A stretch of 64,000 nucleotides of DNA from Bilabrum cf. latius (lineage: Eukaryota). The position numbers were made by a program, and so were the translations under genes. The notes under the pieces are model-generated. The model was not told where the DNA came from. It saw nothing but the letters and a program-made list of their open reading frames with translations, and did no database searches. Below, one piece after another: positions 1 to 64,000 of the stretch (position 1 is the stretch's first letter; each line of letters begins with the position of its first letter). The stretch is taken from assembly GCA_965178125.1 (NCBI GenBank), contig OZ237742.1, positions 1,178,001 to 1,242,000 of the forward strand, written 5' to 3'.

Positions 1-1927
1 CTGAGGCAGAGCCGAGTGCACCGCCGTGCGGTGCACCGCCCAAAGGACCCGGGTCATGAAGCCAAGCAGATCCTGACGACTAAGGCTGGGAATGGGACCG
101 GGACTGGGACAAGGGAGCTCCTGCTGGGAGAGGTGGCTCACTGCTGGCCACGCTGCCGTCCTGTTCAGCAACTGAATAAGTATCGGCCGCGAATCGACCC
201 GCTGGCTCAAACGTGTGCTCTACCACTCGGCTGCTCATCCTGGGGGCCCGCGCGATCGCGCCCATGCTCGCGCTTCCGCTGCTCCATGTATCGGGCAGCG
301 TGGGAGGCTGCACCCCACCAAAGCTCGGCTTGGCAGTGGTAGCCATGGAGCTGCCCTAGTCGCTGTGACGAGTGACATCTACAGATTCGGAGCGGTGAGC
401 ATCGCGCGCATCGCGCAGATCCAGCACGCCTCGCTGGCCCGTCCCGGCTGCCTGCGCGGCGCCTGGTTCCGCAAGCAGCCAAGAGGCATCAAAGCCGGGG
501 TCCATGCCGACTGTGATTGCTTCTGAAGTGCCTGTCGCCTCGCCTGGACCGCCTGCCGACTAGTCTGACAACGACGGTCTCGCATCAGCAGATGTGCCTG
601 CTGTGAATGGAGTAGCTTTAGTATGCCGCCTGCCCACTGATGCTGGTTGTGCAGGCAAGCCGGCTGCATCCTCACCTGCCGCCACCGCATACCTTTGCGA
701 CGTGCTCGAGGCGAGGAGGGGAGAGCCCTGGTGATCTTTGACAGCCTCTTCCTGTTCCTGCTCCTCTATCACCACTGGCAGCGATAAATCGGGAGCGCTT
801 GCATCGGCGCTCGCTGGAGCACCTGCTTCGGAGCCTTGGGTTGCCGCTGAGGCTGCTGAGGCTGCAATGGCGGCGGCCGCAGTAGCGACTGAAACGGAAG
901 CTTCGGTGGAGGCGAGGCTCTGTAGCTGGTCCAGGAGCGCCTTTTCGTCCTTATCTTCGATACTAGCTGCGGCTTGGTCGCCTGCGTGGCGACCCGCCTC
1001 GCTACGGACCGGCCTGCCAGCGCCACCGTGCTCGCCTCCGAGCAGCTGCTCCAGTGTGCAGTCCCACTCGCCCGGTGATTCCCCGGTGGAACCCTCCGTC
1101 TGCGAGCTTGCCATTGATTTGAACGCTGCTCGGAGAGAGAGTAGCGCGGCCTGCTTGCTAGCTGGTAGACGCGGCGAGGCCTGAGGATCGTCTCCGGGGG
1201 GCTGATGCTCCTCTGCGGAACTAGCCCCCAATGATGCACCTGTCTATGATGTCTAATCACCAAGTGCGCTGACTGCTGCGGATATTGATGCGGATGCGCC
1301 CTCTCGTGGCACTGCGTCTGCTCGCGGAGTACCCGTGCTGGCCTTGACGGCACCATTCTGCTAATCTGCGCCTGTCCCAGTCACAACTTCGGAATCTGAG
1401 CTGTCCGAATCCGAGAGGTCTGCATCCAGTGCGCCATACATTTGTGATGCTGAGCTGATTGAGGGTGGCTCAGCGGTGGTGGGCGTCCTATCGGTCCCGG
1501 CACCTGTGGCAGCGGCGTCAAGGAGCTACAAGAGGTCTTGCTCTCCAGCGTCAGCAATACGTAGCGACCCGTTCATGCGTAAAGACTTGTCGGCGATGCC
1601 ATTGACTTCCTCCATGATACCGTCCATGTCTGACGCCCCATCCACGGTGGAGCGTTGTGCTACCACCTCGAACTGGGCCCGACTATCACCTCCAGGCATT
1701 GATGCGCGTTCCTGGATAGTTAAAACACGGCTGATGTACTTGCCAGGACTATCTGGGAACATCGAGCAGTCACAGAAATCGTCTGAATCCACGCTAGTTG
1801 ATTCAAGCACTTGTGAGACAGTGTCATCTGCTGAGGCAGCACCGCTTCCTTCTTCACCGTTTCGCTCGGTCTCAATCTAAACATCCAGAATCCCAAGATC
1901 GACGAAGCCGTCTCCTTCTGCCTCCAT
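1..1927 (-). CDS. Unknown Ser/Ala/Asp-rich protein, 3' end outside window (TAG read as Gln)
   Basis: ATG at 1927 (MEAEGDGFVDLG...). ORFs 1526-1810, 560-1231 and 80-346 share one frame and are separated only by TAG (about 8); no TAA/TGA to the window edge. No recognisable domain. Confidence 0.7.
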
Positions 1928-2171
1928 GGCTAGCGACAGTGATGCGGTCGCCTGTCAACTTGCAAATGAATTTCCGGATCACCCACCAGGCCACAAATGG
2001 ATAAATTAGCGATGAATGTGCCACTCTGTTCAGCGCTTGGTTGGGACATATCCAAATTGATCTACAGTAGCTCTGTTGCACTCGAATTGATCGCCGATGA
2101 CTGCCTCATACGACAAGAGTTGTGGACTCTCCCACCAATCGACCGGCAACGCAAGCAAGACCTGCTTCCTT

Positions 2172-4688
2172 TCACCTGCGCCTGCCCCCGTTACCGCCAC
2201 CGCGCCGGCCTCCACCTCCACCGCGACCCCGACCACCACCTCCGCCGCGACCACGCCCACCGCCGCCACCGCCCCTGCCACGCCCACCACCGCCCACCTG
2301 CTGCACCCTCAGCCCCCCGCCGCTCCCGCCGCCGCCGCCGCTCGTCCTCCTCTTCTTGCGAGCCCCGCCGTCACCGCCCTGCCCCTGGCCCTGGCCCTGA
2401 CCACGGCCGCCACCCCTGCCCCCCTGCTGCTGATGTCCCCCGCGGCCGCCCTTCCTGCCCTGGCCCTGGCCCTGGCCCTGGCTCTCGGGGCCGCCCTTGC
2501 GCTTCTGCCCGCGGCCGCCGCTGGCGCTGTTCCCTCCGCCCCCGCCCTTCTTGCCCCCAGCATCTCCCTTCATGCTGGTTTGACCACCCTTCTTTCCACC
2601 CTGCTTGCCACCTTGACCACCCTTGCCTCCCTTGCCACCTTGACCACCCTTGCCGCCCTGGCCCTGGCCCTGGCCCTGGCGGTGCTGCTGCCCAAAGGAC
2701 AGAGACATGAGCTGAGGGCCCTGCCCCTGCCCGCCCACGAGCGACGCCGGCATCTTCTGCCCCACGCGCAAGAGGACGGCGGGCTCCTGCAGGAGCGCTG
2801 TGGTGAGCGTCCTGAGAGACCGCACGATCCTGCGGGCGTCCATGGCCCGCTTGCTCTGCGACTCGATCGCCTGGCGCTCCTCAGTACCGGGCGTCTCCGC
2901 TCCCGCCGCCGCCGCGCTGCTGCTAGAGCTAGAAGAAGAAGAGGAGGAGGAGGAGGAGGAGGCCGCGGCCGCCTCCGCCTTTGCTGCCGCCTTCTTGGCG
3001 TCCACATACTGCTTCCTCTTCTTGCGCAGCACTGCCAACATCGCGCCCAGCCTGCCGTCATACAGCTCGCACCATGTCTTGAGGGCGCGCAGGGCAGACG
3101 AGAACCGCCGCGCTTCCTCCTGCATGGGATTGCTCTCCATCATGCCCATCATGTCGCTGGGCTGCCCCGTGAAGACCGCCTTCTTCTTGGGCTTGGGGTC
3201 GAGACCCGTCACCTCCATCAGAGCGTCAGGGTGCTTGCGGCACAGCGAGTGCACGGCATAGAGCAGCACCTCCAGCCGGCTGAAGTGCGGGGCGCCTGCT
3301 GGCAGCTCCACCTTGTCCTCCTCCTCCTCCTCCGCTTTCTTCTCCTCCTCCTTCTCGCCCGACGCCGACGAGGCTGCTGCTTCCTCGCCCGACGCCGCCG
3401 CCGCAGAGGTGGTCGCCTTGGCGAACTCCGAGGCGGAGGGGGGCGCCGTGGGCAGGTGCGCCTTGAGCGCGGCATACGCGGCGCCGCGCATCTTGCGGAT
3501 CTCATCCCCGTCCCGGTCGGGCCTCATCCCGTCGGTGAGCTCCACCAGCAGCCGCATGAGCCTGTCCGCCTTGCCCGGGTCCGCCGAGGCGGCCGCGTCC
3601 AGGAACTTGGCGTCCAGGAGGTGTGTTCTAGCAAAGGCCACGAATGCCTGGCCGTGCTCGCTCTCCCTCGTGCGGATGGCGAGTGCCAGTGCCCTGGGGA
3701 GGGTGCGGGTGAGCCTCACGACCACGGGGCCGGTGGGCTCGCCGCACTCGTCCAGGCGGGCGATCTCGGCCAGGACCCGCAGGATGCCGGCGCGGCCCTC
3801 GGGGGCCGGTCGCTTCTCCTTCTCTTCTTCTTCCCCGTCCTTCTTCTCCCCGGCTTCCTCTCCCTCCTTGGCCGCCTCCTCCTTGCCGTCGCCGTCGCCG
3901 GCCGAGGCAGCAGCATCGTCGGCTCCCGCGCCGCTGGCGGCACCAGACTCGCCAGCCGCTTCCTTCTTCGGCTTCGGGGGCTCGCGGCTGAAACGACGCA
4001 GCTGGAACAAGGTGCGCGCAGCCACCGCAAAGACGGGCTCCGGCGTGGCCTCGTTCATGAGAGGGGCAGACAGGATAGCGATGAGCCGATCCTCAGATTC
4101 CTGCGAGTTGCGGGATGCCTGGATCGCGAGGCGCTGCAAATCGCCGCGGCGCAGGTAAGTCATGGCTTTGGTGGCAAGCGCAGGGTCTTCCGGATCCTGT
4201 GCGTGCTTGAGCAGCGCCTCGATCGCGCCAGCCACGTCGCCGCGGATAGTCGTGCCTAGCGCTGCCTCAGCCGCCTCAGCCTCCTCTGCAATCTCGTTGT
4301 TCAATAACTAAGTCAAAACATCGGCAATCTTGCCAGTCACGGCCGGAACCCCAGCGCAAATGTTGGGCAATCCGCGGATTGCCTTGAGGCGCACAGGGGC
4401 GTTGTCATCCTCCACAAGGTCAAAGTACGCGTTCATTGCCTATTCCTATACGCTTGCATCGTCAACAAAGTAGCGAAAGTATTTGGCAATCCACTCTACG
4501 GCTAGGAATTTGCTCTGGGTGTTTGTAGCGCTGGAATCAAGGATCTTTCTGTACGCATCGGCGTGGTTGCCGCGCTCGGCCTCCGGGGCCCCCTCGAGCT
4601 CCTCGTGGGCAGAGTACAGGGTTGCTGCAAGCGGATTCGCTGCCCCCTTGAATACCTTCTCGCCTCCAGACGTCTTGGCTTCCTCCAT
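2172..4688 (-). CDS. API5: Apoptosis inhibitor 5 (API5)-like helical protein with Gly/Gln/RGG-rich C-terminal tail, ~838 aa
   Basis: ATG 4688, TGA 2172-2174. Motifs AYRKIL, SKFLAVEWIAKYFRYF and AMNAYFDLVEDDNAPVRLKAIRGLP..KIADVLT*LL match API5 (AINAQLDLCEDEDVSIRRQAIKELP..RVADILTQLL). In-frame TAG at 4446, 4440 and 4308. Confidence 0.85.
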
Positions 4689-4915
4689 TTCCGTTGAGAG
4701 GCGAAGAATAGGCCTAAAACAGCAGATGGACCGCCTCGCGCTCCATCGACGAAAAATAAAGATTTCTGGCTCGCAATTGTAGGGTGGCGTTTGGAACAAA
4801 TGCGCGGCGACAACAAGGAAGGTTCCGTTCCCTGTGCCTCGTCTCGCAAAGCAAACATCGCTGGTAGGACCCTACCGAACACGCGTTTCCAGGTAAAGAC
4901 TCAACGCGTGATACT
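4689..4915. promoter_or_regulatory. Probable short bidirectional promoter between API5-like and ABCF2-like genes
   Basis: 227 bp between divergent start codons, lower GC than the flanking CDS. No specific element identified. Confidence 0.45.
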
Positions 4916-7465
4916 ATGCCGAAGAAAATGAGTGCGAGAGCCATGCTGAAGGCCAAAAAGAAGAGGGAGGCCGAGGAGAAGAAGGCGAAGGAGGCAGCGG
5001 CCAAGGCCGCGGCTGGAGGAGCCGCCAGCTCGGAAGCCCCTGCTGCTGCAGGTCCTAGCTCTGGCGCCGGGGATTCTTCAGGAAACTCTGGTCTTGCTGA
5101 TGCCGCAAGGGCTGCTATTGATGCCGCCAGCGCGAGCACGAGCAGCGGCCCAGTGACCGCCGCCGACATGGAGGAGCGAATGAAGAAAGCGATGGACGCG
5201 AGAGAGAAAATCGCCGAGACGGCATTGCTCGGGGAAGAGATGCACAGAAGGCTTATGGACGAGGCGATGAGCAAGATCAAGTGAGGGTGTTTGTGGGCAG
5301 GTTTTTGAATTGTTTTTCACCAGGAACAGCGGTCGCATCCACTGGTCCGACAACGGCTGCGGCCGAATCAGAGGCCAACTCTGCAGCGATCGGGGCGAGG
5401 TGCAGCAGCAGTATCGCATCTAAATTCCGTTCCTGTCTTTCTCCCCTTTTCCGCCCGCAGCGTCACCTACACGGCGAGCAAGGAGCAGCACGAGAACGAG
5501 CGCGACATCCACGTCAAGGGGCTCTCCGTCACCCTAGGGCCCAAGATCCTGCTTAAGGACACGGACATCACACTCTCGCACGGAAACCGGTACGGCCTCA
5601 TCGGCCGCAACGGCTGCGGGAAGAGCATCCTGATGACCATCCTTGGCCGGAGGCAGGTGCCCATCCCCAAGCACATCGACTCGTACCACCTCGTGTCCGA
5701 GATCGACCCCACGGACATGTCGGCCATCGAGGCGGTGCTCGCCGTGGACGTCGAGAAGAAGAGCCTCGAGGCCGACGCAGAGCTCCTCACGAACGCCATC
5801 GGCGAGGGGGACGATTCTGAGGAGACGCTCACCAAGCTGGACGAGATCTACGAGCGGCTGGACGAGCTGTCGGCTGAGACGGCAGAGAAGAGAGCGGCTT
5901 CCATCCTCCACGGTCTGGGCTTCACAAAGGAGATGCAGGCCAAGAAAACGAAGGATTTCTCCGGTGGGTGGCGCATGCGCATCTCCCTTGCCAGGGCGCT
6001 GTTCCTCAACCCCACTCTGCTGATCTTAGACGAGCCGACTAACCACCTGGACATGGAGGCGGTGGTGTGGCTGGAGGAGTACCTGGCCAAGTTCAAGAAG
6101 ATTTTGCTGCTGGTGAGCCACTCCCAGGACTTCCTCAACACTGTGACCACGCACACGGTGCACTTTCACCTCAACAAGCTGTCGGTGTACGCCGCCAACT
6201 ACGACGGGTTCGTGGCGGCGCGTGAGGACAAGGAGATGCACCAGTCGAAGAGGCACGAATGGGAGCAGGCGCAGATCAAGAAGATGAAGGAGTACATCGC
6301 CAAGTTCGGGCACGGGACCAAGAAGATGGCCAAGCAGGCGCAGTCCAAGGAGAAGACACTCGCCAAGATGACACGAGAGGGACTCACAGAGGCGGTGTCA
6401 AAGGAGAAGCTCATCTCCATGAAGTTCCCCAACCCCGACAAGCTGCCCCCGCCCGTGCTGCAGATGCAGAACATCAGCTTCGGCTACACGGAAGACCAGC
6501 TGCTCTTCAAGGACGTCGATTTCGGGGTGGATCTCGACAGCCGGATCGCCCTCGTGGGACCCAACGGGGCGGGCAAGTCCACCTTGCTCAAGCTCATGTC
6601 GGGGGAGCTGACCCCGGTTAAGGGCGCTGTGCGTCCGCACCCGCACCTGAGGATGTCTCGCTACACGCAGCACTTTGTGGACACGCTCGACCTTGAGATG
6701 ACCCCGCTGGCCTTCTTCTGCGGGCTGAGACCAGAGGAGTCTGAGACGCAGATGAGGAGATACCTTGGCCGGTTCGGGGTGGGCGGAGACATGCAGACCG
6801 AGACGATGAAGTACCTCTCCGATGGTATCAAGAGCCGCGTGGTGTTCGCCATGCTGGCGCTGCAGAACCCCCACATCATCCTGTTCGACGAGCCCACGAA
6901 CCATCTGGACATGGAGTCGATCGACAGCCTCGCCGCGGCCATCAACAAGTTCGAGGGCGGGGTGGTGCTGGTGAGCCACGACATGCGGCTCATCTCGCAG
7001 GTGGCGGAAGAGATCTGGGAGTGCGACGCAGGCACCATCGAGATGTTCCCCGCGGACATCGGGGCCTACAAGCTGAGGCTCAGGGCGAGGATCGAGAAGG
7101 CGCAGAGGGCCTTCGAGGCGGGAGAGGTGGCGGGGGACGGCGTGGCGGCGGCCAAGGCCAGGGCGGACGTGGGTGGGGCTGCCGCGGGGGGTGCCTCAAA
7201 GGCCAGCAAGGCGCCGGCGGCAGCCAAGGCCGCGGGCAGCAGCAGCAGCAGTGCGAGTGGTGGCGCCAAGGGTTCTGCGGGGTCTGCTTCGGCCTCGTCT
7301 GCGGGGGCTGAGGAGGAGTCCAAGGTGTCCTCGTCGAGTCCTGCCCCTGGTTCTGGTTCCGCATCTGCCGAGGCGAGGGCTGCGGCGCCGGCTGTGGGTT
7401 CCAAGGGGTTCCAGATTGGCGGGGGAACCAAGAAGAAAGTGGAGGCGGTCGGGACGTGGAGATGA
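4916..7465 (+). CDS. ABCF2: ABC-F family ATPase (ABCF2/Arb1-like), 2 exons (4916-5280, 5461-7465)
   Basis: Two ABC domains: GRNGCGKS / FSGGWRMR / LILDEPTNHLD and GPNGAGKST / LSDG / DEPTNHLD; no transmembrane domain. Splicing 5281-5460 joins MSKIN-VTYTASK in frame. TGA stop; no internal TAG. Confidence 0.93.
5281..5460 (+). other. Spliceosomal intron of ABCF2-like gene (180 bp)
   Basis: GTGAGG donor, pyrimidine tract, CCGCAG acceptor; removal restores the frame. Confidence 0.85.
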
Positions 7466-7811
7466 TACATCCGGAATCCAGATGCGTGAAACAAAATGCA
7501 ACAATTGCCAGGAAAACTCTGAACCCGGAGTCGAACCAACGCACCCCCGCACTGGACAAAGCCACCGAACACGAACCGGCCAAGTGTATAATCCTCGTCC
7601 TGTCCCCTCTTGGCAAGAAGATTCGACTTGGCTCTCACACCACGCACCAAACTCGCAGGCCTTGCCCCGGCTCTTACCTAATTCCGTTGGGAGAGTAATT
7701 TGGACTGGTGGGACTAGCTGCAGGCATTTCGAATCAGAACTCTCATTCTTCAAAACTTTTCTTTTTACTCCACTTGCACTCAAGCGAACTGTCGACACGA
7801 ACCCTCTCCAG

Positions 7812-10800
7812 TCACCGCGAGCCTCCGCCTTCGACCGACTTGGACTCGTGCCAGTCGTACCCAGGCGTTCCGGCCGTCGAATACGACACCGCCCGGCCAG
7901 AGCCAGTGCCAGTGCCAGTGCCAGTGCCGCTCGCGCCTCCGCTCTTCCCGTTTGCATGCCCCTGCCGGCGATTCCCGCCGCGCCGGTCGCCGCCCAGCCG
8001 AGCCTGGCCGTCCACCCCAGGTGCAGCTGGCCGGTCCTCGCGCAGCTCTTCCAGCCGTAGGGGTCCACGGGAGGAGCTGGGAACTGCCACCGCATCGTGA
8101 GGCTCCCCGGCCTGTCCCGCCCCATTTCCCACCGTCACGCCACCAACTCGTCCGGCATGCCGCCCGGTTTGATCACCCTTCGTGCCACTTTGTCCATCTT
8201 CAGGTTGGGTAATCTCATCGTGGGGAGGCACCGGGTCACCATCCTCGTGTGGCGATGGCGGGTCACCACCGGGCACCAAAGGGCCCAGGGGCGGCGACAC
8301 GCCCGTGAGGACGCTGTCACTCCTCGTGACGGCCCCGCCCGCCCCTGTCACTGCACCTGTCGCCGCTCCTGTCGCCCCTGCCCCTGACCCTGACCCGCGC
8401 TGCGCAGCCCAACCCACGCCAGATTTCGCTTGTCGACCTGCGCTCTCCGTCCCGGCGCCGTCTCCCGTCCACGAGGCCTTCAGCCCGTCCTCGTCGTCAT
8501 TGTCCACTTCCACGCGAGCCTCCTCGCGACCGGTTTGACCACCCCCTGGTGCGTTCGAGACCGGCGATGTGTCTGTGTTGGATCCGGTGCGTTGCCGGCT
8601 GGACGCACCACCGCGCGATGCACCCTCGGAGGCACCAGCGAGCACGCCAAATCCGAACCCGCCGCTCGCGCTCCTCCGATCCGACCCGGAATCGATAGAC
8701 AGCTGCTCGCTGGTCTCCCTACGCACCTTGGCACCGGCAGCCCTACCCCTGCCATCGGCGTCACCATCCCTTTCTCCGTTCGTGTTCTAGTTCTCGTTCT
8801 AGTTCTCGCCTCCGTTGGCCATGGAAGTCCCCGCCGCGGGCCCCAGCAGACCCCCGCGGCCATGGGCGCCCCCATCCTATCCCCCACCCTCTTCCTCGAG
8901 GTGGGGGGAGGAGGCGGGCCCCAGCAGCGGGGAGGTGCCCGGCTGCGGGGAGTGGTGGTCGTTGGACTCAGAGTGGTGGTCGCATGCCGCGGCCTTGTGC
9001 CGTGCCCAGGCGTGGGCCTGCGTGGGGGCGGTTTCTCGCTTCATCTTCATGCTTGCCGCGGTGCCAATGCCCACGCCCACACCCACGCCCGACGAGGTCG
9101 AGGAGGAGGCGACAGGTGCCCTAGGCTCGGACAGAACGCGACGCATGGGCGCGTGGTGTGACGAGTGCGGCTGGGCGGCCCGGATCTCACCGCTGTGCTC
9201 GTGGGAGGGGGACAGCGGCGGCTTTCGCGTGGGGTATCGACCTACACTCTCCGAATGCCGGGGTACGGTGGGTGCGGGTGCATAAGCAGCACCAGCGCCT
9301 GCACCAGCACCAGCACCAGCACCAGCACCAGCAGCGGCAGAGTCCGCCCGACCCCCAGAGGCTGCAGCCGAGACTCCTGCGTGGTCGCCGCCGGTGACGC
9401 CTCCGCCGACAGAACCAGCTCCCGCCCGAGATTCGATTCCGGATCCATTCCCTCCGGAGCCGGTGCTGCTGTCCCACCCCGATCCCCGCTTCCGAGCCGG
9501 CATCTCGATGCCCATCCTGGCCAGCTCGGGGCCGAGCATGAGGTAGAGCCTCTGCAGCTCTTCGGAGCTCGCGCCGGAGCTCGCGCCGGATCCGGAGGTA
9601 GACGATGATCTCCCACCGCCGCCACCGATTTGACCACCTCCTTGGATCCTCTGCAGCAGGTCCCTGACGAGCGATTCCCTCTGCTGGGGCGACAGCACCG
9701 CAGCAGCGGGTGCTTCTGCCCCGCCCACCTCGCCCCCCTCGCCGGCGCCGCGCATCCGGTCCCCTGCGGAACCGCCCATGAAGGAGGCCGCGTGCGCCAG
9801 CGCCCCCGCGCCCATCCGCAGGGCTGCGTACGCGGCGGGATGTTCCGCAGCGAGGGGGTCTTCGTGCGCGGCGCCGCCGGGAGCGGCTGACGGCCGGCGG
9901 CCCCGCACCAGCACCATCGCGCCGCCGCCTGTGTTCCCTGTGTTCCCTGTGTTCCCCCTGTATGGGCCTACGCTCTCCTATGGGGCGGCGCCCCCACCTC
10001 GCTGCATGTCGGCTGCACTCTCCGGGGATGCGGGGGTCCAGTCGCCGCCCCCCATTTGGGGGACACCCCCCGGGGTGTACCCGGGAGTGGCGCGACCCTT
10101 GTCCTTTTCCCGCGGGTCGTCAACCGGTGCGGGCAGAGCCAGCATGGGGCCCCTGGCTGCACCACCGTGGGCTGCACCCATGCCCGGTATCCTCGCACCG
10201 CCTGGTATCTCCAGACCGCCCGTCCGCCTGGCTGCGTTGAACTGCATCAGGAACGCCTCCCTGGCCAAATGGAACGCGCTGGGCAGCTGCAGCACGGCCT
10301 CCGTCGCAGCCGCCGCCGCCCGCGCCTCGTCACGCGGGAGCCCCCGTGTGACGAGTGCTCTCTCCGCTGCCAGGGGGGCGAACCAGGGGTGCTGCAGGCA
10401 CTCGTGGGCCGTGGGGCGGTCGGCCGGGACGGGGCTAAGCATCCTCTTCACCAGGTCTTTGGCTCCCCTGCTGATGTGCGTCCACACCGGAGCTGGGAAT
10501 CCGAACGCGTTCGTCAGCACGCGCTGCTCCCACAGTTCTCGCCCGTTGAGCAGATGACCCAGCTTCTGCGCCGCCTCGTTGTGCTCCCACCCCTCGGCCC
10601 CAGCGGCTTCGAAGGGAAATTCGGCGGATAGCAGCACGTACAGCACCACGCCGCAGCTCCAGATGTCCACGGCCGCGCCGTAACTAGGCAGCTCGGACTC
10701 GGAATCTCCGCTCCCACCCCCGGTCCCAGCACCACCACCACCGTTGCTGCTGCTGCTTCCACCAACGCCGCGCTTCATTGCGCTGAGAGGCAGCAGCCCG

Positions 10801-11294
10801 CCATGATCAGGACCCCCAGTTCCAGAGCTCTGCTCGTACAGCACCATGGCTTGCTCGGCCACGGACAGCCCGCCACCCGCCGCCCCCACGTTCCTTCCGC
10901 TGTTCCCCCGCCGAATGCCCCCCGTAGCACCCCCTACCCTCGCCCTCTCCCTGGCCCTTCGCCTGGCCTCCCGCTGTCTCCTCGCTATCTCATCCCGCAC
11001 CATGATGACCTCGGGTGCCAGGTACTGGGGGCTGCCCAGGAACGTGCGGGCTCTCCCCGCCCCGCCCATGCCGGTCGTGGGGCCGAAATCGGCCTCGCCC
11101 GCCTCTGCACCACCATGCAGTGCACCCGTGTGGCCCTCGCCTTCGCCGACTCCCGAAGCGGCCTGTGACCCCACCCCGGCCGCGCGCCTCCACGCAGAGA
11201 GGGCGGCGCGGTCCTGCGGCGAGGACGCGGAGGACGACTCGAAGGCGCCTCCGACGTACCTCGCCGTGCCGAAATCGCACAGTTTCACGTAGAT

Positions 11295-11336
<42 letters not shown>

Positions 11337-13844
11337 TTCCTCCTAGCCCTCCGCTGGCTGCTCCAGCCCTGGCGAGGGTGGGAACTGCGAGGACGAGGAC
11401 GTGCCTATCTGGCCGTTCTGCAGCAGCCCAGCCGCTCTCGGCCGCCGGGGGCGCCCTCGCCCTCCGCCGCAGTGCGCTGCATCCTCCCGTCCCACACCGC
11501 CGCTGGTCGCCCGGACGCTGGGAGAGTAGCACCCATCCTCCTCTTCTTCCTGCTCCTGCTCTTCTTCCTCTCCAACTTGATCGCCCCCCTGCTCCCCACC
11601 TGCGCCGTTCCCCTCCCAGTAGCCAGCTGCGGCCCCTTCACCCCCTCCTCCTCCACCTCTCCTGTGGGCTTGATCCTGCCACGATCTAGTTCTTGGGCAC
11701 TCGCGACCGGCGCTTCGTTGTTCCCTAGAGAACAACAGGATATTCTCCGGCTTGATGTCACGGTGCAGGACACCACGGGCGTGCATGTACGAGACAGCCT
11801 GCAGCAGCTGCGCCGCAGCACGGCGCGCGAGCCTTTCCCGGAAATTTCCCGCCTGCAGCAGCCGATCGAAGAGTTCGCCGCCGTCGGCCATCTCCGTCAC
11901 CACCAGCACCACGGGGCCCCCACCCGCGATTTCCGGCGGCAGCCGCGTCACGCCGCCCACGCGGCCGGCGCTCCCGCTGCTGCTATCACGGTGCAAGCCC
12001 GGCGGGCCGTTCGACGAACCGGTTGCAACCGATGCGGAAGGATGGTGTGATGAGTGCGACGGCGGCCTCCGGATGCTGAGGCCCATGCCGTCGCCGCCGG
12101 TCTGACCACCCCCTCTGCTGCCGCTGCCAAGGTGCAGCGGCGGCGGCCGACCGTCCCCGCCGGTTTCACCACCGTCAACGGACCCGCTGGTTTGGCCACC
12201 CGTATCCCCAGCTGCCCTGCCCGCCGCGCAGACGCCCTTGATGGAGGCCAGAAACTCCTCGCTCTCCCGACCCGAAGCGCCGCTGCCGCCATTCCCCGTG
12301 CCCCCGAAATGCAGGCCAGCACCAGAGGCAACCGCATGCGGCGCGCCGGAGCTGACGCCACCCGCGCCAGCGAACCTTCGCTCGTGTTCCCTACGAGTCC
12401 CTTCACCCTGCGGAGAAATCAGCTCCCAGGGAACAAGCAGCCCGCCCCCCTCGGCATCCGAGCCGCCGAGCCGCAGCCAGCCCGGAGGCACGGTGTGTGG
12501 GGGTGCGCCACCCTGACTCGACCCACAGCGACCCGCACGATGGTAACCCGCACTATGGTGACCCGCCGCGGCAGCCCCCGCACCACCAGCACTCGGTACA
12601 AGGGCAAGATCCCCCGCATCATCCCCAACCCCCCCTTCCTCCCCCCCCTCTTCCCCATCCCGAGCACTGTCACCGCCACCACTCCCACTCCCACCCTCGC
12701 GCCCCCTTGTTCCCTGGTCCACCGCAGGTCCCACGTCCTCGAACTCGCCCAGACCCCCGCAGAACACCCCGTGCAGCCGCACGATGTGCGGGTGCCTCAA
12801 AGAGGCCAGCACGCTCACCTCGCGCAGCACAGCGCGCGCCTGCTCTGAGGCAGATAGTCCGGCTCCGCCCCCCCCCGAGCCACCGGGGAACGACGAAGAC
12901 TATGAGGATGCCCCTGGCACAAGCCGCATGATCTTCACGGCGCGCTGGTGGCCGCTGGGCAGGTGCCTCGCGGAGTACACGGTGGCAAAGGCCCCGGAGC
13001 CGAGCACTTGCTCGAGGTCGTGCTCGCTCGCGAAGGCCTCGAGCGGCCTCACCACGATGGGCGGCCTCCTCCTCCTCTTGGTCCTCCTGCGAGGCCCCGG
13101 GCGGTTCTGTTCCCTGCGGGTGCTGTCCTCCGAGTAGTCCTAAGAGTACTCATCACCTTTGTCCTAAAACTAGCTGCGGTTGGTCTCCCTCTCGGGCGAC
13201 GGTCCGGCGGTAAATGCTGGGTGGTGCGTGGAGGCCTGGCGGACGGGCGTCTCGTCCGAAGACCCCGGACTTCCGGCATCCGAATCCAAACTTGGGGCCA
13301 AACTTGCATTCTCCGATAGTACTCGGTCTATGGATTCTCCTTTTTTGCCCAGTCCGTCGCTGTTCGGGACGTGCCTTTCCTGGTTCTGACTACTTCCTTC
13401 GGATTCGATCTGTTGGTCAACCCGGGCTGCAACCGCGTCCGACTAAGCATTGCGGTTGCTGGTCGTATTTGCCTGTTCCTACGGTGAATCCACACTGAGC
13501 TTCGATTTGGCGCCATCGGGGCCCATCTCTGAGCGCTGCCCGGCCGAACCACTTGCACTACACGTGTCGGGTTCTTCCCGGCGATTGCTTTCGGCTTGCG
13601 CGGAGTCCGCTGTGTTGCTTAGATGTGCAGTAGATGAAAATTTGTCTTTGTCATCGCTCAATGCCTCAGCGTTGCTGCCGTGGACCTCAGCAGGCTACTG
13701 TTCTGGCCTTGATTCAGATTCTGCTGCATCCTTCAACGCAGTTGTGGACGTTGGCAGCAGCACAAACACAGCTGTCGCCCCAATCGCTATGCCTGCGAGT
13801 AGCAACGCTGTTCCTTGGAGCCATGGGCTTTGCAGCCTGTCCAT
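7812..13844 (-). CDS. Ser/Thr protein kinase (CAMK-group-like), ~2010 aa, N-terminal hydrophobic segment and large low-complexity insertions
   Basis: One frame from ATG 13844 (or 13910) to TGA 7812 with 12 TAGs. Motifs in order: LGSGAFATVY, AVK, LREV..LRHPHIVRL, EMADGGELFDRL, HRDIKPEN, KLCDFG, GSPQYLAPE, DIWSCGVVLY, RPTAHECLQHPW. Confidence 0.88.
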
Positions 13845-14206
13845 GCGGCACAGACTGACATCCAGCAAAACGTCCGTCGCGGTTCTCGCTCCGAATCGCG
13901 GAGAATACATCTTCCAGCAGCTTTTTGAAGGCAGCTTATCGGTTTATCGAATAAACCCGTCTGGTGATGAGAAAATAGTACGAAAAGTGCATGTTCGCTG
14001 GGTGTTTACAGGCTAGATGACGTTCTATTGGCAACACACGGCACAGACCACATACCACGGCAAGCCGTCCGTCGCCACCATCTACTCCCGCAGCCCCCCT
14101 ACTCTGCGCAGCCAGCCACTTGCTGTCACTGCAAACCCCAAACACCCTTCCACCAGTCCTCACAACTTCAAGAACTTCCATATGCCTCATTGCACAGGAT
14201 GCAAAT

Positions 14207-14996
14207 TCAGGCATCGAGCACGCAGGCGCCGCCAACAGACTTGATCTTCTTCTCGGCCAGAGTGGAGAAGAAGCGAGCCTTCACGATCACGGGCAGCTTG
14301 GGGAGCTCGCCCTTGCCGAGCAGCTTAGTGATGCCGCGGGCAGTCAGGTCGATCACGGGAGCCTGGCCAGAGCCGGCCTTGGCCTGGGCCTCCTTGGCTA
14401 CCTCGTCGCCCACCAGGGACCACAGCTTGTCAACGTTGATCTCCTTGCTGTAGTACTGGTTGTTGGTCTTGTGGAAATAGCGCATACCAAGCTTTCCGAA
14501 GTAACCAGGGTGGAACCGGTCGAACAGGATCCGGTGGTGGTGCTGGCCACCAGCGTTACCGCGGCCACCGGGATGGCTACGGTGCTTACCAACGCGACCG
14601 TGACCGGCCGACACGTGTCCGCGCTTCTTCCTGTTCTTCTTCAAGGTAGTCGGCTGCGATGCAAGTGAGCCAAAGGCAAAGACGGCAGTACAGTGCGTGA
14701 GAGCAAGGGATACTACACTGCCACAGGTCTTTCAAGAGCCTCGCAAGGTCGAACACCACCGATGGCCGGCATGCACGCGGTGTTCTTCGTTTAAGACTAC
14801 TTAAAATGCAAAGGTTACAATCTGGACGCCTCAAAGTCACGACCAAGACTGCCAACCACCGACCAGCATGTTGCAGTGCGGCAACCTGCCTGAATCCTCC
14901 CAACGATAGCAATCTTCAGGCCTTTCAGCTGATTAAAGAAACCATACACAATCCTTTCATACCAATACTGGTCTGAATCACCACTAGACTCACCAT
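14207..14996 (-). CDS. RPL27A: 60S ribosomal protein L27a (uL15), exons 14996-14994 (ATG only) and 14653-14207
   Basis: [65 protein letters not shown] is followed directly by GTGAGT; acceptor TCGCAG at 14654; TGA stop; no TAG. Confidence 0.96.
14654..14993 (-). other. Intron of RPL27a (340 bp) directly after the start codon
   Basis: ATG|GTGAGT ... GCTCAC..TCGCAG|CCG ACT ACC. Confidence 0.85.
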
Positions 14997-15259
14997 GGTA
15001 CCCGGTAAACACTTTTTGAGGCGGACTGGCTGGCAATGGTGATCGGATCAACATGCCCAAACTATTACCTTACTAAATACGATTTTTCTGTGTACGCATC
15101 CGATGCAAGCCAAAATGTCTATCGAAAGCATCCTCAGCAGATATGATAATGTTTGTATTAACGGTTCCCTGGAATCGCGAGCTTTTTTTTCTTCTAATCC
15201 CCATTTGCCCATGGAATCGATCCGAACTTCAACTGCAACTGGTCGCCTTGGTTTCAATT

Positions 15260-18200
15260 TCAATACTGCCTCATGGGCGCTTTCTTGAACACCCCAGACG
15301 TCCACGCTCCTGCACCATCTCCAGAAAATCCAGCGTTTGCTAGAACGGACATCGACATGCGAACGACCGTTTCGTCTGCAAGCCCGCCGTGCTCCTTCCC
15401 AGCCAGCATCAGCTGGGACGCTGCCGCCAAGTCCACCGCGCCCCCGGCACCCCCGTCCTTCGCGCTTGGAAGCGCAAATACCCTAAGTCCTCCATTCGGC
15501 GCCCGCGCCTCCTCCTGCACCCTGTCCCTCGACCAAGCCGGCGCTCCATCCTCCCCTGCTGCTGCGGCGCCCGCGCCCGGAGGCAGGGGCACGAGCGCAG
15601 TCATGGGCTCCTGGGGAGCGGCCATGGCCCCCCGCCCCGTCGTTCCCTCCTTGAACGGCAGCCGCACCCCTTCATGGACCAGCCTCGAATACCGGAACAT
15701 CCTCTCCCGCCACTCCACCCCCCCTTGCCTCTGCTTGGCGTGCTCGGAGAGGAGCTTGACGTACCAGTGCGACATGAACGAGCAGCCGTCCGCATCGCTG
15801 GCCGCCCCTGCGTGCTGGTACGCGTCCGCTGCTCCCGCCAGGGCGAGGGCTCGGGCGAGGCCCGGGGCCTAACCCGGAGCCGGATCCGATCGATGCCTCA
15901 AGTCCGCCTCGCTCGGGTGCGTGTCGGTGCGGTCGCCCGGCGGACTGCAGCCACCGTCGCCCCCCGGCGACGCTCGGCACTTGTTGCACCGGAACTCGGG
16001 CAGGATCACGGCCCTGCCAGAGGCCGCCGCGAGCGCGAAGGCAGCCTGCAGTGCACGGTCCTGCTCCTGCAGACTGGTGCCGGGGTCGTCGCCCACGAGC
16101 TCAAGGTACCGCCGCCCTGACCCGGAATAATAACCCCCGTCCGACCCCGGGGGCCACACGGTCCCCGTGGCGGGGGCGCGACCAAGGGCCTGGAACGACT
16201 ATGTGACGAGTGAGGGCGCCCCCTTGCCCCCCTCTCCGAGCCGGATGGGCCTCACCATGCCCTGGGGGATGGACTTGTGCGGCGGCGCCGCGCTTCCTGG
16301 TTCCGCAGGGGCGGGCGGCAGGCTGTCCACGAGCCACTGCCTCATTTCCTTGAATCTGTACACCTTGGCCTCCGTGCCAACCACCCAGTTGTTGTGCACC
16401 ACCAGGGGACACCGCGTGTCGGACTCCGCGGGGTCCGTCCGGCGCGAGCCCCCCGAGGGGGAGGAGGACGAGGACTCCCGGCCACCAAGAGGCACAGCAA
16501 GAGCGCGCACCGCCTCCTCCTCACTCGTCACACCATCAACATCGCTCGTCACACCCTCGTACCCGGTCTGGAACACCCCGCCCCTGCCTTCCCGCAGCAG
16601 CCCAGCCTTCACCTCGGCCTGCCCCCGCGCCTGCTCTGGCAGCGCCTGAGGGCCCCACACCTCCCCGTACACCGGCCTGTCTTGTTCCCTGAACGGGCAC
16701 GGTCGGACCCAGGCGAAGGCCCGTCTCTGCAGCTGGCCCTTCCCCCGCTGCTCGAAGTATAGCTTGCCGCAGGGAAACCGCCTGTTGTCCAGCACGCGCA
16801 CCGTCAGCTGCTTGCCATTGACCGTCACGCCGGTCTGGCCCTTCTTGGCGGCTGCGCCGGCCAGTTTCTCCAGCGCCATGTTGACGGCTGGCTGCTGGCG
16901 GATGGGCTTCGAAGACGATAGCGGGATCCGTAAGGCCTCCCCCAGGAAATTGAGGCCCTGGGGGGTGGCTCTCACCAGCACGAAGCCGCTGTTCCGGTCC
17001 CCAGCGTCGTCGTCCTGGATAGCCACGTGCGGCAGCCCCTCCCTCGCCTGGCTGCCCAGGTGCGGGGTGCGGTCGTCCCGCAGGCCAAGAGCGCCCAGAG
17101 CGTCGTGCTCGAAGACGATGTCCCCGTCTACAAGAAGGGAATCCAGGCCCAGGGACACCGTCGCCATGACCACCTCCGTCTTGATGTTGACCATCCTGGC
17201 GAAGGAGGCGGTGCCGTAGGACCCACCCGCCATGTCGTCCCCGCCAGGGTACTCCCAGCACTCGTACGACCGCTGCAGCGGAACCGGCGCCGCGCCCGAG
17301 TCGGGGTGCCGCGCGCGGAACTCCCGCAGAGCCACCTGCTCCGCCCACGGGCTCTCGGGCCCCGCTGGCGGCGCCGCGCCGATCCCGTTGCGGAACCTCG
17401 CCAGCGCGGCGTGCCGGAGGGCCACCTGGTCCAGCTCCGCGCACGCCCCGGCGTTCATGGCGACTACGAGGACGTTGTCCGTGCCGAACCTAAGAACGTT
17501 CGTCACGAGCTGGTTGACCAGCATGGGGATGTAGCCCCTGTCGCCCACCGCCACGATCACGCTGCCCGAACCCTTGCTCGCCCGCCTGGCAGCCTCGCGG
17601 AAGGAGGCCTCGCTGAGGAGCTTGGAGGGGGGCAGGGGGCGGCCCCCCGGGGGCAGGGTGACGGGGGGGGCCAGCTCGGGGATCATCTCGATCGGGGGGC
17701 GCGGCGGGGCGTCGAGAAGTTCCGCAGGGGCCGGATGCGCGGCGCCGGTATCTTCGGTGGGTTTCTCGGGCGCGGGGGCTGCGGGGCTGGCGCTGACTGC
17801 GGGGCCGTCTGGGTGCAAGGGGTTCCCCTCCTTCGATTCGGGGTCACCGCCTGCCCCGCTGCCTTCGGTGGCGGTGCTTTTGCCGTCTGCGGGAGGAAGC
17901 TGCGCGCCGCTTCCCGGCTCGGGGAGCGCTTCCGGCGATGCTGATGCTTCCGGGACGACTGGCTCTGGTGAGGGCAAAACAGCCACCGATTTCGATTCGC
18001 TGGGAGGCGTGTGTTTCTCGGTTCTAGTCGTCTGCTCGGGCTGCCCGCTCGAAGCTCCCCCGAGCCGTAGCAAGTCCTGCAGCTACTGCTCATTGATTTC
18101 CGACGGAACTGCTTTGAGCACATCAGGCAAATCTTGCAAATTTACCTCGTGTATCTAAGAAATGCCCGGCGTCTCGGCAGTCGGCTGGCTGGGCGTTGGC

Positions 18201-18406
18201 TGCGCCTTGTGCACGAGCTCTCCTTGTCCTGGCTGCAGGTGCCCAGATCGAAGGCTGCCGTGTCCCCATCGCACACTGATAAGAATAAGAGCAACCACTG
18301 CTACTGCAAGCAAACAACGCCACTGCGGCATCCATGTTGGACAAACGGTCGCCTAGCCAAGCCTGGACTTGGTTCCACTTGGCACGGATCTAGACTTTGC
18401 CGGCAT
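15260..18406 (-). CDS. Type II membrane nucleotide-diphospho-sugar glycosyltransferase (GT77-like), ~1048 aa
   Basis: Short cytosolic tail, TM segment (CLLAVAVVALILISV), Pro-rich stem, then FARMVNIK, SLLVDGDIVF (DxD), NSGFVLVRAT, RQQPAVN, LDNRRFPCG and VVHNNW..AKVYRFKEMRQW. Five in-frame TAGs; TGA at 15260. Start is 18406 or 18331. Confidence 0.8.
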
Positions 18407-18642
18407 GCCCTCAAGTCAAGAGCAACCCTAAACGATACTTGGATTGATTCAATGTGCTGCAGCTACGTTGAAGAGCCTTATGATCGCCCTGTCGGGCACG
18501 TATAGCGGCAGTACCGCAGGCTGCCGGTCGCCAATCCGGAGCAGCAGCCGCCGCAGCAGCCGCGGATTCGATGCGCGCTGGCAATACGAAATTACCACGA
18601 TCTCTCTTTGTGAAACACACGGCGCTGAGTGCAAAGGTGGCA

Positions 18643-21600
18643 TTAAAACCCGCCTCCCGCCCCGCTGCCAAACGCATACTCGTCGGAAGGCTCCGACGAC
18701 GCATCCCCGATCGACGGCGGCCTCGAGCTCCCCGGCGACATCCCGATCCCCACACTTTCCCTCCGAAAAGCAGCCCCCCTGCCGCCACGCGCCCCTGCGC
18801 CCGCGAACGACTTCATCGCGATGCGGCTCGGTGCACCGGCGCTGCTCCCACTCCCGTTCCCGCGCGCGGCGCCGGTTCCGCTGCCAGCGCTGGGCCCACC
18901 CTGCGGCGTGGTCGGCAGGGCGGTGTCCAAGTCCGGCATCCCGCCGAACGTCGCGGCGCCGGACCCGGTTCCGCTGCCGGAACGCGTGCTAGAGTGGGGC
19001 GACCTGATCTGCCCTGGCAGGCCTCCACCGCTCCCGGTGCGGCGGGACGAGGCCTCTGAACCTGACGGCCCACCGCCCGCCACGATCCTGGGCAGCATCG
19101 GGGGCGCGCCGCCCTTGAAGCCCCCTCCTGCGCCTCCCCCCGCCCCTCCTCCTTTGGACTTGGACATGAAATCGCTGAGGCCCCGCTTGGTGGGCTGCCC
19201 CCCTCCCGCCGCCGTGTTCTTCTTCCTATCCTCCGCCTCTTTCTTCTCCTTGTTCTGCCTGATTACGTCCTGCACCGCCTGCCTCAGGTACACGGACGGC
19301 CGCTTGCCGTGCATGCCCCTGCCTGCGCCTGCACCGCCCGCAGCAGGACCGCCCCCCAGTTCACCCAAGCCCTCCTCGTCGTCCTCCCCGTCCTCGTCAT
19401 CCTCCTCTTCGTCGTACCTGTCCTGCAGCTCATCCATCTCCGTCATCCACTCGGGATGCACCGCGGTGGCCACGTGGTCCGCCAATCGGCCAGGCAGAGC
19501 CACAGGGTCCCATCGCCGGTCTCCCGTCACTCCGTCGTCCACGCCACCCCGCATGAAATCCACGGCCATCCTGCCACATGCTTCGGACGCCTCTTCTAGG
19601 ACCTTCGGGTCGATGTCTGCGCGGCACATGAGCACTCGCCTCCCGATCGTGTACACGGCCCCGGCCTGCGCAGGCGCCTGCAGGACGAGTTCCTCCCACC
19701 TGTCGCCCGTGCGGTCGGGGGGGCCCCAGGTCAGCCGCAGCACGTTCCGGAAGAGCTTCGTCACGGCTTTTCGCTTGCCGTGCGGCAGGTACTGAGCAAA
19801 CAGGCCGGCAATCACCCTGAAGTCCGCGTGAAGCTGCACCGCCCTCGGGTCCTGAGCGGTCCACCCCTCCCTCTTCCCCACCGTCAGTCCCATGAAGCTC
19901 CGGGGAACAACGGACTCGGGCATCACCTCTTTGCTCATCATGCTCACCAGATACCGCTTCAGCAAGTTGAAGAGGGTGCCCAGCGCCAGGACCTCGAATG
20001 CCTCAGGCCGAAGCCACTGCTGGCCCACGCCTGCCGGGCGGCCGTCGGGTCCGTACGCGTCTCCCAAGAGGCTAAATATCTGGGACAGACGCGCCACGGA
20101 CCGGTACAAAGCCGGCTGCGCGGCATCCGCTCGGATTGCCTTGGGCGCTCTGTGATCGTCGTCCCCGTCACTGTCTACCGTCTCGCCCTGCTGTGCCTTG
20201 ATCCAGCCCGTCCCCTTGAAGAGGTAGTTGAGCAGCTGAGGCGCCGCCTCCCCGGCGCCGGGGTCGGTTTCCGTGATCATGTCCGTGACGAGCGCCGTCA
20301 GAATGTCAACGGACATGTGGTGGAAGGTCTGCAGGGACTTGAGAGACCTGTCGATGACCTGGGCCTCCCCCCCGAGGTCATCCAAGAAGAGGTTGTGGCC
20401 CCGGGCCGCCCCAGGCCCTCGCCCCCCCGCGCCGCTCATGGGGCCACCTGCCCCAGCGCCCGGTCCCGCGCCCTCCAGATGCACCCCGCTGCCCGCGTGC
20501 CTCGCTGCATCGAAGAGCTCTGCGAACTGGCTGCGCTCTGCCTCGATCACCTCCGTGTGCTTCTGCTTGTACTTGTCCCGCACCACGTCCCTGACCTTTG
20601 CGATGTCGTTGATGACCCGTGCGCACAGCTTGAGCTTCTTGGAAAGCCTCCACTTGTCCGTGTCGTACATGGTCTGGAGATACTCGGCCTCCTCTCCAGC
20701 GAAATCGATCGACAGCTGGCACACCTTGCCCAGCAGCTGCCGCTGCAGCAGCGCCGAGCCAGAGCCGACCGAGTGTCCAACGTGCAGGTCGATCACTGAG
20801 AATAGTCTCTGAGGGCCCGTGGTGATCGCGTGCTTCCCGTCGGACGAGTTGAGCTGCTTCTGCGTCGAGGGCACAACCAAGAGCGATAGAACCTTGTCGA
20901 CGGACGTCTTGATGGCCTTGCCGATGATCTCGGCATACGCCTCTGCGAGCGCCTGGCGAATCTCCATGAGCTGCTTGAAGCTCGTGTCCTCCTGCTCCGT
21001 CAGCTGGATCTTGGTGCGGGCAAGCGCACCGAGCCTGCTGGCAGCGTACTGCTCGATGGCTACGACGACCCTCATTACCACTTCCTGGGTCACGCGAGCA
21101 AACATGGCAGGGTCCTGCCCCTGGGCCCGGGCCAGCGACACGGTGGCTGCAGTATCCATGCCGATGGCAATGCCGGCGACGATGGCGGCCGCCTGCTCCC
21201 CGTTCATGGCGCCCTGCGACAGCGCCCTGAGGACGGTTTTCTGCCGCGCCTCGCTGGCCCTCTGCACCGCTTGCACGCACTCGATCCCCGCGCTGAGCGT
21301 CTCCTCCAGCTCCAGCAGCTCCTCGGCGTCCTCCACGCTGTCGTCCACCGGTGGCCGCGCCGCAGCGGATGAGGCAGCCCTCTCCTCGTAGCTCTGCTGC
21401 GCCTCTGCCATGATGCCCAGGGCCTGCTCCGACCCAGCCGCCACCATGCCCTGCCTCATGGCGGTGGCTCGGTCCTGCCCGCCCGCGCCTGCAGACACGT
21501 ATGCCTTGTCCGCCTCCTGCAGCATCGTCTGCAGCCAGCTCGGGAGTCGGCTTCTAAGCGCGCCCACGTCTATCGTACCCCCGCCGTTACCGCCGCTGGG

Positions 21601-24535
21601 CGCATCGTCCGCAATAGAATCGTCAGAGTCTATAGAGATGGCGCGCATCCGAGTCGCTGCCGGTGCCGGTGCAGGTGCCTGTGCAGGTGTCGGCGCGGGT
21701 GCCTGTGCGGGTGTCTGCTCTGGTGCTGGCCTGAACGCGAGCGCTGTCGATGGCGCAGTGACGCCCACAGCGACGCGTGCCCCGGCCCCAGACCCAGCCC
21801 CAGCCCCTCCACTACTGGTGCGAGACGAAGTGCCGCTTGTGCCGTTGGGATGTGTCTGTGCAGGCAGTTCCGGCGCGACCACCTTTTGCGGGGCCGGTGC
21901 AGCCGCGCTCTCGGTGGTGGGTGCTAGTGGGGCTGAGGCCGAGGCAGCGGCCGCACCCCCTTGCTTCGGCGCCTTCTTCTGTTCCCTGGCCGGGCTAGCA
22001 GTGCCTTTCTTCACTTTCATCATGCGGAGCTTCGCGGCCGGTGGCGCGTGCCTCGCCCCCACTGATCCTCTCCTTCTGAAGTTTCTCTCGGGCGGCTTGG
22101 CGGCCTCCTCCAGCGCAGCAATCCTCTGCTGGTAGTGTGCGCTGATTTCCTCTGTCCTGGCCTAGATGCGAGCCGCTCGCCTGGCCCGCTTCAGCCTCAA
22201 CAGGGCGTCTGCCAGGGCGGCCGCCTCCCGTTGTTCCCTGGTGGATCCCAGCTGCACAGCCTCGATCATCTCTTCAGTGGCCCCTTTGTCATCGAGCTTC
22301 GAGGGAACGCGGAACACCAGCTCGGTGCCCCACAGCTCCTGTGCCGGTGACGCCTTGCCCCGGCCACCCTTCTTTGCCCTGGAATCCAGCACCGCCTGTG
22401 ACCGTGCCACGCACCCGTCGTGCAGCCACCTTGCCCGCTGCGACACGGCGCCCTGATCCGCTTCCGGGGGCGCCTACCGGACGCGCACCACCACCTCTCG
22501 CTTGAGCTTCTTGGCTACCTTTTTGTGCTTCCGTTTCTGCAGGTCGTACTGCTTCTCGCAGAGCTCGACGAGCTCCAGAGGCACCTGCGCTGCTGGCTTC
22601 CCCGTGGGCACCTCGTCGGCTGAGGAGAATAGAATCTCCTCCTCGCCCTCTTCCTCCAGCGGAGGGTACCCCGCGTCCTCGTGGGAGGTGTACACGTACA
22701 AAAAACCGCGGAGCACCCTAAAATAGACGGATTTCCAAGAGTGGGTGGGTGCCTGTGCCGCCGTTTCCTCCTTGGCAGCACCTGCGCCGCCGGTTGCAGC
22801 GCCCGTCGCAGCGCCGTCTGCCTCCTCAGTAACCTGCATCTTGACGTCGCACTCGTACCAGATCTGCTCCCCGAGCGCCGCGGACGTCTCCTCGAACTTG
22901 CCGTCCCTGATCTCAGTGAGGCCCAGCAGCTGCTCGTCCGTCTTGGGCTCGGCGTCCTTCTCTCCCACCGCAGCCAGCTTCAACTGGAGCTCCGCGCGCA
23001 CTTCCTCCAGCGCCACTCGCGCCTGTTCTACCCCCGGGTCCTCTTCGTCTGAGTCTGGCCCTTCGTCCTCGTCCTCGTCCTCATCCGAGCCCGCACCGGC
23101 GCCCGTTGCGTCGCTATCCACGTCATCTGAGGCGGCAGTGTCGTCTGTATCGGAGTCACTCCCGGGGCTTGAATCGTCGCTGTCGCCGGACGCCTTGATA
23201 GTTTCCAGCCCTGCCCCCGCACTGACACCGACGCCGACGCCTATGCCTCCACCAGCTCCCGCACCAGCTCCGCTACCTGCAGCGGCGCCATGTCCTTGCT
23301 GAGGAACGGCATCGTCAGCAGCAGCAGCAGCAGCCCCCGCTCGCACCGCCTGCGTTGGGGCTGCTTCTTGCTCTAATGCAGCCGCGGATGGCGCGGAAGA
23401 CGAGACGGTGGCTGCCCCCACCGGTGGGGGCAGGATATCCCCTGGCCCTGCCCCCGGTCCAGGCCCCAGCAAGTCGCTGATCGAGTCACCACCCCCCACG
23501 ACCACGGCAGGCCGGCGGGACTGACGGCGCTGCATGGTGACCCGCGAGTCATCGAACGCGCTGATATCATTGCCAGACGCGCGCTGCCCCCCAGCCCCCC
23601 CGCCATCCCGCCCAGAGTCAGCCGCGCCACCACCGCCATACTGGTCGAATCCCGCTCCCTCACTTGCCGTACCTATCCCTGTCCCATCCAGACCATCGCC
23701 GGGCGCCACGGCTTCACCCCCACCGTCCTCGAATCCCCCTCCGGCCGCAGTGGCCGCGGCCTCCGCCTCCCGCCTCGCCCTCTGCGCAGATGACAGCGGC
23801 AGCTCGATGGGCGCCTTCTCTGCGACGTAGAGCGCGTGCATGTCCGCTAGGATCTTCACTCTGCCGGCCTGTGCGAGGGACTCTGCTCTCAGTCGTAGCT
23901 CCGAGTGGTCCTCGAACGTGATGGTTATCTCTGCGTCGTAGTCTGACGTCACCTCGGCCACGCGCGCCAGAGCCACCGCTCCAAGCGGGTTCGACATCGG
24001 GGTGCTATCGCTGTCATAGTAGGTCAGAAACCCGTTGCGCGCGCGAAAATGGCGTGTAACCCATGAACCTGTTAGTGTGTACTTTTTCAAGTAGCAATCG
24101 GAGCTTCTTAGAAATTCCTGCGTTGGCGAGAATGGCGTGAAGGCGTGGTTCGGTGAGTGGTGCGGCTAGCTTCAACCCTTCAGAACTCGGAAATGCAGGC
24201 ACGCTGGAAGAGGGTCGCATGATACATGAAGCTCACATCATTCTGTTCCGTCGCGCGCTGTGGGACGGCCTCTCGCTTGAACACGCATCGAAACCGGCTG
24301 CGGAGGAAGGTGTGGGAGATTGCAGCTATTCGATATGGCAAATGATGAAGTAAAGAGCAACAGTTATATATAGTGCGTGAATTATTTTTGGTCGGGTTGA
24401 CGCTCAAGCACAAGCCATAGTCTCATAAGTGCCGCTCAACCAAGCGAGACGTTCGGCAACCGAAACATTGGGGACAGGATTTGAGGCTCACAGCTGGTCT
24501 TCTGCTTCAAGATCGATGCCACCACAGCATGCCAT
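18643..24535 (-). CDS. Large protein with two PH-like domains and a Sec6/EXOC3-like helical region; exons 24535-24492, 24297-24237, 24117-18643
   Basis: N-terminus MACCGG. PH-like YLKKYTLTGSWVTRHFRARNGFLTYY..LGAVAL and WKSVYFRVLRGFLYVY; Sec6-like TTGPQRLFSVID and LCARVIND. Two GTGAGC..CGCAG introns keep phase. TAGs at 22474 and 22162; ends in TAA. The Sec6 assignment is tentative. Confidence 0.7.
24118..24236 (-). other. Intron 2 of PH/Sec6-like gene (119 bp)
   Basis: GTGAGC..AACGCAG, phase 0; removes an in-frame TGA. Confidence 0.75.
24298..24491 (-). other. Intron 1 of PH/Sec6-like gene (194 bp)
   Basis: GTGAGC..TCCGCAG, phase 2; joins EDQL-RFRC. Confidence 0.7.
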
Positions 24536-25033
24536 AGTTGAATAATGCTATAGATACCCACCCTTCAACAATAGCTAAAACCTGGTCCCTAATTTGACAA
24601 ATCACGACAAGTCGAAAAAGTGGTATTTTATCTAATCGCGCGCTACATGATGAGCCACTCGAGAAAACAGTATCTGGCACCACATGTCCCTTACTAGTCG
24701 CTCCACTGGAATGACCATTCACTGCTACCATGCGTAGGCTTGCAATCTCTTCATTCTGGCACACTGCATTGCATCGGCGTTCTCAAAAGTGCTATTGTGC
24801 ACTCCTAACCAGATCCCGTTCTTGGCCTGTCCTCTGTGCCTCTTCCCGATGCCCACAGATTCCCATCGGCTCGTGTCGGTTAGCAGTTGTCAAGGTCATT
24901 GGATGCAACCACGCGACCGTCGACAGACTACACAGCACCTCCGGGCCAGACATGCCCGACCCCCCCCCCCACCACCACCCCCAATGTTGCAGGCTTGGTT
25001 TGCTTGCTTACCCCGCCCCTCCGACTTGCCGCC

Positions 25034-28000
25034 TCAAGTGCCAGCCCCTGCCGCTGCCCCTCCAGTACCTGTAGCCGCGCCGCCATCGTCCTGATCTTCG
25101 TCCTGACCCCGGTTCCCACCCTTTTCCTCACCGGGACTGGGACTGCCAGCACCTCCGTCCCCCGAATCGAACATGTTCCGCCGACTCTTTCTTACCTCGG
25201 TGCCTGCCCGGAGCCTGCTGACCCTTTGATTTTCCTTCATCTACGATTCAGTCAGCCTTAGAGGCTGGGCAGGCGCGGTCATCAAGCGGTCTGGCCTGCC
25301 ATGCGCGTGTGACTCGGACCCTTGGCTTCGTGGTGAGGCTGCCTAGACCTATGCCTACACCTAGCCAAAGTCGTCGTTGGACCGGGAGTGGCCGTGCCGC
25401 GGGGATGATGCGGTGCTGGACCGCGGCCTCAGATACGGCTTCCCTGTCTCCTTGGCTTTAACGCTGTGAACTGTTGCCATGGAATCTTGCCAATTGGGGA
25501 TCGATGCCTGCATGGCCTGCTTCAGGAGCCGCTCGGGCAGCTCCTTGGAGTCCATGTCGGCCTCGGTGTGCCTGGGACTGCTGCCGCGGCTGCGCTGCAG
25601 GCCCAGGGCAAGCTCGCGGCAGGCATCTTTTGCACGCTACAGCGTCTCTTTGTCTATGTCTTTCCTGCAGCACAGCACTTTCTCTCCCACGCGATACCCA
25701 GCCTTCGCCCATCGCGGGACCTGTGCGATCAGCTCTGCCCACCTGTCCCCAACGAAATCTGGGGACACCAGCACCAGACGCAGCACGTTCCAAAACAGCT
25801 TCATGGTGCCACTGTTGTCAATGTGGGGGAGAAAACGCGCGAAGAGGGCGTACAGCACTCGGTAGTCGAGGTACAGCTACACCGCTTCAGGCTCTCCTGC
25901 CGCCCAGCCCTGCCTGCCCACCAGCCAGGAAATTCTACTCGCTGACTCGGATTTCGGAATCACGGACTCCTACAGGAACTGCGAAAGGTAGGCCAGCAGA
26001 GTATTGAACATAACTCGAAGAGCCACGATGCGAAACGATTGAGGCTGCAGCGCCATTGCGCCAGCCCTGGCTCGTATCCCGTCGTGTCTGAATGTGTCAC
26101 CAAGAATCAGGAGTACTCCATTCACACGACACACCTGCTGGTGAAGTGCAGGCTGTGCATCCATCGCATTGGCGTCGACCGGGCCAGAGACGCCCAGGTG
26201 CTCCCCCTCCTATTTGTCGAGACTTCTTCCAACTGCCGCCCTAAACCAGTCGCCTTGGAACAGCCTGCGCTTGTCAGGTTGTGCCTCCCCAGAGCCGCTG
26301 CCCACACCTTCCGCAACCACATCAGATACCAGCATGTGCACTACATTGAGAGCCATGGTGTGAATTGCACGGACTTGCCTGAGCACAGTGCGGAGTGCCT
26401 GCCGCTCAGTGTCGCGAGCACGCCATCCGGCTCTATCAGGCACAGGCGCACCCCCTTCGCCGAGATCGTGGGCGACGCCGCGGACCCTGGTTGAGCACGA
26501 TAACGAAGCTGGTGTGCTGCAGACCGCAGCACCCGCAGCACCTGCAGCAACTGATTCTTTGTCCGTAGAAGCCACTTCCGCCAGCTCGGGGCCGAGCGGC
26601 AAAAATTGCCCCCCAGATGCCTCAGTAACGCGCTGGGCAGCTCGGCTGTCGCCTTCAACCAGCATGGCCTCGAGCTTTGCGATGCACTCGTCCCGAATGT
26701 GCGTCTCGATCGTCTCGATGTCGTTCACGATGCGCGCGCAGAACCTGAGTCGTCCTTTCAGCTGAGCCCTGCTGCTGCTGTGGTACCCGGTCTGCAGCTT
26801 GTGCCATAGCCCGGCCGCAAACTCGGCCAGCAGCTCGCAGAACCTGACGAGCGCCTCCCGCTGCAGGAGCAACGACCCTGACTCGGCCACCGCGCGCATG
26901 TACGAGTCAACCTGCTCGATCATCCGCAGCGGGGCTGTCGTGTGCAACGGGGTGCCCTTCTCGGCTGCCAGGTACATGGTCTTCCTGGACCTCGCCCCGA
27001 ACACAAGCGCAAGCATGCTGGTGCTCTTGTCCTTGACGATCTGACTCAGCACCTCCAAGCACGCATCTGCAACGGTCGCCCTCGCTGTCTCCAGATCCGT
27101 CGCCGTGGCGCAGATCTGCGCATGGTCAAGCGGCACGTTGGCCGCACTCAGTGCAGCGCTGCGACGGGCGAGGTAGCTCTCGATCGAACCCACGAGGCGC
27201 ATGCTCTGCTCTGATCGACGCCCACCGGCACCGTGCCAGATGCTGCCGCGCCTGCTGAGTTTGAGTCGCCCATACCCGCGCCGGATGCGGCCCCGACTGC
27301 ATCATCCATGCCGGCAAACTCGCTGAACTTCATCGCCTCTACCTAGCCGAGGGCATCCAGCGCAATTCTGTCCACACCCACGGCTAGCGAAGCAGCGATT
27401 GCCTCGGCGGTGCCTTGCCGGACAGCCACGTTCCACGCGGCAGTCTGCTCTTCCCGAAACCAGCTGTCGCATAGAACGCTCAAACGTCGCATCTTTGCGG
27501 TCGCAGCTGCAACAATGCTATTCGACGTGCTGGTTTGTGTCTCGGCGACTGGTTCGGTCGCTGCCTCCTGCGAAGAAGCTGAGGCGGCGCTTCCTGCAAC
27601 AAGGGCAATAGTCTCCTCAAGCGCTGTCTTGGCCATCTGGAAGGCATGGTCCTCCGCGGCACGAAGTACCTCCTGTTCACCCCTGGTCTTCGCCTTGCTG
27701 GCTGCGAGAAGCATGCCGTGCATCCACCGCGGGATGCCGGATGACGCAGCTTCTGTCATGTCAGCCAGCTCGGTGGCAAGCAGATACCATGGCTCCTTCG
27801 CAACCGCACCATCGCCAGCACCGATGCTTGCTTCTCTCTCACCACTCAATGGATCTTCTGCTTCGAAGGCTGCCCTACGCTCACAGCCGTCGATTGCAGG
27901 GCCAGCACCTGCTGCTGTCGGCCTGGCGCTCGTGCTGCTGACCCCGCGGCTTCGGCTTGGGTCAGCGCCAGCCGAATGTGAGACGAGCGGTAGCATTCGA

Positions 28001-29577
28001 CTGTCTTGAGGCTTAGTGGTTCTATTGGAGCTAGACGCTGCGATTCCGGTCAGGTCGATGCTTTGGCTGGCTCGCAGTGCGGAGGCTCGCAGAGTGCTGG
28101 CACCTAGCACGCTGCCTCTTCGCGGCTCCCCTGTCGCTTCGATCAAATCGCCCTCTGCTTCGCTTTCTCCCCCTTTCAACGGTACTCGCACCGGCGATTG
28201 CGGTCCTTCTTTCTGGTTTGAGCGAGCAATGTATCTGGCAACAGCCCTTCCGAGCGCCTCGGTCTCCTGACCCGACCTGCTGGCCGCCTCCTGCACCGCG
28301 AGGACCAGCTCAGCGGCGAGATCGTGCCGTCGGGGCGCCACCCTGAGAACGACCTCTGAGCCCCAAAGTAGAGCAGAAGCAGCAGGCATCGAAGGCACGC
28401 GTTCATCTCTGGAGGATAGAACACTCACTGCCGCTCTGTGCATCATGCGAGTGAGGACTGCTCGCGCGCAATTGTCGCCAGCGGTGGGTGCATCCTGGAC
28501 TTGAATCACCACTTCTCTTTGCAGCTTCTTTGGCACACGCGCGGAGCTCGCACGAGCCTGCATCTCATAGCGTGTCTGGCAAGTTTTCAGCAGAAGCATC
28601 GGGACCATCGCGAGGATCCTGCCTTGTTCCCCACCGGCAAGTGCATACTCGCTGTCGCCTCGGTCGGCTCCTGCTGCGGTGCTTGCACCACCCATGGCCG
28701 CACTGGAATGTCCACCCCCTTCCAGTGATGCGTCCACTGCTTCTCTCAGAATCAAGATGCCATCCTAGATGCTCACGTCCACTGGGATATATTGGAAGCG
28801 AGGCGGTGGCAGCGACTAGGACCGCTTAACCCGTGTCTGCGGCCCCGGCCCTCCTTCGCGCATGGACGCGACCCGGCCTGCCCTCCCAAGGGGTGACGGT
28901 GCTGCACCTTGTTCCTATGCCGTCGCGCTCTGCACTTTCATCTTCACGCCGCTCTTCAGTCGGAGCAGCACCGGTTCACCCAGGGCATCCTTAGAGGCCT
29001 CTGACTTGTACGCTTGGTCCCTGATCGATTCTGACGAAAGCATGGCTTCCGTAACGGCTATTTCTGCCGCGTATTCTTCCGAAGAATCCGGTGGAGGCGC
29101 GCTGGGGCGGCCAGCCACCGGTGGCAGCGCATCTGCCTCGATTGGCTCGGCAAGCTCACGCTCGTCTTCCGCTGCGACGCGAAAAGAGGAAATCGCCGCA
29201 CCTAAACCCTTGCAAGCGAACAAATTGGCAATGAAAGCAACGGTGCAAGGGATGCGCCGGTGTTTTACAAAAGGGTGGGGGGAGCTCTCACTAGGGTCGT
29301 AGAATTCAGAATCACTGCTGGAGCCGCTGCCCGCCCTGGTTCGCCCGCCGGTTGGCAGGCCTGCAAGACGGTGGTCGGCGACTCTCCCGGAATCAGCAGC
29401 AGAATCATGCCCATCGGAAGCCTGCAGCAAGACAAAATACAGCATGTAGCACAAATTGCGTGAGGAGGCTGGCTTGAAGGCAGCTGGTTCGGTCCATCTA
29501 CTATTCTCAAGCTCGTCGAAGCAGCCATCCATGATGGCCAGTCCCGTGGTTTGCGTTTCTTCCGGATCCGCAATCAT
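25034..29577 (-). pseudogene. Diverged tandem paralog of the PH/Sec6-like gene with a frameshift at ~27204-27213 (pseudogene, null allele or assembly error); 5' end uncertain
   Basis: Collinear matches to the neighbour: KKLQREVVIQV/KKLKREVVVRV, LWGSEVVLRV/LWGTELVFRV, FCARIVND/LCARVIND, DAQPALHQQV/AAQPALYRSV, KLFWNVLRL..GDRWAELIAQVP/KLFRNVLRL..GDRWEELVLQAP. About 13 TAGs; TGA at 25034; one frame change. Confidence 0.65.
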
Positions 29578-30050
29578 GCACGAATGTGTCTGCTGTTTGA
29601 TTCATTGGCCTTACACCGTTCATTTTTATGGTGTATTGTCTGTGGCACTGCGCATGAAAGCAGGTGCAAGATCCAAGCCCATAGCCGAGTTTTTTTTCCA
29701 CCACAAGCCCGATGATGTCGTCCACAGAATGAGCATCACCATATATACAAACTTGCATGGCCAACAGAGGAACGACAACCCTTGCGCGTAGGGCTGCAGA
29801 GGTAACTCACATTGCACTGGCGAAACTGACTTGAATGAAAACTCAGCTACCTTGGCAGCCCAAGCAGACTCGTTCTCGCAATCCAGCTTTCTTGTTAGAG
29901 AAAGGTTCGTCCAAACTCTGCAAGTATTTACAAATATTGATGAGTGCTTGGCGTGCCTTTCGGCCATATTTCAGGCATTCCGAGTACTGCTATCGGCGAG
30001 GGGGAAATCAAACCACGACACATCGGGCGTGCGCCGTGAGAGGAGGGCCC

Positions 30051-32390
30051 ATGTAGACTTCACCTGGGTTCTTACCCATATCTGGAGATATTGCACAGGG
30101 CACCGTATCTGTCGAGTTCCGAGAGTCTTGCCATGATTCATCGCGAGTTCGAGACGATGCAGTAGTTGGCACGCACCACCTGGAGATCCCCGAAACGCCA
30201 CCACCTTTCCATGTGTCTATTCAAATATAGCACACTTTGCAGTTCGATTGGGCCGGAGACTCGGGTTTGCCGAGAGAATCGGCAGATATGGTATTAGAAT
30301 TTGGAAAGGATGCGGTCCCGGCACCGTCGCCACGGCGCAAGCGGTCAGAGCTGCTGGTGTGCCATGGTTTAGAATTAAGTGGCAGTGTACTGCGCCTTGG
30401 ACCGGGTTGCGAAGAATCTGGCTTGCGAGACGGGGACACGGTGATCGGCCTCGCGGTTCCGTCTGCTCCGCTCACCCGAGCGTGCGCTGCGGGATTAGGG
30501 GCTCCAGGGCAAGGCTCAGGCCCCTCGTCGGGATCATCGACACCGTAGAAGGCAAGAAGCTAGTCAGGTAGCAGCGACCATGCCGGGGTGTCGTCAACCC
30601 GCACTGAGTCGAAGGCGGGAGGCGACGAGCCCGGCAGCGCTGGCTGGGCGAGCATGGGAGCTGGAGCACCTGCTCCGAGCCGTCCTCCGAGCGTGCTGAG
30701 GTGCGTGGTCGCAGGCGCCCGCACCCCCGTCGCGACAGTTCCGGTTTGGGCCCTCTGGAAGCACCCCTCCTCTTCCTGGTCCTCCTCCTCCTCCTCATCC
30801 GGGTCCGGGTCCCCGCCGGCCAGGTCCTCGAATGGGGCTGGTGACGGGGGTGCCGCAGCCTCCCACGAGGCTTCGGGCTAGGAGCATCGCCACTGTGATA
30901 CCACCGATGGTGTGCTCCCGCAGTGCCTACCGCCCCCGTTCGGCGGCGGCGCGTCAGCCTTGTTCCCTGGGCTGGAGGTAGCCCCTGCCCCCGGTGAATC
31001 GTCGTTGCGCAGGGGTGCCGGCGCTGCGGTGAAATCTGAGGGGCACTCCATCATCGGGTCTCCGATGCTGCGCCTCGCGGGCAGAGAAGCCGACGGGAGT
31101 TGCCGGTAGCAGTCGCTCCGGACCGAGCCTGAGCGAACGTTCCTCTTGCTGCGGAGTATCCGGCCGCTGCTGCGTGCCCAGGAAGCCGTGCAACGGTGCA
31201 TCGGATGCGTAGGACGGTTGCAGACGGCCGTTGTGCTGGGCGCCGACTTGCCGGGCGGCTTCGAAGCCGTGCAGCTGCTGGCTGGGCGCGGGGCCCACGT
31301 GCTTGCGGTTGCAACCGGCGTTGCGGGCCGGAAGGCGCTGGTGGCTGCGTGGGAGAGCAGCGGGTCGGGCACAGGTGTGACGATTGCTTCCACGGGGAGA
31401 CCCGCCCTTGACCGCATGGATGATGCCGGTGCCGGTGCCGGTGCCGGTGCGAGCGATGGTCATGCTGGAGTGCCAGGGCCAGGGCCAGTGTCAGGGCCAG
31501 GGCCAAGGCCAGGGCCAGGCTCTGGGACAGTAGGCCAGGGCCAGGGCATCGAGAAGCAGGAGAAGCAAAGAGAAGAAGGAGATGGAGAAGGAGAACAAGT
31601 AGGAGACCATGCAGCAAGGAGGGGGGCACCACTGCTCGAAGCAGCGGCTGCTGCCGGCAAGGCGCTGGAGCCCAGCGCGCTGGCACCGCCGGACGCAGCC
31701 GTGTCCGCACTTGCCGCTGCACTGCGCTCTGTGGGCGAGCGGCCTGGCAGGGTCGTGGTGGGGCGGTCGGTGCTGCATCCAGGTGTGACGAGTGAGGATG
31801 CCACGGTGGGTGGGATTGGGGGCGCATCCGAGCGCAAGGCATCCGATGGGGGCGATTCGTGTGACGAGTGCGACCCTCTGGCAGCCCTCGTGGAGGCGCT
31901 GGAATGGACGGGTGGGGTAGGTGTCGATGCCGTGCTGGCGGTGTCCATGCAGCCAGAGAAAGAGGGAAGTGAGGAGGGGGGGGAGGGGGGTCGACCGAGC
32001 GGACGGTCTGTGCGACCGCTCGTGGTGGTACCCCCGCTCGGCGAGATGCTCGGGTGCGTGTGCCCCGGCGGGTGCATCGCGTTGGCACCGCCGATGGGGA
32101 GGGCTCGATTGGATGAACGCAGCGGCTGTGCTTCGACACTCGCGGAACAAGGTTAGGGCCGGAGCCGTGGCCGGGAAGAGGACGAGGACGAGGACTACCT
32201 GGACCCCGAGGACCTGCGCCTGGCCATGCGGAAGGGGGTCACCCTGGCGTTCGTCGACGAACGTTCGCTGATCCTGTCGGGGTGCCGCGTGGGTCGGCTG
32301 GCGGGCATGGTGGAGCAGGGGCTGCGGCTGGTCGCGTCAGGCCGTGTGGCGCTGGCTCCTGCTTGGGGCTTGCGGGTGGGGCGCGAGTGA
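30051..32390 (+). CDS. CRYZL1 (quinone oxidoreductase-like 1)-like MDR-fold protein with low-complexity insertions; start uncertain
   Basis: ORFs 30237, 30588, 30912 and 31146 are in one frame joined by TAG, ending at TGA 32388-32390. ELSGSVLRLG..DGDTVIGL, ALEWTGGVGVDAVL and LDPEDLRLAMRKGVTLAFVDE resemble CRYZL1 ([51 protein letters not shown]). Confidence 0.7.
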
Positions 32391-32491
32391 ATGAATGAAT
32401 GAATGAATGAATGAATGGATGAGTAAATGAATGAATGGATGAGTAAATGAATGAATGAATGAATGAGTAAATGAATGAATGAATGAATGAA
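32388..32491 (+). repeat. (TGAA)n microsatellite with TGGA/TGAG/TAAA variants
   Basis: About 26 tetramer units starting at the CRYZL1-like stop codon. Confidence 0.95.
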
Positions 32492-32695
32492 AAGCAGAAT
32501 TGGCACGGTCCGCATCGAAGTCGAAACAGTACCGTTCAATTCAATCACGTATAATGGCGCCAGGCTATGGGCCAGCGTACCTGATGCTGAGTCACCGGCC
32601 ACATGCAGTCGTACGGTGATATCATGACTATTGATACCCTCCCCCTCCTCCCTTCGCTTGCCCACGGGGTCTGTAGCACCACCAGCAGCACGCCC

Positions 32696-33631
32696 TTATG
32701 ACCCCTTCGCAGCTATCCCCGTCCCAGACGTATCCTTGTTCTTCGGCTTGTAGTGCCTCGCGAAGTCGCACTCCATCGTGGTGGGGAACACGGTGTCCTG
32801 GGAGGGAAACCCGCCCCAGGGCCCTCCCACGGCGTAATTCAAAATGTGGTACCAGGCGTGCACACTGTCCACCTGCTTGGAGATTCCGGAGTGGTATCCC
32901 ACGGTGGTTTCATTAATGTAGAATGTGAGCGAGTCCTGATGCAGGTCGTAGTTCACTCCGAATGTGGCGAAGGACTCGTTGTAGAGCCGGGAGGGGGTGC
33001 CGACAGGCAGCGGCTTCGTCCAATTCCCCACGGACCCGTCGGAGCCGCACGTCTTGCCGTCCTTGCTGAAGTGGAAATCCCAGTGAGACTCCTGCTCGCC
33101 GATGATACCGGATGGGTATTCCTTGTCTGGGCCGCCGAGAGATTCCATCACGTCGATCTCCCCGGAAACCGGCCAGCAGCTGCCATTCTATGGCATGAGC
33201 CAGTACGCTGGCCAATAGCCCAGGCTGTTTCCGCCCGCTCCCACGTAATACTTGCAGGAGGCCTCGAATCGCCCGCCCCAAAAGTACTGCTTGTCGCTCG
33301 AATCGACCCAGCCGCTAGTGTATTTTTTGCCGCCAGTCTTGCTTGGATCTGTACTCCACTTTGCGGTCAGTATCAGGTGACCATCATGCACAGCAACATT
33401 CTCAGGAAGATACCACTCGCCTTCCGCTTTAATGTGCAGGCCGGTTTTGGCCGTCCAGGTGCTCGTGTTCAGACCTGGGCCATCGAATTCATCGATCATG
33501 TCAAGCTCCCAATGGGATGGATCAAACGGCGGTCCCATCGGTGCAGCCCTGCACTGAACACAGACAGTAGCAAAAAATACGGCGATTGCGGTGATCATTT
33601 GCCTGGCAGTTCTCCTATTGTGGCTTTCCAT
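32696..33631 (-). CDS. Secreted glycoside hydrolase family 16 (laminarinase/beta-1,3-glucanase-like), ~300-311 aa
   Basis: Signal peptide, DEFDG..LN..W, ENVAVHDGHLILTA, YTSG, GRFEA, YWPAYWLMP*NGSCWPVSGEIDVME (catalytic ExDxxE), ILNYAVGGPW. TAG at 33188-33190; TAA stop at 32696. Confidence 0.92.
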
Positions 33632-34274
33632 TGCATTTCAATACAGCCTCCAATGACTCGGAACCGCATCGGGGAAATTAAGCAATTGGATGTCGCAGCC
33701 AGTCAAACAAGACATAGGATCGCGTTCACCAGCAAGCTACAAAACGTATCGAATGGAATAGATATCTAGCGTGCACCCAAGGTCGCTCGGACCAGCTCAT
33801 ATCTGCAGCGCAGTCGCATCCTGCGACCACGTCAAATTCTGCACGCTACAAAACGGCATTCCAATGTTCAGCTGGCCGACATGCATGATCTCTTTGCTTT
33901 AGAAAAGGTCGAGTCCGCGTACTGTGGACAAAGCATGTAAAGAATTCAATAGTCTGCCCGGCAGGGCTGAGTAGAGGTTTGATATGGCGCCCTCCCGATC
34001 CAGCGACTTTTGCTCGTCGTGATGGGAGAGTTTGCATTGCGTGACCTTGAGCCAAGCGAGACCGCTCACCAACAAAAATCTTGCCAGGGTGCTCATACGC
34101 CTTAAACACTTGCAGGAAGCGCTAAAACGTGTTAATATTCTTTTTCTGCACAGAAATTTGCATAGATCTTGGAACGAGGCAGTGTCTGTGCGATCAAAGT
34201 TGGCATAAAACAATTAGTTTCTTTTGGAAGTCTCCGATAGTTCGATTGTGATTGGTGGCGAGGTTTGAGACGGC

Positions 34275-37200
34275 ATGTCCCGAAATGTTGTCATCGAAAA
34301 ATAGGGAATATATACTGTAGAGCATGAGCTGTTGGGAGGACCAATCGGACGGAGAAAAGAGGACGGGAGCTCTGGATTCGCTGGACCAAGCAACGCTTCA
34401 GCATTTTTCCGTGGGTTCGCGATGCGCAAACGCTTAACTGCAAAGTCTAAATCAACAGACTCTAATTTAGTCCATAGTACTCAGGTATGCGTCGGTGACA
34501 CCATTTTGGTGCGTGCCGAAGGTGACGGGCTGCCATATGTCGCCCAAGTCTTGGCTGTCTATCTGCCTCGGGTCAGCCCGCTCTCAAGTGGGGAAAGCGA
34601 CGGTGAAGACACGCCACAGATGACACTACGGTGGTACTTTCGCATGCAAGACCTTTAGGAGAGATTTGGTGGGGCTATTCCGCAACGAATGTGCCCGAAA
34701 GGGGTGGAGATTCGCTCGGTGAGAACAATTCGGACTTAAGGATCCAAGTATCGGCTCAATAACGCCGGATTTTCGCTCACTATGCTATTGTCTTATATTT
34801 TCGTTGCTTGTATGGTAGCTGGTATCGGCAACTCGTACCGTTGGTATTGTCTTCCGTTTGGGGACGAGTGCTCCCCGGACGAATTCACTACGAACGCCGC
34901 ACCCCATCGCTTGCCTACCAGGCTTGTGGTGGCACCGTGATAAATCAAGTTCTCCTATTTCAGTGAACCACTTGCACGGTCCTACGATTTACCCCGCCTG
35001 TCAAGCACTGGCGCTTTGGCCGAGCAGCACGAGCGTACACGTGGTTCGGTTTCGAGGCACTCATTGAATATGTCTCATCCAAATTGCGGCGGTCGCTCCT
35101 TGTTTGATTTGTCTAGCGCAGAGATACGAGCTGTTCTGGGGGAAGGATGAGGACGACAACCCGATCGAGAGCTTCGCGGGTCACTGCCGGATATACACCA
35201 TGTCAGCAGAAGATCCGGTCCCATAGGCGCCACCGCGGCAGCTCAGGTCTGACCAGGCATCCCCAGCTCTGTTGCCATCGTCGTCACCATCGGCCGTAGG
35301 AGCACTCGACGAGGTCTTTTTCTGCCGGTACGAGTTCCATCCGAAGGCGCGCAAAACGTTCTTCACACCCCTTCCGGTAGAAGCATACGAAAGCAACCCG
35401 CCACTGCCAGAGCTCGCCGAAGGCAGACTGCCCGCTAGCGCTGGCGATGCCGCCGTGCTAGATTTCGGAGACAGGTGGAGGCGGGCGGGGAGCGGTGGTG
35501 GTGCTGTGCGCCGGGCGGTTGAGTGGTTGGTGCAAGCTAGGGTGCGCGTCACCGGCAAAGGCCGGTCGCGATCTTCGGGTGCGGCGGATGGCGACTCATC
35601 GGAGGCAGAGGGTGCCTCCATCATGTCCATGGCTGTGTCTGACGACGACAAGCCGGCAAGCACCAGGGCAGGGGCGGGGTTTGGGACCCCAGCCAAGCGC
35701 GGCAAGGGCAGGCCGGTCGGCAGGGGCCGAGGCAGGGGCCGTGGTAGGGGCAGGGGGAGAGGCCGAGGCCGAGGCCGAGGCCGTGGGCGTGGGCGTGGTA
35801 TAAGCCGCGGCAGTGGGCCAGACAGCGGGGAGGATGACGATGAGGACGAAGACGAGGAAGAGGAAGAGGAGGCAAGCGATGGAAAGGCTGGAGGCAGGGA
35901 CTCGGACGGTGAGGGGAATGAAGGGACTTCACGCGGGAAAAGCAAAGGCTCGTCCGGTGCGGCGGCAATGAGCGACGACGATGACGATGATGACGACGAT
36001 GAGAAGACCGCGCTCAGGCGTGCCGGCAGCGGGAGTGCATCGGCCGTTGGCACGCACGATTTGCCGGCGGCGATTGCGCGAGGGCGGGGCCGCCCTAGGG
36101 GCACCAAGGCGCAGCTGCAGGCGTGGGCCGCAGAGCGCGAGGCCAAGCGCCTTGCAGAGGTGGCCAGCACCATCGGCCGGATCCGCACCATGGCCAAAGC
36201 GGCCTTCCAGGAGACAGTGAGCGCGGACCGTGAGGGTGTCCACGGGTCCCCAAGCGAGGGCCGGGGAGGCAGCGCCCTGAGCAAGGAGCTGATCAAGCAG
36301 CCGCTGCGCTACGACATCATCTCCCGCAAGCAGCACAGGGTTGACTTGCAGATGGTGGGCCGGGCCGACGCCATGGGACACCGCAAGCAGAGCCGCCTGG
36401 GCGACCAGTTCCAGGTGGTGGCCAGACTTGGGCAGCCTGACGAGCTGGCCGCCGCGCTCGCCGGCATCTTGGATGACGTCAGTTTCGGCGCGAATTCGAC
36501 CGGTACTTCGCACCAGCTCATCAAGGCTGCCGACGCCTCGCTGGCGAATGACGTGACCATAGGTCGCGCGGTTGTGAAGCTGTGCGGGAAACTCTTCGGC
36601 TCTACCGCCCTAGCCGCGGTTCTTTCGGACTCTGCGGCGGGTGTCGTAGAAGCCGAAACCGATGGTGCAGGCGCAAAAAACCGCGGCGGGACGCAAAGCA
36701 AGGTGAGTGAGTCGTCGACGAGCGTATCGGAGTCGCTGGACGAAGAGCCCAAGCCTGCGCTGGCGCAATCGCTTGCCCCCGTGATCCAGCCATGGATCCA
36801 CGAGGCCTTGCGGAGTGGAAAACCGCCACACGGGCGAGCCACCGGTGGTGCAGAGGCGTCGGGATCAATATCAGCCGGCTCCGTGCTGCCTGCGATCGAC
36901 GCTCGCAGGTTGCTGCGCGTGAGTCTGCAGGGGACGGTCCCGCTCAGTGCCGAGCTGGTGGATTCCGTGCAGCTGCACGGCGCGCTGGAGACCGTGCAGC
37001 GGTTCTGGTGCCCCCCACGCTTTGACACAGGCGAGTGCTGGGACTGGGAGTGTGAACAGCAGCAGCAGCTGGAACAGGGTACGAGTTTGACGGGGGAAGC
37101 ACCAGCTGCAGCAGGATCAGCTGGCGGGGGTGGAGCGCCGAGAGCCGCCACTCCAAGCCTCACTGGCTCCAGGCTCAAGCAGCAGGACTTGGGTAGCTCA

Positions 37201-40200
37201 GGCAGCGTTGCGATGCAGCAGAGTGCCAACACAGACGCGTCCGACCGCGAGTCCGCCGCAGGTTCCGCCTCTGGGTCGGAGAGCCGAGCGTCTGGCTCGT
37301 CCAGCGCGAGTCCGCGCGGATCTCGGCTCGCCCGCCCCGCCTCCACCGCCTCGTCCACTGCGATGTCTGCAAGATCGGCCTCGAAGCCGCCTGTGCTGCA
37401 GGGAGGCCGCGTGGGCAAGCCGAGAAGGGGGCGAGGCCGAGGCGCCACTCGAGGAGGGTCCAGAGGTAGAGGCAGGGGCAGGGGCAGGGGTAGGGGAAGA
37501 AAATGGGGCAAGGGAAGGGGGAGGGGGAGGGGACGGGGGCGAGGGCGAGGCAAGGCTTGGGGCAGTGCAGCAGTGTCGGGTTCCTCTTTGGAAGAGGAAG
37601 TCAGTGCAGTTGATGACAACGCCGAGCAGGGAGAGAAGGAGCAGGGTACTGATGAAGAGTCCAGCGATGGGGGGGAGGAACAGTCCCGCAAGTCAGCGGG
37701 CAAGACCAAGGGCGCGTTCGAAGACATCATGTCGGACGAGGACGTTGATGCTGATGGTGATGACGAGAATGACGGCGAGGATGAGGATGATGACGACGAT
37801 GATGATTCTGACGGATCGTCAGGCACCGAGTCCAGCGATGAGGACAAGTAGGAGGACGCCAAGCGGAAGCGCGCCGCCGAGGGCTCTGCGAAGGCAGGCG
37901 GAACAGCCAAGCCGGAGCCTGAGATGGTCCAGGGGCCCGCCCTAGTCGCTCCGCTCAGCTGCGTGGGCCCCGGCACTGGCAGTGGGGCCTCCGTCCTCGG
38001 CCGCAGGGTGGGGAGTGACCCCGTCGGTGACTACCTGGCCGTGTGTCGGGCCATGACCGCCTATCTGCACGTAGGGATGAGGGTCGGCGCGCGGTCTCTC
38101 AGCGGTCGCGTCATCCCGGCTGCGGTCGTCGGGTTGGAGGGGCTGGAGGCGGCAGGCAAGAGGAGATCAGCCAGCCAGACTCCCTGGCGGGACGTTCAGC
38201 CGGACGTCGCGTTCTCCAAGCGCTCCGGTCCTCCCGCTGGCCTGCCCGTGCACAGCGAGCTGGATAGGCTGGACCACGTGGTTGTGCCGGCAGCGCAGAA
38301 GGGGCACCCCCTGAGGAGGTTCTGGTTCAATCAGATGCGAGCGCTGGCACAGGTGCCCGGCCTGATTACGACCAAGAATGGGTCCAGCCCCTTGTCAGAC
38401 GGAGCGCCTGCCTCAAGTTCGAAATCCAGGCACGGTAGGAGCGGGCCGACCAGGTCGAGCAAGGAAGTGCTGAATGCGGTGGCAGCTGTGCTGGGTCAGC
38501 ACGACAAGCCTGACCAGGGCGATGGCATGGGCGACGAGCCCCGGCACTGGACGACCGGGTGCTCCGTGTGCTTTCGCGATGCCAAGCTGGGGCTCAGGGT
38601 GCAGCAGGAGGTGGTGATGCACGCTGAGTCGGGCGGCGTGGGCCAGCTCGTGCTCGTGTCCGACGTCACCAAGCTCAACTTGAGCGGTCTCATTGAGACG
38701 GGCTGGTTCGTGAGCCAGGTCGGAGACATGCCCACCCCTGAAGACATGGACCAGCTCAAGCAGCAGCTGGACGAAGCGGGGAGGCCGGTCCGCATCCGGT
38801 TTGACCGCCTGCCCTCGGAAATCGTGAGATCTCCCAGGGATCCCCCCATCGAAGCCGGCAGTGGAAGATCGAGCCCAAATCCGGCGAGAGCAGGGGGCGG
38901 CGGAGAAGGGGGCGGCGCTGCCGCAAGCAAAGGGAAGGGCGCTGGGCCAGTGGACCGCCTCGCGGCACAGGAGCAGAGTGCAGCCATGGACCAGATCGAG
39001 AAGCTCCTAAAGGATAGCTCGGTCGAGGTGGAGGAGGTCAAGTTCACCGCCGCGGGGCTGGAGGGACTGAGGCTCGTGGAGGAGTCCTTCGCAGTTCCCG
39101 TGATGGTATCCCCAGATGCCGCTCTTCCCAACAAATGGAAGCCTCTGTTCAGCGAGGGTGCGTCATCCTAGACTTCGTCCCGCGCGCCGTCTCCTGCTCA
39201 GGAACAGCCGGCCATGGAATCGACCGAGGGTGCGGCGGGGAGCGAAGGAACCTCGCTTCGAGTGGACACAGTGTCGGCCGGCGCTGCATCATCGTCGTCC
39301 ACCACCACCACCACCACTCCAGCCGGATCGCCTTCCATCAAGGCGCGAGTCCTGCCTCCCATGACCCCGCGCAAGAGCCATCGGGCCAAGCTCCTCATGG
39401 TCACCGAGTGCTGGGACGGGCCTGCCTTTGGAAAGGCGCAGCTGGGGCACTTCGTCGTGGGAGTGGGACGCAAGCACTCTCCGCCGCAATCTCTTGAAGA
39501 GATGCACGAGGCGTTCATGAAGAGCCTGAGAGGGGCTGGCAGGAAATTGGGCGTGGCGGTCAGGCTGGCAAGGCTACCAGGTGTCACCATGCTGTCCAGG
39601 GACAGAGCTACGTCGGCGGCAGAGCCTCCTTCCAAGGTGCTGGGCTCCTCTGCATCAGGCTCGTCTGCAGCGGCGGTCGCCGGTACCGCACAGGACGGTG
39701 CAATGCCTACGGTGTCCCAGTCCGCCGGGTCTTCGATTCAGGGCGTCGGTCCTGCTGCAGTGGCTGCAGCGGCTGCCCCTGGGCATCGGCTCGTGCACCA
39801 CCCAAAGCCCGCGCAGTACCCAGTGCCGGCCGTCTGGGCCGAAGCCCACGGGGCCATGGCCACCCCCCGCCTGGCCACCAAGGCCCCGGGAGCACCAGTG
39901 TCTAGCTCCAGCTCCAGCTCCAGCTCAGAGCCAGCAAAATCCCCGAACAACGGCTCCAGCAAGCCGGTCGTGTCGATCGCAGCAGGCACGGTGCATCACT
40001 GCGACCCTCCCGGTCGCAGGCTGGTACCACTACCGGACGCAGTCGTGCAGGCAGCGGTGGATCCGAGCGCGCTTGTTGACGATTCAGCCGCAGGGGGTAG
40101 CCCAGACAGCAGCCCGCAAGGCTTCGTATCAGTGCTTCTGGGCGATCGACTCGTCCCGACCGCCTGCCGCTCGTGCGACCTCGCGATCGCCTCCCCTTGG

Positions 40201-43200
40201 GCTACTGTGGGCGACGAACTGGCCCTTGCATTGCTCCGCGCCCAGGAGTACGACTGCGGCAGGGCGCTGCAGGAGGTGATGATTAGCCACCTGCGCGGCC
40301 TGGCACGCAGGGGCGTTGGGTTCCTGCCCGAAGTGTTCCGGGCCGCTGACAAGTTGGACAAGGCCGCCGCAGCGCAAGCACGGCTTAAGAGAATCGAGTG
40401 CATTCGGCTTGCTCGTGCTGCCAAGCTTGCCAGGCGGAATAAGGTGCTGGCACAAGTGGCAAGGATGGTAGCCAAACGCCGGGGACCGACAAAGCACACG
40501 CGATTCTCTTAGCACCAGCCGGCGGCAAGCTCGGATGAATCCGCCGGAGCAGACGGTAGCGGGGCAAATGAATCGGCTGCCATGAAAGACGACGATTCGC
40601 CCAGCGAGTCAGGGTCTGCAGTTGACAGCGGCAAGGAGGGCACTTCCGGCATGCCCACCGAAGGCAAAGGCGCGTCTGATTCCAGTTCCGTAGCCCAGGC
40701 AACTCCAAAAATTCTCAGTTTGGTGCCTAGCTTCCTTGATCTTCTCAAGGGGGATGGTTCGGGCCAGCGCGCGGCGTCCCCTACGGGTGCCTGGGTGGCG
40801 CACCGATGCCGTGTGGCGCTTTCGCTCGAGTGCCCGGGCTGGTCGGAGATGGATGGCCTAGCCTTTAGCTACGGCTTCAACCGGTTTGGCAAGCACTTCC
40901 ATTAGATCGCCAGGATCATCCCGAACAAGGCCACGAAGGACGTGGTGGCGTACTACTACGGCAACAAGTACAAGCGAACTGCAGCAAACCTTGCGGCGGC
41001 CCAGAGGACAGGGAGCTTCACGGAATTCGAAACCCTGGCCGGACGACTGATTGTTGCAGGCCGGTCGATGCCCCAGGCTCTCGCGGCTGCGGCCCGTTTC
41101 GACCTGGATACAGACCTCGCCACCGCGGTGCACCTGGCCCAGCAGGACAGGAACGAGGAGCTGGAGCGCATCAGGGCCAGGAAGGCGGAGGCAAAGAGAA
41201 AGGCGGCAGCAGATGCTGCGGCCTAGACGGAAGCACCAAAGCAGGGGGCAGAGGCAGACGGCGACACAGACTCGGACGAGGACGAGGACGAAGACGAGGA
41301 GCACAACCAGTCGCCAGGCATCCGCCGGAGTGCCCGAGCGGCAGCGGCTAGGGACGCAGATCTCGATCTCGGCAGCAGCCAGGGCACTCGGCGGAAACCG
41401 CTGGTGTGCAGCGACTGCGGCCGCAGCGACTTCACGATGCGGATCTGCTGCAACCGAGCCTGCTAGCGGTGCACCTGCGAGCGGTGCTTCCGCAAGCAAG
41501 CCACTCGTCACACCACCACCAGCCGGCCGTCATGGAAGCAGGCCAAGCGCAACGCCTGGTGGATGTGCCTCCAGTGCTGCCCCCCCACCCCCATGCCCGA
41601 AGAGGCGCAGATCGCCGTGTCGACACTATCCGCCCGCGTGGCGCGATTGGCGCACGCCGATGATGCCTATTCCCGGCGGCTCGCCGAGCTCCTTGGCATC
41701 CGTGCGATGCAGGACGAGGACGAGGAGCAGACCATCGCGAGCACGCGCGCCAAGCGCACTCGCCAAGCGCCCGAGAAGATCCGAGCGGCGGAGAGGGCAG
41801 AATACCAGCGGCTGGCAGGTAGTAAGCGCAAGAGAGGGAGGCCTCGCACAGCGGGCGTGTACGACGTGGACAGCAACCTGTCGGACGAGGAAGACACGGA
41901 CAGCGCGGCTCCGGGCAAGAGGCGGCGCACAGGCAGCGGCAGGGGCAGGGGCTCCCGAGAAGACGACTCGGAGCAGTCCGGGCGCAGCAGAGGCCGGGGG
42001 CGGGGGCGAGGGAGAGGGAGAGGGCGCGGGAGGGGAAGAGGGCGGGGCCGAGGGAGGGGCCGCTCGGCGCGCTCGAATTCCGTGCACTCCTACGAAGACG
42101 ACGCGGCCCGCGACTCTGACGAGAGCGACGAAGAGTATGAGGACGGCACCGTCGGTGACGACTCGGCCCAGGCCTTCCTGCACAAGATGCAGTTCGAGTT
42201 CCGGACCCGTCCGGACCTCACCAATGCGGTGATGAGCGCCCTCAAGACTCTCTCCGGGCCCGCTGCCAGCGGTCAGGCAGCCAACGTGATCCGGCGCTGC
42301 CTGGGCATACTGGGGGCCCACGGGTCGATTGGCCTGCTGCGACGGTTCCGCACATTCTGTGACGCCGACCAGAAGAGGCAAGTGACGCGTGAGATCCGGC
42401 TGCGATAGACGCAACAGGACGAGGCGGAGCTGCGTCGCATCAAGGACCGCACGCTGCTGGAAGACACGATGGGAAGCGCTTGGAGGCATCAAGGGTACGT
42501 GCAGCGGCTGCCTGGCCCGCATTCGCCGTACATGATTGGTATGCCCGGGCAGCCGATGGTCTCGCCCGCGCCCACCATGCCTACACATCACGGGATGAAC
42601 CCCGGGATGCCCCCGCACCAACCGATGCAGCCCAGTTTCGCGGTCTCAGCGGCCACTGCGAGCCTTGACCTCATCACGAGCCCACAGACCTTCATGGAAA
42701 CGATGCAAAACGAGCTGAGGGACCATCCAGTCGTTAAGCAGCGTGTGATGGAGCAGCTGAGGATGGCCAACGGCCAGCTCGGGCCCAAGGAGCTGGAGAA
42801 CGCGTCTCTCCGGATCCTCCACCTGATGAAGCCGCTCGTATCCATCACGCTCTTGGCGTCGCTCCAGCACTTCCTGCCAGCCTCTGTGAAGAAGCTGGTC
42901 GAGGAGGCCATCATGGAGAGAATGCAGCAGCAACGAAACTAGCAGCAGCCAAGCATGCAGCCAAGCATGCAGCCAAGCATACACCCCGGGTATCCCGCAG
43001 CTGGGACGCCTGGACTTCCTATGGCCGCCCAGGGGGGCGCCTAGGCGATTGGGGTGCCGCCCGCTGTTGCTCCTGTTCACGTTCCAAATGGTGGTGCAGG
43101 TGGGATTCCGCGACCACCTGTCGGCTACGGTGGGCGGCCGGTCCCAGGTGGGCCCCAGCCAGGTGTGCCAGTGTCGATGCCCGACTCCGCTGCCATGCAC

Positions 43201-43413
43201 GTGTCAGGGGCTGCTGCTTCGAGCCAAGCCACGTCTTCGTCTCAGGCAGGCACCTCCCCGCCGGCTGTGGCGCCATAGACAGCGTCATTCGCTCCTGCGC
43301 AGAATCCTCACGCCCAGCGCCCCGCGTCTGGAGCCAGCATGAATGGGGTTGCGTAGCAGCCGCGCGATGGAACTGCCAACGGTTTCTCCCAAGGTCCATC
43401 TGGATCTTCTTGA
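34275..43413 (+). CDS. ~2900-aa chromatin regulator: BAH, split ELM2-like, SANT, ADD/PHD-like zinc finger, two PAH-like domains, AT-hook/RG repeats; exons 34275-34718 and 35122-43413
   Basis: BAH: VGDTILV..PYVAQV..LRWYFR, ELFWG..DNPIESFAGHCRI, FFCRYEF. SANT: WSEMDGLAFSYGFNRFGKHFH*IARIIPNKATKDVVAYYY. Zinc finger: CSDC..CCNRAC*RCTCERC..WMCLQC. One frame with 14 TAGs; TGA 43411-43413. Confidence 0.82.
34719..35121 (+). other. Intron within the BAH domain (403 bp)
   Basis: GTGAGA..AGCGCAG, phase 0; joins EIRS-RYELFW. Confidence 0.8.
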
Positions 43414-43653
43414 ACTAGTAGTGGCTTTTGGCTGTGTCGTTTCGTATCCAAAGTTTAATCCCTGGATCGCTTCAATCGGGCGTGTAAATTACTCAGTTAG
43501 TCTACGTCATTAGCAATATTAAGCTAGTGATATAACACAGACTTGACCAACAAAAATACCAGAATCGCTCACAACGTCGCCAAAGCAGCACCGAGTGTCT
43601 TCCATCCACAGGTCCTCTATGACATCACTAATATATCGCAGCTCGACTCGACA

Positions 43654-46600
43654 TCAGCCAAGCCAGGACGCCAACCAACGCTGCCGGAACGCTTTGAGGC
43701 AGAACTCAGCTGCGGTAGCTGCCTGCAGTGAGGTACCAATCGCACGTACGCCTTCAGCCACGCTGCTGCCTGCAGACTAAGTGTGTTTGGCTTCCCTGCC
43801 ATGGGTCCACGACGAAGGCGATGCGCTCGCATGCGCCGCTGCAGTCACTCGCATGGCTGGGTCCTGTGCAAGCGCAGCCACCAGAGCGCACGCGAGCTCC
43901 ACCGAAGCGTACATGTCTTCCTTCGCCTGGCCCAACACGGGAGCACCAATACGTAGCAGCACCTCCACACGGACGTTGCCTGTCCCTCCGGCAGGGCCAG
44001 CCGATGGCCCCGCTGCGCGCTTTCCCTTCAGTTCGCTCTGCTTTGCGATACTAAACTTACCGTGCAGTTGCTCGGGGAGATCGGCAGGCAATGCAGCTCC
44101 GGATGCGCCGGCTCCGCTGCAGCGGCCAAGTTCCACCACTACCCGAATGCTGCTGGCGCTGACCACCTCTGTGATGCACACGACCTCAGCTCCTATTCGC
44201 CGAGCAGACGCTTTGGTTGGTGTGGCGGAGCCCTCTGAGGCGGCCGATTGAGGCCGCACAGCAGCAGCTTTTGTATGCCTCGTGCAAACAACGAGTCGCA
44301 GCCTGGGGGTCACAGACGCTTCAGCAGGTTGAATTTCACTCGACGCCTGCGTCGGCGCCGCTGATGCAGCTAGCACACATGCTGCAGCCGCCACAGCGAG
44401 TGCGTGGGACGCGTGTGACACGGCCAGCTTATGTTCGCCTGCCCTGGCCTAGCCTTCGCCGAATCGCTGCTGCGCCCATCTGGATGCAGCCAACGCCCCG
44501 TGCAGGTGCTGGGGCGCGTGTCCATCGACCATCGAGGAAAAAGCTTCGAGGGCATTGCTGTCGCGGCGAGGCTTGAGCGCCAGCCGCACCGTGGCGGGCG
44601 TATGCTTGCGGGTCTCTTGAAGGGCCCGAGACACGGTGGCTTCCGGAGACGACGACAATGACAGCTCTGGTGGCCTATCGGCATGCCGTTCCGGATCCTG
44701 CTATTTTGAGCTCGTGTCAGCCACTGCGCTGGGCGCTGGAGTATTGGACTCGTTGCTGGAGGCATCCGCATGTGCGCCTGCAATCTCAAGGGCAGGCAGT
44801 GCCAGCGGGACACCGTCTCGAACGGCATCTACAATGTCGTCTATGCAACGCAAAGGGCAAAGCCTGCGGGTAAGCCACCGCCGCAGCAGCACTGCCAGTT
44901 CCACACCACTGAGCTAGGTCGAGCCATTTGCCACGCGTGCCAAGACCGCATCGGGGAATATTTCGGCCGCCCTGCCCACCACTTCGAGCCTGGCAAACTT
45001 CACTCGAAGAACGCAGGATCCAGCCGCAGCCATTGCCCCATGCTATTGGACGAGCGTCCCCCGGGGGGAGGGCAGGGCCGCGAGGAATGCAGGTGGCAAG
45101 GTGTCATCCTCGTCCTCTCCGGCATCATCACCGGGGGCATTGCTATCGTCCCAGCCCTGCCCAAATCGAGCAGAGCTCTGCGCTGCTGCTGGCTGCCTGG
45201 ATGCCACGCCTGACCTCGGCGAGATACCGCGCTCATGGTACAAAACGCAAGCGAGGTGCTTCGAAAAGGGCAGTCGCAATGAACCGGTGCCACCGATTGC
45301 ACCCCTTCCATCGATGCCACGAAGCGAGTCGCGGGGCACTGCACGCAGGATGGATTCCAGGGCAGTAAGCAAGGTGGTCTGGCCGCGGAATCCCACGGCC
45401 GCACTTCCACGCGATGCGCCAGCAGCTCTTTGCAGCCGCTCCAGACTGACCCTAATGGACGTCTGCAAGTCTTTTGAGAGGCCACCGGTCCGCATGCCCC
45501 CCAGCCGTCTGGAGCACACGGGGTCGCAAAGCATGCAGCATGCCAGCGCACCAGCGGACACAGCAAGTCGCAGAGCTGCAGCCGTAGACATCGACCTGCC
45601 GGCCTCCCTGGATGCAGCTGATGCGACAAAGGCAGCGACAGACTCACTGTAGCTCAGCAACATCTGCACCAGAACACGATTAGTTCGACTGGAAGCGATA
45701 GATTCAGTGCCAGAGATGGCATGACTGGCTGGTCCATGAGCAGCGGAGGCACCCTTTCTGTCACCCCCCTGCCGCGCGTGATTCTCCTCAACGAAACGCA
45801 TGGCTCGGCTCAGCGCCTCCCAGGCTGCCTGCAGCTTCAATTCGAGCCCGATGAAAGACACGCGAATGGGCTCGCCGGCAATAGCATCACCAGCAGTGGG
45901 TTGGTCTCCAGCAGCGGCCGACTCGGCAACCACTGCGTCGCCATCGAGGTTCTCGCCCGCACAGAGCATGGCAGCCAAGAGCAACCGAGTGGCGGGATCC
46001 ATGCCGAGCTCATGGAGTCCAGACGCAGCCATGCTAGAAGCACTGCCGCTGGCCATGGGCGATTCACCAGTTGATACTACCGGTTCCGGTGCAGGTGCGA
46101 CGCTGTGTAGGACCAGCAGGCCGTGCACCAGTCCCGGTGCACGCCTTGGGTCGACCCTTGCGGCCAGGTCGCTTGCCTGTGGCGGTCCCGCTGTCCCAAT
46201 ATCATCATCACTGCCCTCTTCACTGCACGCTGCTGTTGCGGCAATGGACACTGCAGCTAATGACGCGATTGCCCCATTACTAATACCACCGTGCAGCGAT
46301 TCTTCCGCGGGTTCGCCGCTGGAGCCAATCCGAGCTGGTATTTGCAGACAACCGCATGCTGGAGAGCTGGCGCTGCGCGCAGCGCGCAGAATCACGTCCG
46401 TCCCCGGGCCGGTGGCTGACGACTCGGATGTTCGAGATGCAGTCGGCCCGATGTTGGCAATGTCCTAAACCAGAAGCGCGCACATCCCCGCCAGAGCCCC
46501 CATGGACTCATGCAAGAAAGAAGAAGCCTATGGATGCAAGGAACGTACCTCGCGCGTCGACAGCTGCACGCTGACAGCTGCCGGGAGCACGGGGATAGCT

Positions 46601-49600
46601 GCTTCATCGCACACGTCCAGCGACTGCTGAGACGGAGGCCGGCTGCCTGTGCCCACGATGCCAGACATAGACGGGAGAGTGAAGTCTTCGATCCCGTCCT
46701 ACCTGCTGCTGCTGCTGGCACTGCTTGTCTGAGACTCATTTGCTTGAGGCAAACCGCCCAGGGAACCGTGGCCGGAGAAGGAGCCATGCACGGAGGACAT
46801 CACAGTGGCGTGCGGGTGAGTGGCTGCCGGCTGCAAGTTTGGCGCGGTAAGAGCCCGGGCGCGCATGTCTGCGTGTTGAGATCCAGCTGCCGCATCGCTT
46901 GCAGTGGTGGTCGAGTCTGCCACCACTGGTGGCTAAACTGGTCGCTTTGCCACCATGCGACCGCCCAGCACCAAGGTGGTCAATGACAGCACGGACTGTA
47001 CGTTTTCTAGTTGCTTAAGCAGAGCTGCACGCCCGTCCCCGTCTGCACCCGCTGCACCGTCGCTCTCAGTGGGCCAGCAGAGCACTGGCATCAGGCAGCC
47101 CCTCCACACCGCAGATGCCGCCGTGTCCACCAGTGCGCCCAGGCGCCGCTCCGCTTTGCCCAGCTGCTTGGAGTCGGCATCCTGAGCCCACGCCCCGAAT
47201 TCAGCGACCGTAACATCCGCTAGGTCCTTTATTTTCATCTTGGCTTCGCGTTCTTTGCCACTCATAGCCCCAGCATCGCCTCGTATGCCACCGACAACAC
47301 CCGTGGCACCCTGGGTCTCCTTCCCCTCCCGCTCCCGCTTGCGTGCGGTACGCCAGGCAATTTGCCGGAGCAGCACAAATCGAGCGAGTATGCGCGGCGA
47401 CTGGTCTAGCGGAACATCCCGCAGCGCCCGCTCAGGAGAGGTCAGCACGCAAGCCTGACCGCAGCCAACGACGGCGAGCCGGCGAGCAGCCGCTCTTTCT
47501 GTGCTGGACCACGCTGGCAGCATCCCGAAGTACACGCTACTTACCGATTCCGCACCCGCATCGTCGCACAGAGCTGCGACGTCAGGGTCCCGCCAGGCCT
47601 CAGCGTCTGCGGGTGGGCCACCTCCCGTGGCGAGTCCTCCACCACTACCTTCGCTGCTGCTGTATCTGGGCTCGTTGACACCAGCGCACCTCGCGTCCAG
47701 CACGACTGCCTCGCCTCCGCGAGCGGGAGCACCCGGGAGCGCCAGCCCGCATGTATCTCCGATGGATAGCTCTGCAGGTCCCTCAATCCCTATGTCAGCT
47801 GCCCACACGCGGCCGCCAGCCGACTGGAGGCAGTGCCGAAACAGCTGCGTGAGCCTGCCCCGAGCCACCTAGGTGAGATCTGAGTCTGTGATCGGAGCGG
47901 GGGCTGACGACACAAAATGAGGCGCATCGGATGTTGCGTCTGCTGCTGCAATTCCTGGGACACGGGATAGCGGAGCCAAGGGGCTACGGCTGCTTCGCTG
48001 CCCGCTAGCACCACCTTGCAGCTGTGCAGCCTCTGGGGTGCTGCTGACCACGCCGCGACTGTCCGTTGAGAGCCAGCGCGGTACTCCAGCCCAATCTGCC
48101 AGTTGACACATCAGATATTCCCGCGCGAGATCCATGCCATCGGTGCGATGATGCCAGTCTGCATCTAACGGAGATGGCGAGGCAGATCCCTCGGCAGCTG
48201 CCACTGCCTGGCGTGCATCACCCTCTGGATTCCAACCCACTGCGGCGCACGCAAGCCGAGCAATAAAGGCAGCGCTCTTCGAGTGGACATTTCGCAATCC
48301 TGCACTGGTTCTGGGCGGAACGGTGACGCCCAAAGCCGACTATGTGGGAGCGGATCCAGTCCCTGTGCTGCCTGGATCGATGGCTGCATCGATGGCTGCA
48401 CCTTTGGCTTGCATCAGTGAGAGGATGCAGCGGTGCAGCGCAACACGATCTGCATGCGATGCCACCTGATTCCGGCCAGAGTCACTAAGGGCTTGGATTT
48501 CCGCAGCTGTGGGTGCCATCTCCGCGTGCGGGGGGAAGGGCAGGGGCCAGTGATGTCGCCTGAGGAGGCCTACCTGGAGAGGGGCTGCTCTGGGCACTGT
48601 GACCGAGGCCTTACCTCCGTGGACTGGCGAGTCCATCTCGGCCTCATCGCTTTCGGACTCTGATTCCGACTCGATGACGGCCTGCCCCCTGCAGCGACCA
48701 GCAGGGCCATCGAGGTTGGTCGCGCTTCGTCGATGGCCGGTAGCGTCGTCCTCGTCCTCATCTTCATCATCATCGTCGTCTTCGTCTTCATCGTCGGACA
48801 CTTCAATGATCTGAGAAGCCTCGTCCTTCGCGACGCCAGAAGTACCTGGCACGGTGTATTCTTTTGGTTTCATACTTGCGCTATGCTTAATTCCCGCCGC
48901 ATCCATCGAGTCCATTCCAGCAGTGCCCCCCTGCTGCTCATGGCGTGCCTTCTTGCTGGCAGACGGACGATCCACCTCCCTCGCTTCATCAGCAGACGAT
49001 GCACGCTGCTGCACTTGCGCGTCATGCTACCGCAGAGAGGGGTACGTCCAGGCAGCGACGCGGCGCGCCATGGAGCGAACCTCCTTGCTGGATGCAGGTC
49101 CTGGCGGACTCGAAGCCGTCGAAGCGGACCACCTGAGCGGCACCACTCCGATCAATTCGATGCATTTCGGACGCAGGGAGGGGCGGCTGCGCAGCGCCTC
49201 CTGCAGCTCGCGACCCACGCGGTCACCCCATTGCACCAGCCTGACGCTCGGCCCGCGGCCTGTTCCAGAAGCACCACGTGCCGCTGCCGCGGCGGTAGCT
49301 CCCACCGAGGATCCACCCTTGCTGTCTTGATGGCCACTGGCCCTTTGCCCCAGCAGCACCCGACTCAGCTGAACGTGCTGACTCCACGTACGCGTTGCCG
49401 ATTCCCAGTCGTAGCTACGGTCCGAGGCGAAGCCTTGCGCATCGCTCACCTGCTGCATGGCCTGAACCAGCAGCTTAGCCGCCTGTTCATCCGACAGAGA
49501 CTTCAGAGGGCTGCCCTCGCTCGTGGAACTAGCCGACTGCATCGACGGCCCTGCCTCGGGACGAGCCTCTCCAGCGCGAGCACCACCACCTCGTGGGGCT

Positions 49601-52600
49601 GGTTGCAGCAAGGCCCTCTTGGCGCTTTCCCAGGCGTGGGCATGCAGATCCAGGCAGGAGTCGCAGGCAGTCCTCCCCTCTCTGCTCCCGGGAGGCAGGC
49701 AGTCAGCAGCCGACTCAGCCAGGTTGGCAGCCACTCTCGCTAGGCCAAACAGCTCGGCAAGCGTACTTGATGAAAGGGGTACAGGGTGTGCGGAGGCAGA
49801 AGGAGGCGCAATCCCTCCCAGTTGGAGCGTTGAAATACCCGGCTTTGTTGAAGTTGGCTGTGCTGGAGCCTGACTTGGTGACATGCCTGGGCTTGATCCA
49901 CTATGCAGTGTCTGTGCAGAGCTCAGCAGGGCCTGGATCGCGGCAATCACTAGCTGCATTGGTGCTTGGTTCTCGCCGTCATTGTCACTCCCACGAACCA
50001 GCATTTGGGCGCTTTGATGAATGGCAAACGTGGGACTGGTCTCTACTTGAGACGCTTTGGGCGCTGAACTGCCACGTGCTGGCGGGGCGTGGGCATGGCT
50101 CAGAGCCGCAAGCTGCGGATCTCCCAAAGCCAGTTGGACACACCGCAACGCCTCGCCGCGGGCTCGCCGAAGCACTGACGCTAGGATCCATCCCGCGGCG
50201 AGGAAGTGCTTGCTCTCGTACAGCCACTGTGCTAGCTGCGTCGCCTCTATGGCTCTGTTGCCGAATCCAGGTTCGCCCCATAGCCGTGCGGCACCATGAG
50301 CACCAAGCTGAAGCCCTGTCGCTGCCTCGGATGAACTGGACCCGCTGGTTGCCACCAGCAGACCAAACGCGGCGATTGCTGCCCGGCTGCGGCTGGCCGC
50401 GAGCCACGAGGAGCAAAGCGCGAGCTGCTGGGCCTGCGCCTTGATGGCCTCATCGGCACCGGCACCACCGGTCGGCAACGGTTCATCGCCTTCACCTAGC
50501 GAGTCATCGCTGGTATCTTGCAGACAGTAATCCAGGAGGGTGCGACACAGCTACTGCAAGTGGGCAGCCTCGTCGCGACGGCCTTGCTGTCCCTCACCAG
50601 CCCGTGATTCAGACTGACTCGAGTCCTTCTCCTCTTCAGCACCCAGACCGCTACTACCCAGCCTGCTCCAAGCAGCCCGCCACTCAGTTCCAATCACAGC
50701 CCGGTGGACCGTCTTTAGGTAATGTTCTAGCTTGGTTTGATTGCTGTGCAAGTGACGGCACGCTTCCTACGCGCAATATCGCAGCCAAGCATGGAGTGTT
50801 CGGCCGTCGCCGCTGCCAGTGCTTTCACTGCCTCTCGATCCACCATCTGTATCGCCCCAAATCATCCGCCGAGCTACACAGGCTGCAATAGAACCAAGTG
50901 ATCCGTCCGAAGAAGAGCCGATCAGCGCCTCGATTCCGGCCACTCTGCCAGTCACTGCTTCAACCCCCCTCGACAGGCCCTCCCGCGAGCCGCTGCACGC
51001 GAACACGCACCGCATGGCGGCTTCAGACCGCCTCAGGAGCGGCATGCCCCCGAGCTCGCTGTCGGGGTCGAGCAGGGCGATGCACATGCGCCGAACCTCC
51101 TTGCTAGACTGCTTGCCAGCGCCAGAGGACAGAGGAGACCGGGCCCGCTTGCGGCCAATTGGCACATCCGATCGTGCAGCGTGGGCTGGGCTGGCCCTGC
51201 TGCTGCTGCTGCCGCCAGCCCGCTGCTTTCTTTCGGCGCCCAAAGAGCGCGGCTCGTCTAGCCGTCCGTTCACCGCCCCCCCGGCCAGGATTTCTGCGTC
51301 TGTCAGCAGCCCCAGTGCAGCATCCACAGCGATTGGCCCCGCGGCACCTCCCAGCAGGTGGCAGGAGCGGGTCATGATGCAAATGTCGGCGGCAGACTCC
51401 ATGCAGCGCTGCGCATCGCCCGCGGCGGACAGCACCTGCTGCCTGCCAACCTGCCGCCGTGCAGCTGCGGCTAGCCTGTGGTGCTGGGACAGCGGGCGGG
51501 ATACGCGAGAGGGGCCGGAAGCATCGAGCTCGCCCGCCGATGCAAGGGCATCCAGCCACGCAGATACCGCAGGCATGTCCGTGTTCCAGACCGAAGAATC
51601 GTCGCTGGCTGCTTCGGGTGACGTCACTCGGTACTTGAACAAGTCTCTCGAGCACAGGGGCCGCAGGGAGGACCAATCGTCGCGGCGCTGCAGCCAATCG
51701 GCCTCGACGACATTATCCGGGCCGCCGCTTTTACGTCTTGCTGTCTGCAAATGGATCGAGGTGCCGAGGTGCAGGGAGCAGCTGGCAAAGCATCGGGGCG
51801 CTTGCTCGGTTGCGAGCAGCTGCTCTGTGGCAAGGGCCCACCCCTGTGCGGCATTCTCCTTGCTCCTAGCGAAAGATACCGACGCAAAATGGAGCGCGCT
51901 GCACGGCTCATCAAAATCTTCCAATGTGGCGGATGCCTGGTACAGACAGGCCGCCTCTCGAAGGCCCTGGTCGGCCAGGCGCTCCAGTTTATCCGAACTG
52001 AGAGATCCCACCAAGTCCGTGCCACGGGCTGCAACAGCTTCCTCCCGCGCCATAGTGGACAAATTTACCCCATTAAGCAGCTGTGGTATGTTTCGTCGTC
52101 GAACAAGTACGGATGTGAGCGCGTCAGTGCCAGGGAAGGATCTAAATGCCGCTTGTCTCTCCAGCAGCTGTCGAATTCCAAGGTTAGCGTCGCAACTGAG
52201 ACGAGCTGCATCTGTCCCCGCTTCCAATAGTTGAACAATACGTATACCATTGCCCTTGGAACCTAGAAAGCCGGATATTCCTTGTGACAGCAGTGAATGG
52301 GCTCGCTCAATGGTAGCAACCTGCAACGAATCAAGTGCTCGCACGTGCTCCAAAGCCGCCCCACAAACTTCGCCGTCCAAGCTGGACGATATCCTATATA
52401 TACACATATACATCCACCGCATGGCAATGCCCATCTCCGACGCTGACCATGGCCCGAAGTTCTGCTCCAAACCGGCGCTCCTCGCAATTTCGAACTACGC
52501 ACCAAACTCTTGTATAGCTTTCGTAAATGCACCAGCCTGGAAGTGTTGGTAGCCGTTTGCGTTATGTAACGCAATTTGCTCTGCAATCTATGCGCGCGAT

Positions 52601-52614
52601 GGCGCGTCTTCCAT
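43654..52614 (-). CDS. Unknown ~2990-aa Ala-rich helical protein with possible N-terminal TPR-like repeat
   Basis: Eleven listed ORFs (50767-52470 down to 43777-44421) share one frame, separated only by TAG (16 counted). ATG 52614, TGA 43654. N-terminus HNANGYQHFQAGAFTKAIQEF is TPR-like. Function not recognised. Confidence 0.75.
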
Positions 52615-52839
52615 CGATGGGCGTGGAATGATATCACTCCGCCTCCAACACCCTGGTGCAATCCGCTCTTTCGCTGGCGGTCAGTTGTCGCACCCCAGCA
52701 GGACGCCTGGATTTCGAGGCGGCGCAAATCTTGGCCAGGAATGGATGATACATCAAGCTATGCAGTAGGTAGACCTTGCATGGGTACATGGGTGTCAAAT
52801 CAACAATCGCAGCTCTGCCAGAGTGTCCAGCCCCATTTC

Positions 52840-55800
52840 TCACCACCCATCGTCGTCGGCCAGCTCGTCCAGCAGAGGGTCTGCTGCCGCGCCGCTGCTG
52901 CCGCCGGCACCGGCTCCAGACGCAGCCGGAGGCGTCGCCGCAGGTGCCGCCACGGGTGCAGCCGCCCCTGCTCGCCTCGCCTGCGGCTGCGCGTACGTGA
53001 CCAGGCCCAGGCACTGCTCGCCTACCCTGCTCATGCCGTCCACGCGGCACACCTCCCCTGCGTACTCGGGCTTGTAGTGCGCCCCGCACAGGGGACTCAT
53101 CACCGAGGGAGACCCCCTGTAGATCGGGGTCAGCGAGGCCCCGCACAGCACGAAGGGATTCCTCTCGTCGTAGTCGATCGACAGCGCGTTCCTGCCCTGC
53201 TTCTCGCCCGCAGCCACCACCCGCCGCGCCTTGCCCGCCTTGTCCTCGTAGGCAGCAGTTGCCGCCTCGGGCATCTCGAGGAGCCGCCGTGCGAACCCCA
53301 CTGCGTGGATGAAGTTCTTGGCCTTGTACGCGAGCGCCATGGCCAGGTTGAGCACGAGGATCTGGTGCGCGGGGAGCAGCTTGCAGTGGGTCAGGTACGC
53401 CGCCAGCTCCAGCTTGCGGCCCACGTCCTTGGTCGTCGCCCGCGCGTCCGTGAGGATGCACGCCAGCTTGTACTCCTTGCAGGAGGCCAGCAGCTGCTTG
53501 ACGGCCTCCCCCTCCGCTCTCCTGTCCACGCAGGCAAGCGGAATGGATGCCATCATCGAGTCCAGGTGGGCGGACAACACCTTGAACTTGCCGCCGAGGA
53601 AGAGGCGGTACACGGTGGCCTGCATGTCGTTCAACCGGGCCAGGGTGTAGAGCGTGGAGGGCCGCTGGGACGACCCGCCCCCCTTACCCGAGGGGACCGT
53701 CCGCGACAGCGGGGTCACCAGCGGGGGCAGGCTGGGCAAAGTGGGGAGGCTGACCCGCCCCGCGGCGTATGCCGCCAGCATCTTGGGCTTGAGGCGGTCG
53801 AACTTCACGATGCCAGCCTGCCTGCGGAGCAGCTCCACGGCGGAATCGAAGCGGCCGACCGCGGCGTGCTCCGCGGCGACCGACGAGTCCATCGTCCACC
53901 GGTCCGCGTACCCGCGCCCCGCCGTCGGCACGATCGTCGCCCCCGCCGAGGCCCCGCCCTTGCCACCTCCAGCCGCCTTTCCACCAGGGGAGCTTGGCAG
54001 ATCGGGCAGGTCCAAGTCGGCCTCGCCGTCCCAAGCGCCGCCCTCGCCGTCAGCCTCCTCCTCCTCGGCCGCAGCCCCGCCGGCCGCGGCCCCGCCCTTG
54101 CCCCCATCGTCGTCCCCGTCCCCGTCCAGGTCCAGGTCATCGCCGCCCCACGCACCGCTCGCGGCGGCCGCGGCCTCTGCTGCCAGCGCCGCCTCAGCAG
54201 CGGCCGCGTCGCCGTCCTCCTCCCGACCCTCGGCAGCCGCCTTGAAGGAGGCCTCGAACGGGCTGGCCCGCACGGCGCACAGCGGCCAGTCCTTCCCGCG
54301 CACGATGGGGGTGGGGGGCACGCAGGCCACTGCTCCCGGGTCCCCGTTGGCTGCATCCGTGGGCGCGGACCGGGTGCCAGGCGTCACGAGAGACCCTTCC
54401 GCGTGGGCGGCCGCCGCCGCCCCGATCCCGCTCGTGTCCGGCAGGGGGAGCCCCGCCTGCTCCATGGCGTCCTGCAGCCGCTTGGCGTCCTCCTCCAGGC
54501 CGTAGGTGCGCGCGCACGCGTAGGCCAGGGCGACCTGCCCCGCGTCCTCGAGGACCTTCACCCTCTCCCCCGCGTCTCCAAGGTACAGGGCGTTGTGGAA
54601 GCGGGCAAGCGGGTCCTAGGTCTTGTTGGCGATGGCCATCATGCGCCCCACGTAGGCACGCTGGCCCGAGATGAGGTACAGGAAGCTGAGCCTGTCCATG
54701 TCCCTGACCTTCTGGTACGCGGTCTCGGCCGTGTCGAAGCTGCCCTGCCTCAGCGCTTCGGCTGCCAGCCTGCGCCACACCTCCGGCTTGTCCACCTTCA
54801 TGGCCGCGTCCTTGGCCTGGTCCAGGTTGCCGCACGCGAGCGCCAGGCCGAATCTCGTCTCCGGGTCCTCGACGAAGTGCAGCGCCACCTCTGGATAGCC
54901 GGACCGCTGCAGGTACCCGATCACTGCCTCGCCCACCATGGACCCCGTCCGGATGAGCTGCACCACCCTGGCATACTCTTTTCTCTGCAGCGCCTGCTTG
55001 AAGAGGTACTCGGTGGGGTCGTACCGCAGGACCCTCACCTTGCTGGACCGGTCCATGCACCTCGCCCTCGACTCTCCCGCCTCGAACACGTACACGGGGG
55101 AGTCCAACGTCCGCAGCACGCCCCGCTCGCCCTTCTCCGTGGGCAGCAGGTACTTGAGGTGGGTGAGAGTTGAGTACACGAGCACGCCGTTCTCGTCCCA
55201 GGCCGCGCTCTTGACCTTGGCGATCTCGTGCACGGCGCACACCTAGGTCAGGTCCTGCGTGGCGATCACGAGAGTGGTCTTACTCATGAGGGCAACGTGC
55301 TTGCCGTCGTGAGACCACGCGACGTACCTGACCTTCACCCCGGAGATCTCGTTGATGATCCGCCTGGACTGCGTCTCGAAGAGGCACACCCTGTCCTGCC
55401 TCCGGACCAGCACCCTGCCGGGGGTGGAGGCCTGGAAGAGCTGCTCCGTCTGATCCGCGTAGGGGGGATCGATCCGCTTGACGGTCTTGTTGGCGAGGTC
55501 CTTGATGGCGAGCTTGCGGTTGGAGTCGAGCACGACGAACGATGCCCTCGACAGGAAGGCGACCGACAGGCCCAGGCCGGTGACAGCCCTCGGGTCCGAC
55601 TGGTTGAGGTTGAACAGCCGGTACATGCCCCCCTCCTGCTTGGACCAGATGAGCACGTTCTCCTCGGCGGGGTTGTAGCGGTTGTGCTGCAGCTCCCGGG
55701 GGAGGGTGGTGAAGTTGTGCACCGACGTGTTGGAGGGCACGTCAGCGACCCTGACGTCACTCCCCGACTCGGTCATGGCGCGGCGGAGCTTCTGGTCCGA

Positions 55801-56966
55801 GACGTACAGGAGGAGCCCTTTGCCCGCCGACGAGTACGCCGGTCGTTCCCTCTGCAGCTTGAAGACGAGCATGCCGCTGTCGTGGCCCGCGGCCAGAAGC
55901 CGGTTGGTGGGGTGCGCGGCCATGATCCAGAAGCGGTCCGCGGACCTTCGGAAGGTCTGCAGCGCGATGCGCTTGTTCGAGTCCCACACCCGGATCGTCT
56001 TGTCCTCGCTGTTGGAGACGATGAGGTCGTACTTTGGGTGGTAGAGCACGCTGGAGACGTTGTTTGTGTGCCCCCGCATGGAGTCCACCTCCCAGGCCCG
56101 GCTCTCGCTGGTCCTCCACACCTTGACCTGGTTGTCGTCGGCGCCAGACACGATGAAGGGCTTGGCGGGGTTGGGGTGGAACTGCGCCCAGTTGACGCCC
56201 CGGTCGTGCCCTTCGAGCACGAACTTGATGACTGCGTCTGCCCCGAAGAGGTCCCCGTCCTGCTGCTGGGCGGCGATCATGTCCTGGGGGCCGGAGCGGA
56301 CGTTCTTGCGGCGGAGGCCGCTGATGTCCCACACGCGGACGGACTGATCCAGGGAGGCCGAGACCACCAGGTCCTCCTGAGGGTGAAACTGCGCGCACAT
56401 GACGTAGTGGTTGTGGCCCGCAATCACCGTCAGGCCCGAGCGCGACTGCCAGTTCCAGATGCGGATCGTCTGGTCGTCCGAGGCCGAGAGGATCCACGGG
56501 TACTCATGGTGGAACTGCGACGCGGGCGTGGCATGCAAAACAAGAAAAAGTGGTCGCGCAGGTGCAGGATGTGTGTGAGCGTGAAGCGCAACGTGGGTGC
56601 AGCAGACGGAAGCAAGACACCCTGCGAGAAAGCTGCCGCGGGGAGCGCAGAATGGCTCACCTAAACCGTACGGATGTAATCAACATGCCCCTACAGCGTG
56701 AACAGGCTTCGCCGGGAGGGGTTCTGGTAGTTCCAGACCTTGATCAGGTAATCGTCGCCTCCGGACACAAACAGCGGTTGCTGCAAGTGAAAGTCCACGC
56801 CACGAACGGGCCCCACGTGCTCTTCGTACTTCTCCAATAAGGCCTGCATCTGGTAGTCCCAAAGCTGGATGCTTCCATCGTGCAGCGAGGCCAAAATCCA
56901 AGGGCGCTTCGGATGGAAGCTCAACCCCTTAACTCGCTTGCTCCTCGACTCAAACTTAGTCAGCAT
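52840..56966 (-). CDS. COPA: Coatomer subunit alpha (alpha-COP); exons 56966-56661 and 56514-52840
   Basis: [31 protein letters not shown]40 repeats, [63 protein letters not shown]. Four in-frame TAGs (56691, 56661, 55243, 54616); TGA at 52840. Confidence 0.97.
56515..56660 (-). other. Intron of COPA (146 bp)
   Basis: GTGAGC..GTCGCAG, phase 0; joins DYIRTV*-FHHEYPW. Confidence 0.9.
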
Positions 56967-57787
56967 GGCTGGTCAGAGTGCAGCACGAATCAAATAGTCA
57001 CGAAGAGCGATCCGGAAGACAGACAATGTAGCGATGTCGTGCTTGGTTCCTGCAATTTGCTTCAGGCGCTGCATCAAGCAAAAAATACACAATTACGACG
57101 TTACTTTTCTAAGTTGCGTGCTGTTCAGACAATAGAGTAATTTTTACGTTTCGTCAAACATCTAGATACGAATGAATCGACTCCCCTCACAGTGGCAGTA
57201 CAATAATTCGTTAATTAATGTTCTCTGTATCACCTCACACGATCTTTAGAGCGCTGCCGATGCGGTCGTTTTTTGCCAGTAGCATGGTGAATCGCAATGC
57301 CAGTCACGCAGTTGATCGCGCCAAATGGTTGCCCTTGAGCATCCATTAAGATTTCATCTCTGCTCGCAACGGTCACACTGCAGGGTGGTGTTGGCTTGCG
57401 CTTTGTTGTATCAGCATCTCGCCGAAGTATCCCGTGCAGGCGAGCAATTAGACAGCAAGTGCCTTTGGTCTGCATGATGCCTTGATTGGCTGCGCTTCTG
57501 GAATCATGGATTAATTCATGCATGAGACCTTTACCACGGCCTATCCCGTCCCACCGCTTCACGAGAGAGAGAGAATATAATATGTCTGAGTCAAAGCACA
57601 CACTACCCAACTACAACGACCACCCCAAGAGGCAATCGCACTGGGCAGGTCGAACGGATCAGCAAGCTCACGCCATGGGCTCCGCAAGCTGGGCCGCTCC
57701 TCCGTGGGGGAGTTGCGCTGCTTGCGGTCCATCTGCGTTCGCGATGCCTTCGTGTTCGATTGCGTTCGGATCAGCCGCCTCGTCCGC

Positions 57788-57805
57788 GAGAGAGAGAGAG
57801 AGAGA
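57788..57805 (+). repeat. (GA)n microsatellite in the divergent intergenic region
   Basis: About 9 GA units; a shorter run lies near 57563. Confidence 0.8.
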
Positions 57806-57917
57806 AAATAGAGTTTTCGCACGCAATTCACGAGACTCTAGCGTTGCGCAGGTTGTGATGAGTGCGGCGCCGACCACGTCGAGATGCTGACCTGCGCTGA
57901 CACGACGCACAAGCAGC

Positions 57918-59584
57918 ATGCTCTCCTTGGTACTAGCCAGCCTGATCGCTTCGGCCGAGGCCATACCAGTGCAAATCGTGCATGCAAGCTTTGACGCGCC
58001 CGCCGTTGATGTCGTAGTGGACGGTCAAATCGTGAGAGGAGGGGTGGTCCATGTCGATGGAGGTGATGTCACGCGATCAGTGTGACGCAGCTCGAATCTC
58101 GATCCACCGCGACAGCTTCGGCGGTACTTTCCGCCGCTACTTCGATCTATTTTGACTCATGACCTGAAATCTGTGCGAGCCCTTACGTATTCCTCGAAAT
58201 CGAGCCGCAGGCCGCCAGGAACGTCCCCTTCGGCAACGCGACTGCTTTTGTCGAGTTGGCCCCTGGCTTTCACAAGGCTGAGCTGCAAGTAGGAGGCGAA
58301 ACAGTATTGAAGCATATGCTCCTTACCCCTGCTTCACCTCTTGATCCTGGTGACCGCCTGCAGCAGACGGTGTACGCAGTGAATCCAGTGGCTGCTCTCG
58401 GCGTCCAGGTGACGTACGGTACGATAGCAAGAGAGATCCCGCCGCGCGACCAAGGATCGGTAATATCTGGGTTCTTGCATCTCTCTCCTGATGCTCCTTC
58501 GGTGCGCCTAGAGATCGAAGGCGGCTAGCTTTTCGACTTCGAGCTTTCGTACGGGGATTCTACCGGCTTTTTTGCGCATCTGCAGAAGAGTACCGAGCAA
58601 AAAATAAGTGTGTTTGTCGAAGATGTTCAGGTTTTTACTGCAACTGTGCCTGCGGGCTCCCTAGACTCGCTGGGGTACGCACAGTTTGCTATCATCGGCA
58701 GCGCGGATCCCCGTGCACCAGCGGGGCAGGCCCTCCAGCTACTGGCACTGCCAGCCTCTTCCTCAGGATCCAGCGCTCAGAATGGCAGCCCAGACAACGA
58801 TGGTGCTCTATCGTTCCCGTTCAAGCCGGTCCAGAGTCCGGAAAGGATACTCGCTCTCCTCTCGGCGGGGCCGGCCGCCACGGCACCCGTCCGGGTCGCG
58901 CATGCAGTCCCTGACGCGCCCGCCGTGGACGTGCTGGTAGACGGGCAGGTGGTGGTCAAAGGGGCAACCTTCAAGGGGTTCACCAAGTACCTGCAACTGC
59001 CCACGGGTGAACACAAGGTCGAGATCAGGGTTGCCGAGGGCACGCAGGAACCAACGAACGGGGTCTGGCTGGGGCCCGGGCTCGGCTACGGCAAGGGGGG
59101 AGACGTGGTGCACAAGCAGAAGATCTGGCTGCCACCGGTCCTCGCGGGTGACTAGGCCGAGCCCCGCACCATCGCGGCGGTGGGTGCACTGGGCAACAGG
59201 AGCGTGGCGCTGCAGGTCATCAACGACGGGGGCCAGAGCTCCGTGCCCAAGACGGAGGTGCTGATGAGGATGGGGAACCTCATACCCGACATGCTGCAGC
59301 CCATCACCATCATGGCCAATGAGAACGATTTCATCGCCAACGTCTACTACGGAGAATTCACGAACCACTACCTGAGGGTACCTGTGGATGGCGGCAGCAT
59401 CGAGTCGTTCCTGTTCCGGGCGAGGTCACCCGTGCCTCTCGGCAAATCGGTGACCCAGATCCCACCGGAGGGCCTGGGAGCCATCTGGGCCGATGTGGCG
59501 CTGGGGGCTGAGGCAGTGTCCGGCAGTTTCACGCCACTCGTGGTGCAGGACGGCACGCAGGTGCCGGACTCCACCAGCGCGTGA
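57918..59584 (+). CDS. Secreted DUF4397-like repeat protein; exons 57918-58031 and 58211-59584
   Basis: Signal peptide MLSLVLASLIASAEA. Repeats VQIVHASFDAPAVDVVVDG, GFLHLSPDAPSV and VRVAHAVPDAPAVDVLVDG..FTKYLQLPTG. TAGs at 58526 and 59153; TGA stop. Confidence 0.82.
58032..58210 (+). other. Intron of DUF4397-like gene (179 bp)
   Basis: GTGAGA..GCCGCAG, phase 0; joins DGQI-AARNVPFG. Confidence 0.85.
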
Positions 59585-59668
59585 GTTGCATGATATGCTT
59601 AGTCTCCGATCGCGGCTTGAAGATTGCAAACCATAGCGTATTCTCAATTATGTATAGCTTCATCTAAA

Positions 59669-61780
59669 TCACATGGGCACCACGCCTGCTCCACGACCCG
59701 CCCCGTACACGCCGCCAGTGCCACCTCCACCTCCACCTCCACCCACGCCCAATGCTCCTCCACTGCCACTGGTGGCGAAGCTGAACCCTGCGCTCGCTGG
59801 TGCCATTCCGGGGTGGTACAGCTGAGGTTGCTGCTGCATGCCGTATCCACCTATGGGCTAGGATGCAACGGCTCCCATCCCGGGGCCCTAGTATCCGGGG
59901 TATCCCCCCCCCGCCGCGGACTGCCACCCAGCAGGCCCCATCCCCATCCCCATCCCCGTCCCAGATCTCCGGGGGTCTCCCATGCCACCGACTGCAGGAC
60001 CACCCCCCATCATCTGTGCCTGCAGCGAGGCAGCAGGGGAGGGACCATACACCTGCCCCTGGCCCTGCATCTGGCCCTGCCACCCACGCTAGCCCATCGA
60101 TCCCATGGGCTAGGCACCGAACTCAACGCCCGGGGAAATCCCCCCGCCGAACCTTCCTTTCCCCAGGGGACCCGCGGACAGGATGGAGGCCAGGCGAGGG
60201 TCCGCCCCGGCCCCCGGCTGCCCCATCCCCTGCTGAGCACCCCACTGCGCCTGCTGCTGCTACCCCGCACCCCAAGCGGGGGACTACCAAGCACCCCCGC
60301 TGTTCCCCCGGGGGATCACCTGGGGGTAGTAGGGGCCCGAGCCTCGCATACTCTGCGCCAGGTCTGCGGACCGACGGGCGGCCTCCTCGGCGGCGCGCTG
60401 GGCAGCCCTGCCCGCAGGTGAGGCCGCAGCGTCAAGTGCCCCCGCAGCTCCCTGCCTGCCAGAGGCGATGGGTGACACGGCGCGCACCGGGGATCGAGCC
60501 CCGGAGCTGCCGCCCTCCCCTTTGCGCCCCTCGGTAGCCCCATCGCCACCCCCTTGTTCCCCAGTGGCGTCGTACTGCTCCTCTTCCGCCTTGCCTTCCT
60601 CCACGGCCCGGGCGAAGGCTGCGGCACCCAGCCCGCGGGCAGTCTGCCGGTTCATCTCGTCCCTGTAGTTCCCCGTCCCCTGATCCCTTGATAATAGCTC
60701 CGAGTCCGAGAGACCCAGCGCCGCGGGTCCGCCGTCTCGAGAGGCCCCTGGGTCTCGGATGATGTACCTGCCGCTGGAGGGGTCGAGCCGGATGAAGGGG
60801 TTCGGCTGGTGGCACATCTCGCATACCCTCGCTCTCCTCCTCGTCTGGGCCGCGCCGCACGCAGGGCAGGACCAGTAGCCGGTGCGGCGGTAGGCCTCCG
60901 TTAGTTCCCTGGATTTCTCGGAGGCCCACCTGGCCCTGCTGTCACCTCGAGCACCCCCACGGGGGGGGGACGCACCCCCAGGGGATTTCCCCCGGAGCGT
61001 GTCTGCCACCAGCGAGGCCACGGCCATGGTGTCGCTGCGAAGGGGCCCACGACTCCCGTCTGCACTCATCACACCGCCTCCACCGGGCCCACCGCCCCAC
61101 TAGCCGCCGACGCTGCGCCGTGCACCGCCGGCCGATTGGAAGCCGATGCCCATCCCAGCCCCCATCCCCATGCCGGCTACCCCACCCCCGGGCCCGTCAG
61201 CCGCGCCGCTCCCCAGCAGCCCAGACGTCCCACCCGCCCCAGATCCAGATCCAGACCCACCTTCAGCGCCCTCCGTGAAGGACCGACGCAGCCTACCCGC
61301 AGCAGGGGAGCCCGGCCCGCCTCCGCCTGCCCCTGCCCTCGTGCCGGTCGGTGTGCCAGGCCTGGACACCCTGTTCTCTGCGCGGCTGGGGCTGAGCGGG
61401 AGCGAGAGACCGCCCGGGGCGCCACTCGTCACACCGCCACCGAGGAGACCCCCCGTCCCGCGGCCCGGCGTGCCGCCCCTCGAGGCTCCCATCGCTGCGG
61501 CAGCACCGGCCAGTGCTGCATCCGATGCCCGCGCCTGCAGCTGCCTGGACGCGCCAGGGCCCATGCCTGCGGCACCCGCGGCAGCGCCTGCCTCTGCCCC
61601 GGCCTGGATCGCGGCCATCAGAGCCTGCTGCTCGGGGGAGAGCTGAACACCAGCAGCGGCCCACCGCCCGCCATCCACGCCCATGCCCGTGCCCATCCCC
61701 ATGCGGCTGCGGGAAGCTGCAGCCAGGGTGCCAGGAAGCCGACGGCCGTTGCTGCCGTCCATCATGCCGGCAGCTCCTAA

Positions 61781-61820
<40 letters not shown>

Positions 61821-64000
61821 CCACCGGTGCCCGACATGCCCATGCCTCCGGACAGGAAGCGCCCCGAGCCCCTGGACCGGGGGTCAAACCCTGGAGCCTG
61901 TGCCCCCAGGAGCAGCGGGTCGGCGCCCCACGATGCCTGCGCCGCTTGCGGTCCCGCCGCGAGGGCAAGGGGCGGTTGCTGCATGAACGCGACGAACCTC
62001 GTCCAGGCCACGGGGAATCCCATGGTCAGCGAGTCTCGACCGCTTCCCATGTCCTCTTCCCGGTTCCGCAGCGGGTGGGAGGGGCGCCGCGCATCGGCCC
62101 CGCGCGGGGAGCCCGGAGACTCAGACCCGCCCCGGTCATCACTCCGAGAATCGGAATCGGAATCGGAATCGGAATCGCTCCACTCGCCGTCGTCATCGCT
62201 GCGGTCTGATGAATAGCTTCCGCGTCGGCCGCGGCTGTCCCTGCCTGTGCCTCTGCGGCTCCGGCTCCTTCTCCCCCTCCTCCTTCCTCTTCCTCTTCCT
62301 CTGCTCCTGCTCCTTCTGTTTCTGTTCCTCCGTGCCACCCGGCCCCAGTCCCCGAAGCCTCCGCCCTCCCTCCCGTCCTCCAGCCGCATCCACCTCTCAC
62401 GCCTGGACCGCATCCCTCCCGCAGACCTCGGGTCCTCCCCCTCTGCCCTCAGGCGGACCGCTGCAGTGGCGAAATGCCGCGCCACCAGGAGTGCCTCGAT
62501 CTCGTTGAGGGGGAGACGGAGCGCCTGCAGGGCCGCGAGGAAGCTCCTGGAGGGCATCTCGCCAGTCTCCGCGGTGTCGTACAGCCGAAAGGTGGACTGA
62601 ACCCTGACGTCATACCCTTCGTCTGCGGCCCGCATCAGTGAGGCATGCGATCGGAGCACGTCCGCGACCCGACTGACCTCTTCCTCGTCCAGCTCCACCA
62701 GGCTGCACAGATCGTAGTACGACACGGCATCCCTGGGGCGGGCGCCTGAAGAGGAGGATCCAATCCCCCTCGCCCCTCTCCCCAGCCCGCTGTCCTCGTC
62801 CTCACCGCCGTCAAAGTCCGTCCCAAAGCGCCTTTTGCCACCGTGCCGATCAGTGCCCTGGTCCCTTCGCCGCGGTGCAAACGACGCCCGCAATCCGAGG
62901 CCACCGTCCTCCTCGTCCTCCTCCTCATCGTCGCCCTCCTCGTCCTTGCCGGAAGACCTGCCGCGACCGTTGCCCCTTCTGCCCTTCCCGCTTTCCTATT
63001 TCTACTCCCCTTTCTCCTCCTCGTCCTCCTCCCCACCGCTGGCACCATCCATCCAGTCGCCCTCACCACCACCACCACCAGCATCACCACCACCTCCCTT
63101 GCGCCAAGCCCCGCGCCTGGCCCCCCCGCGACCCGCACCATCCGGACCTCCGTCTTGATATTCATCACCACCTTCGATCCCCGGCCAGCCCCTTTCCTTT
63201 GCCTGCATCGCCAGGCGCGCCGCAAGGCGATCCACCTCCGCTGGTGTCATCTCCACGCCCAGCCTGCGCACGGCCCGGCCCAGCTCAGACCGCGAAAACC
63301 ATCCCTTGCCGGTGGGGTCCAGCTGCCGGAACGCGGCATGCACCACGAGGTCCGCGTGGCCCTGCGCCCACGAGGACTCCCTGAGGCGAGCACGGAGCAT
63401 CTGCTCCGCGGGAGACACCAGGCGCACTCCAGCGGCCCTGGCCTGGTCGCCCCCCAGCACCACCCGGAGGAACATCGAATAGTCCACCCGTCCGGAGCCG
63501 TCCACGAAGCAGCCCACGGCGGCCAGCATCAGGGAACAGTCCGCGGGCGTCATCGGCACGCCTAACACCGCCAGAGCGGCAGCAAGCTCAGACACCAAGA
63601 TCCGGCCCAGCCCCCGCGCAACGCCCTCCTGGTGTTGGACCCTCGGGTCGCTGGCCGTGTCGAACCTGGCGAGGGTCCTCAGGACCTCCCCTTGCTCGAG
63701 CCGGGGGTCCCCCAGCCCGGCCCTCACCCTGGCCGCCAACGCCAGCCCCCTGGCCTCGTCCTCTCCGCTTACCAGCAGCTGGCAGAACAGCAGGTAGTCC
63801 ACAGGTGCGTTGCGGCCAGCTGTTCTAGAGCGCCTTGCCCCACCCTTGCGCCCCTGTTCCCTTTCCTCCTCCTCCTCCTCTCTCTCCCCCAAATACGCCC
63901 GCACAGATGCAGCTCTCCTCAGCTCCTTCACTAGCAGCAGTCCGTCTCCGTGCCGCACCCCTAAAGCCCGCATCCTGCCCCTGACCAGCCGCAGAAAGAC
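59669..64000 (-). CDS. Multi-EF-hand protein with RanBP2-type zinc finger and Gly/Gln/Met-rich tail; 5' end outside window
   Basis: EF-hand-like FRQLDPTGKGWFSRSEL, VDGSGRVDYSMF and LYDTAETGEM; zinc finger WSCPACG..CEMCHQPNP. ORFs 63002, 61100, 60284 and 59888 are in one frame joined by about 9 TAGs; TGA at 59669. Confidence 0.78.

Follow-up and report, generated by a model that had tools for sequence, protein, structure and literature searches.

Is TAG a stop codon in this genome, or is it translated? We addressed this question in a 64-kb window, the whole stretch of DNA that was examined, which is nuclear and comes from an intron-poor eukaryote rich in GC (about 64%). Stop-to-stop open reading frames (ORFs) in the window measure at most 1172 aa under the standard code. 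When TAG is taken as sense, the longest ORFs reach 3008, 2781, 2043, 1842, 1443 and 1279 aa, in agreement with the continuous proteins of up to ~3000 aa announced in an earlier note on this DNA. As controls, TAA as sense brought hardly any change (longest ORF 1232 aa, no large ORFs merged), and TGA as sense gave a longest ORF of 1364 aa.

Before refinement of the gene models, 96 in-frame TAGs were found across 14 stop-to-stop frames. The models were then refined by splicing COPA (coatomer alpha) and the DUF4397 gene, cutting API5 to its homologous part and adding a GH16 gene, which yielded 95 in-frame TAGs in 18,935 codons, distributed over 15 frames that correspond to 14 genes. Since the 5' ends of genes are mostly unmapped, some of these 95 may sit in 5' leaders; four TAGs upstream of the start of API5 homology were left out of the count. 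The earlier figure of about 95 is thus correct, as is that of 13 TAG-bearing genes, while the total of 15 genes becomes 14, the ABCF gene being the sole one devoid of TAG. No internal TAA or TGA occurs in the 18,935 codons, whereas the two other frames of the same strands contain 580 TGA, 190 TAG and 55 TAA; given that these off-frames are so rich in stops, chance cannot account for open frames as long as these. Moreover, the GC1/GC2/GC3 periodicity of coding sequence persists on either side of the TAGs. TAG makes up 11% of the TAG, CAG and CAA codons taken together, and is rarer where the GC3 of the gene is high.

The TAG-bearing genes are of diverse nature. On the minus strand, an ORF fragment of 651 aa (positions 2–1954, 3' end beyond the window, no Pfam family) carries 8 in-frame TAGs, and the homologue of apoptosis inhibitor 5 (API5; part matching the relative P0121 at 67% identity, 2172–4655; PF05918, E=4.8e-34; PDB 3v6a) carries 3 and ends with TGA. 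The ABCF-type ABC ATPase (5309–7465, plus strand), with a GC3 of 0.85, has none and ends with TGA. It is followed on the minus strand by a protein kinase with long low-complexity inserts (7812–13943, 2043-aa frame, PF00069, 12 TAGs) and a nucleotide-diphospho-sugar transferase domain protein (15260–18415, 1051-aa frame, PF03407, 5 TAGs), both ending with TGA, and by a 1842-aa protein of no Pfam family (18643–24171) with 3 TAGs, two of them alignable (aa 566 and 670), which ends with TAA. A paralogue of the latter (25034–29601, minus) consists of two frames, 27148–29601 and 25034–27301, put out of register by a tandem duplication of 5 nt (27203–27207); it contains 13 TAGs, the highest density of all genes. 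Further on are an 851-aa frame on the plus strand (29835–32390, no Pfam family, 7 TAGs, TGA end) and a GH16 beta-1,3-glucanase (laminarinase-like; 32696–33637, minus, TAA end), whose only TAG (33188–33190) is crossed by a gap-free alignment with solved laminarinases. The largest frames are the 2781-aa frame (35068–43413, plus), with a weak DUF7952 match and 12 TAGs, and the 3008-aa frame (43654–52680, minus), of no Pfam family, with 16 TAGs and a relative, P0132, that is 83% identical over aa 2258–2743; both end with TGA. Finally, a 1443-aa frame (59669–64000, minus, 5' end beyond the window) has an EF-hand match, a Q/G/M-rich tail, 9 TAGs and a TGA end.

For the two remaining genes, spliced contigs allowed us to follow TAG into the transcript. 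COPA, on the minus strand, comprises the coding part of exon 1 (56661–56966, ATG at 56964–56966), an intron of 146 nt (56515–56660, GTGAGC...TCGCAG) and exon 2 (52840–56514, TGA stop at 52840–52842). Its four TAGs lie at 56691–56693 (aa 92), 56661–56663 (aa 102, the last codon of exon 1), 55243–55245 and 54616–54618. The runs X5 and X6, from one study, and X7, from another, each provide one contig of ~4.1 kb in which window positions 52770–56514 are joined to 56661–57049, with the GT..AG intron gone and otherwise no differing letter and no gap. The DUF4397 gene, on the plus strand, consists of an exon 1 coding part (57918–58031, ATG at 57918), a GT..AG intron of 179 nt (58032–58210) and exon 2 (58211–59584, PF14344), with TAGs at 58526–58528 and 59153–59155 and a TGA stop ending at 59584; an additional contig of 1578 nt from X5 lacks the intron and matches the window to 59652. 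Run X3 carries unspliced colinear DNA, including the COPA intron. It should be noted that X5–X7 are taken as RNA on account of the GT..AG joints, the run type being only a guess and X5 even flagged as 'probably DNA'. Separately, at least three organism labels are attached to the runs in which sequence identical to the window is present.

These contigs encode the full COPA of 1326 aa and a DUF4397 protein of 495 aa, followed after TGA by 3' UTRs of 70 and 68 nt, respectively. All six TAGs that they cover are unchanged, the other 89 sites lying outside such contigs. The earlier suggestion to look for TAG in RNA sequence is thereby answered at these six sites, where the retention of TAG excludes editing, splicing-out and assembly error. 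Moreover, COPA aligns gap-free with mouse COPA (PDB 5a1u_C) across its TAGs, and its conserved C-terminal region extends to the TGA.

The ORFs of relatives, at 59–96% identity to the window, are broken in a similar way. Nine of their standard-code fragments align to their own C-terminal end, and the window codon that comes next is TAG in three, CAG in three and another codon (AGG, GCA, GCC) in three; the probability of at least six out of nine at Gln-class codons is 5.7e-7. The three that end exactly at a TAG of the window, all on the minus strand, are P0127 at 25970–25972 (aa 444 of the 25034–27301 frame), P0128 at 25637–25639 (aa 555 of the same frame) and P0132 at 44449–44451 (aa 2744 of the 3008-aa frame). 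Judging from these alignments, the breaks in the relatives are probably TAG codons as well. As several relatives break at the same or at Gln positions, the trait would be common to a group of relatives, in which TAG and CAG appear to be swapped through C–T transitions that would be silent under this code.

To which amino acid does TAG correspond? Thirteen of the TAG sites could be aligned to the nearest relative, which has QQQRLQQQSLQPR there, that is, Gln at seven, L and R at two each, and S and P at one each. Against a Gln background of 3.2% over 4388 aligned positions, seven of 13 has a binomial p of 4.6e-8. In the same comparison, 59% of the CAG/CAA codons of the window are conserved, so that the 54% of Gln at TAG is as expected from a codon for Gln. 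When substitution frequencies were derived from these alignments, Gln had the best likelihood, with Lys 18.8 ln units behind and Ser, present at one of the 13 sites, 31 units worse. The composition of residues neighbouring the TAGs did not tell Gln and Leu apart.

The sites concerned, on the minus strand, are spread over several genes. In API5, which aligns gap-free with human API5 across TAG, aa 315 (4308–4310) is Gln in human API5, in Orobanche P0123 and in P0121. Of two closely spaced TAGs of the same frame (4440–4448), aa 269 is R in P0121 and S in P0123, while aa 271 is L in P0121, Q in P0123 and S in human. In the 18643–24171 frame, aa 566 (22474–22476) is Gln in P0130 and Ala in P0126, and aa 670 (22162–22164) is Gln in P0126. 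Gln is also found in P0127 at aa 364 of the 25034–27301 frame (26210–26212), and in P0132 at aa 2546 (45043–45045) and 2589 (44914–44916) of the 3008-aa frame, aa 2660 (44701–44703) being Ser. In COPA, for which 120 homologues were aligned, Q is found in 102 of the 117 in the column of aa 102 and in 58 of 120 at aa 526; against Gln, aa 735 falls in a column of G, N and K where only 4 of 120 have Q, and aa 92 in a column without Gln.

As regards the other two stops, the 13 complete genes end with TGA in 11 cases and TAA in two, which bears out the earlier claim that UGA and UAA still terminate; for UAA the basis is two gene ends and the fact that 64 kb, a small sample, hold no TAA in frame. That frames never continue across TAA or TGA, also claimed earlier, is true, yet partly by construction because these codons bound the frames. 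Two checks independent of this construction agree: TAA as sense merges no large ORFs, as described above, and reading past the terminal TGA or TAA of the genes apart from GH16 adds at most 45 codons before the next one.

Overall, we consider with a probability of about 0.85 that UAG is a sense codon, most probably for Gln, in cytoplasmic translation, while UGA as main stop and UAA terminate. The intact TAGs of the spliced contigs, Gln at seven of 13 sites and a lead of more than 18 ln units thus support what had first been proposed from the sequence of the window. The usage of TAG is that of a rare Gln codon, and the code is of the UAG-to-Gln-only type known from Iotanema and Protocruzia (NCBI table 15 pattern). 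Following Panek et al. 2017 (PMC5304391), its decoding would need a tRNA-Gln with the anticodon CUA, which would pair with UAG and not UAA and would be one mutation away from tRNA-Gln(CUG); an eRF1 no longer recognising the third-position G of UAG would probably be needed too. The eRF1 gene lies outside this window, and the 64 kb contain no tRNA genes.

The same Gln outcome could arise by a different mechanism, in which an ordinary tRNA-Gln(CUG) reads UAG as a near-cognate codon while eRF1 is weak on UAG, with no dedicated tRNA-Gln(CUA). The absence of a suppressor tRNA gene from the window would fit, but 64 kb is far too short to expect any given tRNA gene. Readthrough of stops by near-cognate tRNA-Gln in canonical-code organisms is reported in a 2026 preprint (PMC13192750), and TAG is indeed a minority among Gln-class codons; however, 95 sites, four of them in the essential COPA, demand efficient decoding, and PMC5304391 documents tRNA-Gln(CUA) genes in UAR = Gln lineages with genomes, such as Tetrahymena and Spironucleus. 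We regard this mechanism as unlikely.

UAG might also be ambiguous, being sense within genes and a context-dependent terminator at some gene ends, as in Condylostoma, karyorelicts and Blastocrithidia. Any TAG terminator would be masked here, since TAG is read through by construction, and several frames have a TAG 18–62 codons upstream of the final TGA, where a terminator followed by an open tail is possible. However, termination at TAG need not be invoked for any of the 13 gene ends, the conserved end of COPA reaches its TGA, and TGA, with a UTR of 68–70 nt behind it, is the stop in both genes for which contigs reach the 3' end. Ambiguity is an improbable reading.

Even less probable is a code of the NCBI table 6 type, with UAA and UAG both Gln and TAA merely too rare to be noticed in a GC-rich genome. 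TAA is indeed the rarest stop trinucleotide of the window (148 occurrences) and is found at two gene ends only. Yet the CAA:CAG ratio predicts about 22 in-frame TAAs for a code with TAA as Gln, against none in 18,935 codons (P = 2e-10), no ORFs merge with TAA as sense, and at the one TAA end examined for this, that of the 18643 gene, read-through comes upon another TAA after only 16 codons.

There is hardly any room for leucine, the meaning of UAG in the rhizarian exLh and in certain phyllopharyngean ciliates. Leu is the second-commonest signal, TAG and TTG are a single mutation apart, 111 of 115 homologues have Leu in the COPA aa 92 column, and the nearest relative has it at API5 aa 271; but Leu at two of 13 sites is within its 10% background (p = 0.38) and 33.2 ln units behind Gln, the relatives' ORFs break at CAG of the window in three of nine cases and at Leu codons in none, and TAG is found within Q/N-rich polar tracts (e.g., EN#NEN#N and G#QQQAQ, # being TAG). 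Lastly, pseudogenes, assembly or sequencing errors, UAG-to-CAG RNA editing or tiny TAG-holding introns, for which only the frame-shifting duplication and top TAG density of the 25034–29601 gene could plead, can be dismissed, as frames are interrupted by TAG alone and never by the commoner TGA, independent runs give the same sequence with 0 differences, the spliced contigs keep all their TAGs, alignments across TAGs are gap-free, and TAG positions are common to relatives.

The code favoured here, with UAG alone read as Gln, has precedents, which the earlier note had listed (Iotanema as Gln, a rhizarian as Leu, phyllopharyngean ciliates) in agreement with PMC11687900 and PMC5304391. Iotanema spirale (Fornicata), a non-ciliate, has the same codon table, with UAG as Gln and UAA and UGA as stops, and the same predicted mechanism, but its dominant terminator is UAA, according to Panek et al. 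2017 (PMC5304391), versus TGA in 11 of 13 genes here, at 64% GC. Among caviomonads, the change is restricted to Iotanema, while its relatives Euthynema and PCS-ghost have the standard code, as stated in PMC9161772, whereas here several relatives at 59–96% identity break at TAG or Gln positions; there is no indication of common descent with Iotanema. Among ciliates, Protocruzia tuzeti and two phyllopharyngean lineages also read only UAG as Gln and keep UAA as a stop, a code linked to higher-GC species by McGowan et al. 2024 (PMC11687900). Unlike these, the window is ordinary long multi-gene nuclear DNA with genes on both strands, GT..AG introns of 146–179 nt and 64% GC, and its COPA groups with no named ciliate in a tree whose 45 rows include no ciliates.

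Other codes share part of the pattern. The rhizarian exLh (Sainouroidea), a non-ciliate, was found unnoticed within another organism's sequencing data, to be compared with the several organism labels under which the sequence of the window occurs. It also changed UAG only, but to Leu, as reported in PMC5304391; here Leu falls 33 ln units short of Gln and is rejected. The green alga Scotinosphaera, likewise non-ciliate and changed at UAG only, reads it as Ser with UAA as a stop, Ser being 31 ln units below Gln here. UAR = Gln (NCBI table 6), listed with it in PMC11687900 for many ciliates, hexamitin diplomonads, some Ulvophyceae, Streblomastix and Amoeboaphelidium, shares UAG as Gln, but its sense use of UAA is not seen in the window, where no TAA is in frame.

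Where does this organism belong? We built a single-gene COPA tree (FastTree, 45 rows), in which alveolates, rhizarians, haptophytes and metamonads have no rows. The window groups with P0001 (support 98), P0021 (99) and P0003/P0017 (100) in a clade of five, on a long branch (0.55), outside the ochrophytes, oomycetes, labyrinthulomycete (Hondaea) and green lineages sampled. Among named sequences, the best matches to its COPA come from stramenopiles and green lineages rather than from metamonads. The stramenopile affinity suggested earlier is unproven, because the window groups only with P0001, P0021, P0003 and P0017 in this tree. Given that no matching report was found in the open-access literature, the window probably represents a new lineage with a UAG-only Gln code, and the undescribed independent origin proposed earlier is plausible on that basis.

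Reading TAG as a sense codon restores long coding frames in the window, which has 64% GC and carries 14 protein-coding genes, spread over the two strands. With the standard code, these frames are broken up and the longest stop-to-stop ORF is 1172 aa; with TAG as sense, unbroken frames of 3008, 2781, 2043, 1842, 1443 and 1279 aa appear. Treating TAA as sense changes hardly anything (longest ORF 1232 aa), and treating TGA as sense, although it is much commoner than TAA, gives no ORF longer than 1364 aa. The 14 stop-to-stop frames hold 96 in-frame TAGs. After refinement of the models (COPA and DUF4397 spliced according to their transcripts, API5 cut to its homologous part, GH16 added), 95 TAGs were counted in 18,935 codons, leaving out four upstream of the start of API5 homology; some of those counted close to unmapped 5' ends could belong to leaders. 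The hand count of about 95 in the earlier note was therefore accurate; its statement that they fall in 13 of 15 genes holds for the 13, each with at least one TAG, but the total is 14, the ABCF gene having none. Internal TAA and TGA are absent from the same frames, whereas the other two frames on those strands contain 580 TGA, 190 TAG and 55 TAA. Moreover, the coding pattern (GC1 above GC2, with high GC3) is kept on either side of the TAGs.

Seven of the proteins were identified by Pfam and PDB searches: the coatomer subunit alpha-COP (COPA; 52840-56966, minus strand, two exons), an ABCF ATPase, an API5 homologue (2172-4655, minus strand), a protein kinase, a nucleotide-sugar transferase domain protein, a DUF4397 protein (57918-59584, plus strand, two exons) and a GH16 glucanase (32696-33637, minus strand). 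The last is laminarinase-like, with a hydrophobic N-terminal stretch and one TAG. No Pfam family scored above threshold for the other seven proteins of the window. One of them, the 3008-aa protein (43654-52680, minus strand), is large and lineage-restricted, its sole detected relative being the 490-aa fragment P0132 (83% identical). Directly upstream of the 2781-aa frame (35068-43413, plus strand), an ORF at 34269-34739 on the same strand has BAH-domain-like sequence and adds two TAGs in its frame. This ORF probably represents a 5' exon belonging to the gene of the 2781-aa frame, whose product would then be a BAH plus SANT-like chromatin protein. The window gave no tRNA gene in a tRNA scan and no Rfam match at the gathering threshold.

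Transcript evidence came from contigs, rather than raw reads, of public sequencing runs. Thirteen runs contain part of 50000-59999, and four (X3, X5, X6 and X7, whose kinds are guessed, none being on record) were compared with 43600-60000. X3 yielded a 25-kb contig colinear with 43600-57592. X5 and X6, from one study, and X7, from another, each yielded a contig of ~4.1 kb in which 52770-56514 is joined straight to 56661-57049, with no gaps and no other letters against the window; the 146 missing nucleotides read GTGAGC...TCGCAG on the gene strand. A 1578-nt contig of X5 likewise joins 57901-58031 to 58211-59652, omitting 179 nt with GT..AG ends. The COPA and DUF4397 contigs of X5-X7 are thus spliced transcripts, whose RNA nature we infer from the splicing, the run index naming no RNA run that contains this stretch. 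Cover in these three runs is thin or absent over other parts, e.g., much of 43600-52350. With TAG as sense, spliced COPA is complete at 1326 aa with four TAGs (aa 92, 102, 526 and 735), and spliced DUF4397 encodes 495 aa with two; the 5' leaders measure 83 and 17 nt, respectively. The earlier note had called for TAG to be confirmed in RNA, and the codon stands unchanged at all six sites of the spliced contigs, so that editing, splicing-out and assembly error are excluded at those six. The TAG at aa 102 of COPA (56661-56663, minus strand) closes exon 1 as its final codon and adjoins the GT donor of the intron.

The COPA and DUF4397 contigs finish 70 and 68 nt past a TGA, which indicates that TGA is the stop of both messages. 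Among the 13 genes with complete 3' ends, 11 terminate at TGA and two at TAA (GH16 and the gene at 18643-24171, minus strand, 1842 aa), while no gene end needs TAG as a terminator. In the frames tested, reading past the terminal stop meets the next TGA or TAA within 45 codons. If TAA also encoded Gln, the CAA:CAG ratio predicts ~22 in-frame occurrences; none was observed (P = 2e-10). TAG accounts for 11.3% of TAG, CAG and CAA codons together, and its density is lower where GC3 is higher (Spearman rho = -0.70, p = 0.003, 15 frames), in keeping with a rare synonym of CAG that is richer in AT.

To identify the amino acid at TAG, window proteins were aligned to relatives with X at each TAG. Among 120 aligned COPA homologues, the column at aa 102 holds Q in 102/117, that at aa 526 holds Q in 58/120 (H 27, N 16), that at aa 735 is mixed (G 56, N 27, K 14, Q 4), and that at aa 92 holds L in 111/115. 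At aa 315 of API5, the residue opposite TAG is Q in the human protein (PDB 3v6a), in one from a plant and in a relative with 67% identity; the TAGs at aa 269 and 271 lie in a variable stretch, opposite R/S and L/Q/S, and the GH16 TAG faces N, K and N in laminarinases of known structure. API5 had three matches in the protein homologue searches and the 3008-aa protein one, low-complexity words having filled candidate lists of ~8000. The DUF4397 protein had no PDB homologue by sequence search, so its two TAG sites were not scored against homologues. Close relatives of the window proteins are ORF fragments, 59-96% identical to the window. In the 18643 gene, the TAG at aa 566 corresponds to Q in P0130 and A in P0126, and that at aa 670 to Q in P0126; in its paralogue, aa 364 corresponds to Q in P0127; and in the 3008-aa gene, aa 2546, 2589 and 2660 correspond to Q, Q and S in P0132.

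The nearest-relative residues at the 13 alignable TAG sites read QQQRLQQQSLQPR, with Gln at 7/13 against a background of 3.2% over 4388 aligned non-TAG positions (p = 4.6e-8). In those alignments, conservation of the CAG/CAA codons of the window is itself 59%, so 54% Gln at TAG is the level to be expected of a Gln codon. A likelihood based on substitution frequencies from the same alignments also favoured Gln, ahead of Lys by 18.8, His by 24.4 and Leu by 33.2 ln units. Against Gln stand a strongly conserved Leu column in COPA (aa 92) and a Leu in API5 (aa 271); Leu at 2/13 sites lies within the 10% background (p = 0.38). A classifier using the composition of the four residues on either side of TAG was uninformative (Thr best, Gln and Leu tied; self-accuracy 0.64 for Gln and 0.5 for Leu). 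Codons around TAG sites are AT-richer, and Asn is enriched 2.1-fold there.

The proteins of the relatives are standard-code gene calls, so their ORFs break wherever a stop codon stands. Nine of these fragments align to their own C-terminus, and the next window codon is TAG for three (P0127, P0128 and P0132), CAG for three (P0125, P0129 and P0130), and AGG, GCA or GCC for the last three, which may be contig ends. Six of nine breaks thus fall at Gln-class codons, which make up 4.4% of all codons (p = 5.7e-7). On the simplest reading of these sequences, the relatives too would carry in-frame TAG where the window has TAG or CAG, the pattern to be expected if the two are synonymous. Scans of metagenome contigs with an alignment of P0132 and a segment of the 3008-aa gene, and with the API5 alignment, found no relatives.

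Taken together, it is nearly certain that UAG is a sense codon here, and we put the probability that it encodes Gln, with UAA and UGA as stops, at roughly 0.85. The earlier note had proposed this very code, and the 95 in-frame TAGs, Gln at 7/13 sites and the TGA or TAA ends support it. The pattern is that of Iotanema and Protocruzia (NCBI table 15).

The 18643 gene and its neighbour at 25034-29601 (minus strand) are adjacent paralogues, neither with a Pfam family. GC3 is lower in the second copy than in the first (0.60-0.70 vs 0.77) and TAGs are far more numerous (13 vs 3), which suggests that one paralogue is under relaxed constraint. The two frames of the second copy, 27148-29601 and 25034-27301, meet at a 5-nt tandem duplication (AGAGC AGAGC; 27203-27207, minus strand), on which account an intron at this junction was rejected; P0127 reads through the site without the 5 nt. 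The duplication may be a real frameshift in a decaying paralogue, a strain variant or an assembly error. Elsewhere, an element of ~200 bp with (GA)n runs on either side lies between the COPA and DUF4397 genes (~57563-57776); its contig word depth in the DNA-like run X3 is ~800-1650, compared to ~38 in the flanks, which makes it a multi-copy repeat of this genome. Depth spikes (47-567) also occur in all four runs at 48523-49069, where short foreign contigs attach in large numbers to a low-complexity, acidic (D/E) part of the 3008-aa gene. The joints there, with sides of just 20-27 letters, look like repeat artefacts.

UAA and UAG are nearly always reassigned together, and changes of UAG on its own are few. 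Passages of one survey list nuclear splits of the two codons in a rhizarian (Leu), Iotanema spirale (Gln) and Scotinosphaera (Ser), and, among ciliates, in Protocruzia tuzeti (Gln), several phyllopharyngeans (Gln twice, Leu) and one species with UAA as Lys and UAG as Glu (McGowan et al. 2024, PMC11687900). According to excerpts of the Iotanema literature, UAA is the dominant stop in that organism (PMC5304391), and among caviomonads its relatives Euthynema and PCS-ghost keep to the standard code (PMC9161772); in the window, by contrast, UGA is the main stop and the code appears common to several relatives. We found no report of a UAG-to-Gln-only code in a stramenopile or other GC-rich non-ciliate in the main texts of open-access papers and preprints, which is weak evidence of novelty. 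As for decoding, sections of the Iotanema study state that a UAG-specific decoder sparing UAA needs the anticodon CUA, one mutation away from tRNA-Gln(CUG) (Panek et al. 2017, PMC5304391). By analogy with that model, a predicted tRNA-Gln(CUA) would decode UAG here, and eRF1 would be predicted to have stopped recognising a third-position G.

Among named sequences, the best matches to COPA come from stramenopiles (Chrysoparadoxa, Hondaea and chrysophytes) and green lineages, all at ~45% identity. In a FastTree phylogeny of COPA with 45 rows (29 named hits, 15 other hits and the window; 76 of 120 hits left out), the window joins P0001 (support 98), then P0021 (99), then P0003/P0017 (100), on a long branch apart from all named groups, so that a stramenopile-like nature is not established. 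Runs with identical sequence carry no fewer than three coded labels for the organism (A, B and C), and a run's label need not therefore name its source. Across runs X1-X8, the shares are 0.99 for label A and 0.42-0.71 for labels B, C and D. The organism may live alongside, or contaminate, other sequenced cultures. The origin of the code in this lineage may be independent, pending placement of the organism; that it represents an unreported independent origin of a UAG-to-Gln-only nuclear code, in a GC-rich, intron-poor protist clade that is neither ciliate nor fornicate and has several sampled species, we hold at even odds.

Genes of this organism are shattered by standard-code gene callers, and in the public proteins of its relatives truncation at TAG or Gln positions is visible; table 15 is therefore required for any annotation or phylogenomic matrix with this lineage in it. 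UAG-only cases make clear that UAG and UAA can be distinguished by ribosome, tRNAs and eRF1, and a further lineage offers an independent replicate for the question of how codes of this kind evolve. The present lineage is useful in being GC-rich, with UGA as main stop and several related species, and, as genomic DNA is in hand, the predicted tRNA-Gln(CUA) and eRF1 changes are directly checkable. Given that a genome assembly exists, this lineage could, if the reading is true, offer a first view at genome level, outside ciliates, of how tRNA-Gln(CUA) and eRF1 changed in a UAG/UAA split, and in a genome with UGA, not UAA, as main terminator.

Follow-up and report, generated by a model that had tools for sequence, protein, structure and literature searches.

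Nuclear genetic codes in which UAG alone is read as glutamine (NCBI table 15) have been described from the fornicate Iotanema spirale and from the ciliates Protocruzia tuzeti, Hartmannula sinica, and Trochilia petrani. Codes in which UAA and UAG are both read as glutamine (UAR = Gln, NCBI table 6) have been described from many ciliates, some Ulvophyceae, Hexamita, Streblomastix strix, and the aphelid Amoeboaphelidium protococcarum. The likely mechanism of the UAR = Gln codes is a suppressor-type tRNA-Gln together with an altered eRF1. Other meanings of UAG are listed in the available part of PMC11687900, namely leucine in the uncultured rhizarian exLh and in TARA phyllopharyngean ciliates, and serine in Scotinosphaera. 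Among the organisms in which UAG and UAA differ in meaning, the same part of that source counts a single fornicate, a single rhizarian, a single green alga, and a few ciliates. Nuclear codes that split UAG from UAA are few.

In this work, a 64-kb stretch of DNA (the window) was analysed. The window has a G+C content of about 63%, and the best named relatives of two of its genes are stramenopiles. The window is very probably nuclear DNA of a GC-rich stramenopile-like eukaryote in which UAG is a sense codon for glutamine, including the three in-frame TAGs of an API5-like gene, and in which TGA is a stop codon and UAA probably is one too. The coordinates of the features are shown in Table 1.

Table 1. 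Features of the API5-like gene and of the neighbouring ABCF gene, in window positions.
Feature	Position	Strand	Remarks
API5-like CDS	2172..4688	minus	838 sense codons and TGA; three TAGs taken as sense
Pfam API5 profile match	4086..4622	minus	residues 24-202, profile positions 3-175 of 536; spans all three TAGs
TAG, codon 81	4446..4448	minus	V-TAG-E
TAG, codon 83	4440..4442	minus	E-TAG-A; AYFDLVEDD after V-TAG-E-TAG-AMN
TAG, codon 127	4308..4310	minus	KIADVLT-TAG-LL; Gln position of the API5 motif, nearly invariant
TGA, first TGA/TAA of the API5 frame	2172..2174	minus	taken as the terminator from the frame; RNA contigs end upstream
ABCF GT..AG intron	5281..5460	plus	exons 4916-5280 and 5461-7465; internal control for processed RNA

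The frame of the API5-like gene starts with the ATG at 4686-4688 and runs for 839 codons to its TGA without an internal TGA or TAA. A frame of this length would be unlikely by chance because, in the two remaining frames of these genes, TGA and TAA together number 17.1 per 1000 codons. An earlier note on this DNA had proposed that the gene is API5-like, and the proposal was borne out by the Pfam profile PF05918, which matches residues 24-202 with a score of 119.1 bits, where the cut-off is 27.4, and E = 3.5e-34. Human API5, for which the structure is solved, was also matched (E = 9e-18, residues 13-180), with its ADILTQLL opposite ADVLTqLL of the window. Judged by these alignments, the window protein is an API5 homologue.

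The N-terminal ~170 residues of human API5 (PDB 3U0R, 3V6A, 6L4O) and of the window protein are alike, including the stretch with ADILTQLL and DLxED. However, human API5 has ~500-540 residues whereas the window protein has 838, with long acidic and Ala/Gly/Ser inserts. The Pfam match is confined to positions 3-175 of the 536 in the profile because of these long inserts. The protein has an N-terminal domain that is conserved, inserts of low complexity, and a C-terminal tail that is rich in Gly, Arg, and Gln. The C-terminal tails of the API5 homologues P0005 and P0007 are likewise RGG-rich. A second, short match to human API5 covers residues 468-492 with an independent E of 130, where PHFSRLEVLLYAVHSLCRKHPDAL is aligned with FSYVECLLYSFHQLGRKLPDFL, and low-complexity inserts break up the remainder. 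A TGQPS motif, identified by eye, is common to the window protein and P0005-P0007.

The API5 family set was collected by an exhaustive representative search that gave 264 proteins at E<=0.001, and the best 150 of these 264 were used together with P0002, the only relative returned by a word-indexed protein search with API5 residues 1-210. Both conserved N-terminal motifs of the family, A-D-[VI]-L-x-Q-L-L and D-L-x-E-D, are present in the window protein as ADVLT(TAG)LL and FDLVEDD. Among the 155 aligned rows (best 150 of 264 homologues), the columns of the first motif exhibit D in 133, L in 144, Q in 144, L in 131, and L in 139 rows, and the columns of codons 90-91 exhibit D and L in 143 rows each.

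The TAG at codon 127 occupies the glutamine position of the first motif. The earlier note had read this TAG within KIADVLT-TAG-LL, and the minus-strand reading gives exactly that string. Its reading of the other two TAGs as V-TAG-E-TAG-AMN ahead of D-L-x-E-D was also confirmed, with AYFDLVEDD next. Of the 147 rows without a gap in the column of codon 127, 144 hold Q (best 150 of 264 homologues and P0002), and the count is 143 of 146 when three close relatives are dropped and one row per protein is kept (best 150 of 264). P0002 itself has Q at codon 127, Arg at codon 81, and Leu at codon 83. The gene calls of two further relatives, P0003 and P0004, break precisely at codon 127. The column of codon 81 is mixed (A 32, Q 30, S 18, and H 12 of 128) and so is that of codon 83 (K 24, E 21, A 20, and Q 19 of 147), both among the best 150 of 264 homologues. 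Going by the aligned family, codons 81 and 83 lie in columns that are too variable to tell by themselves which amino acid is encoded. Neither of the two conditions that would have overturned the earlier note, a column not dominated by Gln or a protein unrelated to API5, applies. The TAG at 4308 identifies the amino acid as glutamine, as the earlier note had held, and the caution it attached to the TAGs at 4446 and 4440 was right, since both fall on variable columns.

A syntenic relative of the window locus, L001 (metagenome, ~4 kb, 71% nucleotide identity), was recovered by a related-locus search with the single API5 protein as the query. The same query against genome contigs returned 0 related loci. 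Codon 127 is TAG in both L001 and the window while the flanking codons have changed synonymously. At codon 81, L001 has CAG (Gln), and at codon 83 it has GAG (Glu). L001 also has TAG opposite CAG of the window at four sites. One of these four is in the ABCF gene (DMRLIS-TAG-VAEEIW), where the column is Gln in 114 of 119, and the gene call P0273, which is 90% identical, stops just short of this TAG in 'LISQVA'. Window and L001 differ at 39, 23, and 119 first, second, and third codon positions respectively (630 ungapped bases), with 95 synonymous and 43 non-synonymous codon differences. This pattern of substitution points to a single frame on which selection acts both before and after each TAG.

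The TAGs might instead be real stops, either in a pseudogene, through programmed read-through, or by assembly error, or they might be removed by splicing or RNA editing. The standard code breaks API5 three times, and the gene calls P0003, P0004, and P0273 of the relatives are cut at such codons, which is in favour of real stops. However, homology and the divergence biased to third positions run on past every TAG, the TAG at codon 127 is kept in a second species amid synonymous changes of its flanks, and 92 in-frame TAGs are spread across 14 long frames.

The transcript evidence bears on the same explanation. Contigs of X6, X7, and X8, three public runs from two studies, skip 5281-5460 in the ABCF gene, and the shorter side of the joint has 255 letters. 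The run types are guesses (X6 is flagged as 'probably DNA'), and the contigs are regarded as RNA because they lack the intron and end at gene borders. The intron-less contigs span 2987-4656/4708 with 0 other letters and no joint. They carry all three TAGs unchanged, which excludes splicing and complete editing. Partial editing is compatible with the data because the RNA evidence consists of contigs and not of raw reads, and rare variants are dropped from contigs. The contig of the DNA run X2 reads straight through 5281-5460, and its agreement with the window also counts against this explanation. That the TAGs are real stops, or are removed from the RNA, is extremely improbable.

The transcript-like contigs end at 2564-2568, which is 130 codons ahead of the TGA, and the depth of X6-X8 is about ten-fold lower below these positions. 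There is no GT donor at 2564-2568, and the contigs carry no poly(A). The contig end may be a break of assembly or of coverage within the G-rich tail. The API5 gene is intact and transcribed.

The amino acid was also addressed with column statistics for five TAGs of the window. Among them, the TAG at codon 479 of COPA (55243-55245) lies in a column with Q in 74 of 120, and the TAG at codon 688 of COPA lies in a column with G 54, N 29, K 19, and Q 5 of 120. Two of the five TAG columns are dominated by Gln. The log-odds summed over the five columns reach +12.8 bits for Q, and the next best residue is N with -4.2 bits, while K has -6.3 bits, E has -9.7 bits, and Leu is outside the eight best residues. 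The 5 TAG sites have a mean Gln fraction of 0.40, compared with 0.26 for the 21 CAG/CAA sites of the window and 0.032 for the 535 other codons. The placement of TAG on Gln columns is non-random according to a permutation test over the 561 usable family columns of the API5 N-terminus and the COPA segment (P = 3.5e-4). An alignment-free test of CAG/CAA enrichment near TAG ranks TAG 4 among 58 codons (0.054, compared with 0.039 overall and 0.073 for CAG), which is only suggestive in favour of Gln. The paralogues within the window, g5 against g6 and g7 (30-33% identical), have Gln at 1 of 15 TAG sites. This comparison is too distant and is uninformative rather than contrary.

We have weighed the explanation that TAG is a sense codon for another amino acid, such as Glu, Lys, Leu, Tyr, or Ser. 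Codes that read UAG as Leu, Ser, or Glu are known according to the available part of PMC11687900, and neither API5 column 83 nor COPA column 688 is dominated by Gln. At eight sites either the window or L001 alone has TAG, with GAG (Glu) as the partner codon at 2 and GCG at 1 of them. The partner is CAG at the other 5, however, in two species that are 71% identical in DNA. TAG also falls on two near-invariant Gln columns, namely API5 codon 127 in both the window and L001 and ABCF 'LISQVA' in L001, and the five-column log-odds are for Q and against E and K. Another amino acid is thus very unlikely. The site with the GCG partner is in low-complexity sequence.

The codon use of the whole window was compared among the three stop triplets. 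The plus strand has 148 TAA, 333 TAG, and 726 TGA triplets. When TAG is taken as sense, the frames of >=300 codons increase in total length from 22,114 to 38,677 codons, and the longest frame increases from 1,173 to 3,009 codons. TGA as sense was rejected. It gives a total frame length of 59,657 codons but a longest frame of only 1,365, and the total is inflated because no other stop triplet is as common in the window as TGA. The 14 long frames contain 92 in-frame TAGs, 137 CAA, and 0 TAA in 18,549 codons, where the zero for TAA is partly a product of how the frames are defined. TAG makes up 11% of CAG, CAA, and TAG together in these frames. Pfam matches were identified in 7 of the 14 frames (API5 and six others).

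TGA is the usual terminator. Two conserved C-termini were checked, those of ABCF in the window and in L001, and they end in TGA and TAA, not TAG (...TWR-TGA opposite ...GWR-TAA). The window gene g5 also ends in TAA, and its read-through would extend 319 codons into the next gene. TAA is thereby observed as terminator at two gene ends, those of ABCF in L001 and of g5, within a small sample of 64 kb + 4 kb. TAA is probably still a terminator, so that the code would be a UAG-only variant of the NCBI table 15 type and not UAR = Gln.

It is unlikely that UAA and UAG both encode glutamine here (NCBI table 6) with TAA too rare in 64 kb to reveal it. TAA is indeed scarce beside TAG and TGA on the plus strand, and UAA and UAG change together in most known cases, as stated in the available parts of PMC11687900 and PMC5304391. 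However, no long frames become joined internally when TAA is taken as sense, and only two grow, each at its end, from 2044 to 2163 codons and from 1843 to 2116. No internal TAA accompanies the 137 CAA and 92 TAG of the 14 frames, and the read-through of g5 past its TAA overlaps the next gene. In L001, TAG is used as sense within ABCF, yet TAA ends the same gene at the conserved ...WR.

A dual use of TAG, as terminator in some genes besides sense codon in others, would add to the reading of UAG as glutamine and not replace it. TAG occurs 20-65 codons before the TGA in several frames, e.g. at 2763 of 2782 codons in g9 and at 2968 of 3009 in g10, and no frame here can end in TAG because TAG counted as sense in their definition. 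Against this, the ABCF C-termini of both species end in TGA and TAA, and the density of TAG is the same in frame as off frame (4.96 against 5.09 per 1000), as for an unconstrained sense codon. We regard dual use as quite unlikely.

For the preferred reading, UAG as glutamine with TGA and probably UAA as terminators, we propose a mechanism by analogy with other UAG = Gln lineages. A tRNA-Gln with the anticodon CUA, which is one base from the normal CUG, would decode UAG, and eRF1 would have lost efficient recognition of UAG and retained that of UGA and UAA. High G+C pressure may first have made TAG and TAA rare as terminators and TGA dominant. This rarity would have made the capture of TAG possible, and TAG could then have been captured via C-to-T change of CAG codons. 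No tRNA genes were identified by ARAGORN in the 64-kb window or in L001, and Rfam at gathering thresholds gave no match in the window. The gene for eRF1 lies outside the window.

No nuclear code change in a stramenopile or labyrinthulomycete was identified in the literature searched, which omits most subscription journals and supplements, and one preprint that was consulted deals solely with the table 6 code of ciliates. The window and L001 may, tentatively, represent the first nuclear stop-codon reassignment of a stramenopile-like lineage, from UAG alone to Gln, in at least two species, at ~63% G+C and with TGA as the working terminator; we hold this somewhat doubtful. If true, the setting would match what codon capture driven by GC pressure predicts and would be opposite to that of the AT-rich cases in ciliates. 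An independent GC-rich stramenopile-like case in two diverged species would inform how often UAG uncouples from UAA, and it would permit the GC-pressure and codon-capture route to be tested. The interchange of CAG and TAG between the window and L001 would help to date and polarise the code change. API5 codon 127 is a clean single-column diagnostic for the screening of relatives. Standard-code gene callers truncate the proteins of this organism at TAG, and annotation needs TAG = Gln. P0003, P0004, and P0273 are such fragments that are already in public protein collections.

The code of the window can be compared with the known systems. The UAG = Leu and UAG = Ser systems also have UAG uncoupled from UAA, as far as the available part of PMC11687900 describes them. 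However, the amino acid is a different one, and Leu and Ser are far below Gln at the TAG columns of the window. The UAR = Gln lineages are similar in that a stop codon has come to encode glutamine, but they differ in that no in-frame TAA is present here and TAA ends ABCF in L001. The Amoeboaphelidium genomes have ~40% G+C according to the available part of PMC10608142, compared with ~63% in the window. An origin of the window from this algal parasite was rejected for that difference and because no near-identical proteins from a named organism were identified. In the table 15 lineages, as in the window, UAG encodes Gln and in-frame UAGs fall on conserved Gln columns, and UAA is kept as terminator, which is probable for the window too. 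The share of UAG among Gln codons (11% here) compares with ~8% in I. spirale and with 18.5-31.8% in two phyllopharyngeans, as given in the available parts of PMC5304391 and PMC11687900, respectively. The preferred stop codon is UAA in phyllopharyngean ciliates according to the latter part, whereas it is TGA here at ~63% G+C. The table 15 systems are found in ciliates and metamonads, whereas the best named relatives of the window genes (two genes) are stramenopiles.

The API5-like gene encodes a protein of 838 residues, with acidic inserts, Ala/Gly/Ser inserts, and a tail rich in Gly, Arg, and Gln. RGG-rich tails also terminate two homologues from public collections (P0005 and P0007). The earlier note had assigned the gene to API5, and this homology is borne out when TAG is translated as a residue for matching. 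Pfam PF05918 is matched with E = 3.5e-34 (119.1 bits, against a cut-off of 27.4), and solved human API5 is matched with E = 9e-18, where ADVLTqLL stands opposite ADILTQLL. The PF05918 match covers residues 24-202, so all three in-frame TAGs lie inside it. The quoted strings KIADVLT*LL and V*E*AMN are exact, and AYFDLVEDD comes next after the latter.

An exhaustive phmmer search against 1.84 billion representatives returned 264 proteins at E<=0.001. The API5 columns were counted in the best 150 of the 264 plus P0002 (79% identical, 641 aa), re-aligned to the query. Inspection of these columns had been proposed beforehand as the check, and the column at codon 127 is Gln-dominated, with Q in 144 of 147 non-gap rows (143 of 146 without three close relatives and with one row per protein). 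The column at codon 81 has A 32, Q 30, S 18, and H 12 (of 128), and that at codon 83 has K 24, E 21, A 20, and Q 19 (of 147). The TAG at codon 127 is therefore diagnostic, whereas the other two are merely compatible. P0002 has Q, R, and L at codons 127, 81, and 83, respectively. Two other homologues are gene calls broken exactly at codon 127, where P0003 ends with ...ADVLT and P0004 begins at codon 129.

The divergent API5/ABCF pair is also present on the JGI metagenome contig L001, head-to-head as in the window. The first 630 bases of L001 API5 align to the window without gaps at 71% identity, with 39, 23, and 119 differences on codon positions 1, 2, and 3. The position-3 bias is seen in each of the three TAG-bounded segments, and the codon differences are 95 synonymous and 43 non-synonymous. 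The TAG at codon 127 is retained in L001, where five of the six flanking codons differ synonymously. Window TAGs 81 and 83 are CAG and GAG in L001. Conversely, L001 has TAG for a window CAG at codons 164 and 185 of API5 and twice in ABCF. A TAG of L001 faces window GAG once and GCG once, the latter in low-complexity sequence. Excluding the shared TAG, the partner codon is CAG at five of eight TAG sites. The window copy of the ABCF2-like gene has no TAG, and its L001 orthologue has TAGs at two conserved positions. In the ABCF column at the L001 site DMRLIS-TAG-VAEEIW, 114 of 119 rows have Q (119 of the 120 matches listed); the omitted match, the close relative P0273, terminates just ahead of this codon.

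The stretch is wholly or partly present in 20 rows from 13 studies, with at least half of its words in eight. Contigs from four runs were placed on 2000-7600; the run types are guesses by the tool (X6 is marked 'probably DNA'), and contigs hide rare variants. In each of X6, X7, and X8 (two studies), a contig joins 5280 to 5461, with a shorter side of 255 letters, and lacks the ABCF intron; the contig of the DNA run X2 reads straight through. The API5 contigs of X6, X7, and X8 (2,093-2,141 letters) span 2564/2568-2890 and 2987-4656/4708, and exhibit no other letters, gaps, or joint over these stretches. All three TAGs are thus present in intron-less, transcript-like contigs.

These contigs end at 2564-2568, about 130 codons before the TGA and within the G-rich API5 tail. 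Depth falls about ten-fold over the Gly/Arg/Gln tail (2172-2568, minus strand) and is flat in the DNA run. Neither a GT donor nor poly(A) was found at the contig ends, which could reflect either a break in coverage or assembly or a true 3' end.

Across the window, frames of at least 300 codons grow in total from 22,114 to 38,677 codons once TAG is sense, and the longest from 1,173 to 3,009. Fourteen long frames (18,549 codons) contain 92 in-frame TAGs, or 4.96 per 1000 compared with 5.09 off-frame, together with 596 CAG and 137 CAA. Seven of these frames match a Pfam family (API5, ABC-F, protein kinase, nucleotide-sugar transferase, coatomer alpha, DUF4397, and EF-hand). The coatomer alpha TAG at codon 479 falls in a column with Q 74, H 22, and N 12 (of 120), and that at codon 688 in a variable column with G 54, N 29, K 19, and Q 5 (of 120). 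When the log-odds are summed over the five TAG columns that could be aligned, Gln scores +12.8 bits and the next residue -4.2. On average, the share of Gln in a column is 0.40 at TAG sites, compared with 0.26 at the CAG/CAA codons of the window and 0.032 at the remaining ones (permutation test on TAG sites, P = 3.5e-4). TAG is a sense codon that statistically resembles a Gln codon, interchanges with CAG between species, and is present in transcripts. The claim that the API5 TAGs are read as Gln is supported by the codon 127 column, the TAG/CAG interchange with L001, and the log-odds.

None of the 14 frames contains an in-frame TAA, and when TAA is added as sense only two frames grow, at their ends. 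The frame g5 terminates in TAA, from which read-through would extend 319 codons into the next gene. The ABCF gene ends with ...GWR-TAA in L001, where it has TAG as sense, compared with ...TWR-TGA in the window. In this small sample of sequences, these TAA ends and the lack of in-frame TAA point to a UAG-only variant with TAA kept as stop.

Features of the API5-like gene and its neighbours
Feature	Position	Strand	Details
API5 frame	ATG 4686-4688 to TGA 2172-2174	minus	zero TGA/TAA in between
TAG, codon 81	4446-4448	minus	V*E*AMN
TAG, codon 83	4440-4442	minus	V*E*AMN
TAG, codon 127	4308-4310	minus	KIADVLT*LL
ABCF2-like gene	4916-7465 (exons 4916-5280, 5461-7465)	plus	180-base GT..AG intron
Protein-kinase frame	7812-13943	minus	2,044 codons, 12 TAGs
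g5	18643-24171	minus	1,843 codons, no Pfam match
g6	25034-27301	minus	matches C-terminal half of g5
g7	27148-29601	minus	matches N-terminal half of g5
Very long frame	35068-43413	plus	2,782 codons, 12 TAGs
Very long frame	43654-52680	minus	3,009 codons, 16 TAGs
Coatomer-alpha frame	52840-56679	minus	without first ~100 residues of family
DUF4397 protein	58163-59584	plus	Pfam E = 1.4e-28, two in-frame TAGs, eukaryotic context

The kinase domain consists of three matched stretches separated by very long Gly/Ala/Ser-rich inserts, and all 12 TAGs of its frame are outside the alignable core. In this gene (E-N-q-N-E-N-q-N, 8787-8801, minus strand) and in g6 (G-q-V-q-A-q-V-q-A, 25343-25363, minus strand), TAG recurs as the repeat codon within short periodic peptides, and thus participates in the expansion of repeats as ordinary codons do. 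The tandem paralogue of g5 that is split over g6 and g7 is 30-33% identical to it, and the 154-base overlap of g6 and g7 suggests a single gene with an intron or frameshift near 27148-27301. Coatomer-alpha homology starts at FHHEYPW, with ...TPASQ immediately before it. This start points to an intron acceptor near 56515, with one or more further exons upstream in 56680-58160. The two very long frames have abundant RG, poly-Asp/Glu, and Ala/Ser runs, and their sole match is a sub-threshold DUF7952, SANT-like in appearance. The DUF4397 family is mostly bacterial.

The FastTree tree of coatomer alpha (461 columns) places the window within a clade of 40 leaves with support of 1.0, in which only Hondaea, an ochromonad, and Spumella are named. 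The best named ABC-F matches (57-59%) are nearly all from oomycetes, brown algae, diatoms, and an ochromonad. These two single genes suggest a stramenopile affinity. The G+C of the window is 57-72%, and Amoeboaphelidium was ruled out as the source by G+C.

UAG would be decoded by a tRNA-Gln(CUA), eRF1 would no longer recognise UAG, and the change may have originated through codon capture under GC pressure. No tRNA genes were found in the window or in L001. Full-text literature searches of incomplete coverage returned no relevant case of a stramenopile or labyrinthulomycete nuclear code change. Among the cases named in PMC11687900 and PMC5304391, UAG alone is Gln in Iotanema spirale, Protocruzia tuzeti, Hartmannula sinica, and Trochilia petrani; both UAA and UAG are Gln in many ciliates, some ulvophytes, Hexamita, Streblomastix, and Amoeboaphelidium; and UAG is Leu or Ser in other lineages. 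The code variant is of a known kind, in what seems to be a new lineage.
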